Shown here piece after piece: positions 1 through 64,000 of a DNA stretch of 64,000 nucleotides (positions are counted from its first letter, which is position 1; each line of letters opens with the position of its first letter). Source of the DNA: an uncultured Bacillota bacterium (GTDB lineage Bacteria > Sysuimicrobiota > Sysuimicrobiia > Sysuimicrobiales > Segetimicrobiaceae); NCBI GenBank assembly GCA_963804645.1, contig CAWDRG010000022.1, positions 32,001-96,000 of the forward strand. The letters run 5' to 3'. The notes under the pieces were generated by a model. That model had not been told where the DNA came from and did not search any database. It worked only from the letters and a program-made list of their open reading frames with translations. A program made the translations under genes and the position numbers.

Positions 1-132
1 CCGATGGTGGCGCGGGCCCACGGCGCCGAACTGCGCGTGCTCGACCCCGACATCGGCTCACGCCTCCCCGAGGAGGTCGGAGCGCTCACCCGGTTCGTCG
101 TGGCCGCCCCCGGGAGGCCGCCGGCCGAGTAG
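1..132 (+). CDS. 3' end of a CDS entering from the left edge; possibly the C-terminus of an eRF1/baeRF-like protein
   Basis: Open frame from base 1 (PMVARAHGAELRVL...EEVGALTRF...) to TAG at 130-132. 'VGALTRF' loosely resembles the eRF1-family C-terminal GALLRF motif. Confidence 0.3.
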   Translation, partial: PMVARAHGAELRVLDPDIGSRLPEEVGALTRFVVAAPGRPPAE

Positions 133-282
133 GGCGCGGCTCGGCACGCACATCCGGCCGATCAACGTCCGGCGCGCGCCGTCGGCCGCCGAATCAGGCC
201 CCGGCCCGATGATACCTCGGGACCGGCTCGGCTACGATGAGAGGGAGAGAACAGTACGGGACGCGGCATCAGGGGGTGCGAC

Positions 283-882
283 ATGCTCGTGCGAGATCGG
301 ATGACCCAACCGGTGATCACGGTCGGCCCGCGGGCGAACGTCTCCGGCGCCCTGAAGCTGATGTTCCGCCGGAAGGTCTACCGCCTGCCGGTCCTCGACG
401 AGCACGGACGGCTCGTCGGCATCGTGACCCGGGGCACCCTCCTGCAGCACGGCACCGAGGAAGCCGATCCGCTGGTCGAGGCGGTCATGACCCCGACGCC
501 GTTCACGACGCACCCGCTCACTCCCATTGAGCACGCGGCCGTGCGGATGCGGGATCTTCGCGTCGGCGCGCTTCCCGTGCTCGACCAGGGCCGTCTGGTC
601 GGCATCATCACCGAGAGCGACATCTTCGATGCCTTCCTGGAACTGCTGGGCGCGCGCAGTGATGCCAGAGTGACGATCGCGCTCACGGATATCGCCCAGC
701 AGCTGCCTCGCCTGGTCACGGCGGCCGCATCCACGGGGGTGCGGATGCACGGGGTCACCGCCCTCTCCAACGGCGCCGGCTCGTTCGCGATCGTATCGAT
801 CGACCACGCGGACCCCAACGCCCTGGTGCGCGCGCTGCACGAGGCCGGCTTCACATCCACGGAGGCGCACACGCGCGGCTGA
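283..882 (+). CDS. CBS-domain pair plus ACT-like domain protein (AcuB-like)
   Basis: MLVRDRMTQPVITV start, LPVLD..GRLVGIVT and LPVLDQGRLVGIITESDIF CBS motifs, C-terminal ACT-like segment, GGGG RBS. Confidence 0.85.
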   Translation: MLVRDRMTQPVITVGPRANVSGALKLMFRRKVYRLPVLDEHGRLVGIVTRGTLLQHGTEEADPLVEAVMTPTPFTTHPLTPIEHAAVRMRDLRVGALPVLDQGRLVGIITESDIFDAFLELLGARSDARVTIALTDIAQQLPRLVTAAASTGVRMHGVTALSNGAGSFAIVSIDHADPNALVRALHEAGFTSTEAHTRG

Positions 883-1615
883 CGCGACGACTCACCCAGG
901 GCCGCCGTGCGGTCGGGCGCACTACTCGCCGTCCGCCAGCACCACCGGCCCGCCCCCTTCGGCACTCTCGAGCATCGCCTCGCACGGGCGCAGCGCGCGC
1001 CAGCCGTCGTCCAGCGACAGGGCTGCCATATTGACTGCACGCCGTTTCTGATGGAGCCGGTCCGCGGTGTGACCGCGGCGGCCCCGACGCGGTCAATCCG
1101 GCGCGACCAGTTTGGGCTGTCGGTGCGGCTCGGCTTTGCCGCCGGTCCGACTGGGACGCTCTTGTTCGCGTCGCACGCGTCGGTCACGCGGGGAACGCAC
1201 GCGGCCGCACACACAACCCCTGCGCGCGCCACGCACAGACTCGCACGCCGCCGCGGCCTCAGTATAGGAGGGCCCAGGCGCCGACAACGTCAGGCGCTCA
1301 CTGTATCTGAGCTCCCGAGCACGAGCCGCAGGTTCGATCGGGCACGCACCCGATTGACCAGGTCGTCCATGAGGCGTATGTAGGTGATGGGGTGGACGAG
1401 TGTCCCGACGCCGTCGCACGTGTGCGCGGGGGTGGGTGGATTCTTGGGATGCGGCTGACGACGGGTCAGCCGGGTACCGGTTGCCCGCGGGCACGGCACG
1501 GTTGGGGCGCAGCCCTTGATCGTCGCAGTGTCGCTGCGGCGGAACCAGCGCGGAGGCGAACGTGACGTCAGCACGACAGCCGGCGGGCACGCGGCGACCG
1601 GCACAAGGAGGACGT

Positions 1616-2320
1616 ATGATGCGCGCGCGCGAGCTCATGAGTACCCCGGTGATCACGGTCTCGCCTGAGACCTCCCTCAAAGGTGTCGCCGAAAAGATGG
1701 CGGCCCACAACGTGAGTGGCGTGCCGGTGGTCGATCAGTCCGGCCGCCTCGTGGGGATTGTGTCCGAGTCGGACGTCCTGACGAAACTCGAGTATCAGGA
1801 GCCGCGGCGGGGTCTGGTCGGGCTGCTGGACAGCTTCGCGCACACCGTCGGGGCCGCGAAGAAGCTCGAAGCCCACACCGCGGCCGACCTGATGACCGGG
1901 CGTGTCATCAGCGCCGGGCCCGACGCATCGTTTCGAGAGATGCTGCACCTCATGATCAGCTACGACGTCAACCGCCTCCCGATCGTCGAGTCCAACCGGG
2001 TGATCGGCATCGTGACGCGCGCCGATCTTCTTCGGACCCTTGCCCGGCCCGACGCCGCAGTCACCGAGGACGCGCAGTGGAGATTGCTGCACGACCTGTG
2101 GATCGATCCGAGTGGGCTGACCGTGACCACACAGAAGGGCATCGTCACGATCACCGGCGAAGTCGGGACGCGCTCCGAAGCGGAGCTCGTGAAGCACTGG
2201 ATCGCACACATGGAAGGCGTGGTCGACGTCGACACGCGAGACCTTCGGTACCGGATTGACGACCGCGACGTACGACCGCCGACGGGCAGCGTCGAGGTAC
2301 CGCTGGGACGCCGCCGCTAA
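1616..2320 (+). CDS. CBS-domain pair plus BON domain protein
   Basis: AAGGAGG RBS before ATG 1616; VSGVPVVD..GRLVGIVSESD and RLPIVE..VIGIVTRADLL CBS motifs; BON-like 'VTTQKGIVTITGEV...EGVVDV'. Confidence 0.85.
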   Translation: MMRARELMSTPVITVSPETSLKGVAEKMAAHNVSGVPVVDQSGRLVGIVSESDVLTKLEYQEPRRGLVGLLDSFAHTVGAAKKLEAHTAADLMTGRVISAGPDASFREMLHLMISYDVNRLPIVESNRVIGIVTRADLLRTLARPDAAVTEDAQWRLLHDLWIDPSGLTVTTQKGIVTITGEVGTRSEAELVKHWIAHMEGVVDVDTRDLRYRIDDRDVRPPTGSVEVPLGRRR

Positions 2321-2445
2321 CGCTCCGGCGGCCGGGCGCCCGCTCCGGACGGCAGCGGGTCGTGCTATCGTAGAGTCGCGTGACGGCGCCCCGTGGCCGC
2401 CGGGGCGCCGTCGATCGCGCACCGCGTGTACGCCGGGCGGTGGAC

Positions 2446-2634
2446 CTACTGGTCGACCTGTGCGTCCGTCTCCCCGGCCGCTTTCAACAGCAGGCCCTTC
2501 GCACCCCGCAGATCCTTCGGATCCTTACTGCCCGTACGGCTTTGCGCACCCCGAAACGGGTGCTTCCCGCTCTCCACTTTGCGCGCCAGTCTGGACTTGA
2601 CGACTTTCTTGCTCGCCACCAGGCGCTTCTTCAT
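2446..2634 (-). CDS. small Lys/Arg-rich hypothetical protein (62 aa)
   Basis: GGAGG RBS upstream of ATG (MKKRLVASKKVVKSRLARK...), directly downstream of the USP gene on the same strand. Confidence 0.4.
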   Translation of the reverse strand: MKKRLVASKKVVKSRLARKVESGKHPFRGAQSRTGSKDPKDLRGAKGLLLKAAGETDAQVDQ

Positions 2635-2684
2635 CGTGGACGCCTCCAACGTAGCCGCGGTGCATCCGCGGCTGGCTGAATCGC

Positions 2685-3116
2685 TCAACGCACCACCAGT
2701 ACCGGTACCGATGAGCCGTGCAGGACCCGCTCGCTGACGCTTCCGAGGAACAGGCCGCCGATCTGGCCAAACCCCCGCGTGCCCATCACAATCACGTCCA
2801 CCTTGGCCTCTGCAGCCGCTCTGACGATCTCGGTGGCCGGATCGCCCATCCGGTACGACTCGGTCACCCGCACATCACCGCCAAACTGCTTACGCGTCTC
2901 GGCCAGAATCGTCGCGCCGGTGCGTTCGAGCGACGTCTCAAGGGCGCCCAGATCGATCATCGTACCGGCCGCGGGACCCGCGAGCGCCGCCGAGGGGATG
3001 TGCCCCACGGTCACCAACGTGACCTGCGCGCCCGGTAGCTCCCCCGCCAGCCGTGCCGCGAACGCTGCGGCGCGGATGGCATGCTCGGACCCGTCAGTCG
3101 CCACAAGAAAATGCAT
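2685..3116 (-). CDS. universal stress protein (UspA family)
   Basis: N-terminal LVATDGSEHA; C-terminal GDPATEI...DVIVMGTRG...LGSVSERVLH..VPVLVVR signature; GGAGG RBS. Confidence 0.92.
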   Translation of the reverse strand: MHFLVATDGSEHAIRAAAFAARLAGELPGAQVTLVTVGHIPSAALAGPAAGTMIDLGALETSLERTGATILAETRKQFGGDVRVTESYRMGDPATEIVRAAAEAKVDVIVMGTRGFGQIGGLFLGSVSERVLHGSSVPVLVVR

Positions 3117-3434
3117 GTCCCACCTCCCGATCGCGCGGCCGCCCTCGGCCGCATCGTGCTCTCGACTAAACTAAGGATACCACCCAACACGCCGGAGGAG
3201 GATCGGTCGTGGGATCGATTTCCCCATCGGCGCCGGCTCGGAATGCCCCATGGACCAGTGCTCGCCTGTCGCCCGCCGTTCAGCCGCGGAGCGGCCAAGA
3301 TCGGTCCCCGGCCCGATTCATGCCCGTCCGCCCCGGCGGGATGATAAGTGCGGGCCACCTGCGGCCGACGGCCGTCAGCGCTGGCGGAAGCGGTACCGCT
3401 GCGGCGCGGTAGCTACGTTTGCGGAGGTGTTGTC

Positions 3435-4448
3435 ATGACGGTGCGGATCGGGATCAACGGATTTGGCCGGATCGGACGGCTCGCGCTACGGGCGCTGATG
3501 CGGCGGAGCGGCAGCGCGGCGCAGGTCGTCGCGATCAATGATGTCGTCGACGCGGCGACCAACGCCAGATTGTTCAAGTACGATACCACCTACGGCCCCT
3601 ACCCGGGAACCGTCGAGACGCAGAACGGCACGATCGTCATCGACGGCCACGCGATCCGGGTGTACAGCGAGCCGAGCCCCGCGTCGATCCCTTGGATCGA
3701 AGACGGCGTGGACCTGGTCCTGGAGTCCTCGGGCAAGTTCACCGACGCGACGCGCGCCGCGGGACACCTGGGGGCCGGGGCGACCACGGTGATCATCTCG
3801 GCGCCCGCGAAGCACGAGGACATCACGATCGTCATGGGCGTGAACGATCATCTCTACGACCCTCGGCACCACCACATCCTCTCGAACGCCTCGTGCACGA
3901 CGAACGGGCTGGCGCCGGTCGCGCTCGTGCTGCACGAGGCCTTCGGCATCGATCGGGGAATGCTGACGACGGTGCACGCGTACACCAACTCCCAGCGGCT
4001 GCTGGACGTCGCCGCGAAGGATCCGCGCGATGCGCGCGCGGCCGCCCTCAACATCGTCCCCTCGGAAACCGGCGCGGCGAGGGCACTTGGGCTCGTCATC
4101 CCGGAGCTGCAGGGCAAGTTCACCGGCATGGCGTTCCGCGTCCCGGTGGCCACCGTGTCCGCGATCGACTTCACCGCCCTGCTCAAGACTACGGTCGACG
4201 TGGCGCGGATCAACGGCACAATGCGGACATGGTCCGAGGAGCGGCTGCGCGGGATCCTCGGGTACACGGAGGAGCCCCTCGTGAGCAGCGACCTCCGGGG
4301 CAGCGAATACTCGGCGGTGTTCAGCGCGGCCGACACCCAAGTCGTCGGCGGCACGCTCGTCAAGGCCATCGCATGGTATGACAACGAGTGGGGCTACGCC
4401 TGCCGGCTGGCCGATCTCGCTCTGCTAGTCGCGGACCGCGCCGCCTGA
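3435..4448 (+). CDS. gap: type I glyceraldehyde-3-phosphate dehydrogenase
   Basis: GINGFGRIGR, catalytic ASCTTN, GMAFRVP, WYDNEWGY; GGAGG RBS. Confidence 0.97.
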   Translation: MTVRIGINGFGRIGRLALRALMRRSGSAAQVVAINDVVDAATNARLFKYDTTYGPYPGTVETQNGTIVIDGHAIRVYSEPSPASIPWIEDGVDLVLESSGKFTDATRAAGHLGAGATTVIISAPAKHEDITIVMGVNDHLYDPRHHHILSNASCTTNGLAPVALVLHEAFGIDRGMLTTVHAYTNSQRLLDVAAKDPRDARAAALNIVPSETGAARALGLVIPELQGKFTGMAFRVPVATVSAIDFTALLKTTVDVARINGTMRTWSEERLRGILGYTEEPLVSSDLRGSEYSAVFSAADTQVVGGTLVKAIAWYDNEWGYACRLADLALLVADRAA

Positions 4449-4529
4449 ACGCCCCGCCGCCATTCCGGGGCGCACGCCGTCGTCAGGCGTGCGCCCCACG
4501 CCGTGCACGTCAAGGACCGCACCGATGCA

Positions 4530-4641
4530 ACATCGTCATTACGCTCCGGATTTGGCCGGTTTGTCCGGGTCCACGTCCCTCGAGTTCGTGGATGCGCGTC
4601 CGAAGACAGCCACGGGCAAGGTCCAGAAGTGCGTCCCGCGC
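4530..4641 (+). pseudogene. relic of an acyl-CoA ligase C-terminus (A10 motif)
   Basis: LEFVDARPKTATGKVQK..R matches VEFADALPKTATGKIQK..R of the ligase at 7942-9564; no upstream coding body. Confidence 0.6.
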
Positions 4642-4802
4642 GCCCCAAGCCGGCCGTCAGCGCCTGACTGTGCGGTGTCTCCCAACCGCGCGTCGCAGCG
4701 AACGAATTTGTCCTCGCCTCGAAAGGCGCGACGCCGATCAAACGCGACCGCGCAACTCAGGCCATGTCTGACCAGGGCGCACCCGCGCCGTCCGCCAGCG
4801 TC

Positions 4803-4979
4803 TCACCCGCGTGGCGCGGCGCGCAACCCCCGTGCCGCCTCAAGAAGCTCGGCGTCGGGCACAACCCGCTTTGTCGCAAGCGCCCGTTTGTTCACCCAGT
4901 CAACCAGTTGCAGAAGCGTTTCCTCGGGCACGTCGACTCCCAGCTCGGCGAGTTTGGCCTTGACGGCGACGGGCCCGCT
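4803..4979 (-). pseudogene. C-terminal fragment of a homocitrate/isopropylmalate-synthase-like protein
   Basis: Manual translation SGPVAVKAKLAELGVDVPEETLLQLVDWVNKRALATKRVVPDAELLEAARG...* resembles the LeuA/HCS post-catalytic subdomain; no start codon. Confidence 0.55.
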
Positions 4980-5083
4980 TCCGCTCCAAGCCAGAAGGCT
5001 TCAAAGCCGCGCGCCGCGGCCCTCTCCGCCAGCGGCGCATAGTGCTCGAGCGGCTGCTCGAACACGGTCAACGAGAATCTCAT
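4980..5083 (-). pseudogene. N-terminal fragment of an LLM-class flavin-dependent oxidoreductase
   Basis: MRFSLTVFEQPLEHYAPLAERAAARGFEAFWLG is a typical luciferase-like monooxygenase N-terminus; similarity ends after about 33 codons. Confidence 0.6.
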
Positions 5084-5395
5084 TGTTCTGGAACTGAAGT
5101 GGGTCGATCATTGGCGGGACGTGGACGAGTGACCGCGGTCAGGTGCGGATGGCAATGGAGCCGAGCGGGTAGACGGCCATCGGGGCCCAGAATCGGAAGG
5201 ACACCGTCATGATGCGCGGCGTTGGGACCCGTGTGCCCGGGCCGGGATCCCTGGGTGCGCGGCCCCGCACGCATCGCTCGTCCGGTACGCACGGATGAGG
5301 AGTACGACGTGGGACACCCCCGTCATTGGCGCTCACAAGCACCATTATCAGAAGATTACGGACCTGCACCGCCGAAGTCCAATATATTAGTATCA

Positions 5396-6430
5396 CCGGC
5401 CAATCGGTCAACCAGAACGCTTCGATGATCTTGCCGTTCGGCTTGGTCTGCCGATACTTCAGGACGCGTACCGTCTTCCACCGCAGCCCCACCCACGGAT
5501 CGAAATCGCTCGCATCCCACACCTCCAGCTGATCGCGACCGTCTGTGAACGTCGCGGTCGGCATGCGGCCCACAAACCGCGCCTGCGCCGCGGCATGGAG
5601 CTCCGGGAGATTGTCCTTTAAGCGCGCCACCACCCGCAGGCCGACGTCCCCCGCCGTATGCAGGAAGGGTGCCGTCGCGAATTTGCTGTCGCCCACGACA
5701 TAGTCGGCGAACCGCGGCCCCAACGCCGCCACCCCGCGCCGCAGCACGCGCTGCCCCGCCGCCGACTCACTGTCGCCCGGCCCGTAGAGCTCCAGGTCAC
5801 ACGGCAACGTCACGCCCGCATTCACGATGCTCAGCACGGCCATCTCATGCCGATACCCTAGCAGGGTGCCATCCTCTTTGCGCAACGGTCGACAGTACGG
5901 ACAGTCGGTACCCGGCTTGCTGAGACAGGTGGTCGCGGTGCCATCCACCGCGAGGCCAATCCACCCACTGCCCACCAAGGCTTTATTCCGCTTCGCGCGG
6001 CGTGCCACCGCGCTCAACGCCGCGCGCGTCGGCCCCGGATCCAACCGCGCGGTCACATATGCCAGCGTATCGTGACTGAACCGCCGGCCCACGCCCAGCG
6101 CCCGGGCCGCGCCCCGGACCAGGGCATCCACCCCCGCAAACGCGTCTTCCCGCAGAATGTGCCCGATCACCAGCCCCCACAAGATCGCCCGCGCCGGAAT
6201 TTGCGGCGCGGGCCGCTCATCCCCAGGCGCCGCGAAGTAGGTGGCCAAGCGTAAGCGCTGCACGACGTACTTCCACAGACGCCGCGGGGTCGGCCCTCTC
6301 ATCGCCGCCGCTGCTGCTGACGCGCCAACTTCAACAACTGCGCGTTAGCGGCCAGCACGTCGCGGACCGCATCCTGCACCGCATGCCCCGCCTCCACCCG
6401 CGATGGCAAACAATAGCAAAAGCATATCAT
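5396..6430 (-). mobile_element. truncated insertion sequence: DDE transposase (IS4/ISAs1-like superfamily) preceded by a remnant of a small coupled ORF
   Basis: ORF 5139-6302 has LAVDGT, VVGDSKF and ARLKDN motifs and loses similarity after 'AFWLTDWP' (~5396), before the expected catalytic-Glu region. A short basic ORF (6299-6430, ...ANAQLLKLARQQQRRR*) overlaps its ATG. Confidence 0.75.
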
Positions 6431-6450
6431 CGTGACGCCCCGGCGCGATG

Positions 6451-7896
6451 TCAGTCCGGCGCCGACGCGCCCGCCGCGCGGGCCGCGGCGCGCTTGAGCG
6501 GGGTGAGGTCGAAATCCATCAGGACGGTCAGCTTCTGCGTCTCGAGCGACCCCTCCGCGTGCAGAGCCAGCACCTCGAGGTATCCTCCCAAGTCCGACGC
6601 GACGAGATCTCGGATCAGATTGGTCACCCGCAGTCGGTCCTCCGAGCCAATCGACGCTCGACCGCCAAGGTAGGGTTCGAGCAACGCTCGCACATCAGGA
6701 TTGCTCCAGTCCTCCTCGGCCGGCCCCGTCACGATGAGGCCGCCCGCCAAGTCCTGGACGTCCCGCACCGCATCGTGGTAGCCGCGGGCGAACTGGTACT
6801 TCGCCGCGTTCGTCAGCACTGGGTTCGGCACGGCGATCTCCTCAGCCACGCGGCACTCCGCCGCTGCCGCCGTCGTGAGTCCGCGGCCGGTATGGAGGTA
6901 CATGATCAGACGCGCCAGCTTGTCCCGAACGTGCGCCGCGCCGAGGAGTCCATGATAGTCTGCAATCAACGCCGCGGCCCCGAGCAGAAGTTCCAGCAGC
7001 GGCGTCTTGTACGCCACGGCGGTGAACCGGTGGAACTCCACGAACGTCTTTGCCAGCGCCCCGGCCGTCCGCCACTCTCCGCAAAGAAACACCCGCTCCC
7101 ATGGAACGCACACGTCATCGAAGATGGTGAGTGACTCGGTGAGACTATACCGACTGCTCAGCGGATTGTCGAACGTGCTCGTCGCGCTGAACCCCCTGGG
7201 GCTCGCCACCATCGTCACTCCGGGCGCGTTCGCCGGCACTGCGAACGCCACGGCGTAGTCTGCATCCGCTTCGGTCATCGCCCGCGTCGGCAGGACGAGG
7301 ATCTCGTTGGCGAACACGGCGTTCGTGGTGTGCGCCTTCGCGCCGCGGACGATCATGCCGTGTGGCGTCTCCCGCACCCGATGCACGTAGACATCGGGGT
7401 GTGGCTGCTCCGCCGGCCGGCGACTGCGGTCCCCCTTGGCATCGGTCTGCGCGACGGCGATCGCTAGGTCCCCTTCCCGGCAGCGCGCATAGAACGCGCG
7501 CACCCGTTCCAGATACTCCGTGTTTGCGGTACGATCGAGCCCCGCCGTCACAATCATCAGCGCGAACAGCGCATCCGTGCCGATCTCTTTGATCAGCGGC
7601 ACGAACGACCACGCTTCCCGGGTGACGTGCTCGATCAGATCGCGGCGCCGCACCAGGTCCGCGGCCGTCCGCGGGATCGTAAAGTACCGGCTCGCAGGAA
7701 ACGCCGGGTCGGTATGATCCACCAGGAGCGGATCGTCCGGCCGGGCGTGCGCGAGCCGGAAATCGACCGCCACGTGACGCGCTCCGCGTCCGAGATGTGG
7801 GTGCGCGGTCACGTCATCAACCGCATGCCCGCGATAGATCACGCGCCGACTGTCGCGCAGGCTCGCCAGAAATTCCTCTTCCGCCCGTAATGTCAT
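6451..7896 (-). CDS. 4-hydroxybutyryl-CoA dehydratase / 4-hydroxyphenylacetate 3-hydroxylase family flavoprotein
   Basis: FLASLRD.R.VIYRG, AQTDAKGDRS, IVRGAKAHTT, DYAVAFAVPAN.PG, IFDDV.VPWERVFLCGE, QDLAGG, LHAEGS family motifs. Confidence 0.88.
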   Translation of the reverse strand: MTLRAEEEFLASLRDSRRVIYRGHAVDDVTAHPHLGRGARHVAVDFRLAHARPDDPLLVDHTDPAFPASRYFTIPRTAADLVRRRDLIEHVTREAWSFVPLIKEIGTDALFALMIVTAGLDRTANTEYLERVRAFYARCREGDLAIAVAQTDAKGDRSRRPAEQPHPDVYVHRVRETPHGMIVRGAKAHTTNAVFANEILVLPTRAMTEADADYAVAFAVPANAPGVTMVASPRGFSATSTFDNPLSSRYSLTESLTIFDDVCVPWERVFLCGEWRTAGALAKTFVEFHRFTAVAYKTPLLELLLGAAALIADYHGLLGAAHVRDKLARLIMYLHTGRGLTTAAAAECRVAEEIAVPNPVLTNAAKYQFARGYHDAVRDVQDLAGGLIVTGPAEEDWSNPDVRALLEPYLGGRASIGSEDRLRVTNLIRDLVASDLGGYLEVLALHAEGSLETQKLTVLMDFDLTPLKRAAARAAGASAPD

Positions 7897-7941
7897 CGTC
7901 ACGCTCCGTCAGTCAGCCGCCCGCCGTTCGGGGCGCACCGG

Positions 7942-9564
7942 CTAGAGTGGGTTTTCCGACGACGTCTTGCGCGCGGCGGCGCGCAGCAGGTATTTCTGGA
8001 TCTTTCCGGTCGCCGTCTTCGGCAAGGCGTCGGCGAATTCGACCAGTCGCGGCGCCTTGAAGTGCGCCAACCGAACCCGCGCGAACGCGATCAGCTCATC
8101 CGCCGTGACCTCGCTGCCTGGTCGGCGCACCACCACCGCCTTGACTGTCTCTCCCCACACGTCGTGTGGTACGGCCACGACCGCCGCCTCGAACACCGCC
8201 GGATGCTGGTACAGGACCGCCTCGACCTCCACGGATGACACGTTCTCACCGCCGCTGATGATGAGGTCTTTCTCGCGATCCATGATTTGGAGATATCCGT
8301 CCGGATGGATTACCGCGAGATCCCCGGTGTGAAACCATCCACCCGCCCACGCCCGGCGCGTCGCCTCTGGATCCGCGTAGTAGCCCGGGGTCGTCGTCGG
8401 GCCCCGGACCACGATCTCGCCCACGTCCGCCCCGTCCCGAGCCACGTCGGTCAGATCCGCGTGAACCACCCGCACCCGCCCGGTAAGGAGCTGCCCCACC
8501 CCCTGGCGCGCCTTCAGCGCCGCCTGTTCCTCGCGCGGCCGCGTATCCCATTCGCGCCGCCATTCGCACACCGTCAGCCACGGCCCCGTCTCCGTCAACC
8601 CGTACACGTGCGTGATTTCGAACCCGAGCTCGTCCTCCATGCGCCGAATCAGCGCTGACGGCGGCGGCGCACCCCCCACATACCACCGCACCCGCTGCTG
8701 CGGCCGCCACCCCGCCGTACTCGGGTCGCTCCCGAGCAGCACCAACACCGTCGGCGCGGCGCAAGCCACCGTCACCCCGTGTGCATCGATCAGCTCCACA
8801 ATCGCCGGCGGATCGACCTTCGGCAGGCACACGTGGGTGGCACCCACCGCGGTGATCGCCCACACGCCGCCCCACCCGTTGACGTGGAACATCGGCAGCG
8901 TGTGAAGGTACACGTCCTCCAGGGTCAGCCGCGCGTGCACGATCACGTCCAGCGCGTTGAGCGCCGTGATGCGGTGTGTGAGCACGACCCCTTTGGGCCG
9001 TGCGGTCGTGCCGCTCGTATAGTTGATCGTGATCGGGCCGTCCTCGTCGAGATCGTCCACCCGGTCCAGCATGCGCTGCCGCGCTGCGGTTCCGGCGGAC
9101 GCGATCACCCGCTCCACCGTCGTCCACGCCGTGCCCGCCACCGTGGCATCGGCCAGCACCACCACTCGGCCATCGACCGCGCCGGCCAGCTCGCGCCCGA
9201 CGTCGGCCAACGCCGGGTCCACGAGGAGCACGCGCACGCCCGCGTGCGTCAGGATGTACAGGTAATCGTCCACCGTGAGCCGCGTGTTCAGAGGCACCAG
9301 CGTCGCGTGCGCGAGCGGCACCGCAGAATAGCACTCGAGGGCCCGGTGTGAGTTCAGCGCGAGGAGTGCCGCCCGATCTCCCGGCCGGAGTCCGACGTCC
9401 GCGAGACCCGCCGCCAACCCGGCACACCGCGCCGCGAACTCCCGATAGCTGAATCGCGCCGGCCCGTCCACCACGGCCAGGCGCGTCGCGTACACATCAC
9501 CGGCCCGCCGAAAATACTGCAACGGCGAGAGCGGAATCTTCGGACCGTGCCTGTCGTCACGCAT
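7942..9564 (-). CDS. acyl-CoA synthetase (AMP-binding, medium/long-chain fatty acid-CoA ligase family)
   Basis: YTSGTTARPKG, LPMFHVNGWG, YGLTET, WFHTGD, DREKDLIISGGENVSS, PKTATGK. Confidence 0.95.
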   Translation of the reverse strand: MRDDRHGPKIPLSPLQYFRRAGDVYATRLAVVDGPARFSYREFAARCAGLAAGLADVGLRPGDRAALLALNSHRALECYSAVPLAHATLVPLNTRLTVDDYLYILTHAGVRVLLVDPALADVGRELAGAVDGRVVVLADATVAGTAWTTVERVIASAGTAARQRMLDRVDDLDEDGPITINYTSGTTARPKGVVLTHRITALNALDVIVHARLTLEDVYLHTLPMFHVNGWGGVWAITAVGATHVCLPKVDPPAIVELIDAHGVTVACAAPTVLVLLGSDPSTAGWRPQQRVRWYVGGAPPPSALIRRMEDELGFEITHVYGLTETGPWLTVCEWRREWDTRPREEQAALKARQGVGQLLTGRVRVVHADLTDVARDGADVGEIVVRGPTTTPGYYADPEATRRAWAGGWFHTGDLAVIHPDGYLQIMDREKDLIISGGENVSSVEVEAVLYQHPAVFEAAVVAVPHDVWGETVKAVVVRRPGSEVTADELIAFARVRLAHFKAPRLVEFADALPKTATGKIQKYLLRAAARKTSSENPL

Positions 9565-9796
9565 CCCCTGCACGCCCCGACCGCTGCGATGCCGTCTGCA
9601 CCTGACCCACCGCCGTAATCTCCGTCCAGGCATCCCGCGGCACCCCGAAGCGCTCTGCGACGTCGAGCACTTCGGCGAGCGTCCGATACCAAAATTCTTC
9701 CTCCGCCAAGCCGGCGCGTGCTGCGCGCCGCCAAGGTAGGCGACTCCCGTAAGTGTGTGTGCCCCCGCGTGCGGACGAGACGTCAGCGCCGCGGCG

Positions 9797-11191
9797 TCAC
9801 TTCAGGGACGACAGGTAGTCGACCAGCGAACTGAGCTGCGCCGGCGTCAGCGTACTGAACGCGGGCATTCCCTTCGACGTCCCGTGCGTGATCGTGGTCC
9901 TCATCTGGGCCGCCGTCAGCGTGCCGCCGATGTGCGACAGATCGGGTCCGACCTTCCCCCCGGTCCCCGCGATCGTGTGGCAGTTGGCGCACCCTTGCGC
10001 CTGAAACACCTGGACGCCTGCGGCGGTCGCGGGGCTCGACGCCGCGGGGGCCGCGGCAGTGCCGGGCGGCGCCGGCGCCTGCGCGCCCACGTACGTAAAC
10101 CCGAGCACGCCCGCGACGACCAGCACCGCGCACGTCGTCGCCAGCGGCCGCCGCAAGGGGTGCCGCTGGGGGGACCGATCGTAGAACGGCAGGAACAGCA
10201 CGAGGAGCACCGCGCCGGTCACGATCAAAAAGATGTACAGCGGCTCCCAGTCTCCCTTCAGGTACCAGAGCAGCTGAAAGAAGTTCAGGAAGTACCAGTC
10301 GGGCCGCGGCACGTACGTGGTCGAGTTCGGGTTGGCCGGCTTCTCGAGCGGATTGCCGACGGCGATCGCGAGGATGGAAATCGCGGCGAACAGCACGAGC
10401 ATGAACACGGCGTCCTTCAGCACCGACAGGTAGAAGGGATGCCCCGCCTGCTTCTCCATCGCGTACTCGCGCTCGTAGCGCTCGCGCGTGGACAGCCCCG
10501 CCCCGGCGGCCCCGAGGTCGAGCGGCACCCGGCGCGGCGGCGCCGCGATCCCCTGCCGGATCACCATGAACAGATGCGCGACCACGAACAGCACCAACCC
10601 CGCCGGCAGCAGCCAGATGTGGAACCCGTAGAACCGCTGCAGCGTCATCGCGCCGATCGCCGTCCCGCCGCGCAGCAGCCGCAGCGCCCACCCGCCGACG
10701 AACGGCGCCGCCCCCGCGATGTTGGTGCCGACCGTGGTGGCCCAGTACGCCTTCTGATCGTACGGCAGCAGGTACCCCGTAAACGCGAACGCGAGCACGA
10801 TCAGCAGAAGCACGCCCCCGGTGATCCACGTCGTCTCGCGCGGATACTTGTACGCCCCGTACAGAAACGTCCGCAGCATGTGGAGGCCGATGATGACCAC
10901 CAGGAAGCTCGCCGACCACCGGTGGATGCCGCGCACAAACTGGCCGAACGGCACCGACTGCCCGATGAACTGGACGCTTTGGTAGGCGTGGTCGTCCGCC
11001 GGCGAGTAGTAGATCGTCAGAAAAATACCGGTCGCAAACTGCACCGCGAGCAGGAACAGCGTCGCGCTCCCGAACGTGTGGAACCAGCCGATCCCCTGCG
11101 GCACTTTGCGGTCCATGAAGCCCCGCCAGATCGGCGTAACTTCGAGCCGCTCATCCAACCACCCCACGACACGCTTCCACACAGGCGTCAC
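9797..11191 (-). CDS. qcrB: cytochrome b (b6 + subunit IV) fused to a C-terminal monoheme cytochrome c
   Basis: GTG overlaps the Rieske stop; IHRWSAS..LHMLR, FTGYLLPYDQKAYWA, FHI..HL, RPDWY, then CANCH and distal GMP. Confidence 0.92.
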   Translation of the reverse strand: MTPVWKRVVGWLDERLEVTPIWRGFMDRKVPQGIGWFHTFGSATLFLLAVQFATGIFLTIYYSPADDHAYQSVQFIGQSVPFGQFVRGIHRWSASFLVVIIGLHMLRTFLYGAYKYPRETTWITGGVLLLIVLAFAFTGYLLPYDQKAYWATTVGTNIAGAAPFVGGWALRLLRGGTAIGAMTLQRFYGFHIWLLPAGLVLFVVAHLFMVIRQGIAAPPRRVPLDLGAAGAGLSTRERYEREYAMEKQAGHPFYLSVLKDAVFMLVLFAAISILAIAVGNPLEKPANPNSTTYVPRPDWYFLNFFQLLWYLKGDWEPLYIFLIVTGAVLLVLFLPFYDRSPQRHPLRRPLATTCAVLVVAGVLGFTYVGAQAPAPPGTAAAPAASSPATAAGVQVFQAQGCANCHTIAGTGGKVGPDLSHIGGTLTAAQMRTTITHGTSKGMPAFSTLTPAQLSSLVDYLSSLK

Positions 11192-11784
11192 GCTCCCGAC
11201 GGGAGCAGCGCTCCCATGTACAGTGTGCCGTTCTCGACCTTCGTCGCGTACTGGTCCAGCGGGCGCGGCGGCGGCCCCGAGACGTGCTTGCCGTCGGCGT
11301 CGAAGACGCCGCCGTGGCACGGACAGAAGAACAGCTTCGCACCCGTGTTCCAGCTGACGGGGCAGCCCAGGTGGGTGCAGTGAAAGTCGAAGACCGCGGC
11401 CTGATTGCCGCTGCGCCGCACGTACACGGCGACCTGCGCGTTCTCGGTGACCCAGCCGTCCTGCACCGGCATGGCGACGGTCACCAGGGTGGGCGTCCCG
11501 TCGGGCAGCGCCGTGAGCTCGCCGACCGCGACCCACGGCACGCTCGCCTGCAGGGTCGGCGGCTCGGAGCGCCCCAGCCACCGCCACTGGTACGTGCCGC
11601 GCAGGGCCGGGCCGAAGAGGAACACCACGAGCGGCAGCCCGAGCACGACCCCGATGAACGCGGAGATGCCCGCGAGCATGCGCATGACCACCTGGCGGCG
11701 GGTCGCCGTCTCCGGCTCGGATCCGCTGGGCGATCCCCCAGCGGGGACAACAGGTTCAACACTGGACTGCGAGTGACTTGGCAC
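11188..11784 (-). CDS. qcrA: Rieske 2Fe-2S subunit of the cytochrome bc complex
   Basis: Tat-like TRRQ plus TM helix; CTHLGC and CPCHG boxes; GGAGGAGG RBS. Confidence 0.95.
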   Translation of the reverse strand: MPSHSQSSVEPVVPAGGSPSGSEPETATRRQVVMRMLAGISAFIGVVLGLPLVVFLFGPALRGTYQWRWLGRSEPPTLQASVPWVAVGELTALPDGTPTLVTVAMPVQDGWVTENAQVAVYVRRSGNQAAVFDFHCTHLGCPVSWNTGAKLFFCPCHGGVFDADGKHVSGPPPRPLDQYATKVENGTLYMGALLPSGA

Positions 11785-11877
11785 GTGCGCCTCCTCCGTG
11801 ACCTAGCGTGTCCGAAGCCGGAGCGCCGAGAACCGCGCCCCGCCGGGGCGGACCGCCCCATGGCCGTTCCCCACGCG

Positions 11878-13515
11878 TCACCAGACGCGCATCCCCGCGG
11901 CGTTCAGCTGCGTCGTCGAGATCAGGTTGATCAGCACGGGCCCGTACGCCAGCACGATCAGCAGCACCGCGAAGCCGATCCACATCCGCCAGTTGTCCAG
12001 CCACGCCGGCACCGGCGCGGCCTCGTACGGTTCGGCGATCGGCATCTCGACCGGCTGCGTCGCCTTCGCCCCGGCGAACACCGTCCCGACCACCACGATG
12101 AAGAACAGGGTGACGCTGATCCACAGAATCACCCCGCCGACCGCGCCATCCACGAGGTACGGCTTCCACGCGGCGTCCAGGTAGGTGGCCGACCCGAGCG
12201 CGACGCGGCGCGGCACGCCGTAGTCGAGGCCCACGAGATGGTAGGCGCCGGACATGATCAGCATCCCGAGGAACCACGTATACGCCTGCGCGAGCGCGAG
12301 CTTCGGCGCCCAGAGCTGGCGTCCCGTGAGGTGCGGCAGCAGCCAGTACAGGATGCCGATGAACGTCAGGGTCACCGCGGTCGCCACGGTCAGGTGGAAG
12401 TGGCCGGCTATGAACAGTGTGTTGTGCACGACGAGGTTGACGTTGTACGAGGCGTTCACCAGCCCGCCGATGCCGCCGAACGCGAACAGGATCATCGCCA
12501 GATTCTGCGCGGCGTACGACGGGTCGTGCCACGGCAGTGCGCCCATCCACGCGAACAGTCCCCGCCCGCCACGGGCGCGCGCCCCGATCTCAAGCGACGC
12601 GATCACCGTAAACGCCGTCATCATGCTCGGGAAAAACACCGCGTACGTGAGCAGCCCGTGCACGGCCTTCCACGCGGGCGAGATGCCCGGGTCGAGAAAC
12701 TGATGGTGCAGGGCGACCGGGACGGACAGCACGAGAAACAGCCAGAACGAGAGGCGCGCCAGCGGATCGCTGAACAGCTTCCCGCCCGCCTGCTTCGGCA
12801 TCATGACGTACCAGGACACGTACGCCGGCAGCAGCCAGAAGTACACGAGCGCGTGCCCGAAGAACCAGAACTCGGTCCGGGCCAGCAGCGGGTCCGTGCC
12901 GCCCAGCCACCCCACCGACCAGGGAATCAGCATCCCCAGCATCTCGGCCGCGACGCCGAGGGAGCAGATCTGCCACATCACCATCGTGATCAGCGAGGCG
13001 AGCGCGAGCAGCGGGGTGCGCTCGCCGGGGTGCTCCCGCCGCCACCGTCCGTAGGTCACGTAGTAGCCCCAGCCGGCCACCCACGACCCGACGACGACGA
13101 GGGTGAGCCCCACGTAGAACGTCCAGTGCGCCTTCATGGGGGGATAAAACGTGTAGAGCACCGTCGCGTTGTTGGTGAGGAGCGCCCAGGCGGTGAGCGC
13201 GGTGCCGACGACCATCAGGACGAACCCGACGACGTTGAGCCACGGCGCGTCGAGAGGCCGACGGAGCCCGTAGGTCACGGTCAGCGTAAAGAACCCGATG
13301 ATGAAGAACGTCGTCCACACGAGCGCGTTGAACACGCCGTGGATCGACAACCCCTGATAGTACGAGATCCCGCCGGTCGCCGACGGATACAGGTTGACCC
13401 CCGCGTGCTCCAGGGTCTGCAGCGGGCCGAACCACGTGCCGACGGCGAGCGCGACCAGCGCCACGCCGATGTTCCAGGAGGCCAGGGCCCGCTCGCGGGC
13501 GAACATCGTCTGCAT
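11878..13515 (-). CDS. cbaA: B-type (ba3-like) heme-copper oxidase subunit I
   Basis: YYQGLSIHGV, LYTFYPPM.AH, FWFFGHALVY (H-x3-Y), LHHQF, HNT, GHFHLT, GVPRR. Confidence 0.93.
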   Translation of the reverse strand: MQTMFARERALASWNIGVALVALAVGTWFGPLQTLEHAGVNLYPSATGGISYYQGLSIHGVFNALVWTTFFIIGFFTLTVTYGLRRPLDAPWLNVVGFVLMVVGTALTAWALLTNNATVLYTFYPPMKAHWTFYVGLTLVVVGSWVAGWGYYVTYGRWRREHPGERTPLLALASLITMVMWQICSLGVAAEMLGMLIPWSVGWLGGTDPLLARTEFWFFGHALVYFWLLPAYVSWYVMMPKQAGGKLFSDPLARLSFWLFLVLSVPVALHHQFLDPGISPAWKAVHGLLTYAVFFPSMMTAFTVIASLEIGARARGGRGLFAWMGALPWHDPSYAAQNLAMILFAFGGIGGLVNASYNVNLVVHNTLFIAGHFHLTVATAVTLTFIGILYWLLPHLTGRQLWAPKLALAQAYTWFLGMLIMSGAYHLVGLDYGVPRRVALGSATYLDAAWKPYLVDGAVGGVILWISVTLFFIVVVGTVFAGAKATQPVEMPIAEPYEAAPVPAWLDNWRMWIGFAVLLIVLAYGPVLINLISTTQLNAAGMRVW

Positions 13516-13520
13516 CCCCC

Positions 13521-14000
13521 CTACCTCGCCGGGTCGACGATGATGCGGCCGGCCATCGTCTGATGGTTCAGCCCGCAGTATTCGTCGCACCAAAACGGGT
13601 ACGTGCCCGCCTTCCGAAACGTCGCCGTCAGGTCAGACACCTGGCCGGGCAGCACCATCATGTGGATGTTCGTGCCTGCCACGTAAAAGCCGTGCTGCAC
13701 GTCCTGGCTGGTCAGGTGAAACGTGACCGTGGAGCCCTGAGGGACATGGATCTCATTGGGGAAAAACGTCCAGATCTGCGCGCGGATGTACGCTTCGTAG
13801 CGCCCCGGCCCGAGCTGCCGCAGGCCGGGCGACGCGAACGGGCCGGCCGACCCGACGGTCGCGGGGTTGACCCGCACGGAGACCCCCGGGACCTCGATCC
13901 CGCCCACGATCGCCGTGACGGCGATGGCGACGACGAAGATGACCAGCATGATGCCCGTGGCCCAGAGCCAGCGCTGCTCGTAGCGGTCGAGGTGCATCAT
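13521..14000 (-). CDS. cbaB: ba3-type oxidase subunit II (CuA)
   Basis: Single TM helix; DVQHGF and CDEYCGLNHQTM CuA motif. Confidence 0.93.
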   Translation of the reverse strand: MMHLDRYEQRWLWATGIMLVIFVVAIAVTAIVGGIEVPGVSVRVNPATVGSAGPFASPGLRQLGPGRYEAYIRAQIWTFFPNEIHVPQGSTVTFHLTSQDVQHGFYVAGTNIHMMVLPGQVSDLTATFRKAGTYPFWCDEYCGLNHQTMAGRIIVDPAR

Positions 14001-14149
14001 TGCGTCGTCCCCCGGCTGAGCATCACGAAGTAGATGCCCCCCCACGAGAGGATGATCAGCAGCATGTACACCGCGAGCAGCGCCACCGTGCCCTGCGGCG
14101 CGTGGTACCCGTCGTCACCCGGCTGCGGTCGTGGATGGTTGTCGTTCAT
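13997..14149 (-). CDS. cbaD: ba3-type oxidase subunit IIa (50 aa; absent from the ORF track)
   Basis: GAGG RBS; MNDNH...PQGTVALLAVYMLLIILSWGGIYFVMLSRGTTQ*; stop overlaps the cbaB ATG; matches the PxGT..W..Y..RG pattern. Confidence 0.85.
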   Translation of the reverse strand: MNDNHPRPQPGDDGYHAPQGTVALLAVYMLLIILSWGGIYFVMLSRGTTQ

Positions 14150-14230
14150 ACGGTCCTCGTCACCCGGGCACACCTCGAGCCAGACGGCTGCTGCTGCATC
14201 GAGTCCCTCCCCTGTCGATCGAGTGACGTC

Positions 14231-17439
<3,209 letters not shown>

Positions 17440-17443
<4 letters not shown>

Positions 17444-17709
17444 GTCGGGAGGAGCGGCTGCGGAAACACCTCGAGGTGCAGGAACACCGGCTCAAGAGGG
17501 CCGAGCAGGCCCGCGGGACGCTTCTGTCTCGGGCGCTCTACGTCGGCACGGTGGGCCTGCTCTTGGTGCTGCCGCCCGTGGCGGGCGCGTACCTCGGGAA
17601 TTGGCTCGACCGGCGCGCCGGCGCCTACTCCGTCCAATGGACGATCTCGCTGATCCTGCTCGGCCTCGGAGTCGGCGTGTTCAATGTGTACCGGTTGATC
17701 AAGGAGTAG
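17440..17709 (+). CDS. atpQ: AtpQ (AtpZ/AtpI-family) membrane subunit
   Basis: GTG overlaps the atpC stop; two TM helices with GAYLGNWLD and WTISLILLG. Confidence 0.85.
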
Positions 17710-17712
17710 CCT

Positions 17713-18405
17713 ATGCTGAGCGGCGCGCTCACGGCCACCGTGGTGTTCCAGCTCGGACCGCTCCAAGTGACGAGCACGACGGTCACCACCTGGGTGATCA
17801 TGCTCGTGTGCGGGCTGCTCGCGTGGGCCGGCAGCCGGCGGCTGCGGATGGCGCCGGGCCTGTTCCAGACCGCTGTCGAGGCGGTCGTCGCCCTGATGGA
17901 AGACCAGATCCGCCAGGTCGCCCCGCAGCTCACGTCCGAGCTCCTGCCATTTATCGGCACGCTGTGGATCTTTCTCCTCGTCGCGAACCTCAGCGGCCTG
18001 CTGCCCGGCGTCGCGTCGCCGACCCAGGACCTCTCGCTGACCGCGGCGCTGGCGGTCGTCGTCTTCCTGTCGGTGCATTGGTTCGGCATCCGGACGCGCG
18101 GCGCCGCGGCGTATTTCCGCCACTATCTCAAGCCGACGCCCCTGCTGCTGCCGTTCGAGCTCATCAGCGAAGTCACGCGGACGGTCTCCCTCGCCGTCCG
18201 GCTGTTCGGCAACATGATGAGCCTGGAGCTGACGGCGCTGCTGGTCCTGTTTGTGGCGGGGTTTCTCGTGCCCATTCCCATTCTGATGCTCCACATCGTG
18301 GAAGCCCTGGTGCAGGCGTACATCTTCGGGATGTTGGCGCTAATCTACGTCGCCGGCGGCCTGGAAGCGCAGGCCGAACGGCAGACCGAAAGGAGTCAGC
18401 CATGA
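17713..18405 (+). CDS. atpB: N-type ATPase subunit a
   Basis: PTQDLS, SLAVRLFGN (essential Arg), LVQAYIF. Confidence 0.95.
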   Translation: MLSGALTATVVFQLGPLQVTSTTVTTWVIMLVCGLLAWAGSRRLRMAPGLFQTAVEAVVALMEDQIRQVAPQLTSELLPFIGTLWIFLLVANLSGLLPGVASPTQDLSLTAALAVVVFLSVHWFGIRTRGAAAYFRHYLKPTPLLLPFELISEVTRTVSLAVRLFGNMMSLELTALLVLFVAGFLVPIPILMLHIVEALVQAYIFGMLALIYVAGGLEAQAERQTERSQP

Positions 18406-18668
18406 CTGGCCTCAGCTGGATGGCGGTCGTATCGACGGTGGCGGCGATTCTGGGGATGGCGATCGGCGTGATCGGGCCCGCGCTGGGCATGGGCCGCGCC
18501 ATCAGCAGCGCGCTCGATGCGATCGCGCGGCAGCCCGAGTCGGAGGCGACCGTGATGCGCCTGCTGTTCATCGGGCTCGCGATGATCGAGTCGCTCGCCA
18601 TCTATTGTCTGGTCATCGTCCTCATCATCTTGTTCCGCAATCCACTGTTCGCGTACCTGGTGAAGTAG
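18402..18668 (+). CDS. atpE: N-type ATPase subunit c
   Basis: AAGGAG RBS; ARQPE loop; AMIESLAIY; LFRNP tail. Confidence 0.95.
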   Translation: MTGLSWMAVVSTVAAILGMAIGVIGPALGMGRAISSALDAIARQPESEATVMRLLFIGLAMIESLAIYCLVIVLIILFRNPLFAYLVK

Positions 18669-18784
18669 GCGGGAGCCCGGATGATGTTCACCCGACATCG
18701 TCGCGGCGACGAACGCGGACAGGTCCCGGCGTCCTCCGGCGCTCGGTCCGGAGGCATCCGGGGGGACACACGGGGGCGATCGCG

Positions 18785-19528
18785 GTGCAGCTGAACGGGT
18801 CCACGTTTGTGCTGGAGATCATCAACTTCCTGATCCTCGTCTGGATTCTCCAGCATTTCCTGTATAAGCCGGTCCTCAACCTCGTGGCCCGACGGCGCGC
18901 CGCCGTGGAGCAGATGGTCGCGGACGCGCACGCGCTCCAGCAGGACGCCGACGCCTTGAAACGCCAGTACGAGGCCCGCGCGGCGCAGTGGGCAGCGGAA
19001 CACGAGGCGGCCCGCGCCGCCCTCGCAGACGAGATCGCCGCCGAGCGGGCGAGGCAGCTCGGCCACGTCCGCGCCGAACTCGAGCAGGAGCGGCAGCGGG
19101 CGGACGCGCTGGAGCAGCGCCGGATGGAAGCGCTCCGGAGGCGGCTGGAGCAGGCCGCCGTCGAGACCGGGGCCCAGTTCGCGGCGCGCCTGCTCCGCGC
19201 CGCGGCCGCGCCCGAGCTGGAACAGCGTCTGATCACCCTGCTACTCGAGGGTCTCCCGACGCTCCCGGCGGAGCAGCGAGACGGCCTGCGCGCCGCGGCA
19301 GCGGCCGCACACGACGTGGCCGTCGTGACCGCCTATCCGCTGGACGACGGCACGCGCCGGTCGATGGAGCGCGCGTTCGAGACGGCGTTGGGCGCGGCGG
19401 CGGCGTTCCGGTACGCTGAGGACCGCGCGCTAGGGGCCGGGGCCCGCGTCACGATCGGCCCGTGGGTCCTGCGCGCGAATCTTGAGGACGACCTGGCGGC
19501 GTTTGCGGAGTTCGCCCATGGCGCCTGA
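18785..19528 (+). CDS. atpF: N-type ATPase subunit b with fused delta-like C-terminus
   Basis: [25 protein letters not shown], long coiled coil, delta-like 'VVTAYPL...LGAG'. Confidence 0.92.
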
Positions 19529-21011
19529 TACGGCGGCGACCGGTCCCCTCGAGACGCAGCGGGCCTGGCTGGCCACGTACGCGCCGGGGCTCCGCGTGGC
19601 GGAGCAGGGCACCGTGGTGTCCGTGGGCGACGGGATCGCGTGGATCGCAGGCCTGCCGTCGGCCACCCTGAACGGCGTGCTCGAACTGGAACACGGGGGC
19701 CAGGCGATGGTCTTCGACCTGAGCGACCGCATGGTCGGCGCCGTGATCCTGCGGGACAGCGGCACCATCACCTCGGGCACCACGGTCCGGCAGACGCGCG
19801 GCCGGCTCGCGATGCCGGTCTGTCCCGAGCTGCTCGGGCGGATCGTCGACCCGCTCGGAAGTCCGCTCGACGGCGGGATCCCACTCACCCCGACGGCCTG
19901 GCAGCCGCTCGAAGCCGCCTCGCCACCGATCGTGGCCCGCGATTTCGTCCGCCGGCCGCTGTACACCGGCATCAAGGTCATCGATACGCTGATCCCGATC
20001 GGCAAAGGCCAGCGGCAGCTGATCATCGGCGACGGGGGCCTGGGACGCACGTCGGTGGCCTTGGACGCGGTGATCCACCAACGGGGACAGGCGGTCCGCT
20101 GCGTCTACGTCCTGGTCGGGCAGAAGCGGTCGACCGTCGTGAACGTCGTCGAGACGCTGCGCGCGCACCGCGCCTTGGAGTTCACTACCGTCGTCGCCGC
20201 CGAGGCGAGCGCGCTGCCGGGCCTGCAGCACCTCGCCCCGTTTGCGGGATGCGCCGTCGCGGAGTACTGGATGCAGCAGGGCTACGACACCCTGGTCGTC
20301 TACGACGACCTCGCAACCCACGCGAAGCTCTACCGCGAACTGTCGCTGCTGCTGCGCCACCCGCCGGGACGCGAGGCGTACCCGGGCGACATCTTCTCGA
20401 TCCACGCGGGCCTGCTCGAGCGGGCGACGTGCCTGAACGCCGAGCACGGCGGGGGCAGCATGACGGCTCTGCCGATCGTCGAAACGCTGCAGGGGGAGAT
20501 CGCGGCGTACATCCCGACGAACCTGATCTCCATCACCGACGGGCAGGTGTATCTCGACCGGCGGCTCTTCGCGAGCGGCGTCCGCCCGGCGATCGACATC
20601 GCGAAGTCCGTCTCCCGCATCGGCGGACAGGCGCAGCATCCCCGCATCAAAGGCGAGGCGGGCCGGATGAAGCTCGACTATCTCCAGTTTCTCGAGCTCG
20701 AGGTGTTTACGCAGTTCGGCGCGCGCCTCGAAGCGTCGATGGAGGCCGCGATCCGCCGCGGCCGCGTGCTGCGGGAGATCCTGAAGCAGGACCGCCTGTC
20801 GCCGGTGCCCATCGAGTCTCAAATGGCATGGCTGGTGGCGTTCAACGAAGGCTTGCTCGACGACGTGGAGCTTGCGGACGTCGCGGGGCGCCTGGACGCG
20901 CTACAGCGCGGCGTCGAGCAGGCGTCCCTCACCGTCGACAGTCCGCGGTCCGAATGGGTCGCGGCCGTCACCCGCACGCTCGGCGGCGCGCCGCGGCCCG
21001 CCGCACCATGA
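19518..21011 (+). CDS. atpA: N-type ATPase alpha subunit
   Basis: [50 protein letters not shown]. Confidence 0.96.
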
Positions 21012-21880
21012 GCCGCCGCCGCGAGCTGGAACGCCGCTGCCGCACGCTCGGCGAGATTCGCAACATCATGGACTCGATGAAGACGCTGGCCTACCTGGAG
21101 ACGCGAAAGCTGACTCGGTTTCTGGCGGCGCAACGCGCCGTCGTCGCGCACCAGCGGGCGGTGGCCGACGACCTGCTCGCCCACTACCCCGAGACGCTTG
21201 CGCCGGCGGTGCCGTCACTCTCGGTCTACGTGCTGATCGGCTCGGAACGCGGGTTCTGCGGCAGCTTCAACCAGACGATCCTGACGGCATGGGACGCGGT
21301 TGCCGAGACGGCGGGCGGCGCGGCGGTGGTCCTGCCGGTGGGACGCCGGCTGTGCGCGCATCTGGAAGGCTCGCCTCGCGCGGCCGCGTTCGTGGCGGGC
21401 GCCGCCTCGGTGGACGAGGTGCCGGACACGCTCAACCGGATCACCGACGCGCTGGCGTCGCTGCAGGCGCGCCACGGCGGCCTCGCGGTGACGGCCGTCT
21501 ACCACGATCCGGACCTCACGGAGGTCGCGATCGAACGGTTGCTGCCGCCGTTTGGCGCTCCGGAGGTCCGCCGCCGGCGGTTCGCGTGCCCCCCGATGCT
21601 AACGCTGCCGCCCGACGCGTTCCTGGCCGCGCTCGTGGACGAGTACCTGTTTGCCACGCTGCACCAACTTCTCTATCTCTCGCTGATGGCCGAGAACCTC
21701 CGGCGAACGCAGCACCTGGATGGCGCCGTGCGGCACCTAGACGATGAGACCGCGGCCCTGCAGCGCCGGGTGAACGCCGCGCGCCAGCAGGAGATCATCG
21801 AGGAGATTGAAGTCATTCTGCTCAGCGCCGGCCAGACGGAGGGCCCGCTGCCGGGCCGTCCGGGCGACGCGCGCAAGTAG
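21008..21880 (+). CDS. atpG: N-type ATPase gamma subunit
   Basis: [35 protein letters not shown]. Confidence 0.93.
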
Positions 21881-21906
21881 CGTGCCTGCGAGGGTGCCCC
21901 GAGCGT

Positions 21907-22758
21907 TCACGCGAGGTGCGCGCGGTATCGTGCCCCGATCAGTGCCAAAACGTCGTCGCCCGCCATCGCGTGAATCTCTCGATTGAAGATCTCCACCTCG
22001 ATGGGGCCGGCGTACCCGGCGGCATCGACCGCCCGCCGCAGACGCCGGAGTTCGATGACGCCGTCCCCCATCATCCCGCGTCCGAACAGGACGTCGGGAA
22101 GCGGGGTGATCCAGTCGCTCACGTGAAAGCCGAAGATCCTGGCGCCGGCGCGGGCGATCTCCGCGTACACGGCGGGGTCCCACCAGATGTGATAGACGTC
22201 GGCGAGGACCCCGACCCGGCCCGGCTGGAATCGCTCCGCCAGCGTCGTCGCCTCGGCCAGGGTGGTGATGACCGACCGGTCCGCGGCGAACATCGGGTGG
22301 AGCGGCTCAACCGCGAGCCGGACCCCAGCGGCGGACGCGTCGGGGACGAGCGCCGCGACCGCGTCGCCCACCATCCGCCGGGCCGCGTCCAGGTCGCGGT
22401 CGGGCGCGGGCCCGCAGACGAGCACCAGGGTGTCCGTGCCGAGCGCGTGCGCTGCTTCGAGCGCACGCCGGTTGTCGTCGATGCGGCGCTGCCGCTCGGC
22501 GTGCGTCGCCGCGGGAAACCAGCCCCCGCGGCACAAGCTGGACACGACCACCCCGGCGTCGCGCGCCGCGCGGGCGGCGGCGTCGACCCCGCACTCCGCC
22601 ACCGGCTCCCGCCACAGCCCGATGTGACGGATTCCGTGCCGCGCACACCCTTCCACCGCCTCGCGGACGGTCCACCCGGGCACCGTCATCTGGTTGAGAC
22701 TCAGGCGATCGGCCGGGCCGACCGGTCCCTCCCCCGTCCGCGCGTCGGATGGGATCAC
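21907..22758 (-). CDS. sugar phosphate isomerase/epimerase (xylose-isomerase-like TIM barrel)
   Basis: LSLNQMT, SLCRGGWF, LAVEPLHPM, DVYH, FHVSDW, EVEIFN. Confidence 0.9.
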   Translation of the reverse strand: MIPSDARTGEGPVGPADRLSLNQMTVPGWTVREAVEGCARHGIRHIGLWREPVAECGVDAAARAARDAGVVVSSLCRGGWFPAATHAERQRRIDDNRRALEAAHALGTDTLVLVCGPAPDRDLDAARRMVGDAVAALVPDASAAGVRLAVEPLHPMFAADRSVITTLAEATTLAERFQPGRVGVLADVYHIWWDPAVYAEIARAGARIFGFHVSDWITPLPDVLFGRGMMGDGVIELRRLRRAVDAAGYAGPIEVEIFNREIHAMAGDDVLALIGARYRAHLA

Positions 22759-22764
22759 GACACG

Positions 22765-23931
22765 CTACTCGATGCCGGAGACGGCCAGGACCGTGCGCAT
22801 GCGCGCGGCGGCCAGCTCCGGATCGCGCAGCAGCCGGGCCCGGTCGGCAAGCTCCAGCACGCGCCCGAGATGTACCACCGACCTGGCGCTCTCCAGCCCT
22901 CCGACCATGCGGAAGTGCGACTGATGCCCATTCAGATACGCGAGGAAGACGACGCCGGTTTTGTAATAGAAGGTGGGGGCGCCAAAGATGTGCCGCGAGA
23001 GCGGCACGGTCGGCGCGAGGATCGCCTCGTACGCGTCGACCGCGCCGCGGTCGAGCGCCTGCAGCGCCGCGGATGCCGCCGGCGCGATGGCGTCGAAGAT
23101 ACCGAGCAGCGCGTGACTGTGCCCCCGCGCATCCCCCCGGATCAGCTCCGCGAAGTTGAAGTCGTCGCCGGTGTAGGTACGCACGTCGTGCCGGCTCAGC
23201 CGCTCGCGGAGCGCAAGCTCCCGCTCCCCCTCGAGCAGCGAGATCTTCACGCCGTCGATCTTGGACGCGTGCGCGGCCACGATCTGCAGCACGACGTCGG
23301 TGGCACGGTCCAGGTCCCGGACGCCCCAATAGCCGGCGAGCTGCGGGTCGAACATCTCGCCCAGCCAGTGCAGGATCACGGGGCGCGACACCCGCGACAG
23401 GACGTGGCCGTAGACCCGCCGATACTCGTCCGGGTCCGCGGCGCGCGCGGCCAGGTGGCGACTCGCCATCACCACCACGGTGGCGCCGGCGTCTTCGATG
23501 ACCGCGCACTGTTCGTCGTACGCCCGCTCGATCGCCGCGAGATCCGCCGGACCCGGCGGCAGCTGGTCGGTGTTCGCGCCGCAGGCAAGCCCGCCGCCCA
23601 CGGCGCGGGCCTCGGCCGCCGTCCGCTGAATGAGCTCCCGGCACGCCGCCCAGCCGAGCCCCATCCCCCGCTGGGCCGTGTCCATCGCGTCCGCGACCGA
23701 CAGGCCGAGCGACCAGAGATAGCGCCGGTAGGCGAGCGTCGCGTCCCAGTCCAGCCGCGCGTCGCCCGCTGACGTCGGCTCCGCGAACGGGTCGGCGACC
23801 ACGTGCACCGCCGCATACGCGACCCGGTTCCGGAACGGTCCCGCCGGCTGCCCGTACGGGGACGCCTCCCCGAGCGTGTGCCGCACGAGACTCCGGTCCG
23901 CGCGGGGCAGGACGACCCAGGGACGCGTCAC
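22765..23931 (-). CDS. DUF993 / DHDPS-like family protein
   Basis: AYAAVHVVADP, AMDTAQRGMGL, ILHWLGEMFDP, YTGDDFNF, YKTGVVFLA. Confidence 0.88.
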   Translation of the reverse strand: MTRPWVVLPRADRSLVRHTLGEASPYGQPAGPFRNRVAYAAVHVVADPFAEPTSAGDARLDWDATLAYRRYLWSLGLSVADAMDTAQRGMGLGWAACRELIQRTAAEARAVGGGLACGANTDQLPPGPADLAAIERAYDEQCAVIEDAGATVVVMASRHLAARAADPDEYRRVYGHVLSRVSRPVILHWLGEMFDPQLAGYWGVRDLDRATDVVLQIVAAHASKIDGVKISLLEGERELALRERLSRHDVRTYTGDDFNFAELIRGDARGHSHALLGIFDAIAPAASAALQALDRGAVDAYEAILAPTVPLSRHIFGAPTFYYKTGVVFLAYLNGHQSHFRMVGGLESARSVVHLGRVLELADRARLLRDPELAAARMRTVLAVSGIE

Positions 23932-23953
23932 CGCGGCGCCTCGACGCGGCGGC

Positions 23954-25105
23954 TCACAGGGTCAGCTCCGGCACGTCGATCCACCGTCGTTCGCGCCACG
24001 ACCGCAGCCCGGCCTCGGCGAGCTGGACTCCCTTCGCGCCCTCGAGGAACGACCACGGGAACGGCGTGCCCTGCGCCACGTGACGCAGAAACAGCTCCCA
24101 CTGCACCTTGAACGCGTTGTCGAACCGCTGGTTGTCCGGCACCTCCTGCCAGTGATCCCGGTAGACCTCGGGGGTCGGACGATCGGGGTCCCAGACCGCG
24201 CGGACCGTGTTCGCGCGATGCTGGACCGTGCACCCCCACAGCCCCGCGACCGCGCTGCCGTCGGTTCCGTCGACCTGGACGCTCAGCAGCTCGTCCCGGT
24301 ACACCCGCACGCACCACGAGGAATTGAACTGGGCGATGACTCCGCCGTCCAGCTCGAACGCCGCGTACGCGGCGTCCGCCGCGGTGCCGGCGTAGGGCTC
24401 GCCGCGCTCGTCGACCCGGCGCGGGATGTGCGTCGCGCCGACGCAGACGACGCGCCGCACCGTCCCGAAGAGACCGTCCAGCACGTACCGCCAGTGGGGA
24501 AACATGTCGAGGATGATCCCGCCGCCGTCCTCTTTCCGGTAGTTCCACGACGGGCGCTGCGCGGGCTGCCAGTCGCCCTCGAACACCCAGTAGCCGAACT
24601 CTCCCCGCACCGACAGCAGCCGGCCGAAGAAGCCCCCGTCGAGGAGGCGCTTGAGCTTGCGCATCCCGGGCAGAAACAGCTTGTCCTGCACGACCCCGTT
24701 CCGGACCGAGGCCGCGGCCGTGAGGCGCGCGAGGTCGAGACTGGTCTCGAGATCGTCGGCGAGGGGCTTCTCGACATAGACGTGCTTGCCCGCGCGGATC
24801 GCCCGGCGCGTGGCGTCGGCCCGCGCGGACGTCACTTGGGCGTCAAAGTAGATCTGCGCCGCCGGATCGCCGAGGCAGCCGTCCAGGTCGGTGCTCCACC
24901 GCTCGAGCCCGAACCGAGCCGCGAGCGCGGCCAGCTTGCCGCCGTCGCGCCCGACGAGGATCGGTTCCGGCCAGACGACGTCGCCGCTGTCGAGCGCCAC
25001 CCCGCCCTGGTCGCGGATCGCAACGATCGAGCGCGCGAGGTGCTGGTTTGTGCCCATGCGGCCGGTCACCCCATTCATGACGATCCCCAACGTGACTCGG
25101 GCCAC
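23954..25105 (-). CDS. Gfo/Idh/MocA family oxidoreductase
   Basis: GGAGGAG RBS plus GTG; IVMNGVTGRMG, GKHVYVEKP, GGIILDMFPHW. Confidence 0.92.
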   Translation of the reverse strand: MARVTLGIVMNGVTGRMGTNQHLARSIVAIRDQGGVALDSGDVVWPEPILVGRDGGKLAALAARFGLERWSTDLDGCLGDPAAQIYFDAQVTSARADATRRAIRAGKHVYVEKPLADDLETSLDLARLTAAASVRNGVVQDKLFLPGMRKLKRLLDGGFFGRLLSVRGEFGYWVFEGDWQPAQRPSWNYRKEDGGGIILDMFPHWRYVLDGLFGTVRRVVCVGATHIPRRVDERGEPYAGTAADAAYAAFELDGGVIAQFNSSWCVRVYRDELLSVQVDGTDGSAVAGLWGCTVQHRANTVRAVWDPDRPTPEVYRDHWQEVPDNQRFDNAFKVQWELFLRHVAQGTPFPWSFLEGAKGVQLAEAGLRSWRERRWIDVPELTL

Positions 25106-25222
25106 GGTGCGCTCCTCCATCTCCTGAGACCAGTCGGCCCAGTGTTCTCCACCCCCGGAGGTGTGCTCCTCCGTTGTCCCGATCGGCTTGGCGGGCCACG
25201 CGCCGTCAGGCACAATGGAGGC

Positions 25223-26305
25223 ATGCCGACGGCGTTCACCGCCAGGCTGAGCCTGAGATGGTGCTTACTCCTCATTCCGCTCTCCGTGGTCCTGTCCGTG
25301 ATCGCGACGGCGGTGCCGAACGGGGCGCTCCTCGCCTTCCTCGCCGCGGCGGGTGCGCTCATGCCCCTGGCTGAACTGATCGGCGTCTGCACCGAGCAGA
25401 TCGCCGTGCACGCCGGGCCGCGCACGGGGGGCCTGCTCACCGCGACGTTCTCAAACGTGCCCGAGCTGATCCTCGCCGTCTTCCTGCTCGCCGGCGGTCA
25501 GGCCGTGATCGTCAAGGCCTCGCTCACGGGCTCAATCGTCGCGAACATCCTGCTCGTGCTCGGCGCGGCGTTCCTCGCCGGCGGCCGCGGACAGCGGGTC
25601 CAGCGCTACAGCGCCGCGGCCGCCGGGGTGCACGCCACCACGCTGACCCTCGCCGTGATCGGCTTTCTGATGCCCGGCGTGTTCGTGCTGACCACGGGCG
25701 CCCACGATGCCTTTCAGCTGGAGGTCGTCAGCACGGTCGTCGCGGTCGTGCTGATCACGCTGTATCTCGCCGCCCTCGTCTTCACGCAGGCGAACCGGGA
25801 CAGCTTGTTTCGCGCCCCGAAGATGGAGGACGGCGCCGTCTGGTCCCTGGCGCTGAGCGTCGTCCTCCTCGTGCTCGCGGCCGGGGCGACCGCCCTGGAG
25901 GCCGGGCTGCTGGTGCGGGCGCTCGAACCCGCCTTGGCGATCATCGGACTGTCCAAGTTCTTCGTCGGCTTTATTTTGGTGCCCATCATCGGCAACGTCG
26001 CGGAGGCCAGTTCCGCCGTGCGTTTCGCGCTCCGGAACAACCTGGACGTCACGTTTGAGATCGCGATCGGCTCGTCCACGCAGGTCGCCCTCTTCGTCGC
26101 GCCCGCGCTGGTCCTGATCAGCCTGGTGCTGCGGCACCCCATGGATCTAGTGTTTACCGCGTTCCAGCTCACGGCGGTGGGGCTCTCGACGTTGATCTTG
26201 GCGCTCGTCTCCCACGACGGACGAAGCAACTGGCTCGAAGGCGCGCAACTCGTCGCCGCGTACATGATCGTCGCCACCTCGTCGTTCTTCGTAGGATCCC
26301 CGTGA
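25223..26305 (+). CDS. cax: Ca2+/H+ antiporter (CAX/ChaA family)
   Basis: GGAGG RBS; alpha-repeats ATFSNVPEL, GSIVANILL, GNVAE, IGSSTQVALF; NWLEG. Confidence 0.92.
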   Translation: MPTAFTARLSLRWCLLLIPLSVVLSVIATAVPNGALLAFLAAAGALMPLAELIGVCTEQIAVHAGPRTGGLLTATFSNVPELILAVFLLAGGQAVIVKASLTGSIVANILLVLGAAFLAGGRGQRVQRYSAAAAGVHATTLTLAVIGFLMPGVFVLTTGAHDAFQLEVVSTVVAVVLITLYLAALVFTQANRDSLFRAPKMEDGAVWSLALSVVLLVLAAGATALEAGLLVRALEPALAIIGLSKFFVGFILVPIIGNVAEASSAVRFALRNNLDVTFEIAIGSSTQVALFVAPALVLISLVLRHPMDLVFTAFQLTAVGLSTLILALVSHDGRSNWLEGAQLVAAYMIVATSSFFVGSP

Positions 26306-26402
26306 CGGCGAGACACGCGCGTTGCAATGCGGACGGCGTCGTGCTATGCCAACCAGGGACCGGAGTGCGGACACACGATCGCGCCGGCGGGGAGACGTGG
26401 GG

Positions 26403-27182
26403 ATGAAGTTCGGCTGCTGCGTGTCAGGGTTTGATCAGGTGGCCGCGGTCGAGGCCGCCGGGGCCGACTACTACGAACTGCCGGTCGCGACCGCCGTCAT
26501 GGCGGACGGCGAGGCCGGCCGCGCGGCGTTCCTGGCGGCGATCCCGCGGTACCGACTCCGGCCGACCGCGTACAACATCCTGTTTCCGCGGACGATCCTC
26601 CTCGTCGGACCGGCGGTCGACCGGGCCGCCGTCGGCCGCTACGTGGTCGAGGCCCTGGACCGCGTCGCGGCGGCCGGCGGGCGCGTGGTGGTCTTCGGGA
26701 GCGGCCGGTCGCGCGCCGTGCCGGATGGAGTCGACCGGGCCAGCGCGCTGGATGAGCTCGAACGGCTCCTCCGCTGGACCGCCGCGGAGGCGAGCAGGCG
26801 GGGCGTGGTCGTCGCGCTCGAACCGCTCCGCCGCGCCGAGAGCAACGTCTTCAACAGCCTCGGCGAATGCGCCGCGTTCCTGCGCGACCGACGGCTCGGC
26901 GAACTCCGGCTGGTGGCCGACTCCTACCATATGGTGGAAGAGGGCGAACCGCTCGAGGCGATCGATGCGGCAGGCGACCGCATCGCACATGCGCACGTCG
27001 CGGACTCGGGTCGGGTGCCGCCCGGCCGCGGACAGTATGAGTTCAGCAGGTTCTTTGCGAGGCTCCACGCCTCGGGGTATCACGGCGACTGCTCGATCGA
27101 GTGCGTCTGGACCGATTTCGCGAGCGAGATCGCGACCAGTCTCGAGGTGGTCCGCCGGGCCGCCGCGGAGGGCGGCTGGTGA
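26403..27182 (+). CDS. sugar phosphate isomerase/epimerase (ketose 3-epimerase-like TIM barrel)
   Basis: MKFGCC, VVFGSG, LEPL...ESN, DSYHM, HAHVAD, SIEC metal-binding motifs. Confidence 0.85.
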   Translation: MKFGCCVSGFDQVAAVEAAGADYYELPVATAVMADGEAGRAAFLAAIPRYRLRPTAYNILFPRTILLVGPAVDRAAVGRYVVEALDRVAAAGGRVVVFGSGRSRAVPDGVDRASALDELERLLRWTAAEASRRGVVVALEPLRRAESNVFNSLGECAAFLRDRRLGELRLVADSYHMVEEGEPLEAIDAAGDRIAHAHVADSGRVPPGRGQYEFSRFFARLHASGYHGDCSIECVWTDFASEIATSLEVVRRAAAEGGW

Positions 27183-27308
27183 ACGGGACCCGACACCTGG
27201 GCGAGCGGACGACCGGGTGATCGTCCGCACCGCTCACGACGCCGACGCATAGGAGCGCTCGCGTCCCGGCACAGGGAGGATGCCGGGCGGCGGCGAAGCC
27301 CAGCGCCG

Positions 27309-28011
27309 ATGCACCTCGAGGCCCCTGCGCGCGATCCCGTGTACGTGGCCGAGGTCCTGGCGCGACGGTACGCGTTCGCCTGTCGCGAGGAGTGTCCGTA
27401 CCTCGTCGAGGTGCTCCTCGCGCACGTGCTCATGCTGCGCCGACAGCGGATCCTTCCGGAGCACGACGCCGTGCTCACCCTGCGCGCGCTGCGGTCGATC
27501 ACGCCCGCCAGCCTGCCCCCGTACGATCCTCAATGGGAGGATCTCTACTTTGTCATCGAGACGCACGTCGCACAGGCGACCGGAGGACGCGGAGAGTTCC
27601 GCATCGCGCTGAGCCGCAACGACGCCTGGGCGACGCTCGTGCGCCTCGCCTTGCGTGATCAGACGCTCGGCCTGCTCGCCGCCCTGGACGGGCTGCGCGA
27701 GGCGGTGCTCGATCAGGCCGACCGGCACCGCGGGACGCTGTTTCTAGCCTCTACCCACCAGCAGCATGCCCAGCCGACGACCGTCGCGCACTACCTGCTA
27801 GCCGTCGCCGCGACGCTGGGCCGGTGTGCCGACCGGTACCGGGGCGCGCTCGCGCGTCTGAACCAGAGCCCGCTCGGCGCTGGAGCGCTGACGACCACCG
27901 GCTTCCCGATCGACCGGGCCTACGCCGCGGACCTCCTCGGATTTTCCGGCCTCGTGGAAAACAGCTATGACGCGGGCGCGTCCGCAGACCATGTCGGAGA
28001 ACTCGCGGGCA
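27309..28011 (+). pseudogene. argininosuccinate-lyase-family gene, 3'-truncated
   Basis: SRND, THQQHAQPTT, SPLGAGAL.TTGFPIDR, ENSYDA. Similarity stops at about 28010, before the signature SS.MP.K.N loop. Confidence 0.75.
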
Positions 28012-28170
28012 GCCACCGACTCGAGCTGGTTTCCGCGCGGCTTCGCAGTGCGCTATCTCGAGGAACAGCTCCGGGCGTGCTGGGAGTTGAAGTGCAGTGA
28101 GGCCGACGTCCAGGCGATCTTCGGCGGCAACGCCGCGCGGCTCCTGGGAATCGCGCTGACGAACGGCTGA
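28012..28170 (+). pseudogene. C-terminal fragment of an amidohydrolase-2-family protein
   Basis: TDSSWFPRGF...QAIFGGNAARLLG* in a different frame from the argH-like fragment. Confidence 0.65.
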
Positions 28171-28269
28171 CTCGGCCGGACGCGGATCTGGACGGGCGCG
28201 CTGCGCGGGCCCGGCAACAGCCGGGGCCCCAACAGGTGCGCAGGTCGGGCATGAAAGGAGGGAGCGGCG

Positions 28270-29103
28270 ATGCGAGTGGAGCACAGCGTGGCTCTCGTTA
28301 CCGGCGCGGGACGCGGCCTGGGGTGGGGGATCGCCCGGGCATTCGGCCTCGCCGGCGCGCGGGTCTGCGCGCTCGACATCAACGGCGATGAACTGGAGCG
28401 CTGCGCCCGCGACCTCGCGGCGGACCACGCGGAGTTTCAGGTCTCCCGATCGGATGTGGCCGACCTCGCGGAGTGCCAGCGCGTCGTGCGGGAACTCGTG
28501 GATCGCTGGGGACGTCTGGACGTCGTCGTGCACAACGCGATCTACATGCCGCTCGTGACGTTCGGGGCGACGACGCCGCAGGAATGGTCGCGCCAGCTCG
28601 ATGTCGGGATCGGCGGCCTGTTCAACTGCGCGCACGCCGTCTGGGAACAGATGAAGGCGCAGGGCGGCGGCCACATCATCGGGGTCGCGAGCGGCTCGAG
28701 CGTCCGAGGGTACAAGGAGGAAATCGCATACTGCACCATCAAGCACGGCGTCGAGGGGTTCGTCAAGGCGCTCTCCCTCGAAGCTGCCGCTCACAACATC
28801 GCGATCAACACGATGGGTCCGGGGGCCCGCATCAAACCGACGCGCATGACGTGGGCGGACTACGATCGCGCCCCCGCGGACGTGAAGGCGCGGTGGGCGG
28901 ATCCGGTCGAACTGGGCCGAGGCTTTGTCTGGCTCGCCGCGCAGCCGCCGAGCCGGTTCTCCGGCTATCGCTTCGATGCCGGGACCGTGATGCAGACTAT
29001 CGCGCGGGAGGGCGACGCGTTTGCATTCGCGCCCGAGAAGGTGACGCTCTACCCGGACGATTTCCGCGCACGCCAGGAATGGTACCGCACCTACCCAGAC
29101 TAG
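28270..29103 (+). CDS. SDR family oxidoreductase
   Basis: VTGAGRGLG, HNA, YCTIK (YxxxK); strong RBS. Confidence 0.93.
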   Translation: MRVEHSVALVTGAGRGLGWGIARAFGLAGARVCALDINGDELERCARDLAADHAEFQVSRSDVADLAECQRVVRELVDRWGRLDVVVHNAIYMPLVTFGATTPQEWSRQLDVGIGGLFNCAHAVWEQMKAQGGGHIIGVASGSSVRGYKEEIAYCTIKHGVEGFVKALSLEAAAHNIAINTMGPGARIKPTRMTWADYDRAPADVKARWADPVELGRGFVWLAAQPPSRFSGYRFDAGTVMQTIAREGDAFAFAPEKVTLYPDDFRARQEWYRTYPD

Positions 29104-29161
29104 ATCGGGGGCGCGGCGGCCGGTCGGCCATCGACGCCCACCCGAAAAGGAGCCGCAGACC

Positions 29162-30097
29162 GTGCCCAGTATCTATGACTCGCTCAGATGGAACGAACTC
29201 CGCGTCACGGCGCACGCCGCCGCCCAGCACATTCCCCTGAAGTTCGGCGAAGCCGGCACGACCGGCACGCGCGCCACCCTGATCGCCGGGACGCACGGCG
29301 ACGAGGGGCCCTGGTCCGCGCTCGCGATCAAGATGTTCTGCGAGCGGCCGGTCTCCCAGCTCACCGGGCGGTTGCGCGTGATCTTCACCGCGAACGCCCT
29401 CGCCGCGGAGGTCGAGCGGCGCAACTCCTGGATCGACTCGCCGAACTCGATCGACCTGGACAGCGTCTTTCCCGGCAACGCCGAAGGCTCGCACACCGAC
29501 CGGCTCGCGGCCGCCCTCGCGCCCCTCATCGCCGACAGCGACGTCGTCATCGACCTGCACGGGGGCGGCACGTGGTGCATCAACGCGTTCGTGAAGCGGT
29601 TCGAGGGATCCGAGCAGCTGGCCGCCGATCTCGGCGCCCCCTTCATCAGCAACGCGCCGAACAAGCGCGGCGGGCTCACCACCTACGCCCGCTCGCTGGG
29701 GATCAAGGTCGCCAACGTGGAGGTCGGCGGACGGTCGGGCCGAGAGATGTATTGGACCGAACGAAACGTGCGCGGCCTCGAGCGCGCCCTCGCCACCCTC
29801 GGCGTCGTCAAGCCCGACCGGGCCCCCGCGCCCGCCGACCCGGCCATCGATGTCGGTAAGACCGAAGCAATGCGCGCCAAGGTGGGCGGCATCTTCGTGC
29901 CCACCCTGCGCGAGGACGCGGTGGGCACCATCGTCCCGGCCGGCACGGAGCTGGGCAAGATCCTCGACCTGCACACGCTGGCGGAGCTGCAGGTGTTCAC
30001 CGCCCCGTACGAGCGCACCGCGATGATGCTGATGCGTCCCCAGATCTGCACGGTCGAGGGGTCCGCCCTGGTGTATGTCCTCGCGCAGCCGGCCTAG
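29162..30097 (+). CDS. succinylglutamate desuccinylase/aspartoacylase (M14) family protein
   Basis: AGTHGDE, VFPG...GS, DLHGG, VEVGG, biotinyl-like C-terminal domain; AAGGAG RBS. Confidence 0.88.
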   Translation: MPSIYDSLRWNELRVTAHAAAQHIPLKFGEAGTTGTRATLIAGTHGDEGPWSALAIKMFCERPVSQLTGRLRVIFTANALAAEVERRNSWIDSPNSIDLDSVFPGNAEGSHTDRLAAALAPLIADSDVVIDLHGGGTWCINAFVKRFEGSEQLAADLGAPFISNAPNKRGGLTTYARSLGIKVANVEVGGRSGREMYWTERNVRGLERALATLGVVKPDRAPAPADPAIDVGKTEAMRAKVGGIFVPTLREDAVGTIVPAGTELGKILDLHTLAELQVFTAPYERTAMMLMRPQICTVEGSALVYVLAQPA

Positions 30098-30205
30098 GCG
30101 CCGGGCGCGTCGCGCGGCGGCGCGCGTCGTCGGCTCCCTGGTCGGTCGCGCTCCGCGTCCCGACCGGGGGCCGGGTCGCCTCGGCCGACCGGGGCGATCC
30201 GGCTC

Positions 30206-31783
30206 GTGCTGAGGCTGATCGCCCCGCAGTCGATCCCGGGATTCTTCGCCAACGCGGGCCAGGCCGCGGTCGAGCGTGCGCTCGTGCAGACGCTGCCGGA
30301 CACCGGGCGCGTGCACGTGTGCATCCTCGCGCTCGGCGACGCGGATGATCAAGCGCAGCTGGCGGAGTACTGCCGCCCGCATCTCCGCGACGCCCGCGTC
30401 AGCATCGTCCCATTCGATCCGTCGCTACCGGCGGATCTCCTCGCGGGATACGACGGGCTCATCCTGCACGGGCTGTCGCCGTTTCCCACCGTCCGGCGCT
30501 GGCTCCGGCGAGCGCGGGCCACGCGGCGCCTTCCCGTCGTGCAGCACATCCACAGTCTGTTCTTGGTGGAGTTCGAGCTGCGCCTGTACGCCCAATTATG
30601 GGCGGGCTGGCAGGGATGGCCGCCCGCCGCGTGGGTGGTCCCCACCCACAACACGGCCCGCCGCGCGCAGTTGATGCCGGGGATGCCGTCGGCCTACCCG
30701 CCCATGACTGTGGTCCCGCACGGGATCCTCGGCGATGAGATCAAGACCGGCGACCGGGGGCGCGGGCGGCGGCTCCTCGACGCGTCCGGCGACGATCTGG
30801 TGCTCCTCAGCCTCGCGCGGCTCTCCTCGGAAAAGTGCGACTACGTGCAGCTCGTCCATGCGATGCACGCCCTGCGGCAGACGAGCCCGCTCGGCGGGCG
30901 TCTGCTGCTCGCGCTCGCCGGGGGGTTGGGGCCGGATGACGTGGTGTACATGCAGCGTGTGCGCGCGCTGGTCGACGCGCTCGGCCTGCGCGAGCGGGTC
31001 CGGATCATCGACAACCTGGACGAGGATAAGAAGGCGGATGTCTTGGCCGCCGCCGACCTGTTCGTCTCCCTCGCCCGCAACCCGCAGGAGTCGTTCGGCA
31101 TCGCGCTCCTCGAAGCCCAGGCGGCCGGCCTCCCGATCGTGGCGAGCGACTGGAACGGCTATCCGGAGGTCCTGCCGCCCTGCTACCACGATCGCATGGT
31201 GCCCACCGTGGCGAGCCGCGCGTGCGCCCGGACGCTGAACTGGCGCCGCCTCTCCGACGCGACCGCGATCGACTTCACGGCGCTCGTCGGGCTGCTCCGG
31301 CGGTTCCTTGAGGATCCCGTCCTCCGCGAGGAGGTCGCCCGGGACGGCCGCGAGCACGCCGGGCGGTTCACGTGGCGCGCCACCGCCGAGCGCCTCGTGG
31401 CCGTGTGGGAGGAGCTGGACGCGCGCCACCGAGCCGGGCCAGCCGAGCGGGCCTCCGCCCTGCGCGCCGACCATCTCACGTGGCGGGGAGCCGCCCAGCG
31501 GCTCGTCGCCCTGTGGGAACCGCGACCGCGTCCGTCGCCTGTCGAAGGGCTGGCCACGCACTACACCGATCCGGCGCTCCGCTTCCGCGTGGGCACGGCG
31601 CTTCCGCCTTCGTTCGACGGTGAGGGGATCCCGCCCCGCGCGCGAGATCTCCTCGCGGCCAACGCGGGCCAGATCATGACGGTCGCCGAATGGAGGAACA
31701 CATCCGGCCTCTCGGCGATGTCCTCCGATCGCCTGTTCCTTCAACTCGTCCGCAGCGGTGCCGTGGCGCCGGCGCGAGCGTAA
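30206..31783 (+). CDS. glycosyltransferase family 4
   Basis: VVPHG, LARLSSEK, ESFGIALLEAQAAGLPIVASD (E-x7-E). Confidence 0.88.
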   Translation: MLRLIAPQSIPGFFANAGQAAVERALVQTLPDTGRVHVCILALGDADDQAQLAEYCRPHLRDARVSIVPFDPSLPADLLAGYDGLILHGLSPFPTVRRWLRRARATRRLPVVQHIHSLFLVEFELRLYAQLWAGWQGWPPAAWVVPTHNTARRAQLMPGMPSAYPPMTVVPHGILGDEIKTGDRGRGRRLLDASGDDLVLLSLARLSSEKCDYVQLVHAMHALRQTSPLGGRLLLALAGGLGPDDVVYMQRVRALVDALGLRERVRIIDNLDEDKKADVLAAADLFVSLARNPQESFGIALLEAQAAGLPIVASDWNGYPEVLPPCYHDRMVPTVASRACARTLNWRRLSDATAIDFTALVGLLRRFLEDPVLREEVARDGREHAGRFTWRATAERLVAVWEELDARHRAGPAERASALRADHLTWRGAAQRLVALWEPRPRPSPVEGLATHYTDPALRFRVGTALPPSFDGEGIPPRARDLLAANAGQIMTVAEWRNTSGLSAMSSDRLFLQLVRSGAVAPARA

Positions 31784-31998
31784 GCCGTCCAACCCAGCCA
31801 CCGCGCGCTCGAGCGTATTCGATTTCACCGGCGCACGCCGCGATGTTTGCTCCGCTCAATAGAGTAACCGGGGTCTCTGCACGGCCGGTCGCGAAAGAGA
31901 CAATCCGGTGCGCCCGCTATCCTCTGCTCGAATTAGCGCCCCTAGGCGGACGTCGAAGTTCAAATCGGCTGACGTACAAACCGAGCGTCCCGGGTTGT

Positions 31999-33258
31999 TC
32001 AGCTCTTCACCCGCTGGTCAGACCGTGCTTGCGGGACGGCCGGGTCCGGCGAGGACGGATTCGGCGCCAAAGCTCCGCGCGCAAGCGCAGTTGCCCCCGC
32101 TTGAAGAGCCATGTGGCCGCGCTGGATCCCTTCTGTAGTGAGCGCGCGCAACGCGGCTAAGTTTGAGGCCAGCCCCACGCATCCGATGATCATGCTGAGT
32201 GTTTTGGCCGATGTCACTCCAAGAATCCGCTGCGCTAAGAGCGCCCCCTCGTGCGCTTGCAGCGTGCCGCCCACGGTGCCCACTGCCATCGGCATCTCGA
32301 GCCGCCCCAACAGCGCACCATCGTCGACCGCCCAAGTGGCCAGCGGGCGGTAACTCCCCTTGATCGCGGCGAACGCGTGGGCGCCGGCCTCAACGCCCCG
32401 CCAGTCGTTCCCCGTCGCGAGTACCACCGCATCCACGCCATTCATAATACCTTTGTTATGTGTGGCAGCACGATAGGGATCGTCCTCCGCAAAATGTGAG
32501 GCGGCAGCGATGCGATCGCACACCTCAAGCCCGCCGAGTCCATCTGTCGCTAACGAAGCTGCGGGGATGCGAGCGAACGCACGGACGCACCGATGATCTG
32601 CCAAGTTGGTCAAGATGCGAAGTCCGCTCCGCCCGCCGGCGAGACGAGCCACATGATCCGCCAACGCCTCGGCCACCGTATTCGCCATATTCGCGCCCAT
32701 GGCATCTCTGCAATCGATATCGATATGGACCACAAGACGCTCAGACGTACCATCGTCGCGCTTTATCGCACGGACCGCAACGCTGCGGGCGCCACCGCCA
32801 CGTTCCTTCAGCCGGGGAACGGCCGCGTTGGCCAGGTGAAGCAACTCGTCCGTTCGCTCTAGTATCCGGTCGCGGGCGGCCTGGACATTCATAACGCCGC
32901 AGACCTCTAACTGAGCAGTCATGAGGGCGTCGTCGGCTTCAGCGTGGAATCCCCCGCCGTCGCGCACAATGCGCGCGCCATTCGAGGCTGCGGCAATCAC
33001 GGAAGGCTCTTCAACAACCATCGGGACCACGTAGTCTTGGCCGTTGATCAAGAAATTGAGCGCAAGCCCAAATGGGAGCGCGTACACTCCTACGACGTTC
33101 TCAACCAGTCGTTCTGCCCGCACCGCCGGGAGCCCGCCGCTGTCGAGGACCGCGATATCCTCGCGCTTCAGGGATCCGCGTCTCACCAGCTCTTCTCGGC
33201 GCGCGTCGATTGAAAGACGACGGAATGCCGGAATCCGTGAGCCGTGTTCAGCGCCCAT
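31999..33258 (-). CDS. mvaA: class II HMG-CoA reductase
   Basis: ENVVG, EEPSVIAA, DAMGAN, RAATHNKGIMNG, GTVGG, EGIQRGHM. Confidence 0.95.
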   Translation of the reverse strand: MGAEHGSRIPAFRRLSIDARREELVRRGSLKREDIAVLDSGGLPAVRAERLVENVVGVYALPFGLALNFLINGQDYVVPMVVEEPSVIAAASNGARIVRDGGGFHAEADDALMTAQLEVCGVMNVQAARDRILERTDELLHLANAAVPRLKERGGGARSVAVRAIKRDDGTSERLVVHIDIDCRDAMGANMANTVAEALADHVARLAGGRSGLRILTNLADHRCVRAFARIPAASLATDGLGGLEVCDRIAAASHFAEDDPYRAATHNKGIMNGVDAVVLATGNDWRGVEAGAHAFAAIKGSYRPLATWAVDDGALLGRLEMPMAVGTVGGTLQAHEGALLAQRILGVTSAKTLSMIIGCVGLASNLAALRALTTEGIQRGHMALQAGATALARGALAPNPSSPDPAVPQARSDQRVKS

Positions 33259-34246
33259 GTCCCGGCCTCGGCGGGGCAAGTTGCAATCGCGTCACTCCGG
33301 TCGTGTTGACATCGATGTTCAGCACCGTAACGCCTCCCAGGACCGCGAGACGTGAGCAGAATTCATCGACGGCTCCCTGCTCAGCAAAGAAAGCGATGCC
33401 GATGTCGCCCCCACCTGCCCCAGAAGGCTTCGCTGCCCCCCCGAGCGCTGCACCAATTTCGGCCGCAAGACGAAAACGCGAGGTGACGATGGGGGTTGAA
33501 GCCGCTGCACCCAACTCTGCCAGCGTGGCTCCGTAGTCGCGCGCCGCATCAATGACCTCCCCGACCCGTCCGATCGCATAGGCTTGGCGGAATTGATCTG
33601 CCAGTGCCTTGAGGCGCTCGATGACGGCGATATAGGCGTGAGGGGAACGCTGAGCCAAGGACACCACGCTGCGGATCATTGCCACCGTGGATTCCGATTG
33701 GCCGGTCCAGAACACTACTGTTCTCAGCTGGGCAAGTGGTGAGAGCTGGACAATCTCCGGCGATCTTCCTGGCGGACGAACGAATCCGATGATTCCCCCA
33801 TACACGGCTGCGGCCACATCGGCTCCAGACCCTCGGCCACCCTGCGCCGCGCTGTGGGCTGCCTCCGCCGCTGAAAAGGCAAGGTGTCGGTTCGCGTCCA
33901 CTGAAACCCCGACCGTTTCCATGAGCGCGGCCACACTGGCCACCGCCGTCGCCGCGCTGGAACCGAGGCCGAGCTTCATCCCCCCGTTGCTGAAGGTGGA
34001 TGTATCCACCTGGACCGCCCCACGCGGGAGCGCAGATGCCCTGGCGCCGAGCGCAGCCACGGCCGCGCGCATGGCCTCGGTGACAAGGGGTGACTGAGAG
34101 ACTGACCCCGGTACATATCGCGCGACAGCGTAACGGTTGATGCTTGCCAGTACGGCGACGCCTCCCTCCAGCACGGCATACTCGCCAATCAAGAAGATCT
34201 TGCCTGGCGCGGCGACCGCGGATGCGTCTCCGAGGGTGGCGTTCAC
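33248..34246 (-). CDS. mvaK2: phosphomevalonate kinase (GHMP family)
   Basis: APGKIFLIGEYAVL, KLGLGSSAA, AQGGRGSGADVAA, KPSGAGGGD; GTG overlaps the mvaD stop. Confidence 0.88.
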   Translation of the reverse strand: MNATLGDASAVAAPGKIFLIGEYAVLEGGVAVLASINRYAVARYVPGSVSQSPLVTEAMRAAVAALGARASALPRGAVQVDTSTFSNGGMKLGLGSSAATAVASVAALMETVGVSVDANRHLAFSAAEAAHSAAQGGRGSGADVAAAVYGGIIGFVRPPGRSPEIVQLSPLAQLRTVVFWTGQSESTVAMIRSVVSLAQRSPHAYIAVIERLKALADQFRQAYAIGRVGEVIDAARDYGATLAELGAAASTPIVTSRFRLAAEIGAALGGAAKPSGAGGGDIGIAFFAEQGAVDEFCSRLAVLGGVTVLNIDVNTTGVTRLQLAPPRPGHGR

Positions 34247-35241
34247 GGTTGAACGCTCTCGAGGAGGTGGGCGCCCGGTCCCGGAGAGGCGACGACGCAA
34301 CGGACGACACCCGGCACGATTCGCACCGCGTTGTGGACGTTTTCCGCATCCCGTGCGGCGCACAGCACTTTGACGTGAGGACCGGCATCGATGGTAAAGA
34401 ATGCAGGGATCCCTGCTGCTCGCAAGTCGCCAACGGTGCGCATGACGTCTAAGGTCGTGGCATTCCAATACACGATCGGAGGTTCCGAGCTCAGCGTGGT
34501 TGCGTGCATTCGAAGACAGTTCCGCTCGGTGATGGCGCCGAGTCGGCTCAGGTCGTGCGCCGCAATGGCGGCGCGGGCTTCCGTGAGATCCCGATCTATC
34601 GACGCGAGCCAGGCCACGAAATATGGGGACGTGAGCGCGGCCCGTTCCATCGCCTCGGTCGATCCGATGCTTTTTCTCTCTGTCGACGTCATCACGATCA
34701 CCATGCGAACGTCCCACCCCTCGCCCTCGCTCAGGGGACGTGCCACCGAGTCCGCTCCGTCGGTCCGGGTCCCTCTCTGCATTTCGACGAACCCGCCGAA
34801 AATCGAGCGAGCCGCCGAGCCCGATCCACGGCGAGCCAGTTCGGAGAGTTCCACGGGTGACAGCTCAAGCGATGCGGCACGCGATGCCGCGAGTGCCAAG
34901 GCGGCGAATCCGGACGCGGATGATGCGATCCCGGAGGCTGTGGGAACGGTGTTGACGGTCACGACCTCCGCGCGCAGGGTCAGCTTGGCCTGCACGCGTA
35001 CGAGGTCAAGGAACGCGCGTACCCGGGCAGTCGTCCTTGCGTCGGTCCCAACGCCGTTAAGGGTCACGTGATCCTGAGTAAGCGCAGGAGCAAATTGGAC
35101 GGTGGTTGTGGTGCCCATCTCTCTCAATGTCAGCGACAGACTTCCCGTGGCTGGCAAGTTGAGTTCGCTCTGTCGCTTTCCCCAGTACTTGACGAGGGCG
35201 ACATTCGCTCCGGCGATCGCGGTGCAGGGTGCAAAGGTCAC
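34243..35241 (-). CDS. mvaD: diphosphomevalonate decarboxylase
   Basis: NVALVKYWGK, PTASGIASSASG, RRGSGSAARS, FTIDAGP; GGAGGA RBS before GTG 35241. Confidence 0.95.
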   Translation of the reverse strand: MTFAPCTAIAGANVALVKYWGKRQSELNLPATGSLSLTLREMGTTTTVQFAPALTQDHVTLNGVGTDARTTARVRAFLDLVRVQAKLTLRAEVVTVNTVPTASGIASSASGFAALALAASRAASLELSPVELSELARRGSGSAARSIFGGFVEMQRGTRTDGADSVARPLSEGEGWDVRMVIVMTSTERKSIGSTEAMERAALTSPYFVAWLASIDRDLTEARAAIAAHDLSRLGAITERNCLRMHATTLSSEPPIVYWNATTLDVMRTVGDLRAAGIPAFFTIDAGPHVKVLCAARDAENVHNAVRIVPGVVRCVVASPGPGAHLLESVQP

Positions 35242-35375
35242 ACGTCCTCCCTCGGATCCGCCAACGCATTGAAGCCGATTCATCTCTTCGCGCTCTCGTC
35301 CCTTCCGCGACGGCGTTCTGGCTCGGCGTGGACTGATCAGGCACCCCGGACGCCTCGGGGCAGCGTATAAAAAAT

Positions 35376-36326
35376 TCAAGGCTCGCCCAGCGTGGAGAGA
35401 AACCCATCATAGCCATGTTTGCGCCAGGTCCCCAGGACACGTTCCTCGCTTCCCGGGGCTAACGCGATGACCGCACCTCCCCCGCCGGCGCCCGTCATCT
35501 TTGCGCCAATAGCACCGGCGGACCGCGCCAGGTGAACCATGGTGTCAAGTTCGAAGGCGGAAACTCCGATCGCCACTAATAAGCCGTGGGCCACGTCCAA
35601 TAGCCGTCCGAGCACGTCGATCTCACCCGCCACGAGTGCGATAGTGCCCTCATCACTGAGCTCTCCCATCGTCTTTAGGATGCTCGCCGCCGCCGCGGTT
35701 TGGTCTCTCAGCCGTCGCACCTTCTCAACCTGAGCCAGCGTATGTCGAGGTCTTCCCGACAGGCCCACGCACAGAGTGATCGGTTGCCGAGTGTGGATCG
35801 GTTGCCATCCCGCGCCGCGATCGAACCGGCCAACTCCGCCTTCAAAAGCGACAGCCGTGTCGATGCCGGAAGGAGATCCGTGAAAGACGGCCTCCGCGTC
35901 GAAAGCCGCCTGCCGTGCTTCGTGATCGCCGAGGCCGACTGCCTGTGCGGTTGCCCGTGCGATCGCCGCCGACACCGCAGCAGAACTCCCCAGCCCCGCG
36001 CGGGACGGGATATCCACAGCGAGATCAAAGTCTAGGCCTCCGGCATCGAGCCGCGTGAGAATGGCCTGCAGCGCCCGTCCGACCTGCGAACCATCAGCCA
36101 CCTGCACCTCAAGGCGCCAAGCCGGGATGGACAGCCGGCCGTTCCCCTGCTTCGCAATCGCGGTGGCACCTTTCGGCAGGCTGGCAGCGACGGCCGGGTG
36201 TCCGTAGACAACTGCGTGCTCCCCGAAAAGTATCACTTTCCCATGGCCGAAGGCCGTCCGAGGACGAACATGGGCCGTCCCCGGGATTGGAGCACCACCA
36301 GTCAACGGGGCCCTCGGGCGATCCAT
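35376..36326 (-). CDS. mvaK1: mevalonate kinase
   Basis: GKVILFGEHAVVYG, PSRAGLGSSAA, HGSPSGID, GAKMTGAGGGG. Confidence 0.93.
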   Translation of the reverse strand: MDRPRAPLTGGAPIPGTAHVRPRTAFGHGKVILFGEHAVVYGHPAVAASLPKGATAIAKQGNGRLSIPAWRLEVQVADGSQVGRALQAILTRLDAGGLDFDLAVDIPSRAGLGSSAAVSAAIARATAQAVGLGDHEARQAAFDAEAVFHGSPSGIDTAVAFEGGVGRFDRGAGWQPIHTRQPITLCVGLSGRPRHTLAQVEKVRRLRDQTAAAASILKTMGELSDEGTIALVAGEIDVLGRLLDVAHGLLVAIGVSAFELDTMVHLARSAGAIGAKMTGAGGGGAVIALAPGSEERVLGTWRKHGYDGFLSTLGEP

Positions 36327-36484
36327 CTATCTGGCGCCGCCGGAACACATCAGGGATGCCATCCCATACTCCGCGCCGTCTTGATTGTGAGTGACGCTCC
36401 TCGCGAGCGACATGGCGGACTCCCCTGAGGGTTCGGATTGCAACGGTCGCCTCCGCGATTGCGGTATGTCGCCGGCGCCTATCC

Positions 36485-37654
36485 TCATCGCGAGTTCTCT
36501 ACCAGCGCCGCGAAATGAACTTCTAAGACGCCCAATTCTGTCAAACGAGCCGTTGTGGCCTGCCGGACAGCCAACACGTGAGGAAGGACCAGTTCGCGCT
36601 TGAAGTTACCGACGGTGAGGAACAGTTCATCCCCCCGCTTGGTCATTTCCACCTTCTCGATTTCTACGTGAGGCAACGGCAGGCGCAGGATCCACTCTCC
36701 ACCGCGCTCTTCAATCTGTTGCCCTGGACCGGTCGAAAGCACGTCCATGGGATTTCTATCACCCCATAAATCGCGAGCGAGACGCTTCAGCGCTCGTTCG
36801 CCCACAACTTCATCCTCGTACCAGGGAACCTCAAACAACGGGAGGGGTGCAAACGTCTCATGAATCATCTCGATATAGTGCTGCTGGACTGTTTGAAGGC
36901 GACGAAAGTAAGGATCACGGGAAGGCGCGGCGGTAAGAATACGATTGATGACGCCGGCGTCAACGGAATACCCGAACAAATTGAGATACGTGACGGCGCG
37001 CTGAGTTTCCTTGATGACCATTTTTTCCGGGTTCAGCACTACCCGATACGAGCTGATCTCGGGATCGGTCAGGATCCCACGCAGCTCAGTCACCTCGCTC
37101 TGAAGTTTGGCGAGTGCGTCGAACAGGTCATGAGAACGCGCCAGGCCGAGAGTCCGCGCGACCTTCCCGAGTTGGCCGCCCCACTGCCCGAGACGACCGG
37201 CATACCACTGGAACGATTCCGGCAAGCTCAATAAGCGCACGGATTCGCCGGTCGGTGCGGCGTCCACGATGACGGCTTCAAATTTCCGTTCGTGCAGTTG
37301 CCGATGAATGTGAAGGAGGCTGACGATTTCCTCGAGGCCGGGAATCATGGCGAGTTCCTCGGCGATGATTTGGCTCGTGCCGCGCTGCTGAAGCATCGAC
37401 GACACGTAGTCCTGCAGTTGGTGCCAGTGGGTGCGGATCTCGCTCAGTGCGTTGATCTCCTGTCCCCAAAGCCTCTCGGCTAGGGGCGTCGGCTCCGCCG
37501 CCAACCGTTGGTCGACGACATCGGCCAGACTATGCGCAATGTCGGTGCTCACCACCAGAGTTTGGTATCCCAATTCCGCGCATCGCAGGGCAGTCGCCGC
37601 GGCGATTGTTGTTTTACCCACGCCGCCCTTTCCCAAGTAGAGAATGAAACGCAT
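36485..37654 (-). CDS. ArsA/Get3-family ATPase with C-terminal HSP20-like domain
   Basis: GKGGVGKTT, STDIAHSL, DAAPTG, NPEKMV; C-terminal beta domain LRLPLP...GDEL.LTVGNFKR; no ArsA metalloid Cys cluster seen. Confidence 0.92.
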   Translation of the reverse strand: MRFILYLGKGGVGKTTIAAATALRCAELGYQTLVVSTDIAHSLADVVDQRLAAEPTPLAERLWGQEINALSEIRTHWHQLQDYVSSMLQQRGTSQIIAEELAMIPGLEEIVSLLHIHRQLHERKFEAVIVDAAPTGESVRLLSLPESFQWYAGRLGQWGGQLGKVARTLGLARSHDLFDALAKLQSEVTELRGILTDPEISSYRVVLNPEKMVIKETQRAVTYLNLFGYSVDAGVINRILTAAPSRDPYFRRLQTVQQHYIEMIHETFAPLPLFEVPWYEDEVVGERALKRLARDLWGDRNPMDVLSTGPGQQIEERGGEWILRLPLPHVEIEKVEMTKRGDELFLTVGNFKRELVLPHVLAVRQATTARLTELGVLEVHFAALVENSR

Positions 37655-37721
37655 CGTTTGCCGCTCTGCGCGACCTGGGCGCACAACTGCCCCCGAAACG
37701 AAGGGACCCGTACCGACGGTC

Positions 37722-37994
37722 CTAGCCGTCCTTTTTGTCTTGCTCTTCCGCGAGTTTTTCAAGGCTCTCAGCCAATTTACGAGTCAACGAAGCCAGTCCC
37801 CAGGTCGCCTCGCGACCGGCGGCCTTGAGATGTTTTCTGGGCTCCGGGGGCAACATGTTCACCGGGATCATCGCGATGCTCACCCCCGCCTCCAACAGAC
37901 TCTGTGCAAAACGCTGAACGGATCGCTCTCGATCGTTGGGTCCCTGGGCAATGTTGCGAACCGGCACTTCACGCTTGTCCTTCTCGGGCACCAT
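37722..37994 (-). CDS. small helical hypothetical protein
   Basis: GAGG RBS; 90 aa with LPPE..KHL.AA.RE..LASL amphipathic helix; lies between the reductase and ArsA. Confidence 0.6.
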   Translation of the reverse strand: MVPEKDKREVPVRNIAQGPNDRERSVQRFAQSLLEAGVSIAMIPVNMLPPEPRKHLKAAGREATWGLASLTRKLAESLEKLAEEQDKKDG

Positions 37995-38047
37995 TGACGC
38001 ACCTCGCAATTGGATTGTATGGTCACGTCCAACGTATGACCCACCGC

Positions 38048-39574
38048 TCACACTTTGTCGACCCGACCCCGACGCCCCGTGGTTCGCCGTCCTTCGACAA
38101 CCTCGTCGAACGTCAACGTTGCCGGCGTATCTTGGTATTTGCCTTTGAGACCAGCAAGCACTCCGAGCCCTCTTGTCAACACATCCACGCCCCACTCGAC
38201 CGTTTCAAACGGCTCACGTGCCATCTCGCTGATCGCGTCGAGCATCTTGCTGGCACCGGTCAGTGCCCAGTCCATCGTACCCGGCGCGCCCACGTCCGAC
38301 GAAAGCCCGAAAGCGCGCTGCCAGAAGGGGACGCCATGCAGCAAGGTTCTCGCGATGACAGTCGGCGAGAGACTGTAATGAGTCGGCACCACGCCCGCAA
38401 GAATTCCGCCGCACGTCGCGGCATAGTCGCGATCGGTGAGGGCTTTCTCTCCGATCATTTTCAAGATCAACAACCAGACTCCCGCGAGCGAGCGGTTTTT
38501 GATAATCGTGACAATGAGATCTGCCGTACGCATATCCAAATCGAACGCCGCGCGCCACCGCTGCTCGTACCGCGAGAGGAACCGTGCATCCAACTGATCG
38601 GCCCGTAAGGCTTCATCCGCCACGCCGGCCGCGATTCCCGCGCTTTCCAGCGCCTTCTGAATGCCCTCCCCATTGATCGGATCAACGAAGTTCGCCGCGT
38701 CCCCGATGAGCAGCACCCGGTCGGCATAGTTGCCGCCAGCCGTGTGGTAGGTGTTCAGGGGCCAGCCGACGATCGGCCCGTCCAGCGTGGCGCCGCCCAA
38801 CCGCGCTCGCGCGACGGGATCCTGCGCGATCCAGGTGGTCAAGCGTTCGCGCAGGTTGATCCGGTAGCGCTGGTAGACGTCCATCACCATGCCCAAGCCC
38901 ACGTTCGCTCGATCGGGTCCCACCGGAAAGATCCAGGCGTAACCTGGGAAGAAACTCTCGTCGAATGAGATCTCGGCCTGAGACGGATCACCTTCCACGC
39001 CGTTGTAGTAGGCTCGCAGGGCTAGCATCGTGCTCTTCGGATCCCGATTGTCCACGCCGAGCGCCTTGGCGACGACCGAGTGAGCCCCATCGGCCGCGAT
39101 GACGAGTCGCCCACGGAAGCTGCAGGGGGTCTTGCTGCGCTGCGCGGATAGGGTGACGCCGTCGGCGTCGATGGCAACGTTCTTGACCTCGCATCCCTCG
39201 ATGGTGTCCACGTGCACTGCTCGCGCTCGCCGGAAGATAAGTTCGTCAAGGATATAGCGCGGCAATGTGCAGCCGTAACCGGGAAGATCCTCAATTTGCG
39301 GGATCTCCCCCGCTGTGATGCGTTGGCTGCCGAGGTGGAGCGACGCGCCGGTGAGTCGATTCGGACCAGCCTGCTCCAGCAAGGATCCACATCCCAGCGT
39401 CTCAAGCATCCGCAGGGATCGCGGGCTGACGAAGTCACCGCAGACTTTGTCCCGGGGGAAGCGGGCCTTATCGAGCAGAAGGACCCGCCAGCCCCGGACC
39501 GCGAGTCGAGTCGCGACGCTGCTCCCACCCGGCCCGCCGCCCACAACCATCACATCGTAGAGGTCCTTGCCCAT
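38048..39574 (-). CDS. geranylgeranyl reductase family FAD oxidoreductase
   Basis: VVGGGPGG, FPRDKVCGD, AADG, PGYAWIFP, IGDAA..DPINGEGI; about 100-aa C-terminal extension. Confidence 0.9.
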   Translation of the reverse strand: MGKDLYDVMVVGGGPGGSSVATRLAVRGWRVLLLDKARFPRDKVCGDFVSPRSLRMLETLGCGSLLEQAGPNRLTGASLHLGSQRITAGEIPQIEDLPGYGCTLPRYILDELIFRRARAVHVDTIEGCEVKNVAIDADGVTLSAQRSKTPCSFRGRLVIAADGAHSVVAKALGVDNRDPKSTMLALRAYYNGVEGDPSQAEISFDESFFPGYAWIFPVGPDRANVGLGMVMDVYQRYRINLRERLTTWIAQDPVARARLGGATLDGPIVGWPLNTYHTAGGNYADRVLLIGDAANFVDPINGEGIQKALESAGIAAGVADEALRADQLDARFLSRYEQRWRAAFDLDMRTADLIVTIIKNRSLAGVWLLILKMIGEKALTDRDYAATCGGILAGVVPTHYSLSPTVIARTLLHGVPFWQRAFGLSSDVGAPGTMDWALTGASKMLDAISEMAREPFETVEWGVDVLTRGLGVLAGLKGKYQDTPATLTFDEVVEGRRTTGRRGRVDKV

Positions 39575-39619
39575 CTTACCTCCCTCCTCGTGGCGAACGA
39601 CTCCCGCGTCAAGGGTAGT

Positions 39620-41380
39620 TTACAGGCCGTTTGGGCTCACATCTCGCACCGCCGCCCGGCTCTCTTGTTTGGCCCGGGCATACAAGCTGGCACGACGTAC
39701 GAACACGTCCTCGCTGGACTTGAGTAAGTGTTCCAATGCGCGGCGGGCTTCCTCGTGTTGCGTCTGCCCCAACGCAATGGCACAAATCATTTGGACACAG
39801 ACATCAGTATTTTCATAAGCGAGTGCTGCTATCGAATGTATGGCCGGCTGGGTCCCTGCAGCCACGAGTCCCATCCCAGCGGACAAGCGGACAAAAGGAT
39901 TGTCGTCGGCCAGCGCCTCGACCAACAAATCGTCAGCAGAAGAGCAACGAGCATGGCGACCCAGGAGCAACGCGGCTTGGCAGCGCAACGTCTCGTTCGG
40001 ATCGCGAATTGCTGTCGCGGCGATATCCAGCCAGCCGGGCATCTCTAAGAAGGCAAGCGCGAGCATCGCGGCGAGACGAACTCTGTCGTCTGAATCATGT
40101 TTGAACGCGGTTTCCAACGCTCCCGCTTGGTCGCACGCCCCGAGGCGGCCGAGCGCTGTCACCGCAGCCAGCCGGACTTCTGGTGCAGGATCCTGCAGTC
40201 CGGACACCATCAAGGTGAGGGCGGCCGGACCACCCCTCCGGTCCAGGGCGTTGATCGCAACTAATCTGGCCGTACAACTGCGGGCGTTCGTGACGGCGCG
40301 TCGAGTGCTCAGTGAGACGTCCGCCACCGTTTCATCCGCTCGCTGCTGTGTGGCCATCGCTTCGGCGCGTGGCTCAGTCAACCCAACGGTGCGGGCGACC
40401 AGGTCACCTTCGATGTTCGCAGAAATCGTGCCATCGCCGATCGCCACCTCAATCTGCTGCCTTAATGACAGACCGAGCGCCGCCCCAAGCGCGGCATTCC
40501 CCTCCAACTTGAGCAGCAGCGGTGCCTCGAAAGGCTGCGGCGGAAACCCTTCGAACGCCAGTTGGGTTCGCAGGCGCACGGGAATGGCAGCCCGGATATG
40601 GTAGATCCCATCCCGCCAGAGGGCGAACTCTACGGGGACGGGCGCCACAGAACCATCGAGCGAGATCTGTATTTGCTCTGTAGCCAGGACCCCCGGGAAG
40701 CGCCACGGTGACGCCTGCAGTGCAAGCTCGTTAACACGAATGTCCAGGCCGTTCAAGCCAACGCTGAAGCGGCCGCCGACGGTCAGCGATGCGGTTCGTC
40801 CAGCGAACGCCAGCCGGATTGTGTTCGCGGAGTCCGTCGTGTCCAGCAGACAGTGGATGAGACTCGAAGCATTGAGCATCACGTAACACATACCAAGCTT
40901 GGTGGACATACGGTCGCCACTGTAGCTGTCCAAGTGAAAGGCGAATCGGCCGGTCAGATTCATCACACTACGACTGATCGTTCCGGCCAGGGTGAATGGG
41001 GTTCGGAACGTTATCCGTTCCGTCTCCCCTTCGATCTGGACCTGCATGCTCACTCGTATCGGTACGTCACTCTGCACTTCGATCTGGCCGTCACGGGCAG
41101 CGAGGGTCCCAGGCGGCGAAATGGCGGCCAGATCGCATTCGATGTGCAGGCTCGTGACCCAAACGGGAAAGTCCTCGGCAAAGCGCAGCTCGAAAGGCGC
41201 ACTTGAAATATCGATATCGGTGACTTGAAAGGTCGTGCCGCTCACGGCGATGGTGAACTCGCCGGTCAGATCGAGGGAGAAAAAACACATCGCCAACATG
41301 ACGTCAACGCGGTTTGGCCCGAGTTCGGTGTCCAGGTGAAAAGGCACGGAGAGATACGCCGGGCTCTCCGGGTCAACCAT
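39620..41380 (-). CDS. protein with two tandem beta-rich domains and C-terminal HEAT (PBS-lyase-type) repeats
   Basis: GGAGGTG RBS; LQDPAPEVRLAAVTALGRLG, DSDDRVRLAA, LADDNPFVR repeats. Confidence 0.8.
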   Translation of the reverse strand: MVDPESPAYLSVPFHLDTELGPNRVDVMLAMCFFSLDLTGEFTIAVSGTTFQVTDIDISSAPFELRFAEDFPVWVTSLHIECDLAAISPPGTLAARDGQIEVQSDVPIRVSMQVQIEGETERITFRTPFTLAGTISRSVMNLTGRFAFHLDSYSGDRMSTKLGMCYVMLNASSLIHCLLDTTDSANTIRLAFAGRTASLTVGGRFSVGLNGLDIRVNELALQASPWRFPGVLATEQIQISLDGSVAPVPVEFALWRDGIYHIRAAIPVRLRTQLAFEGFPPQPFEAPLLLKLEGNAALGAALGLSLRQQIEVAIGDGTISANIEGDLVARTVGLTEPRAEAMATQQRADETVADVSLSTRRAVTNARSCTARLVAINALDRRGGPAALTLMVSGLQDPAPEVRLAAVTALGRLGACDQAGALETAFKHDSDDRVRLAAMLALAFLEMPGWLDIAATAIRDPNETLRCQAALLLGRHARCSSADDLLVEALADDNPFVRLSAGMGLVAAGTQPAIHSIAALAYENTDVCVQMICAIALGQTQHEEARRALEHLLKSSEDVFVRRASLYARAKQESRAAVRDVSPNGL

Positions 41381-41458
41381 CTCTTCACCTCCTACGAGGA
41401 CGCGTTCGCCCCTAGTGCCAAATCGTCTTCCGTCAGTGCGGAGCGAATTCAGTCACGA

Positions 41459-42037
41459 TCATCCGGTCGCAGCCGCCTGCGCGGGGATGCAGAGGTCCAA
41501 CAGCACGCCCTCGTTTTGCCCGCCGCCGATGGCGACGAAGGTGATATCCTCCCCCTCCACGGTCAGGGTGTGCAGCGCGTTGACCACTGCAGGAGCCGAC
41601 TTCTCGCCGATCAGATCGCTGTCGTGGTAGGCTCGGAGCCACACGGGTTCAGCCGTACTCTGGGCGACACGCGCGGTAACCCGGCCAACGGCATATGGCA
41701 GGCGAACCTGCACACCCTTCTCCGGCACGCGTAGCTTGGACTTACCCGTGGGCATTCCCCAACCGACCACGCCAAGAGATCCCGCCTGCGTGGCCGTGAA
41801 GGCAAATCCTTGTTTCTGGACAGTCGCATCGAGGTCTGTGCCAGGTGCAACATCCGTGAAGTCCACACAACTTGTGTCATCGGGGGGGCACCCCGCGAGG
41901 GCCGCCTTGGTCATTAGCTTCCGCGCGCCAGAGATGACTCCGAGAATGACGTAGAACAGGATGCTGCGCGGAACGCCGGCACGCGATAGGGACTTCGCGA
42001 GTTCTTCGAGCGAAGGCTGCGGTTGATCCTCCGGCAT
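41459..42037 (-). CDS. hypothetical protein (N-terminal helix plus beta-rich domain)
   Basis: GGGAG RBS; co-oriented, protein-like composition. Confidence 0.65.
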   Translation of the reverse strand: MPEDQPQPSLEELAKSLSRAGVPRSILFYVILGVISGARKLMTKAALAGCPPDDTSCVDFTDVAPGTDLDATVQKQGFAFTATQAGSLGVVGWGMPTGKSKLRVPEKGVQVRLPYAVGRVTARVAQSTAEPVWLRAYHDSDLIGEKSAPAVVNALHTLTVEGEDITFVAIGGGQNEGVLLDLCIPAQAAATG

Positions 42038-42089
42038 GGCTCTCACTCCCTTTGATGGTGATCTGAACCCCGAGATCGACGTTGCGTGC

Positions 42090-42398
42090 CTAGAACTTTA
42101 GGAAGTCATCCACGGTCATATCCGGATCGCGTCCACTGACGACAAAGCTGTCCATGTTGGAGATGGACCACAAGATCGTCGCGGCTTTGAACAGCTCGAG
42201 GTCGCGGAGCAAGAGCTGCCAGCAAACGCTCTCAGGCGTCTGCGCGAAGGACTTCCCTTCCTGGTAAAACATCTTCAGCAACGTCTTGATTAGTTCGATG
42301 CCTCCCTTAACGCAGCAATACAGCACTTCGTCTCTGCAGGCTTGACTCGGGGTATGCTCCGTACAGGCTCGGCGAAGGACGTCCTCAGTTGCACTCAC
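42090..42398 (-). CDS. hypothetical protein (102 aa, Cys-containing)
   Basis: Non-shadow ORF with protein-like composition, co-oriented with its neighbours. Confidence 0.55.
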   Translation of the reverse strand: MSATEDVLRRACTEHTPSQACRDEVLYCCVKGGIELIKTLLKMFYQEGKSFAQTPESVCWQLLLRDLELFKAATILWSISNMDSFVVSGRDPDMTVDDFLKF

Positions 42399-42517
42399 GA
42401 CTTTGTCCCCCTTTCGCAGAGTACATTTGCCTCATCTTGCGGTGGATCATGGCCTGCTCGCGGTTCACGGTGGCAGACGCGCCGCCTCTGAAAGCATCTC
42501 AGTGGAGAGACTCACCA

Positions 42518-43585
42518 TCACAGCTTGCGATGGACAACGTAGTCAACCAGAGCACGCAATAGCGCCTTTGCCCCGGACTCAGGAATGAAGCACAGCTCGG
42601 TGTGCATGATCTCCGTGGCTCGGCGAGCGAAGCGCCTCGCCACTTCCTCGGCATGGAGAATACTCCCGCGCTGGTCCATCTTGTCCAGTATCCACGCCAC
42701 CTCCGAAGCGCTCTTTTTCACACGTCGTTTGTTGAGGATCGAGACCAAATGCCGTCGTTCCTTCTGGTTGCAGTTGTTGAGCAAGTGGATGAGCATGACA
42801 GTTCGCTTGCCTTCCCACAGGTCCCCAGCGCGTTCCTTTCCATACAGGATCTGCTCACCCCTGAGATTCAGAACGTCGTCCTGGATTTGGAATGCAATGC
42901 CGAGATGATAGCCAAAGCTGTTGAACGGATTGATTTGGTGCGGGGCTGCCCCGCCGATGATGGCGCCAATGCGACAAGGACTGATACACGTGTACCATCC
43001 GGTCTTCTTGAGGGACATCATGAAGTAGTCTTTCTCGGTCAAGTCCCAAAACGCGTTCCGCACCCACCCGAGTTCAAGGGATTGTCCTTCCACAGCCTTC
43101 AGGACCATCCACTCGATCTCTTCAAAAATGCGTTGCGTCCGATCAACACCCACGACATTGAAGTTGTCCAGCAGCGCTCGCAGTGTAAGAACATTCATCG
43201 CATCGCCAGCGTTGATGGCAAGTGGGATGCCATACTGCGCGTGTAACGTAGGCAGACCACGACGCAGCAATGAGTCGTCCTCAATGTCGTCGTGGACGAG
43301 GAACGCGTTGTGGTATAGTTCGATGGCCGCGGCGGAGAACAGTGCGCTATCGCGTCGTCCGCCAAAAGCCTCGCACGTGCTCATGCAGAGCGCTGGGCGA
43401 AGTCCTTTTCCCGGACGCAGCGGGTACTCTAGAACGAGATCGCGTAGTGTCGTTCGTGGCAGAGACGTCGGAACTCGTCGGACCAATTCTTCAATCGCCA
43501 GCGCCTTGTACTCAGCTAATCTCTGTTCAAGCCAGTCCTCGTCGTATCCGTAAGAATCGACGGGCCGGAGTTCCGTGGTGCTCAT
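42518..43585 (-). CDS. polyprenyl diphosphate synthase
   Basis: GKGLRP, HDDIEDDS.LRRG (FARM), GQSLE, KT, FQIQDDVL (SARM), EGK. Confidence 0.95.
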   Translation of the reverse strand: MSTTELRPVDSYGYDEDWLEQRLAEYKALAIEELVRRVPTSLPRTTLRDLVLEYPLRPGKGLRPALCMSTCEAFGGRRDSALFSAAAIELYHNAFLVHDDIEDDSLLRRGLPTLHAQYGIPLAINAGDAMNVLTLRALLDNFNVVGVDRTQRIFEEIEWMVLKAVEGQSLELGWVRNAFWDLTEKDYFMMSLKKTGWYTCISPCRIGAIIGGAAPHQINPFNSFGYHLGIAFQIQDDVLNLRGEQILYGKERAGDLWEGKRTVMLIHLLNNCNQKERRHLVSILNKRRVKKSASEVAWILDKMDQRGSILHAEEVARRFARRATEIMHTELCFIPESGAKALLRALVDYVVHRKL

Positions 43586-43859
43586 TTCGAGCCCTCATGC
43601 GTCGCGGAAACATAGGGTTGTGCTGGCGAGCGCGAGCCGGAAGGAACCCTGATAAGTAGCGGCGGCTTCGAGGAAAGAATGACGAATTCCTGCTCGAGTT
43701 TCACTTTCACCTAGATCCCCCCAGGATAGCGAACCGCTGACGTTCTTGGACGCTGACTTCTTTCCGAAGATGACGGATGGCGCGGTCACCGGCGCCGTTC
43801 TTGCGGTATTGTCGAAGGGTGGTGGCATGGACAGTTCCCAGCGGGGCTGAGCAGCTCCT

Positions 43860-44395
43860 CCCAGCGGGGCCGGCCCCAAGCTTGACGTCAGGGCGCAGGA
43901 CCCTTAGGCGTCGAGCACCTTTGAGCCCGTACACCCGCACCGACGGGTAAGACTCGGGTAGGGCCGCTCGCACCGTCACGCCGGGCTTCCTCTTGCCCAC
44001 CGCGAACGCGACGTCTGGCCTGTCGCCCTGCGTGACGGTCAGCTGCTCACGTGCAACCCGCGTGTCCCGCCTCGCCGGCTAGACCGTCTAAGGCCGCCTC
44101 GAGCTGTTCGATTACCTCTTGGGAGTCATCGTAGGGCTCACCCGAATCGGCGGGCCCACCCGGACCCTCAACCGCGGGCGCGCGGCCCGGGGGCAGTACC
44201 CGCAGGTCGTCATGGCCCTCGATCCATATCGGGACGATGGGAAGTGCCATTTGGATCGCCATCAGGGCCACCCACCCGCCGGCGCAGTCCCATCCATTCG
44301 GAAATGACACCGGGCAGTAACCGTGTTCGATCAGTTGAGCCAGTTCATACACCCCCACCCGCGTGACGCCAAAATCCGTCATGACGACCTGCAAC
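43860..44395 (-). pseudogene. degraded duplicate of the acyltransferase 3' end / GT1 5' end junction
   Basis: Aligns in translation, with frameshifts, to about 45550-46090 (GWD..GGW.A.MA...LPIVP.W.EG.DDL; EVI..LE.ALD.LA..AG.A.CT*; VA..G.R..G.TVR.A.P..Y..VR..GL). Confidence 0.75.
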
Positions 44396-44443
44396 CCGCC
44401 CGCAGCGGAGCGGTGTCGGCGGTCGGCGCGTAGGCCGCGCGCC

Positions 44444-45727
44444 TCAGCACGGGCGGCCGGCGAGACCGGGCACGGCGCGCAGGCGGCCGACCGCGCACGC
44501 GACTCCCTGCTCGCCGCGGATCGCGGCGCCCAAGCGCTGCGCCCGGGTCCACATGCCCTGACCGCGGGTCATCTCCACGACGGCCGCCTCCAGCCGGGCG
44601 GCGGTGAGCCGCCGGCGGGGAATCGGAGCCGGCCCCACCCCGAGCGAGGCAACGCGCCGGCTCCAAAACGGCTGGTCGTAGAATCCGGGAATCCCCACCG
44701 ACGGCACGCCGGCCCGCAGGGCGCTCGCGGTCGTGCCGACGCCGCCGTGATGAATCACGGCCGCCACGCGGGGGAACAGCCAATCGTAGTGCACGTCAGA
44801 CACGCGCAGCATCGTCTCCGGGAGCGGAAGCGGCTCGGGCCCGCCGCCCGCGTACCCGAGGATGCCGCGGCAGCCCGCGCGCGTGAGCGCCTCCACCGTG
44901 ATGCCGAGCAGGTCGTCGCGGTCGGAGAATCCGATGCGGCCGAGCGCGACAAACACCGGAGGCGGACCGGCGCGCAGGAACGCGGCCAGGCTGTCCGGCG
45001 GCTGCCAGCCCGACGGAGCGTCGACGAACCAGTAGCCGCACACGACGATCCGCTCGCCCCAGTCCGGCGGCCGCGGGACGACGCGCGGGCTGAATCCGTA
45101 GAGGACCGTACCGGACCCCGCGCCGGGCACTCCGTCGAGATCCCGCCGGGACAGACGCCGCCCGGTCCGCCGCGCGACCCAGCGGGTCACGGCCGGCTTG
45201 AACAGGAGCCAGTACGCGTGCGCGGCGACGCGATACGTCCACGCGTTGAAGCCGGGCCCGCCGCGCAATCCCGGCGGCGTCAAGAAGTGGGGAAACACGC
45301 GCGTGCGGCTCATCGGCTGACACAGCGCCCAGCAGTGCGGCACGCCCAGCGCCTCGGCGAGTTGCGGGCCGCCGATCGCCGACGAGGAGCTGATGATGAC
45401 GTCGGTGCCCTGCGACGCGGCCCAATAGTCGTCGATCAGCGACTCGATCACGGCACCCGTGGCGCGCGCGACGCCGAGGGCGCCCCAGACGAACGCGGCG
45501 AGGTTGTCGCCCGATTCCTGCCAGCGCTGCCACGACGCCCCGGACGTCAGCGTGCCGAGCGCCCGCGCCGTCGGGGCAAACTCCAGGCCGTGCTCGCGTA
45601 CGAGCGTCTCGTACGGCACGGGCGCGGCGACCCGCACCGTGTGCCCCGCCTCCCGCAGGCCGATCCCCAGCGCGACGTACGGCTGCACGTCGCCGCGCGA
45701 TCCCGCGGTCAAGAGCGTTACGTGCAC
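44444..45727 (-). CDS. sterol/lipid glucosyltransferase-like GT1 (GT28 N-domain)
   Basis: GSRGDVQPYVALG, P.DW, WLFPRVAAVIHHGG.GTT, DQPFW. Confidence 0.9.
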   Translation of the reverse strand: MHVTLLTAGSRGDVQPYVALGIGLREAGHTVRVAAPVPYETLVREHGLEFAPTARALGTLTSGASWQRWQESGDNLAAFVWGALGVARATGAVIESLIDDYWAASQGTDVIISSSSAIGGPQLAEALGVPHCWALCQPMSRTRVFPHFLTPPGLRGGPGFNAWTYRVAAHAYWLLFKPAVTRWVARRTGRRLSRRDLDGVPGAGSGTVLYGFSPRVVPRPPDWGERIVVCGYWFVDAPSGWQPPDSLAAFLRAGPPPVFVALGRIGFSDRDDLLGITVEALTRAGCRGILGYAGGGPEPLPLPETMLRVSDVHYDWLFPRVAAVIHHGGVGTTASALRAGVPSVGIPGFYDQPFWSRRVASLGVGPAPIPRRRLTAARLEAAVVEMTRGQGMWTRAQRLGAAIRGEQGVACAVGRLRAVPGLAGRPC

Positions 45728-48317
45728 TCCGCGTTCCCCGCGTCGGCGGCCAGGCCGATCCAGCGCCTCCTCGAGCCGCACGATGACCTCGGGCCGGGGC
45801 GCGGCCGGGCTGATGCGCATCGGCGGCCCCACGCGGACCCGCACGCGGGTGCGCGGCCCGCACGGCCACAGCCTGGAGATCGTCGTTGCCCTCCATCCAC
45901 ACGGGCACGATCGGCAGGCCCGCCTCCCGCGCCATGACGGCGATCCATCCCCCGCCGCGATCCCATCCGCGCCGGGACGAGATCCGCAGATCCGGGGTCG
46001 CGATCGGGCTGTCCCCGGCCTCGATCAACTGGCTGAGATCGTGCAGCCCGGCCCGGGTGTCGCCGAACCCGGGGAGCACGACGAAGCTGAACGTCGAGCG
46101 GCCAGCACAGATAGTAGACCAGGCCGACGAGCAGCCGCGTGGGCGCGGGGACCCCCGGGCGCGGAGCGAAGAACTCGGAGAAGTCGACGTTCGCGACCGT
46201 GACGAGACGCCGCCGCGCGCGGCGCGGGAGCGCGGCATACACGACGAAACTGTCGAGCCAATGGTAGTGCGGCGCGGCGGCGACGATGCACGGGCCCTCG
46301 GGCGGCGCCGCGCCGGGCGCCCACTCCACCGTGAGCCTCATCGTCGTGATCGCCCACGCGCCGATCAACAGGGGCTGCGAGACCCGGCGGACGCAGCGGC
46401 CGAGGAGTCCACGGGACCACGCCGGCTGCCGGCTCGGCAGCCGGCGCGGCGCCCGCGCGGGGGCCGCCGCACGCGTCACGGCCCTGAGGTGCCCGACCGT
46501 CGTCTTCGACGTAATCGCGAGCCAGTCGAGCGGGCGGGACAGATCGCGCTCCAACAGGGTGAGCAGTTCCGCGGTGTCGAGCGAGCTCAGCCCCAACTCG
46601 TCGGTCACGGAACGGCGTCCTCGGCGGCCACCTCGCCGCGTGTGTCGCTCAGGTACCGGGCCAGGAGCCGCACGCGGCGGTGCGGGTCGCCGGTCGCGCG
46701 GATCTCGGCGAGCGACGGCCGCTCGGCGCTCCGCTCCTCGGCCGCCGCGCCGGCCTCCTGCAGTTCCTGCACCCGGCGCGCGACGTCGTCGCGGCGGACC
46801 TTGAGCAGGCCGGCTCGAGGAAAATCCCGGTCCGGCCACAGCGTCCAGCCGCGGACCTGCTGGTGCGCTTCCAGCGTCCGGTTGGCGTCGGCGATCACGC
46901 GCTCCGGCGCCGCTTCCGGGGTGAGCAGCAGCAGCGGCATGCACCTCGGTGATTCCGCGCCGCGCGAGCCCGACGACGACGGCCTCGCGCACCCCCGGCA
47001 CGCGCTCGAGCGCGGCCTCGACATCGCCGGGATGCACGTTGAGACCCTCGCCCGTCACGATCACGTCCTTCTTGCGGCCGACGAGATACAGCTGCCCGCG
47101 GGCATCCCGCGTCGCGAGGTCTCCGGTATGCAAGAAGCCGTCGGCCGGCGCGTCCCCCGCGGCGTGCCCGTCGCCGAAGACGCGGTGCGATACGCTCGGG
47201 CCCCGCACCAGCACCTCCCCGTCCTCGCCGATGCGCACCTCGTAATGCGGCAGCGGGCTGCCGATCGAGCCGGGGCGCGCGCCGAACGGATGGTTGATCT
47301 TGAGCGAGACGAGCGCGGTCGTCTCGGTCAGCCCGTATCCCTGGACGAGGACGTACCCGCACTCGTACCAGAACCGCTCGTCCTCCGACGGCAGGGGCGC
47401 GCCCCCCACCAGCAGCACCCAGAACGAGTACCCGAGCTGCGCGTGCGTCGCAAGAAACAGGAGATGCCGCCGCCACGGGAAGAAGCGGATCGTCCGCACG
47501 CGCTCGCCCAGCGAACGTCCTCCGCGCCCGTACGGCGTCTCCTGCAGCGCCCGGGCAAGCAGCCGCTGCACGCGGGGCACGGCCAGGAGCAGGGTGATCC
47601 GGTTCTGCCGGATCGTGCGGATCACGTGCGCCGGGTCCACCGACTCGCTGTAGAGCGCGCTGAGGCCGAGCGCCAGCGGGACGCAGAGGCCCATCAGCAG
47701 GCCCTGCACGTGGCTGAGCGGCGAGAGCACCAGCATCCGGCACCGCAGCCACCGCGTCACCCACCGCCAGCGGTCGAACGCGTGCAGCTGCGACACCAGG
47801 TTCCGGTGTGTGAGGATCACGCCGGTGGGCTCGCGGGTGGTGCCCGAGCTGTACAGGATCAGCACGGCGTCGTCCGGGTCCGCGGCCACCGCCGCGCGGG
47901 GGCGCCGCGGGCGGACCGTCCTCGGCGAACAACTCGCCCACCGGGCAGCAGGCGCACGCGATCCCGTCGACGTCCTGGTCCGGACCGTGCACCACCAGCG
48001 CCGGCCGGATCGCCTCGACCAGGTGGCGCACCCAGTGGGGCGAGGCCGTCTCGTCCACCGGCACCACCACCACGCCCGCCGCGACCGCGCCGAGCAGCAC
48101 GCCGGCCCACTCCGGACTGTTGCCCGCCCACAGCAGCACGCGCGCGCCCGGCGCGCCCCCCCGGGCGCCGAGGCGCGCGGCCGCGCGCCACGCTTCCTCG
48201 TGGAGGCGCCGATAGCTCCACCAGCGTGTCCCGTATCCTCGGCGGAGGCCGACCGCGGGGCGGTCGCCGTACCGCGGCAGCCGGTCCAGCAGCGCGCGGA
48301 GCGTCTCCGACTGTCAC
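45718..48317 (-). CDS. acyl-AMP ligase - ACP - acyltransferase fusion (Aas-like), broken by several single-base frameshifts
   Basis: YSSGTT, GYGLTET, LHTGD, GRKKD, A10 PRAGLLK, ACP LGLSSL, PlsC-type HYHWLD (Hx4D) and LPIVP. Pieces lie in different frames. Confidence 0.8.
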
Positions 48318-49374
48318 CGAAAGCACAGCTCCACAGCGAGCTGAGCGTGAAATGGGGCTGACAGTACGAGACGTAGACGCGCCGTCCGCCGTCCGCGGCA
48401 AACTGCGGATGCTCGAACCCGAGGTAGACGAGCTCGCTCGTCGACCGGTGTGGCACGCGGCCGAGCGACTGCGGGGGAGAGTACGGACCCGTGATCCGCG
48501 GAGCCAGGCGGACGATCAGCTCCTTCGTGTAGCTGTCGATGTACACCATCAGGTAGCCGCCGAGGTAGCGGTTGTGCGAGACCGAGTAGTTGCTGCCCGC
48601 GAGGCCCACGCCGCCGGCCTGCGTCAGGTCGGCGGTCCAGCCGTCGGACTCATCCTGCCGGAACACGTACGCGGACGGGTCCCCGAGGCGCGCCGCCGGG
48701 GCGCGCGCGACGATGCCCCGCACGACGTGCTCGCGGCGCACGCTGCCGAACACGTAGACGTCGTCCCCCTCACGGATCGTCTGCACGCCGAGATGGAAAT
48801 CGTCCGCGGCCATGCGCCACAGGCGCCACTCCCCGTCGCGCCGCACGCGCCGGCACGCGCCCGAGGCGGGATCGAGCGCGGCGATCCCCACCCCGAGGTT
48901 GCGGAACCCCCATGGGGTCGTGGGATCGATCGTCTGCACCCCCAGATAGTAGAGGTACACCGTGCCGTCGACCAGGATCCCGTGCTCGGGCCAGAAGCGG
49001 ATCCGCGCGGCCCGCTCCTCCGGCGTCGGGGTCAGGATCTCGACCGGGCACCCGTCGGCGTCGTGATAGAAGCGCATCTCCGCGAACGCCTCGCGCGCGC
49101 CGCGCCCGGTGGACGTCGCGGCGCAGTTCGCGAGGAAGACGCACGGCTCGTCGGTCGCCAGCTGAAACGGCGGGCGGGCCCCTTCGCGGGCGCCGGCGTC
49201 GTTCGGGACCGCGAGCAGCGTGTCGGAGAACACGAACAGGGTCCGGTCGCCGAGGTCGATCGACTGCCCCCCGTCCTGCCCGATCATCGCCCACGACGCC
49301 GCCCGCGCGCGGTGGCAGTACCCCAGCGGGCGCGTAAAGCGCACGGGCACGCGCGGATCAGCCGCGTCGATCAC
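48314..49374 (-). CDS. DUF4185-like (putative beta-propeller glycosidase-like) protein; frameshift near the 3' end
   Basis: IGQDGG, LFVFSDT, FWPEHG, YVFGS, SVSHNRYLG.YL, GPYS, HP. A 1-nt shift near 48335 gives ...VELCFR*. Confidence 0.65.
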
Positions 49375-49995
49375 TGCCGCCTCAAGATCGCGAGGGTGTC
49401 CACGGTCCCGAGGTGGTCCCAGGCGCCCTCGGCGCGCGCGCGCTGCAGCACGTGATACGGCGCCTGCCCGCCGTCCGCGGGGTCCGGGTGGATGTCGTGG
49501 ATGCAGAGGTACCCGCCGGGCTTGATCGCTGGCGCCCACGTCTCGTAATCGCCGAACGCGTCCGCCTCCGAGTGGCCGCCGTCGATGAACACCAGGCTGA
49601 GAGTCGCGGGCGGCCAGTACCGTCCCAGCCTGACGGAGGCGGCCACGATCGGGATCACCCAGTCCTGCAGGCCCGCCAGCCGGATGTTGCGCCGCAGGGC
49701 CTGGAGCGTGGTCGTGACGCCTTCTGCGGCGTCGTACAGGTCGGGGTCAAAGTACGGCTGCCCCGGCTGCTGCTCGGCCGACCCCTCGTGATGATCCACG
49801 GTAAACAGCGGATAGCGACCGCGCTCCCGGCACCCCTCGCCGAGGAACAGCGCCGACTCGGCCGCAGTACGAGCCGATCTCCAGGCACGGACCGGACCCG
49901 GAGATCTCCACCGCCAGCCGGTAGAGCGACATCCCCTCCGCCTCCGCGAGGAATCCCTTCGCGCGCATCGCGATGCTGCGGACCTCTTCCCGCAC
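49371..49995 (-). CDS. class I SAM-dependent methyltransferase (Methyltransf_24-like), frameshifted near 49857
   Basis: KGFL..EG, LEIGSYCGR|S, VDHHEGS.EQQPG, FIDGGH, IHD. Confidence 0.85.
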
Positions 49996-49999
49996 GCGC

Positions 50000-50834
50000 C
50001 TATCCCTCCTCCGGGCGTTCCCACGTCTCGGTCCGCCGGTTTGCGAGCTCCGTCCACGCCTGCCGGATGCGCAGGTCGTACTGCCAGTGGGCGCCGTGGT
50101 GCGGCCCGCGATAGAGGACCAGCCGGCGCGGCCCGCGCACCCGCGCGTACAGCGTCTTGGCCGCGTCGACCGGGATCGCCTCGTCGTCCTCCGAGTGGAG
50201 CACCAGCACCGGTCCCCCGCACCCGGCGATCCGCTCCAGCGAGTTCATCCGCGTGCGGCAGAAGGGGCGGACCGGGAGATACGGAAACGCGCGCGCCGCG
50301 AGGTCCGGCACCGAGGTGAACCCGCTGTGGACGACGAGCCCCCCGCACGCGTGGCGCGCGGCGAGGTAGATGGCCACGGCACTTCCGAGCGACTGTCCGA
50401 AGATGATGATCTGGTCCGGACGCACCCCGCGCGCGCCCGTGGCATACGCCCACGCGGCGTCGGCCGCCTCATACGTGCCCTGCTCGCTCGTGCGCCCGCC
50501 GTCGCCGTACCCGGGATATTCCACGAGCAGGACGCCGACCGACAGCGCGGACAGGAAGCACGCCACCGGCAGCTCGTGGGTGATGTTCCCGTCGCTGCCG
50601 TGGAAGAAGATGACCACCGGCCGGCCCTCGGCGGCCGGGATCCACCAGCCCCGCACGTCGCGGCCGCCGGCGCACGGCAGGCGCACGTCCTCGTACGGCG
50701 ATCCCGTAGTCGGCCGGGGAGCGGTTCAGCATCGGGCCGGGGCGAAAGATCAGGGCGTTCTGCCGAACGTACAGCCGGCCCAGGAACACGAGGGCGACGG
50801 CCACACCGAGGAGCAGCGGGATCGCGAGGTACAT
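50000..50834 (-). CDS. membrane-anchored alpha/beta hydrolase, frameshifted near 50700
   Basis: N-terminal TM plus LIFRP, FFHG, YPGYG.S, GQSLG nucleophile, HS.DDE.IP, C-terminal His. Confidence 0.85.
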
Positions 50835-50843
50835 CCCGCCGCG

Positions 50844-52124
50844 CTACGACGAAGCCGCCCCGACGACCAGCGCCGCGTTCTTGACGCCGCGGTCGCTGGT
50901 CCAGACCACGCTGCGGCGGTACGACCGCCGCTCCGGTCGCTCGAGAAAGTACAGGGCGCAGTGGGGATCCGGATCCGCGCAGTTCGCGAGCGCCGGCACC
51001 ACCTGCTGCTCCATCCCCATGGCCGCGTGCACCAAGGAGAAGATGCCGCTCGCGGCGCCGGTGAACCCGGTGCCGCTGGTGGCCGCCGTGAACGGCGGCG
51101 CCGCATCCGGCCACAGCCCCCGAACGGCGTCCGCTTCGCGCAGGTCGTCGAGCTCGATCGCGAGGCCGTCCCCGAAGATCGCCCCGACCTCGGCCGGCGC
51201 GCACGCCGCGATGTCGAGCGCCCGCGCGGTCGCGTACCGCAGGGCGGTCGAGTCCCGGCCGCGGTCGCGCTGCAGGAGGGCCACGTCGGTCGTGGCGGCG
51301 TACGACAGCAGCTCGGCGTAGGCGCGGGCGCCGCGGGCCCGGGCGTGCGCGTCCGATTCCAGCATGACGAACGCGGCGCCCTCTCCGAGGACATACCCGC
51401 CGCGAGACCGGTCGAAGGGCCGGCACGCGTGCGCCGGATCCTCGTAGAGCGTCGAGAGCCGTCCGGCGATCAAGTGCTCGGCCAGGCTGTCCATGCCCAG
51501 CAGCGTGTCGTACCCGCCCGCCACGGCGCAGTCCGCCTCCCCGCGCTGAATTGCGGCCATCGCCAGCCCCACCGCCATCAGGCCGGAGGTGTACCCGTTG
51601 GTCAGGTTCGTATTGGGCCCCAGCACCTGGTGCTCGACGGAGATGCCACAGGTGCCGGCGTTCGGCAGCGCCCGCACGAGGAACAGGGGATCGAGCAGCT
51701 TCATGCCCCGCTTGGCGAACAGCGAGATGTCGAAGTCGTTCGTCGGCGTCAGCGACGCGCGCAGCGGCGGCACGAACACGTCGGGGTCGATTTCGAGCGA
51801 CAGCGAGCCCACGTAGAGCCCACAGCCCTCGAGCGCGGGCGCCCCTTTGAGCCCGGCGTCGGCGATCGCCTCCCCGGCCGCCCCGACGGCGTACCCCGCA
51901 CTCGGCGACAGCAGCTTGCGCAGCATGCGGTTCGCGATCAGCGCCGACCGCTCGAACCCGTCGACCCGCGCCTCCATCTGCGGGGTGGGGCTCTCGAAGT
52001 CCGGGGCGAGGGCGAGCCGCACGGCCGAGCGGCCGTCCATCCACGCCTCGAAGTGCGACCGGCTCCGCGTCCCGAGCGGCGAGACCGCGCCCACGCCGGT
52101 GATCAGCACCCGGGGCTGACTCAT
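50844..52124 (-). CDS. ketosynthase-like protein lacking the catalytic triad (chain-length-factor-like)
   Basis: ITGVGAVSPLG, RPFD...LGEGA. Cys site reads TNGYTSG; His sites read FGDG and GFT. Confidence 0.88.
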   Translation of the reverse strand: MSQPRVLITGVGAVSPLGTRSRSHFEAWMDGRSAVRLALAPDFESPTPQMEARVDGFERSALIANRMLRKLLSPSAGYAVGAAGEAIADAGLKGAPALEGCGLYVGSLSLEIDPDVFVPPLRASLTPTNDFDISLFAKRGMKLLDPLFLVRALPNAGTCGISVEHQVLGPNTNLTNGYTSGLMAVGLAMAAIQRGEADCAVAGGYDTLLGMDSLAEHLIAGRLSTLYEDPAHACRPFDRSRGGYVLGEGAAFVMLESDAHARARGARAYAELLSYAATTDVALLQRDRGRDSTALRYATARALDIAACAPAEVGAIFGDGLAIELDDLREADAVRGLWPDAAPPFTAATSGTGFTGAASGIFSLVHAAMGMEQQVVPALANCADPDPHCALYFLERPERRSYRRSVVWTSDRGVKNAALVVGAASS

Positions 52125-52591
52125 CCCGCCGCGTCCGCGGGCGGCGTCCACCCGCCGCTTTGGTAGTCGAAGCGGTCCCGGTTGTTCTTGATCTTCGCGG
52201 GGTCCGCGGTGGCTTCGTGCGCGTACACCATGCGCTCGACCGTCGCGACGCGCACGTCCTCGACCCACGCCTCGGCCCGCATCGTCGCCCCGTACGGATG
52301 GTCGTACAGCATCTGCACCTCGAGCGTGAGCGCCTCGCCCTGCCGCACCTGACGGTGCAGCCGGACGCCGTCCACCAGCATCAACACCATCTCCACCTCA
52401 AAGTTGTGGTTCAGCAGATTCAGCATGCCGCCCACCTGCGCCAGCGCCTCGAGCAGCAGCGAGGCGGGCATCACGGCCAGCCGCGGGTAGTGCGCGACGA
52501 AGTAGCCGTCCATCAGATTGACGAGCTTCGTCGCCCGCATGCGCTTCCCGCGCTCGGCGTCGATGATCCGGTCGAACAACAGGAAGCGCAC
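52121..52591 (-). CDS. FabZ/FabA-type dehydratase
   Basis: MRFLLFDRI, HYP..VMPASLLLEALAQ hotdog motif. Confidence 0.85.
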   Translation of the reverse strand: MRFLLFDRIIDAERGKRMRATKLVNLMDGYFVAHYPRLAVMPASLLLEALAQVGGMLNLLNHNFEVEMVLMLVDGVRLHRQVRQGEALTLEVQMLYDHPYGATMRAEAWVEDVRVATVERMVYAHEATADPAKIKNNRDRFDYQSGGWTPPADAAG

Positions 52592-52611
52592 GGGATCTCC
52601 TCGCGGCCGCG

Positions 52612-53898
52612 TCAGTCCGGCCAGCGTGTGACGATCAGCGTACCGTTCTGCCCGCCGAACCCGAAGGAGTTGGACAGCGCCGTGTGCGGCTCCACGCGCC
52701 GTGCTTCATTGGGCACGTAGTCCAGGTCGCAGTCCGGGTCCGGATGCTCCAGATTGATCGTCGGCGGCACGATGCCGGTCGACAGCGCCAGCACCGTGAC
52801 CACCAACTCGATCCCGCCCGAGGCGCACAGGAGATGCCCGATCTGCGACTTGGTCGAGCTCATCGGCACCCGGTACGCGTGGTCGCCGAGCGTCTGCTTC
52901 ACCGCGAGGGTCTCCACCCGGTCATTCTGGAGCGTCGCCGTGCCGTGCGCGTTGATGTAGTCAACCTCCTCGGGCGCGATCCCGGCGTCCGCGAGCGCCG
53001 CGCGCATGCACTGGATCGCGCCCCGCCCGTCCGGGTGGCTGTCGGTGAACCGATACCCGTCGCACGACGAGCCGTACCCGACGAGCTCCGCGTGGATCCG
53101 CGCGCCGCGGCGCTGCGCGTGCGACAGCTCCTCCAAGATCACCAACCCGGCCCCTTCGCCGAGCACGAGCCCATCGCGCTTCCGGTCGAACGGACGGCAC
53201 GCCTTCGCCGGATCCCCCTGGAAGGGGGACGCGACGCTCAGCAGGGTGAACCCCGTCACGCACACCGCCGACAGCATGCTGTCGGCGCCCCCGGCGACCA
53301 TCAGGTCGGTGTCGCCGCGGCGGATCATGTGCAGCGCCTCGCCGATCGCCTGCGTGGCCGACGCGCACGCCGACTGGACGGTCATGCACGGGCCGTGCAG
53401 CAGATGCCGCCCCGCCAGCAGCGTCGACACCATGCCGATGTCGCGCTGGGCCAGGAGCTCGGGCATCTTGCGGCAGATCGCCAGGTACTGCTCCTTGTAC
53501 GACCCCTCGTGCAGCGCCTCGGTGGGCCACGAATACGCGCCCTCGTCGATCACCGGAAAGTTCGACGCGCCGACAATCAGGCCCGCGCGCCAGGGGTCAT
53601 ACTCCGTCTCGCCGAGCCCGGCGTCGCGCCACGCTTCGTCGAGCGCCCACACCCCGAGCTTCACGGAGCGGGTCGCGAACGGTCGCAGCACGTCCCCAAC
53701 GTCGGGAATCGTGAGCTGCTCCAGGTCGACCTCGCTCCCGATGTGCACGGGAAAATCGTCGCTCTTGAACTGCCGGATCTGCCCCACCCCGGACTTGCCC
53801 GCCAGGATGGCGTCCCAGTTCCGCTCGACCCCGGCGCCGAGCGAGGTCACGGCGCCCATGCCGGTAATCACCACGCGGCGCGCCGCCGCCTCCGTCAT
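52612..53898 (-). CDS. beta-ketoacyl-ACP synthase (FabF-type, intact Cys-His-His)
   Basis: SACAS, NAHGTAT, STKSQIGHL, SNSFGFGG. Confidence 0.95.
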   Translation of the reverse strand: MTEAAARRVVITGMGAVTSLGAGVERNWDAILAGKSGVGQIRQFKSDDFPVHIGSEVDLEQLTIPDVGDVLRPFATRSVKLGVWALDEAWRDAGLGETEYDPWRAGLIVGASNFPVIDEGAYSWPTEALHEGSYKEQYLAICRKMPELLAQRDIGMVSTLLAGRHLLHGPCMTVQSACASATQAIGEALHMIRRGDTDLMVAGGADSMLSAVCVTGFTLLSVASPFQGDPAKACRPFDRKRDGLVLGEGAGLVILEELSHAQRRGARIHAELVGYGSSCDGYRFTDSHPDGRGAIQCMRAALADAGIAPEEVDYINAHGTATLQNDRVETLAVKQTLGDHAYRVPMSSTKSQIGHLLCASGGIELVVTVLALSTGIVPPTINLEHPDPDCDLDYVPNEARRVEPHTALSNSFGFGGQNGTLIVTRWPD

Positions 53899-54353
53899 GG
53901 CGCCTCCTCCGTCCGGTCGGGATACAGCAGGAGAAACATCCGGCGCGCCTCGGCGGGATCGAGGTACCGCTCGATCGGTTCAAGCGACAGGGTAAAGGTG
54001 GCCGACGCCACCAGCGTGTCCAGATGGTAGGCCTTCCCCTGCACCTTGACCTCGGCCTCGCCGCGCTCCACGACCTTCACCTCCACCCGGAGCTGGCTCC
54101 CGGGGCCGAGCACGCGCCGGAACTTGAGGTTGTCGAACGAGGTCGCCAGCCCAAGCTGGCGAAACTCACTGGCCTGCCGCACGACCCAGTCGGCGAGCTG
54201 CACCATCGACTCGACGATCATCGACCCGGGCATGATCGGCCGGTGGGGAAAATGATCGGCGAAAAAATCCTCGCTCATCGTGATGTTCTTGACCCCCGTC
54301 GCGCGCACGCCCGGCTCCAGCTCGAGGATCGAGTCGACGAGCAGGAACCTCAT
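53895..54353 (-). CDS. FabZ-type 3-hydroxyacyl-ACP dehydratase
   Basis: FLLVD, KN.T..E.FF..HFP..PIMPG..IVESMVQ. Confidence 0.92.
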   Translation of the reverse strand: MRFLLVDSILELEPGVRATGVKNITMSEDFFADHFPHRPIMPGSMIVESMVQLADWVVRQASEFRQLGLATSFDNLKFRRVLGPGSQLRVEVKVVERGEAEVKVQGKAYHLDTLVASATFTLSLEPIERYLDPAEARRMFLLLYPDRTEEAP

Positions 54354-54940
54354 GACTCCGCCTGTGACTGCTTGAACAGCTCGGTCAAGTCGCGGAGCAG
54401 GATATCGTCCCCGCTCTCGAGCGGCACGATCTCCCCGCAGCTCGGACATTCCAGCTCCGGCATCACGGTCGACTCGACGAGCGCGGCGCCGCACTTCGGG
54501 CAGTCGCGCGGGGCCTCCGCCTTCGCCTCCAAGAGCCGCACGGTGATCCGTGCGAAGCTGCCCACGCTGATCATCTTGACGACGTCGATCGCCTTCAGCC
54601 CGGGCCGGAACTTGGTGGGATCCAACTCGGGCATGCCCCGGCGCAGCATCTCCAGCCCGAGCGGCGTGACCACGCCCGAGACCACGAGGTCCTCCTCGCG
54701 GAAATGCTGGGCGGCGCGCTCGAGGATGTCGGCGCGCGGGAACTGAATCCGGTACTCCTTCTCCAGCAGAAACGCCATGTCGAGCAGGTCGAGCGACTCG
54801 GCCCCGAGATCGAACAGCGACGACTCAAGCGTCACGTCGTCGAGCTTGAGCTCGAGCGACTTCGCCACGACCTCGCGGACCTTCTGGTGCACCTCCGCAA
54901 CCGGCACTGCCGGGTGCGCGCGCTGCTCATCCGGACCCAT
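54350..54940 (-). CDS. extended acyl carrier protein with C-terminal zinc ribbon
   Basis: DLGAESLDLLD Ppant site, long internal insertion, CPKC-x13-CPSC; GAGGAGG RBS. Confidence 0.88.
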   Translation of the reverse strand: MGPDEQRAHPAVPVAEVHQKVREVVAKSLELKLDDVTLESSLFDLGAESLDLLDMAFLLEKEYRIQFPRADILERAAQHFREEDLVVSGVVTPLGLEMLRRGMPELDPTKFRPGLKAIDVVKMISVGSFARITVRLLEAKAEAPRDCPKCGAALVESTVMPELECPSCGEIVPLESGDDILLRDLTELFKQSQAES

Positions 54941-54961
54941 CGTTCCTCCTCGCCTGCTGAA

Positions 54962-54985
54962 CTGACCGCACTGCTGACCGCACTG
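54962..54985 (+). repeat. perfect 12-bp tandem repeat (CTGACCGCACTG x2)
   Basis: Read directly in the fabG-ACP intergenic region. Confidence 0.8.
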
Positions 54986-54988
54986 GGG

Positions 54989-55747
54989 TCACAACCCGTA
55001 CCCGCCGGTCACGTGCAGAATCTGTCCGGTGATGTAGCTCGCCTCGTCCGAGGCGAGAAAACACACGGCGCGGGCCACGTCCGCCGGCTCGCCGAATCGC
55101 TTGAGCGGGATCTGGCCGAGGATCTCGTCCCCGGCGAGCGTGCGGACCCGCTCCGACATCTCCGTGAGGATCACCCCCGGCGAGACGGCGTTGACGCGCA
55201 CCGCCTTCGGGGCCAGCTCCACCGCGAGCGAGCGCACCATCGCGTTCAGCCCGCCCTTGGCGGCCACGTAGTTCCCGTGACCGCGCCCCGCGCGGTCGGC
55301 CGCGATGGACGACAGGCACACGATGCTCCCGCCCTGCTGGCGCATCATGAACGGCAGCACCTCCCGAATGCACAGAAACGGCCCCCGGAGATTCGTCTGG
55401 ATCACGGCGTCCCACTGGTCGAGCGTCATCGCCCCGATCAGCTGGTCGCGGACGACCCCCGCGTTGGCCACCAGCACGTCGATGCGGCCGAACCGCTTGG
55501 CCGCGGCGCGCACGAGTCCCCGCACGCCCGCCTCGTCGGCGACGTCGGCCTGGACCGCGCACGCCTCGCCCCCGCCCGCCTGGATCGCGGCGACAACCGC
55601 GTCGGCGTCGGCCGCCGCCTGGCGGTAGTTCACCACGACGCGGGCGCCCTCGGCGGCCAGCTGGGTGGCGACGGCGCGGCCGATGCCGCGCGACGCGCCG
55701 GTGACGATCGCCACCCGCTCGCGGAACCGCGCCCCCGGGTCAGCCAC
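54989..55747 (-). CDS. 3-oxoacyl-ACP reductase (FabG-type)
   Basis: TGASRGIG, NAG..RD, NYVAAK, VNAVSPG.I.TEM. Confidence 0.93.
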   Translation of the reverse strand: MADPGARFRERVAIVTGASRGIGRAVATQLAAEGARVVVNYRQAAADADAVVAAIQAGGGEACAVQADVADEAGVRGLVRAAAKRFGRIDVLVANAGVVRDQLIGAMTLDQWDAVIQTNLRGPFLCIREVLPFMMRQQGGSIVCLSSIAADRAGRGHGNYVAAKGGLNAMVRSLAVELAPKAVRVNAVSPGVILTEMSERVRTLAGDEILGQIPLKRFGEPADVARAVCFLASDEASYITGQILHVTGGYGL

Positions 55748-56507
55748 GGTGCGAGAGGGCCAGTGAATAGCCCCCGTCGGCGATCAGCGTTTGTCCCCGG
55801 ATCCAGTCCGACTCCGGGGAACACAGGAACGCGACGACGCCGGCCACGTCCGCCGGGGTGGCGAGGCGCCCGGCGGGCGTGCCCGCGACGACGTGCCGCA
55901 CCAGCTCGTCGTAGTCCGGCGCGAGGCGCATGCTCTCGGTGTCGACAAACCCGGCGGACACGACGTTGACGTTGATCTTCCGCGGCGCGAGCTCCACCGC
56001 GAGGTACCGGGCCAGCGTCTCGATGACGGCCTTGGCGGCCCCCAAGCCCGCATAGTCGGGCACGCAGAACCTCGACCCGAGGCTGCTGAGCCCGATGATC
56101 CGGCCGCCGTTCGGGCCCATCAGCTCGGCCGCCATCTGCGAGCCGAGCAGAAAGGCGCGCGCGTTCATGTCCATCACCTTCTGCCAGTTCCGGCTGTTCA
56201 GCTCCATCGCCGGCCGGAAGGTCGTCCGGGCCGCGTTGCTGATGAAGATGTCGAGGCGTTCGAACCGCTCCCGGACGTGGTCGAACAACCCGCGCAGCAG
56301 CGTCTCCTGTCCGACGTCCAAGGACTGCATCGAGGCCGGCACGCCCATCGCTTCGATGTCGGCGACGGTCTGCCGCGCCGAGGTGTAATCCATGCAGTAG
56401 CCGACGAGGATGTGGGCCGGCTGCTCCCGCGCCAGCCGGAGGGCGATCGCCCGGCCGATCCCGCGCGTGCCCCCGGTGATGAGCACGATCTGTCCCCCGA
56501 GCGCCAT
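55740..56507 (-). CDS. enoyl-ACP reductase, FabL-like SDR
   Basis: TGGTRGIG, SNAA, SSLGS, YAGLGAAK (Yx6K spacing), RYLAVEL, WIRGQT. Confidence 0.85.
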   Translation of the reverse strand: MALGGQIVLITGGTRGIGRAIALRLAREQPAHILVGYCMDYTSARQTVADIEAMGVPASMQSLDVGQETLLRGLFDHVRERFERLDIFISNAARTTFRPAMELNSRNWQKVMDMNARAFLLGSQMAAELMGPNGGRIIGLSSLGSRFCVPDYAGLGAAKAVIETLARYLAVELAPRKINVNVVSAGFVDTESMRLAPDYDELVRHVVAGTPAGRLATPADVAGVVAFLCSPESDWIRGQTLIADGGYSLALSHRG

Positions 56508-56508
56508 C

Positions 56509-57576
56509 TCACGCCACCTCGCGAACAGGGCGGTAGACCTCGTCGACGAGCCGGCGGGCCAGCCGAACCGGGTCGTGCCGGAGGGCCACGTACGCCGGAC
56601 CGCGCCGGCGCAGCTCCCGGCGGAGCGCCGGCGCGCCCAGGATCTCGTGGATCGCCTCGCACCACACCCGGGGATCGCGCGAACGGACGAGGCGGCCGCC
56701 CGACCCCGGCCCCACGGCCTCCACGAGGCCGCCCACGGCCGCGGCCAGCACCGGCGCGCCGACCCGCATCGCTTCGAGGGCCACGATCCCGAACGGCTCA
56801 TACTCGCTCGGGATCAGCACGAGCCCCGCGCCCGAGAACAGCCGGTCCAGCGTCTCCCGGTCCACCCACCCGACGACGCGGCAGGCCTCCGGATGCGCCG
56901 CGGCCAGACCGTCCGCGATGCGGTGCCCGAGCGCGTCGCCGTGTCCGCCCGCCACGACGAATCGGTACCGGCCCGCGAGGCGGCGCACGATCACGTCCAA
57001 GAGCGCCATCCCCTTGCTGCGCGCGAAGCGGCCGGCAAACACGACCGGGCCCGGCTCCTCCGGCGCGGGCCCCGCGGGCGGCAGGGCGGCCACCCCGTTT
57101 GGCAGCACGCTGCTGCGCCCCGCGAGCGACGGGAGGCGGTCGAGCGCGGCCGTGCGCTCGTCCGCGCTGAGGAAGACGACGTGGTCGCTCCGCGTCATGA
57201 GCGCGACCTGCAGCCGCCGCCAGCCCTCCGCCTCGGGGACGCCCGGCAGCTCCCGCTCGAGCAGGGAATGCGCGGTGTAGACGAGCGGCACGCGAAAGCG
57301 GCGCCGCATCTCCAGCGCGAGCTCGCCCAGGCTGAGCGAGTGCAGATGGATCACGTCGAACTCGGCCGGCCGCACCGGACAGCGGTCCCCGGACAGCCCG
57401 TGGACCACCGGACCGCGCCCCGCCGGCGCCGCGGCGGGGCCGTCCGCCCGCGCGGGGGCCAGCACGTGCACGTCCACGCCGACCGCGGTCAGCGCGGCCG
57501 CCTGCGCCGCCACGGCCGTCCCGATGCCGGACCAGACGGGCTCGGGATAGTCGGCGGTCAGCATCAAGGCGCGCAC
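56509..57576 (-). CDS. glycosyltransferase family 4
   Basis: DYP...SGIG, YTAH, LPNG, FAGRF..SKG, YEPFGIVALEAM. Confidence 0.92.
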   Translation of the reverse strand: MRALMLTADYPEPVWSGIGTAVAAQAAALTAVGVDVHVLAPARADGPAAAPAGRGPVVHGLSGDRCPVRPAEFDVIHLHSLSLGELALEMRRRFRVPLVYTAHSLLERELPGVPEAEGWRRLQVALMTRSDHVVFLSADERTAALDRLPSLAGRSSVLPNGVAALPPAGPAPEEPGPVVFAGRFARSKGMALLDVIVRRLAGRYRFVVAGGHGDALGHRIADGLAAAHPEACRVVGWVDRETLDRLFSGAGLVLIPSEYEPFGIVALEAMRVGAPVLAAAVGGLVEAVGPGSGGRLVRSRDPRVWCEAIHEILGAPALRRELRRRGPAYVALRHDPVRLARRLVDEVYRPVREVA

Positions 57577-57580
57577 GCGG

Positions 57581-59503
57581 TCACCTCGGCCCCGCGTCCG
57601 GTGTCCGGGCGAGGACCGTCAGTTGGTCGGAGTCTCCTCCGCCGAGCTGCCGCATCAGCCGCATCCAGCGCGGCGACATCTCGTCCGGAAGCGCCGGGAC
57701 CCGCAGCCGCTCGGGCGCGTCGAAGCCCGCGCTCGTCAGGAGCGTCGAGAGCGACGTCTCGGTGAAGTACTGTAAATGCACCAACGGATTGATCGCCTCC
57801 CAATGCTTGCCGAGAACCTTGAAGTGCATCGACCCCAGATCCGGAACCGCCACGTACAGCAGGCCGCCCGGGTTCAGCACGTCGGCGACCTGCTCGAGCG
57901 CCGCCCGCGGGTCCGGCAGGTGCTCCAGGACGTGGCTCATGACCACCACGTCGAACGCCTGCCATGGGATCGGATCGCGCCCCACGACGGCGCGCGCGAC
58001 GCGGTCGCCGAACTCGAGCGTGAGGCGGTCCACCTGGGCCTGCGAGCTGTCGACGCCGTACACCTCAAAGCCGTACGCCGGCGCGACGCGCATCAGGTAG
58101 CCGCGGCCGAAGCCGAGATCCAGGAGACGCGCGCCGGACGTCCGCAGCGACAGCCAGTGGCAGATGAACTCGGCGTACATGCGCTGCGCTTCCAGGTACC
58201 GGTCGTCGGCCGCGCTGGGATCGTCCTCGAGCAGCCGGGCCTGCACCTCACCGCTGATACGCGGGCTGACGTACACGTGGCTGCACGCCGCGCACCGGTG
58301 GTAGGCGAAGCCTTGCTTCTGGAACAGCGGCCGCCGTTCCCGCGACCCGCAGGCGCCGCACGCCACGGACACGAGGGCCGCGGGCCCCGCCTCTTCGACC
58401 ACCTGCTGCAGCTCGGAGAACCAGAAGAGGCGCGCCGGCGGCGCCGGCGGAGGCGCCGCGTCGACCGCGGGCTCGACGAACAGGCCGAGGCGGTACGCGA
58501 TCTCGCAGGACTCGGAGAGTTTGGACAGCGCGACCCCGCGCTCCAGCGCGGGCAGCGCCTCGGCCATCGCCCCGAGGTCCAGGAACGTCTCCGCGATGCG
58601 GCGCTCGACCCCGACGGGCACGCGCCGCAGCGGGGCCAGCTCGGTCGCCGCGCGGTCGTCCCCCCGCGCGCGGTCCCCGTTGAGCCGGCTGAGCGACACC
58701 AGGTTCGGCTGTCCCTCCCGCAGATCTTCTTCCTGATCCTGCACGTCGTTCAGGTACTGGGCCAGCTCGAAGTACCGCTCCAAGAACGGCAGCAGCGCCG
58801 ACGTGCGACCCGGATCGAGCGCCGAGTACAGCGCCCGCAGGGACTCGACGTTCTTGAGGCGCACGAGCCGGTCGTACTCTTCCAGCGACCACTCGTGGAG
58901 ATCGGTGTACTCGATGATCGCCCCGATCACCGTGCGGCGCAGCGACCCGACCAGGGCGCGCAGGGTCGCGCCCCCGTCCGCGCCGGCCGGGTCGGCGAGC
59001 CGGTCGAGGCCCTCGAAACACAGCAGCAGTCCCGCCAGAATGCTCAGGCCCACCGCCTGCTGGGTCGTGGGCCGCGCCTCGCTCACCGCCGCCAGCAGCG
59101 TGTCGTGCCGTCCCTTGTACGACACGTGCTGGTCGATGATGTCGTCGAACACCCGCGTAATCGCGATGTGGACGAGCCCGCACGCCGCGACCGCGCGGCG
59201 AAACGCGTCCGGCGCGGGCCGCACGGCGACCGCGAACACCGGCAGATCCCAAAGGGACCACTGCATCCAGCTCACGTACTCCGACGCCTGCGCCGCCAGC
59301 TGCACCGCGACCGCGTTCTGCTCGGAGATGCGGGCCACGTCGTCGCGCATGCGCGCCAGCGCCTCGTCGATCCCGAGGCTGATCTCGGCGCGGTACGCCT
59401 CGATCTCGGCGCGATACTCGGCGAGGAACGCCTCCGCGGCGGCCCGGCTCGCCTCGCGGAGGGTCGAGACGCGCACGAGCAGCTCCTGATGGGTCGCGGT
59501 CAC
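57581..59503 (-). CDS. class I isoprenoid-synthase-fold domain fused to a zinc-binding class I SAM methyltransferase
   Basis: DDIID and NDVQDQEED metal motifs in a helical N-domain; CGAC/CAAC, LDLGFGRG, MSHVLEH, LNPGG, HLQYF in the C-domain. Confidence 0.75.
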   Translation of the reverse strand: MTATHQELLVRVSTLREASRAAAEAFLAEYRAEIEAYRAEISLGIDEALARMRDDVARISEQNAVAVQLAAQASEYVSWMQWSLWDLPVFAVAVRPAPDAFRRAVAACGLVHIAITRVFDDIIDQHVSYKGRHDTLLAAVSEARPTTQQAVGLSILAGLLLCFEGLDRLADPAGADGGATLRALVGSLRRTVIGAIIEYTDLHEWSLEEYDRLVRLKNVESLRALYSALDPGRTSALLPFLERYFELAQYLNDVQDQEEDLREGQPNLVSLSRLNGDRARGDDRAATELAPLRRVPVGVERRIAETFLDLGAMAEALPALERGVALSKLSESCEIAYRLGLFVEPAVDAAPPPAPPARLFWFSELQQVVEEAGPAALVSVACGACGSRERRPLFQKQGFAYHRCAACSHVYVSPRISGEVQARLLEDDPSAADDRYLEAQRMYAEFICHWLSLRTSGARLLDLGFGRGYLMRVAPAYGFEVYGVDSSQAQVDRLTLEFGDRVARAVVGRDPIPWQAFDVVVMSHVLEHLPDPRAALEQVADVLNPGGLLYVAVPDLGSMHFKVLGKHWEAINPLVHLQYFTETSLSTLLTSAGFDAPERLRVPALPDEMSPRWMRLMRQLGGGDSDQLTVLARTPDAGPR

Positions 59504-60606
59504 GCGCCGCCCCCGCGCGCCCGGCACTCGTCCCGGGCCAGAAACGCGACGGAGAGGGCCGCGGCCCAGGCGGGCGACCCGACTCCTTTGACCGCGAAGT
59601 CCTCGTACGGCCGCTCGGCCCCCGGTTCCAAGCCGCGCAGCACCGCGAGCCGCGCCTGACGCAGCGCCGGACCGACCTCGCCGAGATACTGCAGCGCCGT
59701 CGCGCCGAGCGCGGTGCTGAGCGGGCCCCCAAACTCGCCGGTCGGGCGCTGCAGGCCGCCCAGCAGCGGGAGCAGCCGCTCCGCCACCTCGCGCCGGTGC
59801 GGCAGATCGCCTTGGGCCCACGTGCGGCCGACCGCGTAGAAAAAATACAGCGGGTCGGGAAACAGCGATGTGCCGTGCTGCAGGGTCCCGTCGGCCGTGT
59901 GCTCCCACAGCCACGCCGCCAGCCACGCGGTCTGCGGCTGGTCCCGCAGCCCCGCGCGGCACAGGTAGCGCAGCACCTCCACGTTGACGACCCGGTCAAA
60001 CCCGACGATCGGCCGCCCGACTTCGTCGGTCCACCCGTACAGGCCGCGGCCGCGCCGCACGAACGTATAGTACGCGCCGGAGGCGGACCGGAAGCTTTGA
60101 ACGACCGCGAGCTGCCGCTCCCAGCGCTCCAGCTGCTGCGCCCCGTAACTCTCGAGCAGCGCCGCGGCCGCAGACGCCGTGGTGGCGACGTCGGGATCGA
60201 TCCCCGCTCCGCGCCCGAAAAAGCGCCAGTCGCCGGCGGCCTCCTGCTGCCACGCCAGAAACTGGCGGATGCGGCGGCGCGCGTCGACCACGGCGCGCAT
60301 CGCCCCCTCGCGCGCCCGCGGCGGAAACACATCGAGGCTGCCGTCGACCCATCCCGGCGACCACGGGTCGAACGGCGAGAGCGCGTCGTGGACGAACGCG
60401 GACACGAACGGACTGCGGCACTGCACGTAGCGTCCGTCCGGATCCCGGCGGTACGACAGGATTTCCCCGGACGGGTGCTGGCTCCACAGAATCATCCGGA
60501 GGGTGCGCAGCACGCGCTCGCCGAGCACCCGCCGCGCCGGAGACTCCTCGGCCGCCGCGCCGCCGGCGCCCCAGGGCATCAGGGCCTGCGGGGTCAACGC
60601 CGTCAT
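59500..60606 (-). CDS. prenyltransferase/squalene-cyclase-type alpha/alpha barrel protein
   Basis: QW-like repeats (SQHPSG, FLAWQQEAAGDWRFF, LQRPTGEFG), DPDVATT at the DxDD position, D.VVN..VL.YL. Confidence 0.7.
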   Translation of the reverse strand: MTALTPQALMPWGAGGAAAEESPARRVLGERVLRTLRMILWSQHPSGEILSYRRDPDGRYVQCRSPFVSAFVHDALSPFDPWSPGWVDGSLDVFPPRAREGAMRAVVDARRRIRQFLAWQQEAAGDWRFFGRGAGIDPDVATTASAAAALLESYGAQQLERWERQLAVVQSFRSASGAYYTFVRRGRGLYGWTDEVGRPIVGFDRVVNVEVLRYLCRAGLRDQPQTAWLAAWLWEHTADGTLQHGTSLFPDPLYFFYAVGRTWAQGDLPHRREVAERLLPLLGGLQRPTGEFGGPLSTALGATALQYLGEVGPALRQARLAVLRGLEPGAERPYEDFAVKGVGSPAWAAALSVAFLARDECRARGGGA

Positions 60607-62324
60607 GCGTCGGTCCGCTCGACCATGAGGGCGAGAAACTTGCTGAGGTTCGTGGTGCGCCACTCCCGCCACGCATCCTCGACGTGGCGCGCGACGTCGC
60701 CGCGCAGTTCGGCGGGGACCGGACGCTCCCCGTTGAGCTCCCGGGGGGCGGCGTCGTAGACCGTGTCGGCGAGCACCCCGCGGGCGCCGCGGGGCCAGGC
60801 GGGCAGCCGTTCGACCACGGCGCGGTAAGCGCCGACGAAGCGGTCGTACGAGTCGCACAGCGCCGGGAACCCTCCGTCGGAGGTCCCGTCTACCACACGC
60901 TCGAGCGCGCGTTCGGCCGCGACCAAGCCGACCTCGACATCCGAGATCGGCGGCGTGGCGAGATCCGCCAGCGGGACGATCCCCCGTCGGGCCAACACCT
61001 GCCGCATGCCCGCCGCGACGTCGTCGAGCGGCGCCTCATCGCTGAAGTAGTAGCTGGCCGCGCTCGGCACGCGCCAGTCTTCGAGGCCCGGGGCCGCCAG
61101 CACAAGCGTCGTGCAGCCGAGCGTCGGCGCCGCGTGGGCGGTGAACGAGTCGGCGCAGATCACGGCGTGCGCCTCTTCCAGCTCCGCGAAGACGCCATCG
61201 AGCGGGAGTCCCCGCGCCTCGCCGGCGGCGGCGACCTCGAAGCGCGCGGCGAGTCCCGGGTGCCGGCCCGCGGCGGCGCGCGCCACGTCCGACGCAAACC
61301 GCCGGGTCGTCAGGTTGGGGCCCGGGTCCAGCACGACCCGGACCGGTCGGCCCGCGTCCGCCGGCACCACGGCGGCGACGAGCTGGCTCCAGTAGCGGGG
61401 CGACGGGTCGTACTTCGACGTAAAGGGGGACACGTAAATCCGCAGGATCGCCGGATCCGGGACCGCCCGCCGCGCGACAGCGGTCAACAGGTCCGCGGTC
61501 GCGGGTGACACGCCGAGCCCGCGCGCGAGCCGGGCGAACCCATGGTAGTAGTTCCCGAACGCCGGGGCCGTCTCGGCGACCCGGTGGATCCACCGGCGGC
61601 GGTTGTCCACGGCGACCATCACGTGAGCGCCGATCGACAGTTCCACGTAGCGCGGGATCCGCTCCTCGCGCGCGACGGCCTGGTGCAGCTCGGGATTCTC
61701 AAAATCGATCAGCGCCACCAGGTCGAACGCGCCGAGGGCGCTCTCGCCGCGCATCGCGTGCAGCAGGCTCAGATACTCGTGATACCGCTCGACGCGGTCG
61801 ACCCCCGCGACCCGGTTCCACAGCCCCTCGTACGCCGAGAGCACCGTGATCTCCGCGCCGGGCACGGCCGCCTTGATCCAGCGCGGAAGCGGGAACGTCA
61901 TGATCTCGTCGCCGATCCCGATCGCCGGCCCGAGCACCAGGAGCATCCGGCGGGCGTCCCGCAGAAAGTCGGGCGGCGGCGCGGCGTCCCCCGCGATGTA
62001 GCCGCGCGGGAATGTGGTCTGCACCAGCGGCGCCAGCGTCTGCTGCAGCCGTTCGGCGGTCTCGGGCAGGTTCCCGGGGTTCATGCTCCGCAGCAGCCGC
62101 GCGGTCATCGCCGCGCGCGGATGCGCCGCGGCCTCGAACACCCCCGCGAGCGACTGCAGCCCGTCGATCCGCCGCAGGACATAGTGGGTGTTGCTGCGGC
62201 TGATCGGGCGCCGCGTGAGAAAGAACAGGTACCGCGACACCACGAGCGCCGGCAGCAGCAGCGCCGGATCCCACGGAGCCTCGGCGCGCGCGCGAAGCGC
62301 GCTGGCGGGGATCACCACCCTCAC
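60603..62324 (-). CDS. GT9 (heptosyltransferase-like) domain protein with extensions
   Basis: GIGDEI and ICADSFTAHAA motifs, equivalent to GT9 IGD and DSG..H.A. Confidence 0.65.
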   Translation of the reverse strand: MRVVIPASALRARAEAPWDPALLLPALVVSRYLFFLTRRPISRSNTHYVLRRIDGLQSLAGVFEAAAHPRAAMTARLLRSMNPGNLPETAERLQQTLAPLVQTTFPRGYIAGDAAPPPDFLRDARRMLLVLGPAIGIGDEIMTFPLPRWIKAAVPGAEITVLSAYEGLWNRVAGVDRVERYHEYLSLLHAMRGESALGAFDLVALIDFENPELHQAVAREERIPRYVELSIGAHVMVAVDNRRRWIHRVAETAPAFGNYYHGFARLARGLGVSPATADLLTAVARRAVPDPAILRIYVSPFTSKYDPSPRYWSQLVAAVVPADAGRPVRVVLDPGPNLTTRRFASDVARAAAGRHPGLAARFEVAAAGEARGLPLDGVFAELEEAHAVICADSFTAHAAPTLGCTTLVLAAPGLEDWRVPSAASYYFSDEAPLDDVAAGMRQVLARRGIVPLADLATPPISDVEVGLVAAERALERVVDGTSDGGFPALCDSYDRFVGAYRAVVERLPAWPRGARGVLADTVYDAAPRELNGERPVPAELRGDVARHVEDAWREWRTTNLSKFLALMVERTDA

Positions 62325-63100
62325 ACCGGGCTCAGCGAGGTCACGAGCCAGCGCTTGTCCCGCTGCGGCTTGAAGACGGCGATGCGGCGCTCCATGATCG
62401 TCCGCCGCGCTCCGTCGGCGGGATGTTCGGCGTCGATCATCAGCTCCGTGTAGACCAGGATAGCGTCGGGGTAGAGAATCGGCTGCGGCATCTCCACAAG
62501 CGACGCCTCGAACCGCCAGCCCCGCAGCGACTCCAGCAGGCGCTTGAACTGCCAGGCGAGGCCGTCACGATCGATCTCGCGGTCGTCCTCCAAGGCGTGG
62601 TAGTCGGGCGCCACGCACGCCATCGCCGACTCCACGTCGCCGCGGCCGATCGCGTGCACCAGATCGTACAGACACCCGACCACCGCCTCGGCGTCGGTGT
62701 CCAGCATCTCCTCCTCGGGTTCCGCCAGCAGCACGCGCAGACTGATGCGCCGGCCGGGCGCCTCGGGCGCGACCGCCGTCGGCGCCGCGTGCCCGACGGA
62801 GGACGGTGAGAGGTACGCGGGCTCGCCGATCGGCGCCGGCGCCAGGCGCTCGATCCCGGCCGCGGGGTCGCCGGGCGCCTCGAAGAAACTGTCCCACGGG
62901 TTCGCCCCGCGGGGCGCCGGCCGGAACCACATGCTGAGGCGGTCGGTGGCGCTGAGCCGCCCGCCGAGCGGCGCCGGGGACAGGTACGACTCCTGCCAGG
63001 GCGACAGGGTGTCGCCCCCGCGGCCCAGTTCGGCGAGCACGCGGTGCAGCAAGACGATCGCCTCGTCCAGCCGAGCGTCCACGGACCGTCCCACCGCCAT
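62321..63100 (-). CDS. protein with C-terminal NTF2/SnoaL-like domain
   Basis: AIGRGDVESAMACVAPDY...IDRDG...W pattern; low-complexity N-terminal half. Confidence 0.65.
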   Translation of the reverse strand: MAVGRSVDARLDEAIVLLHRVLAELGRGGDTLSPWQESYLSPAPLGGRLSATDRLSMWFRPAPRGANPWDSFFEAPGDPAAGIERLAPAPIGEPAYLSPSSVGHAAPTAVAPEAPGRRISLRVLLAEPEEEMLDTDAEAVVGCLYDLVHAIGRGDVESAMACVAPDYHALEDDREIDRDGLAWQFKRLLESLRGWRFEASLVEMPQPILYPDAILVYTELMIDAEHPADGARRTIMERRIAVFKPQRDKRWLVTSLSPV

Positions 63101-63142
63101 CACCCGCCTCCCCTGGGGATTTCGTGCCGCCGCACCTCGGGC

Positions 63143-64000
63143 CTAGCGACTCCGCTGCATCAGATACTTGGACAACCGTACAAATCGGTATTTCGCCGCC
63201 GTCTCAGGAAGCTCCGCGAGGTACTGCACCGCCTCGTCGATCAGGCTGTTCGCCGTCTGCTCGGCCCGTTCCCGGGCGCGCGTCCGCCGAAACAGTTCGT
63301 GGACCCAGGCAACCTCATCCGGAGTCGTCTCCTGCCGCGCCCGGTTGAGGATCGCGAACATGCGTCCCCGCTCCGCCGCGGCGGAGCGCTCCGACGCGTA
63401 CGCAACCATCAAGGTGCGCTTCCCCTCCAGCACGTCCGAGCCGAGCGGCCGGCCCTTCCCGCCGACGACATCCAGGGCGTCGTCCTTGATCTGAAACGCC
63501 ACCCCGGCCTGCAGCGCGAAAGCTCGGAGACGCTGGAGGTCTCGCGCGTCGGCGCCGCCGATGATGCCCCCGCCCACGGCCGCCATCGCGAAGAACGCCC
63601 CCGTCTTCTTGCGCGCGCACTCGACGTAATCCTCCGGCGTCGGCGCGTCGTTGCGGCGCAGATTGATGTCCAGCCCCTGCCCCTCGGTCACCAGGAGGCC
63701 GAGCTCCGACAGCACCTGGAACAGCGCCACTTTGGTCTGCGCGGAGTACGCGCCCTCGAGAATCGCGAGCGAGCTGAGCGGAATGAACGCGTCGCCGATG
63801 TTGATGGCGTGGGCCACGCCGAACCGCTGCCACGCCGAGGGGCGTCCCCGGCGCTCGCCGTCGCCGTCGGCGATGTCGTCGTGAATCAGGCTGAAGTTCT
63901 GCAGATGCTCGATCGCCGCGGCAAAGTGCAGCGCCGGGCGGTACGACCCGCAAAACATCTCGCACGTAGTCGCGCACAGCGCCGCCCGGACGCGCTTCCC
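63143..64000 (-). CDS. polyprenyl (probably GGPP) synthase, 5' end outside the window
   Basis: GKRVR at the window edge, FSLIHDDIAD.D..RRG, GQGLD, KT, FQIKDD.LD, EGK. Confidence 0.95.
   Translation of the reverse strand, partial: GKRVRAALCATTCEMFCGSYRPALHFAAAIEHLQNFSLIHDDIADGDGERRGRPSAWQRFGVAHAINIGDAFIPLSSLAILEGAYSAQTKVALFQVLSELGLLVTEGQGLDINLRRNDAPTPEDYVECARKKTGAFFAMAAVGGGIIGGADARDLQRLRAFALQAGVAFQIKDDALDVVGGKGRPLGSDVLEGKRTLMVAYASERSAAAERGRMFAILNRARQETTPDEVAWVHELFRRTRARERAEQTANSLIDEAVQYLAELPETAAKYRFVRLSKYLMQRSR

Follow-up and report, generated by a model that had tools for sequence, protein, structure and literature searches.

Extent and composition of the locus

The window, the whole stretch of 64,000 nucleotides of DNA analysed here, raises the question of whether the terpenoid, acyl-chain, glycosyltransferase and mevalonate (MVA) genes filling its second half constitute a single biosynthetic system, and of what such a system would make. 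A sequence-only reading had proposed one 32-kb system for a glycosylated, methylated lipid joining a reduced isoprenoid to a dedicated acyl chain, an interpretation that is partly supported by the present analysis. Gene frames were judged by third-position G+C, and domains by Pfam and NCBIfam. The minus strand carries every gene listed in that reading between 31999 and 64000, and genes abut or overlap from 63103 down to 44444, as it had described. The G+C content, 0.57-0.64 at 32-44 kb versus 0.70-0.73 on either flank, divides the 32-kb run by composition into two pieces.

Sequence comparison places the conserved cluster at ~44.4 to ~72.4 kb in window numbering, past the window end. Of the proposed single system, the 44.4-64 kb part belongs to it, while ~31.8-44.4 kb corresponds to a later insertion. 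The contig runs on beyond 64000, and the rightward extension advised in the earlier reading revealed in the next ~8 kb further cluster genes, encoding an Sfp-type PPTase, a carbamoyltransferase and a GT-B-like protein of 537 aa. A simple hydropathy scan of the conserved gene set found no transporter or membrane protein.

Conservation and distribution

According to the sequences compared, the cluster is a member of a conserved family, unnamed in the databases searched and scattered patchily over soil bacteria of several phyla. Its signature consists of four genes in fixed order, encoding an NTF2-like protein, a GT9-like protein, a class II-like protein (TC2) and a class I-fold/Zn-ribbon/methyltransferase fusion (TS1MT). 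Metagenomes yielded 58 loci with this signature and one-per-species genomes 25, the latter bearing the labels Acidobacteriota (17), Chloroflexota (2), Myxococcota (2), Actinomycetota (2), Calditrichaceae (1) and "Firmicutes" (1); the lineage of the window is among those represented. A search of 1.84 billion representatives gave just 163 relatives of TS1MT at E<=1e-3, and relatives are named in databases just as "SAM-dependent methyltransferase" or "hypothetical protein". Full-length TS1MT occurs in 2 of 41 relatives, and for the family to which G097 belongs the count is 1 of 201 genomes.

NTF2, GT9 and TC2 are found at all 28 metagenome loci having at least 3.6 kb upstream. In the long-flank set (36 loci flanked by 9 kb or more on each side, including some near-duplicates such as L046-L048, so that kin are not independent), GT9 is present at 36, NTF2 at 35, the DUF4185/ligase region at 34, TC2 and GT4 at 33 each, KS at 31, the hydrolase at 18 and Methyltransf_24 at 6; a KS within 10 kb was not found at five (L058, L068, L076, L094 and L104). 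The terpene and acyl sub-blocks thus form one conserved unit, together at 31 of 36 loci in two gene orders, one co-directional and one divergent, and therefore the refutation foreseen in the earlier reading, that they never co-occur elsewhere, fails. At 50-90% identity, G043, G041 and G042 share the order u520-PPS1-NTF2-GT9-TC2-TS1MT-GT4-ER-KR-ACP-DH-KS-DH-CLF-hydrolase-(MT)-DUF4185-ligase/ACP/AT-GT1, the carbamoyltransferase, 537-aa protein and PPTase coming next in G041 and G042. Literature searches found no characterised matching cluster, in keeping with the combination having been described as unrecognised.

Prenyl synthase and signature proteins

At the right end of the window, PPS1 (63143..64000, minus strand) is a short-chain-type trans-polyprenyl diphosphate synthase (Pfam polyprenyl_synt, E 3e-48) whose 5' part lies outside the window, the full ORF reaching ~64190 on the contig. 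Its best NCBIfam matches are IdsA/GGPPS-like, every one under cut-off. In L001, L002, L003, L031 and L034 the gene immediately upstream of NTF2 is an orthologue (60-91% identity), and a polyprenyl synthase is found within 10 kb in just 10 of the 36 long-flank loci, being absent from 26.

The signature genes follow on the same strand, with GT9, TC2, NTF2 and the TS1 domain all falling short of every Pfam and NCBIfam model. The first encodes the NTF2/SnoaL-like protein (62321..63103, 260 aa), with a weak SnoaL_2 match only (E 0.0025) and no match in a profile search of the PDB. Alignment of 15 orthologues displays a conserved N-terminal motif, SATDLLxWWFRP, together with invariant His150 and His169 and a near-invariant Asp178. 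The GT9-fold glycosyltransferase-like protein (60603..62324, 573 aa) comprises a GT-B core with helical extensions at the N- and C-terminus. Of its 30 closest ESM Atlas clusters, 27 are GT9 (score 0.95), and the best nine PDB matches of its AF2 model (pLDDT 87.3) in Foldseek are GT9 structures (3tov, WaaC, WaaF; E 2e-7 to 2e-6).

TC2 (59500..60600, ~366 aa) is a class II terpene-cyclase-like alpha/alpha-toroid protein, its Atlas neighbours bearing SQHop_cyclase_C or AstC-like_C and its profile matching in the PDB squalene-hopene cyclase (E 3.9e-5) and the class II domain of drimenol synthase (E 6.6e-5). TC2 may nonetheless not be a cyclase, since the central Asp of DxDD is missing both in the window protein, which reads DVAT, and in 7 of 12 aligned orthologues; the other 5 and a fused sister family retain the DxD(D/T/L) acid motif of class II cyclases. 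TS1MT (57581..59521) joins a class I isoprenoid-synthase-fold domain to a CxxC...CxxC zinc ribbon and a class I SAM methyltransferase (Methyltransf_23, E 1e-25). The first domain carries DDxxDxH and NDxxDxxxD motifs with invariant residues in the alignment, the second motif matching the classical form of neither SARM nor NSE/DTE. In Foldseek, the AF2 model of residues 1-380 (pLDDT 91.0) matches trans-isoprenyl diphosphate synthases (E from 3e-5), at modest TM values of 0.41-0.66; the fold is closest to that of prenyl synthases of the chain-elongating kind, not to that of terpene cyclases. In the sister family a TS1-like domain is fused to a TC2-like domain, and in L068 and L076 a single open frame joins GT9 and TC2. 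The class I and class II terpene folds and the GT9 assignment of the earlier reading are thereby confirmed, as are the KS/CLF pair and the zinc-ribbon ACP described below.

Acyl-chain, glycosyltransferase and tailoring genes

Downstream, still on the minus strand, lie a GT4 glycosyltransferase (56509..57576; Glycos_transf_1 and Glyco_transf_4) and a candidate SDR-type, FabL-like enoyl-ACP reductase (ER, 55740..56801; adh_short_C2, E 6e-58; NCBIfam FabL 265.7 bits, under the cut-off of 328). The true start of the latter is probably near 56510; alignment with orthologues begins at residue 99 (L002) or 115 (L003). They are followed by a FabG-like 3-oxoacyl-ACP reductase (KR, 54989..55747; PRK12826.1-2, 252 bits, passing the cut-off of 222) and a 196-aa ACP with a C-terminal C4 zinc ribbon (54350..54940; PP-binding, E 1e-9), in which Ser49 and Cys147/150/165/168 are invariant across 13 orthologues. 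Two FabZ-like dehydratases (53895..54494 and 52121..52591; FabA-like domain, E 3e-20 and 2e-15) flank a FabF-like ketosynthase (KS, 52612..53898; PRK07314, 436.8 bits, passing the cut-off of 387) with an intact Cys-His-His active site by alignment. In its chain-length-factor-type partner (CLF, 50844..52268; ketoacyl-synt, E 4e-24), likely starting near 52124, Tyr stands in place of the Cys, and Asp and Phe occupy the positions of the two His. An alpha/beta hydrolase, a candidate thioesterase (50000..50686; Abhydrolase_1, E 2e-9), and a Methyltransf_24 methyltransferase (49371..49949; E 9e-16) come next.

An apparent ORF of 1273 aa in this region was rejected as a fusion, corresponding to two genes whose limits are obscured by 1-nt errors in the assembly: a DUF4185-like protein of the D-arabinan endo-arabinofuranase family (48313..49539, minus strand; 56.6 bits, passing the cut-off of 39.5) and a single gene for an acyl-AMP ligase, ACP and PlsC-type acyltransferase (45722..48210, minus strand; AMP-binding, E 1e-40). 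The ligase-ACP-acyltransferase of the earlier reading is thus real, although 1-nt indels, including those near 46934, 46611 and 46094, disrupt its frame in the window. DUF4185 is an ORF of its own in G042, and the ligase-ACP-acyltransferase is one ORF in G041 and G042. Ten indels are agreed by contigs from four short-read runs, which come from only two studies and from a strain ~98% identical to, not exactly, the window genome. Their application yields a clean 477-codon frame for the DUF4185-like gene and a 975-codon ligase frame that aligns with G042 in one piece and carries GLSSL, HYHWLD, FGDTR and PIVPV; since these runs restore the frame, the frameshifts are put down to consensus errors. 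The final conserved gene on this side is a GT1 glycosyltransferase (44444..45844, minus strand; EryCIII/MGT-like, EryCIII-like_C and Glyco_transf_28), also next after the ligase gene in G041, G042 and G043.

An inserted mevalonate island

The segment at 31790..44440 is a 12.7-kb island of lower G+C (57-64%), read on the minus strand. It encodes a class II HMGR (31999-33279), PMK (33248-about 34300), MDD (34243-35379), MK (35376-36326), a Get3/ArsA+HSP20 protein (36485-37762), GGR (38048-39574), a HEAT protein (39620-41380), two small ORFs and the polyprenyl synthase PPS2 (42518-43585), and includes a 115-aa fragment (44047-44394) paralogous to the acyltransferase end. It is a later, foreign insertion outside the cluster family, with MVA genes of the type seen in Myxococcota. 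In G043, of the same genus and the nearest relative, DNA matching 30167-31764 lies just 53 bp from DNA matching 44464 onwards, and MVA and Get3 genes, counted within the system by the earlier reading, were found, like the HEAT gene, at none of 80 related loci. Of 94 genomes of the phylum, one has the HEAT protein, and the best HMGR relatives belong to Myxococcota MAGs (54-65% identity) with identical MK-MDD-PMK-HMGR order. With these genes outside the system, the term "reduced isoprenoid" rests on a GGR adjoining the cluster in few loci (a match at 2 of the 36 long-flank loci, and also in G041). In the window strain, the island may increase the supply of isoprenoid or bring about saturation of the chain.

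Proposed function and alternative explanations

A glycosylated, methylated isoprenoid-acyl lipid is still the most economical product. We give an even chance to the explanation that the cluster builds an acylated, methylated and, in the window strain, probably carbamoylated terpenoid glycoside, that is, a glycolipid, the MVA island not taking part. A prenyl diphosphate, probably C15-C25, would be supplied by PPS1 where present and otherwise drawn from the cellular pool. Using the Asp-rich motifs that it retains, the class I-fold domain of TS1MT would bind the diphosphate and ionise or transfer it; the chain would be shaped or held by TC2 and the NTF2-like protein and methylated by the fused methyltransferase. 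The GT9-fold protein would then add the first sugar to the lipid acceptor, for extension by GT4, GT1 and the 537-aa GT-B-like protein and decoration by the carbamoyltransferase. In parallel, a reduced chain would be made by the KS/CLF pair, KR, two DH and the SDR-type ER on the Zn-ribbon ACP, presumably activated by the Sfp-type PPTase. Probably in this order, the hydrolase would free the chain, and the ligase-ACP-acyltransferase would re-activate it and esterify the glycolipid with it.

The proposal that the whole 32 kb work as one system in the window strain, MVA enzymes, PPS2 and GGR feeding a saturated isoprenoid chain and Get3/HEAT handling the hydrophobic product, appears rather unlikely. 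The island does lie directly downstream of GT1 on the same strand, making read-through transcription possible; in G041, G042 and L035 the cluster has homologues of PPS2 (50-52% identity) and of GGR (38-40%) at its flanks; the acyltransferase-type fragment at its right end, 46% identical to the cluster's own region, hints at excision from a related cluster; and the MVA genes are an addition, since the genome encodes its own MEP pathway (IspH found). Against this, G043 keeps the cluster without the island at the site, and the scarcity of GGR and the 0/80 count for MVA, Get3 and HEAT speak the same way. Moreover, the 96.8% complete genome yielded no HMG-CoA synthase N-domain, so the MVA route is incomplete as encoded, and relatives' Get3-like genes are only 40-46% identical, the five examined having no MVA, GGR or HEAT gene within 1.5 kb on either side.

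Unlikely too is that the cluster serves to build or alter a glycan borne by a polyprenyl (di)phosphate carrier, giving a cell-envelope glycoconjugate and not a free terpenoid glycolipid. TS1 and TC2 would be carrier-lipid binding modules, the GT9-fold enzyme would act on a lipid-linked sugar as heptosyltransferases do on Kdo2-lipid A, the methyltransferase and carbamoyltransferase would cap the glycan, and the acyltransferase would provide a lipid anchor. The structural proximity of TS1 to prenyl diphosphate-binding synthases instead of cyclases, the missing catalytic Asp in the window TC2, the DUF4185-like glycanase-family protein kept in the cluster region, and up to five GT-like proteins at the locus, with a UDP-glucose dehydrogenase and a UXS-like enzyme close by, all agree with it, and the 26 of 36 loci without a dedicated prenyl synthase would suit use of the cell's carrier lipid. 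However, the conserved set has no flippase, polymerase, ligase, GT-C enzyme or any membrane protein, the spread is very patchy for an envelope component (2/41 and 1/201), and the acid motif persists in 5 of the 12 aligned orthologues of TC2 as well as in the fused sister family. Finally, chance adjacency of unrelated terpene-fold and KS/ACP genes, for which the five loci without a nearby KS could be invoked, is highly improbable and close to refuted, given KS at 31 of 36 loci in two arrangements and several phyla, and abutting or overlapping genes in the window.

Comparison with aryl-polyene systems

As outlined in a published account (PMC8253772), aryl-polyene clusters contain an acyl-ACP synthetase, ACPs, KS and CLF, KR, two DH, a thioesterase, a methyltransferase and a lysophospholipid acyltransferase. 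The scheme suggested here for the acyl part of the acylated terpenoid glycoside would agree with that proposed for the aryl-polyene system.

Gene content of the cluster

The window comes from a soil MAG of 5.3 Mb and 22 contigs (96.8% complete), on a contig of 175,641 bp. Since a G+C content of ~0.70 gives rise to many long spurious ORFs, genes were called by third-position G+C and the calls were cross-checked with Pfam and NCBIfam. All genes named by the sequence-only reading, which had proposed a hybrid terpenoid/reducing type II PKS glycolipid system of at least 32 kb on one strand (31999..64000), were found in this way on the minus strand, and ORF calls bore out its description of overlapping or abutting genes from 63103 to 44444. 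The run contains a polyprenyl synthase (PPS1, 63143-64000, cut by the window end) and the four genes of a module encoding an NTF2-like protein (62321-63103), a 573-aa GT9-fold protein (60603-62324), TC2 (class II-like, ~366 aa, 59500-60600) and TS1MT (646 aa, 57581-59521), a fusion of a class I-fold domain, TS1, with a zinc ribbon and a Methyltransf_23 domain at its end. Next after TS1MT are genes for a GT4 glycosyltransferase, a FabL-like SDR, FabG, an ACP with a zinc ribbon, a first FabZ-like protein, a KS, a second FabZ-like protein and a KS-like partner, while an alpha/beta hydrolase, a Methyltransf_24 protein and a long ORF with DUF4185 and AMP-binding domains are encoded between this partner and GT1 (44444-45844). 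GT1 is followed by a second polyprenyl synthase (PPS2), a HEAT protein, a geranylgeranyl reductase (GGR), Get3/ArsA+HSP20 and the mevalonate (MVA) genes MK, MDD, PMK and class II HMGR (31999-33279).

Extension of the contig rightwards showed that the cluster continues past 64000, with genes upstream of PPS1. Encoded there are a 520-aa protein with a weak lipase-type alpha/beta-hydrolase signature (u520), an Sfp-type PPTase on the strand opposite to it, a carbamoyltransferase, a 537-aa protein with a weak GT4 N-domain match (E 6e-4) and, after the latter, two small ORFs without assigned family; further out, on the other strand, lie a DMFA2_C protein, a UXS-like epimerase/dehydratase and a UDP-glucose dehydrogenase. 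Since the carbamoyltransferase, the 537-aa protein and the PPTase come after GT1 in two relatives' genomes (G041 and G042), they are part of the same unit, which is rearranged in the source genome (G000). At the left border, a plus-strand gene for a GT4-type glycosyltransferase (30098-31783) converges on the cluster; it lies 53 bp from the GT1 end in a same-genus relative, and may therefore be a further cluster gene. An independent assembly, the JGI metagenome contig L031 of 15,561 bp, spans u520 to the CLF gene and encodes a TS1MT 100% identical to that of the window.

Elsewhere in the window, the ATP synthase operon at 14805-21011 shows the order beta, epsilon, ..., a, ..., alpha, which we take to be that of N-type (Na+-type) ATPases and not that of the usual F-type operon. 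A single 652-aa ORF (9797-11755) comprises the N and C parts of cytochrome b with a C-terminal c-type cytochrome domain, and adjoins cytochrome oxidase subunits I and II. Genes for DUF993, a GFO/IDH/MocA oxidoreductase and two xylose-isomerase-like TIM-barrel proteins stand together at 21907-27182, in what looks like a sugar or inositol-type catabolic set.

Acyl genes and reconstruction of the long ORF

The acyl genes display the features of a type II PKS-like KS/CLF system, with a Cys-His-His KS, a partner devoid of the active-site Cys and a discrete ACP. When the KS and its partner are aligned, the former shows the Cys and both His where the latter has Tyr, Asp and Phe, while Ser49 and the four Cys of the C-terminal zinc ribbon of the ACP are invariant among 13 orthologues. 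The KR and the two DH are clear in Pfam and NCBIfam, and the candidate ER is the FabL-like SDR, whose 265.7 bits lie below the 328-bit cut-off.

Third-position G+C shows several changes of the best frame along 45718-49539. In G042 and G041, the DUF4185-like gene of this region stands by itself and the ligase-ACP-acyltransferase gene is a single uninterrupted frame; relative to these genes the window changes frame near 46935, 46610 and 46100, and comparison with the same-genus locus L024 reveals single-base indels at those sites. Logan contigs from four peat-metagenome runs (two studies) contain a strain ~98% identical to the window, and these short-read runs differ from it by 1-nt indels at ten places in 3.9 kb (45700-49600). 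Nine of them fall at identical positions in all four runs (45755, 45875, 46094, 46611, 46733, 46934, 47894, 48312 and 48334), the tenth being placed at 46728 by three runs and at 46729 by the remaining one. Once the ten indels are applied, a DUF4185-like frame of 477 codons (about 48313-49746) and a ligase-ACP-acyltransferase frame of 975 codons (about 45722-48649) emerge, the latter aligning in one piece with the G042 protein. The corrected 975-codon frame contains adenylation motifs, GLSSL in the ACP, and HYHWLD, FGDTR and PIVPV in the acyltransferase. We conclude that the frameshifts in the long ORF are consensus errors of long-read assembly. A single fused 1273-aa DUF4185-ligase protein, which was also considered, was rejected on account of the two genes in G042 and G041 and the two clean frames of the indel-corrected sequence. 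DUF4185 is described, in the accessible part of PMC10115798, as a D-arabinan endo-arabinofuranase family.

In this long-read MAG, 1-nt consensus errors seem to be frequent where coding DNA is rich in G+C, so that other 'frameshifts' and 'fusions' in G000 warrant the same check.

Folds and conserved residues of the module proteins

Residues 1-380 of TS1MT have no Pfam match. The AlphaFold (AF2) model of TS1, built on 28 relatives with a mean pLDDT of 91.0, was compared with the PDB by Foldseek, and all 56 matches at E<=1e-3 were trans-isoprenyl diphosphate synthases (TM 0.41-0.66, E from 3.2e-5), 5jfq, 3aqb and Rv2173 among them. TS1 hence adopts the all-helical isoprenoid-synthase fold, as guessed from the sequence alone. 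Alignments show that it carries the first Asp-rich motif, DDxxD: R123, D126, D127, D130 and H132 (DDxxDxH) never vary, either among 16 fusions or among 28 sequences including stand-alone TS1 relatives. Q255, D259 and D266 are likewise invariant and N258 and N273 nearly so, the second motif reading N258-D259-x-x-D-x-x-x-D266, then P272-N273. The second metal-binding motif of class I synthases, NSE/DTE, has the consensus (N,D)Dxx(S,T)xxxE; the motif of TS1 has equal spacing, with Asp where Ser/Thr and Glu are expected. On the other hand, the second DDxxD (SARM) of trans-isoprenyl diphosphate synthases is absent from TS1 in the alignment, and TS1MT of the window does not match their Pfam model, PF00348, even at E<=1. 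Stand-alone TS1 relatives match PF00348 at E 2e-3 to 2.5e-6, only P0061 (27.3 bits) being above the 27-bit cut-off. A CxxC...CxxC zinc ribbon (C388, C391, C410 and C413) joins TS1 to the methyltransferase.

Among 1.84 billion representative proteins, 163 relatives of TS1 were found at E<=1e-3 and 42 at E<=1e-30. The best full-length ones are fusions of 562-662 aa, many others being fragments, and weaker ones comprise ~50 stand-alone proteins of ~320 aa with a faint polyprenyl_synt signal. Source names of the relatives are 'SAM-dependent methyltransferase', 'hypothetical protein' and similar. Also among the weaker relatives is a sister family of proteins of ~640 aa, to which P0104 and some ten further representatives (610-650 aa) belong, with a stand-alone-type TS1-like domain fused to a TC2-like domain; P0104 matches the TC2 profile with 98.2% probability and has a canonical DVDD motif.

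As a single sequence, TC2 finds no Pfam match. Its nearest ESM Atlas clusters carry SQHop_cyclase_C or AstC-like_C, and its profile A3, built on 12 orthologues, matches PDB squalene-hopene cyclase 1gsz (E 3.9e-5) and the class II domain of drimenol synthase 9mhs (residues 301-522, E 6.6e-5). The class II fold initially guessed is therefore right as to an alpha/alpha-toroid related to squalene-hopene cyclase, but the DxDD acid motif is lacking in the window copy. The general-acid motif of class II terpene cyclases is DxDD, or DxDTT in drimenyl synthases. At this site all 12 orthologues keep D137, and the window copy has D-V-A-T; five of the orthologues possess the middle Asp (DSDD, DPDL, DLDL, DVDT, DLDT) and seven lack it. 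Judged by its residues, TC2 would not be classed as a catalytically canonical class II cyclase.

The model of the 573-aa protein (pLDDT 87.3) gave GT9 structures as all of its best nine PDB matches in Foldseek (3tov, WaaC and WaaF, E 2e-7 to 2e-6), and GT9 accounts for 27 of its 30 nearest ESM Atlas clusters. The proposed GT9 identity thus holds for the fold, GT-B and nearest to WaaC/WaaF, but not at the sequence level: Pfam, including PF01075, yields no match at E<=1, and a profile of 15 orthologues retrieves no GT9 chain and nothing significant among PDB sequences. The NTF2-like protein profile also finds nothing significant among PDB sequences. In two related loci (L068:7338-9992 and L076:7290-9980), GT9-like and TC2-like regions share one open frame of ~885-900 aa, an apparent fusion.

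Distribution and conservation

Scans for related loci returned 58 in metagenome contigs and 25 in one-per-species genomes, the latter all MAGs and, by record title, from Acidobacteriota (17, including Candidatus Multivoradales), Chloroflexota (2), Myxococcota (2), Calditrichaceae (1), Actinomycetota (2) and 'Firmicutes' (1). NTF2, GT9 and TC2 genes are together in 28 of 28 metagenome loci with at least 3.6 kb upstream. Genes were further counted in the 36 loci having at least 9 kb on both sides, counts that are not independent since near-duplicates (L046-L048) are included. GT9 is present in all 36, NTF2 in 35, the DUF4185/ligase region in 34, TC2 and GT4 in 33 each, the KS in 31 (13/16 and 18/20 loci by best-hit assignment), and the ER and KR in 28 each. 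The 537-aa protein (24/36), the hydrolase (18/36), the carbamoyltransferase (11/36), a polyprenyl synthase (10/36), the PPTase (8/36) and Methyltransf_24 (6/36) come next, with GGR in two loci and GT1 in a single one.

Two layouts are observed, one with the acyl genes after the four-gene module and another with them divergent upstream, a distant prenyl synthase and the ligase gene converging from downstream. Four loci (L068, L076, L094 and L104) retain the module along with the genes for the 537-aa protein, DUF4185 and the ligase, but have no gene of the KS set, and L058 keeps the ER with no KS; the ligase of these KS-less loci presumably uses ordinary fatty acids. The GTDB phylum of G000 comprises a single order with only 94 species genomes. 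The cluster is uncommon within lineages, occurring in 2 of 41 relatives of G000 and in 1 of 201 genomes of the family of a Granulicella-labelled MAG, and this patchy spread fits a transferable specialised pathway, not a core membrane lipid. In RNA runs, at most 0.07 of the sampled words were present.

The MVA/GGR/Get3 island

The stretch at 32-44 kb has a G+C content of 0.57-0.64, against 0.70-0.73 on either side. In G043 (= G004), a genome of the same genus as G000 with a TS1MT 91% identical, DNA matching 44464-47658 is followed by 53 bp and then by DNA matching 30167-31764, so that ~12.7 kb (about 31790-44440) are missing there, exactly between two convergent gene ends. The MVA genes, Get3 and HEAT have no match in the 58 metagenome loci and 22 further genome loci. 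G+C content, the gap in G043 and this absence identify the MVA/GGR/Get3 genes, which the sequence-only reading had counted as part of the system, as a strain-specific insertion. No convincing direct repeats were seen at the island borders.

The HEAT protein occurs in 1 of the 94 genomes of the phylum, G000 itself, and has no relative in a search of genome contigs. Relatives have Get3-like genes at 40-46% identity; for the five examined, the flanking 1.5 kb on either side contained no MVA, GGR or HEAT gene. Best HMGR matches in one-per-species genomes are from Myxococcota MAGs (54-65%), several with MK-MDD-PMK-HMGR order. HMGR, MK and MDD score above NCBIfam cut-offs and PMK below. A search of G000, which is 96.8% complete, did not find the N-domain of HMG-CoA synthase; its IspH indicates that the MEP pathway is present.

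A functional link between island and cluster is a possible reading, considering that PPS2 homologues (50-52%) and GGR homologues (38-40%) flank the cluster in G041, G042 and the related locus L035, and that a 115-aa ORF at the right end of the island (44047-44394) shares 46% identity with the C-terminal acyltransferase part of the cluster's own ligase-ACP-acyltransferase. The latter likeness hints that, in its donor, the island was excised from a related cluster. The ORF at 44047-44394 was itself rejected as a cluster gene, being a fragment paralogue inside the island. Overall, the initial observation is confirmed, and of its interpretation the real and conserved unit stands, while its borders differ and the MVA/GGR/Get3 part falls away.

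Proposed pathway and its implications

Domain content, retained metal-binding and active-site residues and gene linkage are directly seen; the order of steps and the product we infer. The acyl half would follow the logic of aryl polyenes, as far as the accessible part of their description goes, with the addition of an ER candidate and of the ligase-ACP-acyltransferase fusion. The isoprenoid half would involve a prenyl synthase (in some loci), TS1 with its intact Asp motifs, the TC2 toroid and the NTF2-like protein, and the GT9 fold of the 573-aa protein, by analogy with WaaC/WaaF, may point to a lipid-anchored acceptor. The invariant order of the four module genes, together with the apparent fusions, suggests that their products form one complex.

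We tentatively propose, at somewhat less than even likelihood, that the module, the DUF4185-like protein and the ligase-ACP-acyltransferase define a new cross-phylum cluster family, whose product would be an undescribed lipid class, a methylated and possibly cyclised isoprenoid glycoside with a dedicated fatty chain, the four proteins forming a single complex that would retain a prenyl diphosphate throughout its processing and glycosylation. In the main rival reading, the product would be a polyprenyl-phosphate-linked glycan, with which the missing acid of TC2 and the synthase-like fold of TS1 agree; nonetheless, the cluster has no membrane, flippase or polymerase gene, and its patchy spread also argues against such a glycan.

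If the isoprenoid-acyl glycoside reading is true, a transferable pathway to a never yet isolated hybrid terpenoid-acyl glycolipid is common to soil bacteria of the Acidobacteriota, Chloroflexota, Myxococcota, Actinomycetota and other groups. Four core proteins of the cluster belong to families without name and without Pfam model. Natural-product and lipid chemists would have a defined target in a cluster of ~25 kb, available from several multi-megabase contigs and from one MAG labelled Granulicella sapmiensis, and enzymologists would meet class I and class II terpene folds combined in a new way with a GT9-fold enzyme. For cluster mining, the island calls for caution, as adjacent MVA/GGR/Get3 genes resemble parts of the system and yet are a strain-specific insertion.

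Comparison with known systems

Aryl polyene (APE) clusters, exemplified by the ape genes of E. coli CFT073, are described in the accessible part of PMC8253772 as encoding an acyl-ACP synthetase that loads the starter without CoA, ACPs, KS+CLF, KR and two FabZ-like DH, as well as a thioesterase, a SAM methyltransferase, a lysophospholipid-type acyltransferase and a glycosyltransferase, the last two being proposed there to attach the chain to a larger anchor, either a lipid or a glycolipid. As far as that part of the source goes, the acyl-ACP synthetase, ACPs, KS/CLF, KR, two DH, thioesterase, methyltransferase, acyltransferase and glycosyltransferase are common to APE clusters and the present one. 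The present cluster also has a candidate enoyl reductase, so that its chain should be reduced, whereas the word 'enoyl' is absent from PMC8253772; APE clusters are marked by the lack of an ER and by an aromatic starter. Further differences from the clusters as described in that paper are the union of ligase, ACP and acyltransferase in one protein, the zinc ribbon of the discrete ACP, and the terpene-fold, GT9-fold and NTF2-like genes, not listed there for APE clusters; conversely, the LolA/LolB-like and RND export genes of APE clusters are not among the annotated genes here. Within these limits, the ER candidate and the lack of Lol/RND genes bear out the early judgement that the combination is not that of an aryl polyene cluster.

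As in the labdane-type pairs and drimenol synthases, a prenyl synthase, a class II-like toroid and a class I-fold DDxxD protein are encoded side by side. Bacterial labdane-type diterpenoid pathways use pairs of class II and class I terpene synthases. TC2 differs from class II cyclases in being a single domain of ~366 aa and in lacking the central acid of DxDD in the window copy, and TS1 differs from class I terpene synthases in being nearer to chain-length synthases than to cyclases, in matching no Pfam terpene synthase model and in its fusion to a zinc ribbon and a methyltransferase. Given the incomplete DxDD and the absence of a terpene synthase model match, the two do not make up a canonical class II/class I diterpene pair.

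Of all PDB chains, GT9 enzymes give the best superposition with the GT-B core of the 573-aa protein, namely WaaC/WaaF (2h1h, 2gt1, 1psw) and Veillonella 3tov, with target-normalised TM of 0.58-0.65 over the top 9 matches, but the protein differs from GT9 in its lack of a PF01075 match and in helical extensions of ~100 aa at both ends. The GT9 heptosyltransferases WaaC/WaaF act on a lipid-anchored sugar acceptor. Regarding the island, its MVA genes show the Myxococcota-type MK-MDD-PMK-HMGR order, with best matches of 50-65% identity in Myxococcales MAGs; unlike in the Myxococcota-type operon, they are joined to Get3/ArsA+HSP20, GGR, HEAT and a prenyl synthase, and neither Get3 nor HEAT stands beside HMGR in any of the 80 HMGR-related loci examined. 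Among the papers listed in full-text literature searches, none had this gene combination, which may still be published, for instance in subscription journals or MIBiG. We rate the cluster as a hybrid biosynthetic gene cluster with several protein families without name.

Follow-up and report, generated by a model that had tools for sequence, protein, structure and literature searches.

Trans-isoprenyl diphosphate synthases (trans-IDS; PF00348), represented by GGPPS 3qqv, FPPS and Rv0562, are built on an all-helical fold in which a first Asp-rich motif, DDxxD, closes one helix, a second occupies the SARM position and Lys residues are held at the RRG and KT positions. A link between SAM methylation and class I prenyl-diphosphate ionisation is known from the pairing of a GPP methyltransferase with 2-methylisoborneol synthase and of an FPP methyltransferase with sodorifen synthase, these pairs being encoded by separate genes with canonical terpene synthases. 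In the zinc-ribbon NDP-sugar C3-methyltransferases (MtmC 4rv9, KijD1 5t6b and TcaB9 4e2w) an N-terminal Cys4 ribbon precedes a class I core, and an extra C-terminal substrate domain completes chains of 400–420 residues. Ord1, MoeN5 and ComQ handle a prenyl diphosphate within the IDS fold without IPP condensation, their acceptors being indole, a phosphoglycolipid and a peptide Trp, respectively; Ord1 is described as an all-alpha prenyltransferase that does not condense with IPP and takes indole as acceptor (PMC12510300). Fungi and insects have IDS-like terpene synthases, among them the Melampsora ILTPS, which are recognisable GGPPS homologues with PF00348 and a Ser in the SARM triad; the fungal enzymes carry NDxxSxxxD/E at that position and are without coupling activity (PMC7484799). 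HAD-TCbeta drimenol synthases join a HAD phosphatase to a single beta domain with a DxDTT motif (PMC9128629, PMC12365925). No methyltransferase fusion of Ord1, MoeN5 or ComQ, and no description of an IDS-like/methyltransferase fusion or of the cluster presented here, was found in the literature outside subscription journals.

The window, that is the whole 64,000-nucleotide stretch of DNA analysed, encodes a protein in which an IDS-like domain and a methyltransferase are joined in one chain. Its gene and domains are laid out as follows.

57581..59503, minus strand: whole gene, 640-residue fusion protein (P0001), GTG start at 59503, TGA stop at 57581-57583 (translation)
58469..59503, minus strand: N-domain, residues 1-345, divergent trans-IDS fold (AF2, Foldseek, VIA)
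59327..59497, minus strand: single long N-terminal helix, residues 3-59 (DSSP on the model)
58424..58477, minus strand: Pro/Ala-rich linker, residues 343-360, VEPAVDAAPPPAPPARLF
58283..58360, minus strand: Cys4 zinc ribbon (C382, C385, C404, C407; CGAC at 382, CAAC at 404)
57719..58144, minus strand: class I SAM methyltransferase core, Methyltransf_23, residues 454-595 (Pfam, model)

Translation of 57581-59503 (-) yields a single open frame of 640 residues plus stop, which bears out the two-part, in-frame fusion proposed in the first-pass annotation, and the architecture is common to about 60 full-length homologues. The frame has no stop upstream as far as 59962, and GTG at 59503 is the likely start because homologues begin there and because it shares the sequence GTGA with the stop codon of the preceding gene. 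The linker displays low pLDDT at residues 341–360, is variable and gapped in the homologue alignment and leads, as had also been proposed, into the Cys4 ribbon and the class I core. Profile matches of the long N-terminal helix to apolipoprotein A-I helices are weak (E 9e-4 to 0.06) and may reflect composition only.

The AF2 model of the N-domain (pLDDT 89, pTM 0.81) is helical over residues 1-345. In a VIA comparison with 48,161 chains, IDS-fold proteins fill ranks 1-40 at Z 14–23, and chain-elongating trans-IDS align over 270–300 residues at Z 20–23 and an rmsd of ~3 Å, with GGPPS 3qqv giving Z 22.9 at 3.0 Å over 299 residues. The Foldseek matches listed, at E 2.4e-5 to 1e-3 (29 matches in all at E <= 1e-3), are trans-IDS enzymes as well. 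The best class I cyclase in the VIA listing, LrdC 6oh6, reaches Z 13.1, which falls inside the range rated common for helical bundles, and other class I cyclases score lower. The predicted N-domain is thus nearest to chain-elongating trans-IDS, well above class I cyclases. The earlier proposal of a terpene-synthase fold is partly supported: the isoprenoid-synthase alpha fold, whose absence had been named beforehand as a refuting outcome, is adopted by the model with high confidence, nearer to chain-elongating trans-IDS (Z 20–23) than to class I cyclases (Z <= 13.1). Kinship with squalene/phytoene synthases, to which an NxxxDxxED motif might point, was dropped, as no such chain is found among 50 VIA rows or the Foldseek matches listed, an absence that is not proof.

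The shared fold is accompanied by no significant sequence similarity to trans-IDS. Residues 1-400 match nothing in Pfam even at E up to 10, PF00348 being absent, and in NCBIfam only the methyltransferase half is matched. Among the matches listed, phmmer and profile searches of PDB sequences return no IDS for the N-domain but methyltransferases or apolipoprotein-like matches to the first helix. With hhalign, alignment A4 against five polyprenyl synthases gives a non-significant E of 0.37 and alignment A2 gives no match to polyprenyl synthases. The domain is linked to stand-alone relatives over 310 columns (profile-profile, E 1.6e-53); distant members of this group score 17.6–27.3 bits against Pfam polyprenyl_synt, whose cut-off is 27, with one member reaching 27.3, and hhalign places the stand-alone relatives against polyprenyl synthases at E 1.2e-3 with a probability of 19%. 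The N-domain belongs to a small family without a Pfam model, with the signature RxxDDxxDxHxxYKG ... QxxNDxxDxxxDxxxGQPN in 175 cluster representatives. Database labels within the family read only "SAM-dependent methyltransferase" or "class 1 isoprenoid biosynthesis enzyme".

The motifs of the N-domain are distributed as follows.

59240..59278, minus strand: Trp-rich segment YVSWMQWSLWDLP (76-88), roughly at the IPP-binding GKRxR position of IDS
59099..59155, minus strand: first Asp-rich motif and extension, RVFDDIIDQHVSYKGRHDT (117-135), with R117, D120, D121, D124, H126 and Y129 invariant
58910..58924, minus strand: GAIIE (194-198), putative counterpart of the IDS GQxxD region (weak hhalign mapping, E 1.2e-3)
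58847..58876, minus strand: YDRLVRLKNV (210-219), with K217-N218 as putative counterpart of the IDS KT (hhalign mapping)
58700..58762, minus strand: second metal-binding motif, AQYLNDVQDQEEDLREGQPNL (248-268), NDxxDxxxD at the SARM position followed by GQPN

A literal motif search recovers every element that had been read at first pass, namely DDIID at 120-124, NDVQDQEED at 252-260 and then G264-Q265-P266-N267. The first motif, D120-D121-I-I-D124, conforms to the DDx2-4D of trans-IDS. In contrast, the second departs from DDxxD, reading N252-D253-V-Q-D256 with the Asn invariant in fused and stand-alone relatives, and its NDxxDxxxD triad differs from the (N/D)Dxx(S/T)xxxE of class I terpene synthases through the replacement of both Ser/Thr and Glu by Asp. 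In alignment A2 the invariant positions include Y76, W79, W82, W85, D86 and P88 of the Trp-rich segment and Q249, N252, D253, D256, D260, Q265, P266 and N267 of the second motif; G194, Y210, K217, N218 and V219 are also invariant, as is E198 with few or no exceptions. Among 43 aligned homologues that are 41–58% identical, D121, D253 and D260 never vary and conservation of D120, D124, N252 and D256 is 90% or more; among 44 distant stand-alone relatives at 17–42% identity, the residues equivalent to R117, D120, D121, D124, H126, N252, D253 and D260 never vary either. Because they are conserved across both sets, the motifs are not due to chance.

The region that would hold IPP is where the N-domain departs from elongating enzymes. 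RRG, KT and GKR do not occur as strings in residues 1-345 (literal search), and the sole GQ, G264-Q265, lies off the region III position. The earlier statement that RRG, GQ and KT are lacking is therefore correct for the strings but not for their positions, at which degenerate counterparts (Y129-K130-G131, G194..E198 and K217-N218) are placed by a weak profile-profile alignment and by matching motif spacing. In this alignment of the stand-alone relatives with IDS, DDxxD pairs with the FARM, YKG with RRG, GAxxE with GQxxD, K with KT and NDxxD with the SARM FQxxDDxxD, residue equivalences that are tentative, being based on motif spacing and on an alignment whose probability is 19%. The counterparts at the IPP site would be W79xQWxxWD for GKRxR, F119 for the His before the FARM, YKG for RRG and GA for GQ. 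The Trp-rich segment probably occupies the place of GKRxR, as judged from its spacing to the first Asp-rich motif relative to polyprenyl synthases. The N-domain thus appears to keep the allylic-diphosphate and Mg positions, with the basic IPP-site motifs replaced and a Trp-rich segment instead.

Kept allylic machinery together with a lost IPP site points to a non-elongating class I type, like IDS-like terpene synthases. Our preferred reading, with a probability of roughly 0.4, is that the protein ionises a prenyl diphosphate without elongating it and couples this step to methylation in a terpenoid-glycolipid pathway; the observations that carry it are the fold, the conservation of the motifs, the domain architecture and the gene neighbourhood. 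The N-domain would descend from trans-IDS, bind an allylic prenyl diphosphate via Mg2+ and ionise it through DDxxD, the NDxxDxxxD triad, Lys130 and Lys217, the two Lys being the presumed counterparts of RRG and KT residues, while the basic IPP-holding site would have given way to the Trp-rich segment. IDS-like terpene synthases share with it the IDS fold and the N-led SARM triad, and their loss of coupling activity would correspond to the putative loss of the IPP site in the N-domain; the present protein, from a bacterium, has diverged much further, with Asp in the triad and a fused methyltransferase. That the N-domain is instead a true chain-elongating synthase, using an unusual homoallylic partner such as methylated IPP from the fused methyltransferase, is very improbable. 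Elongating IDS enzymes are the structures that it matches best, IPP methyltransferases are known and the fusion would suit a methyl-IPP route; however, all basic IPP-site motifs are absent as strings, with WxQWxxWD, F119, YKG and GA as their counterparts, every member has Asn in place of the first SARM Asp, and the operon already encodes a separate, genuine polyprenyl synthase.

The C-terminal half is a class I SAM methyltransferase, as its PF13489 match lies above the curated cut-off (E 8.1e-26, 91.1 bits against 27), its model (pLDDT 92) has a Rossmann-like fold and its motif I, LLDLGFGRG at 459-467, contains GxGxG. All four ribbon Cys are invariant in 43 sequences and the model displays beta hairpins there. 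The PDB sequence matches listed are all methyltransferases, and the best Foldseek matches are zinc-ribbon C3-methyltransferases (E 1.8e-13 to 6e-12, TMq 0.56–0.65, ~300 aligned columns), at E-values only slightly better than those to generic methyltransferases. The ribbon and core are arranged as in MtmC, KijD1 and TcaB9, but the C-half, with 285 residues, ends ~45 residues past the methyltransferase core, gives a TMt of ~0.45 against chains of 403–419 residues and lacks the C-terminal substrate-binding domain of the NDP-sugar enzymes. Methyltransferases of GPP, FPP or IPP do not appear among the matches listed (42 and 60 PDB sequence matches; Foldseek); the Cys4 ribbon sets this half apart from the GPP and FPP enzymes, and the likeness to the 2-methylisoborneol and sodorifen pairs is conceptual. 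We tentatively regard the gene product as a bifunctional enzyme with a prenyl-synthase-like N-half and a methyltransferase C-half.

The missing C-domain also bears on a different role for the N-domain, that of a binding or scaffolding module which, without ionising a prenyl group, presents a diphosphate-containing or lipid substrate, such as a polyprenyl-diphosphate-linked or nucleotide-diphosphate-linked sugar, to the methyltransferase and to glycosyltransferases. The methyltransferase half most resembles MtmC, KijD1 and TcaB9 (TMq 0.59–0.65) without their sugar-nucleotide-binding C-domain, so another domain could supply that function; glycosyltransferase-like proteins are constant neighbours, and non-catalytic subunits with the IDS fold exist (heptaprenyl diphosphate synthase heterodimer entry, Z 14.5; GPPS small subunit, Z 14.4). 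We nevertheless consider such a module distinctly unlikely, since both metal motifs and their flanking Lys, His and Tyr are invariant in fused and stand-alone relatives at 17–58% identity, which is the pattern of a catalytic site; to our knowledge, the Asp-rich motifs are lost in non-catalytic small subunits, and in the stand-alone relatives there is no fused methyltransferase for such a module to assist.

The genes surrounding the fusion in the window are listed below.

63143..64000, minus strand: genuine polyprenyl synthetase, running past the window end (Pfam E 3.1e-48)
62321..63103, minus strand: 260-residue protein with a weak SnoaL_2 (NTF2-like) match (Pfam E 0.0025, below cut-off)
60603..62324, minus strand: GT9-like protein of 573 residues without a Pfam match (ESM Atlas neighbours are Glyco_transf_9)
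59500..60603, minus strand: toroid gene, upstream, ~367 residues from ATG 60603, single alpha/alpha toroid resembling a class II cyclase beta domain
56509..57576, minus strand: GT4 glycosyltransferase, starting 4 nt past the stop of the fusion gene (Pfam, junction sequence)
45718..56801, minus strand: type II FAS/PKS-like set (Pfam, NCBIfam)
31999..43585, minus strand: island of lower GC (57-64%) with mevalonate pathway genes (composition, Pfam)

The polyprenyl synthetase gives short-chain IdsA/GGPPS-like NCBIfam matches, below cut-offs. The FAS/PKS-like set comprises a FabL-like ER, FabG, an ACP with a Zn ribbon, two FabZ-like DH, a KS and a CLF-like KS, together with an alpha/beta hydrolase, a Methyltransf_24 protein and a DUF4185+AMP-binding protein. 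The island, on one strand with the fusion gene, encodes HMG-CoA reductase, GHMP kinases, diphosphomevalonate decarboxylase, an ArsA-like ATPase, a geranylgeranyl-reductase-like flavoprotein, a HEAT-repeat protein and a second polyprenyl synthetase. Start/stop overlaps of 4 nt link the SnoaL-like, GT9-like, toroid and fusion genes in that order, and on this evidence the toroid gene is predicted to be translationally coupled to the fusion gene.

The ESM Atlas neighbours of the toroid protein carry SQHop_cyclase_C or AstC-like_C, and its family profile matches squalene-hopene cyclase at E 1.8e-5 and, weakly, drimenol synthase chains (E 0.1). The toroid shares a single alpha/alpha barrel with the HAD-TCbeta drimenol synthases; it differs from those enzymes in having an IDS-like domain, not a HAD phosphatase, as partner. 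Relatives read DxDTT or DxDDT, and among 19 neighbour toroid genes DxDTT is found in six, with three more keeping both Asp (DxDxT); a toroid fused to an IDS-like domain reads DxDDT. The window copy reads DVATT, and class II cyclisation by it is doubtful because the middle Asp of DxDD/DxDTT is missing. A complex prediction for N-domain and toroid scored 0.00, which gives no verdict, neither for nor against binding.

The N-domain and its relatives come in three forms: methyltransferase-fused (27 loci), toroid-fused (L030-L032) and stand-alone (L033 among them), the loci of the last two forms being collected with the toroid-fusion alignment and with a single protein. The GT9-like gene is the most constant neighbour and accompanies all three forms (26 of the 27 loci, L030-L032 and, as a 561-residue Pfam GT9 protein, L033), while GT4 is found in 25 of the 27 and in L032 and L033. 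A SnoaL-like protein is encoded in 25/27 loci, a toroid gene upstream of the fusion gene in 21/27, and FAS/PKS-like genes in 15–24 of 27 depending on the gene; in at least three loci (L004, L007, L019) there is no space for a toroid gene. A dedicated polyprenyl synthase lies within 10 kb in only 3 of the 27. Orthologues of the window polyprenyl synthetase, at 51–67% identity, are present in L001, L003, L027 and L030-L032, so that all three toroid-fused loci carry one (51–55% identical). A methyltransferase match also adjoins each toroid fusion, as a separate gene confirmed by Pfam in L030 and L031 and as a short tblastn match in L032; IspH is found in one toroid-fused locus and a GGR-like gene in one. 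Gene context thus ties the N-domain family to isoprenoid metabolism, and the toroid fusions and upstream toroid genes link it to class II cyclase-like proteins. In P0084 (841 residues) and P0089 (478 residues) a GT9-like or toroid sequence is in appearance joined to an IDS-like domain; both were left out of the evidence, as the metagenome contigs that carry them are short and the gene calls may be artefactual.

The same neighbours bring in an intermolecular prenyltransferase, in which the prenyl group would pass to a non-IPP acceptor (a sugar, glycolipid or acyl intermediate) lodged in the Trp-rich former IPP site and the methyltransferase would modify that acceptor or the product, on the model of Ord1, ComQ and MoeN5. 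Fold and retained allylic motifs serve this alternative as well as they do the non-elongating class I enzyme. The GT9-like proteins beside all three forms and the GT4 proteins would suggest a sugar-bearing acceptor, and the invariant Trp residues of the N-domain are clustered, as is typical of sugar or aromatic binding sites. Ord1 (9v4g, Z 18.9) and MoeN5 (5b02, Z 15.6) are among the structural matches, and Ord1 prenylates indole without chain elongation (PMC12510300). Elongating IDS nevertheless outscore both structurally, the sequence relation to Ord1, MoeN5 and ComQ is not detectable, no acceptor can be named and their acceptors have no evident counterpart here, and NDxxDxxxD at the SARM is a change that IDS-like terpene synthases display (PMC7484799). 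We hold an intermolecular transfer to be somewhat unlikely.

For the non-elongating class I enzyme, we infer the substrate, the chemistry, the order of steps, the methyl acceptor and the final product as follows. A short-chain (C15–C20) prenyl diphosphate would come from the polyprenyl synthase at the operon head, supplied by the mevalonate genes, and the upstream toroid protein may first bind or cyclise it. The cation formed by the N-domain would be quenched intramolecularly or by water to give a terpene scaffold or alcohol, and the Zn-ribbon methyltransferase would methylate the substrate or the product of the ionisation step. The GT9-like and GT4 proteins would then glycosylate the terpene scaffold. 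The two glycosyltransferase-like proteins are the most constant neighbours, an observation equally compatible with an intermolecular acceptor. In the window lineage the FAS-like set and the acyl-AMP ligase would attach an acyl chain to yield a methylated terpenoid glycolipid.

The cluster, kept in several bacterial phyla, probably makes a sugar-bearing terpenoid lipid. At the level of the family, it is possible, with some reserve, that an undescribed modular group of IDS-derived, non-elongating class I terpenoid enzymes operates in a terpenoid-glycoside pathway with GT9-like and mostly GT4 proteins in Acidobacteriota, Chloroflexota, Myxococcota, Actinomycetota and relatives. This would include an alpha-beta terpene synthase form, with an IDS-type alpha domain and a class II cyclase beta domain, and, in the window lineage, a FAS-like line leading to the methylated terpenoid glycolipid.

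The fusion is an uncharacterised protein in which a very divergent relative of the isoprenoid-chain builders is combined with a methyl-adding enzyme. Sequence profiles miss non-canonical terpene enzymes, which makes these difficult to detect. Stand-alone relatives are present in cultured Actinomadura strains and the family is therefore open to experiment. If the preferred reading is true, the family would add a bacterial branch to the IDS-derived terpene synthases or prenyltransferases and a new coupling, within one polypeptide, of methylation to prenyl-diphosphate chemistry, and would offer a handle on a conserved lipid cluster of ~15 genes in abundant, mostly uncultured soil phyla.

The 640-residue fusion protein is encoded without a stop at window positions 57581-59503 on the minus strand, in a frame that is open further upstream, up to 59962. 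The likely start is the GTG at 59503, because homologues begin there and it overlaps the upstream gene's stop codon TGA as GTGA. The first-pass annotation had described a helical domain with two Asp motifs and lacking RRG and KT, joined by a linker to a methyltransferase, and the translation, a scripted string search (first four lines below) and Pfam (last line) bear this out:

Residues 120-124: DDIID
Residues 252-260: NDVQDQEED, followed by GQPN at residues 264-267
Residues 343-360: linker, VEPAVDAAPPPAPPARLF
Residues 382 and 404: CGAC and CAAC, respectively
Residues 454-595: Methyltransf_23 domain (E 8.1e-26)

The strings RRG, KT and GKR are all absent from residues 1-345 in the scripted search. 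Residues 1-400 have no Pfam match, even at E 10, and the only families matched are methyltransferases, all in the C-terminal half. Residues 3-59 (window 59327-59497, minus strand) form a single unbroken 57-residue helix, whose family profile weakly matches repeats of apolipoprotein A-I (E 9e-4 to 0.06); this helix could be amphipathic and lipid-facing, or the match could be compositional.

The model of the N-domain (residues 1-345; AlphaFold2, 45 sequences) is entirely helical, with a pLDDT of 89 and a pTM of 0.81. The listed PDB matches at E <= 1e-3 are all trans-prenyl diphosphate synthases (Foldseek; 29 such matches in all). Proteins of the trans-isoprenyl diphosphate synthase (IDS) fold also rank first in a Foldseek-independent structural scan of 48,161 chains, occupying some 40 rows at Z 14-23, with 3qqv as the best match (Z 22.9, rmsd 3.0 Å, 299 residues aligned). 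The non-elongating prenyltransferases Ord1 and MoeN5 score Z 18.9 and 15.6, whereas class I terpene cyclases stay at Z 13.1 and lower, a range usual for helical bundles. The earlier proposal had been made to depend on an isoprenoid synthase fold, and since both structural searches place IDS-fold proteins first, the model is taken to adopt it. The nearest structure is a chain-elongating synthase and not a cyclase.

A search restricted to residues 1-400 retrieved 65 proteins, nearly all of 620-667 residues and with the same methyltransferase half; three have no methyltransferase domain; they come from short contigs (1.5-2.6 kb) and have probably been truncated. In a 43-sequence alignment (41-58% identity) Asp-121, Asp-253, Asp-260, Pro-266, Asn-267 and four Cys are invariant, while Asp-120, Asp-124, His-126, Tyr-129, Lys-217, Asn-218, Asn-252 and Asp-256 are at least 90% conserved. 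The N-domain profile matched only 175 proteins at E <= 1e-3 among 1.84 billion cluster representatives. These include stand-alone proteins of ~310-340 residues, 17-42% identical to each other, that are homologous to the N-domain across 310 columns (hhalign E 1.6e-53) and share invariant R, DDxxD, H, E, Y, K, Q, ND and D columns. The family signature is RxxDDxxDxHxxYKG ... QxxNDxxDxxxDxxxGQPN. Set beside this pattern, a role for the N-domain as a non-catalytic module presenting substrate is improbable. A 521-residue metagenome protein (P0135) carries an IDS-like domain fused to DUF4254 (residues 359-496, E 2.2e-29).

No significant profile similarity was found between the target family and polyprenyl synthases (hhalign) or PDB sequences. 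Four stand-alone relatives match Pfam polyprenyl_synt (E 2.5e-6 to 2.3e-3; one at 27.3 bits for a cut-off of 27), and the stand-alone alignment matches five polyprenyl synthases at E 1.2e-3 with a probability of 19%. Through these relatives the target family is weakly bridged to polyprenyl synthases. Its link to IDS is structural, with weak transitive sequence support, which counts against reading the N-domain as a terpene synthase. The same 19% hhalign alignment pairs DDxxD with the first Asp-rich motif (FARM) of IDS, YKG with RRG, GAxxE with GQxxD, YxxxxxxK with YxxxxxKT and QxxNDxxD with FQxxDDxxD. The pairing is identical when a target-family alignment (A4) is compared with polyprenyl synthases, an alignment not itself significant. 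Counted from the first FARM Asp, RRG, GQ, KT and the second Asp-rich motif (SARM) of polyprenyl synthases lie at +9, +66, +91 and +132, and the corresponding target motifs at +10, +74, +97 and +132. By spacing, the IPP-binding GKRxR position falls on the invariant W79-x-Q-W82-x-x-W85-D-L-P of the target family.

In IDS, both Asp motifs, together with the KT lysine and the first RRG arginine, bind the allylic diphosphate and the Mg ions; IPP is bound by GKRxR, the second RRG arginine, the GQ glutamine and the His that precedes FARM. Read with these residue roles, the motif mapping suggests that the N-domain has kept the allylic-diphosphate site and lost the IPP site; a true elongating synthase using methylated IPP is very improbable. 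At a probability of 0.40, the preferred reading makes the N-domain a class I enzyme that does not elongate chains and ionises a short-chain prenyl diphosphate, giving a terpene scaffold or alcohol, as fungal IDS-like terpene synthases do. According to PMC7484799, these fungal enzymes lack coupling activity and have an N-led triad where SARM lies, as the target does. The main rival, unlikely but a serious contender, has the N-domain pass its prenyl group to another molecule, a sugar or glycolipid acceptor held in the Trp-rich site; a precedent is Ord1, which prenylates indole with no chain elongation according to PMC12510300. A small residue of probability falls to readings other than these four.

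The METHYLTRANSFERASE half (residues 356-640) is modelled with a pLDDT of 92. Its best Foldseek matches are MtmC, KijD1 and TcaB9 (E 1.8e-13 to 6e-12, TMq 0.56-0.65, ~300 columns), with generic small-molecule methyltransferases only slightly behind. These three are Zn-ribbon NDP-sugar C3-methyltransferases with a 120-residue C-terminal domain, which the target lacks; it is therefore no member of that family.

The fusion gene lies within a cluster that spans about 44.4-64 kb and runs past the window edge, listed here in gene order together with the adjoining lower-GC island:

63143 to beyond 64000, minus strand: polyprenyl synthetase
next, minus strand: SnoaL-like protein, 260 residues
next, minus strand: GT9-like protein, 573 residues
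59500-60603, minus strand: alpha/alpha toroid, ~367 residues, directly upstream of the fusion gene
57581-59503, minus strand: fusion gene
directly downstream, minus strand: GT4
further downstream: FabL-like enoyl reductase, FabG, ACP with zinc ribbon (54350-54940, minus strand), two FabZ-like dehydratases, KS, CLF-like KS, alpha/beta hydrolase, Methyltransf_24 protein, DUF4185 and AMP-binding protein (45718-49539, minus strand), GT28-type glycosyltransferase
31999-43585, minus strand: lower-GC island, 57-64% GC against ~70%

The four genes from the SnoaL-like to the fusion gene are linked by 4-nt start/stop overlaps, and 4 nt separate the fusion gene from GT4. The polyprenyl synthase (63143-64000) contains FSLIHDDIAD, with an aromatic residue five positions before an insertion-free FARM, which by the chain-length rules suggests a short-chain (C15-C20) product; its best NCBIfam matches are short-chain IdsA/GGPPS-type models, all under their cut-offs. 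In the ACP, the PP-binding domain (residues 19-74) is followed by a C-terminal extension in which a CxxC...CxxC pattern resembles a zinc ribbon, with weak Pfam Zn_ribbon_3/DZR matches. In the 1273-residue protein, residues 81-392 are DUF4185 and residues 541-784 an AMP-binding adenylation domain. The lower-GC island, which may have been acquired horizontally, carries mevalonate pathway genes for HMG-CoA reductase, two GHMP kinases and diphosphomevalonate decarboxylase, with no HMG-CoA synthase seen within it. Also encoded there are an ArsA-like ATPase, a geranylgeranyl-reductase-like flavoprotein, a HEAT-repeat protein and a second polyprenyl synthetase. It is an isoprenoid precursor supply adjoining the cluster.

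The methyltransferase fusion recurs in 27 related loci, in MAGs carrying the labels Acidobacteriota, Chloroflexota, Myxococcota, Actinomycetota, Calditrichaceae and Firmicutes. Neighbours counted by tblastn, with some loci cut by contig ends, are dominated by the GT9-like protein (26/27), the SnoaL-like protein and GT4 (25/27 each) and the AMP-binding protein (24/27), followed by the toroid and CLF-like KS (21/27 each), the ACP with its Zn-ribbon extension (20/27), the FabL-like reductase (19/27) and KS (18/27). An orthologous, dedicated polyprenyl synthase lies within 10 kb in only three of the 27, which counts against the terpene-synthase reading. In acidobacterial loci a carbamoyltransferase and a PPTase are also present, and further DUF4185 proteins are encoded as separate genes. 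In an Ardenticatenaceae MAG a Tn5-type transposase gene (L002, 15742-17265) interrupts the orthologous cluster between the FabG and ACP genes.

The upstream toroid has ESM Atlas neighbours with SQHop_cyclase_C or AstC-like_C, and its family profile matches squalene-hopene cyclase (E 1.8e-5) at a QW-type segment. A second fusion type comprises nine N-domain relatives of 612-653 residues. Three of these match SQHop_cyclase_C weakly, and their C-terminal toroids carry the class II cyclase motif as D-(V/L)-D-D-T. This fusion type gives a Rosetta-stone link between the IDS-like domain and the window's upstream toroid. Of the 19 neighbour toroids, six read DxDTT and three more keep both Asp (DxDxT); the remainder vary, with DxN(S/T)T in four and DVATT in the window and one related locus (L001); the first Asp is the sole invariant position. 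The class II general acid thus seems to be missing from the window toroid, which therefore may not be a protonating cyclase, and the lack of this catalytic Asp also speaks against the terpene-synthase reading.

Three toroid-fused loci were compared, from Thermomicrobiales, Planctomycetota and Myxococcota MAGs. A separate, Pfam-confirmed class I methyltransferase gene adjoins the fusion in two (L030, L031), and the third (L032) has a short tblastn match only (E 3e-4). All three carry a homologue of the 573-residue GT9-like protein (23-28% identity, E 1e-11 to 1e-17) and a polyprenyl synthase 51-55% identical to that of the window; one also has IspH, another a geranylgeranyl-reductase-like flavoprotein and GT4. 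In the cultured Actinomadura sp. CNU-125 a stand-alone member, to which NCBI gives the name "class 1 isoprenoid biosynthesis enzyme", is flanked by a 561-residue Pfam GT9 protein and a GT4-like protein, with a radical SAM gene upstream.

IDS-fold enzymes that ceased elongating and methylation coupled to terpene synthesis are already known; no literature description was found of the target family, its Zn-ribbon methyltransferase fusion, the class II beta-domain fusion or the conserved cluster, subscription journals lying outside the coverage. The IDS-like domain and the GT9-like protein are the constant core, because they are common to the methyltransferase-fused, toroid-fused and stand-alone subfamilies, with GT4 in most loci; the methyltransferase, toroid, polyprenyl synthase and FAS-like line are lineage-specific additions. 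Under the preferred reading, the terpene scaffold or alcohol would arise when the N-domain ionises a short-chain prenyl diphosphate without elongating it. The fused methyltransferase would take the step preceding or following this ionisation, and the product would then be glycosylated and, in this lineage, also acylated.
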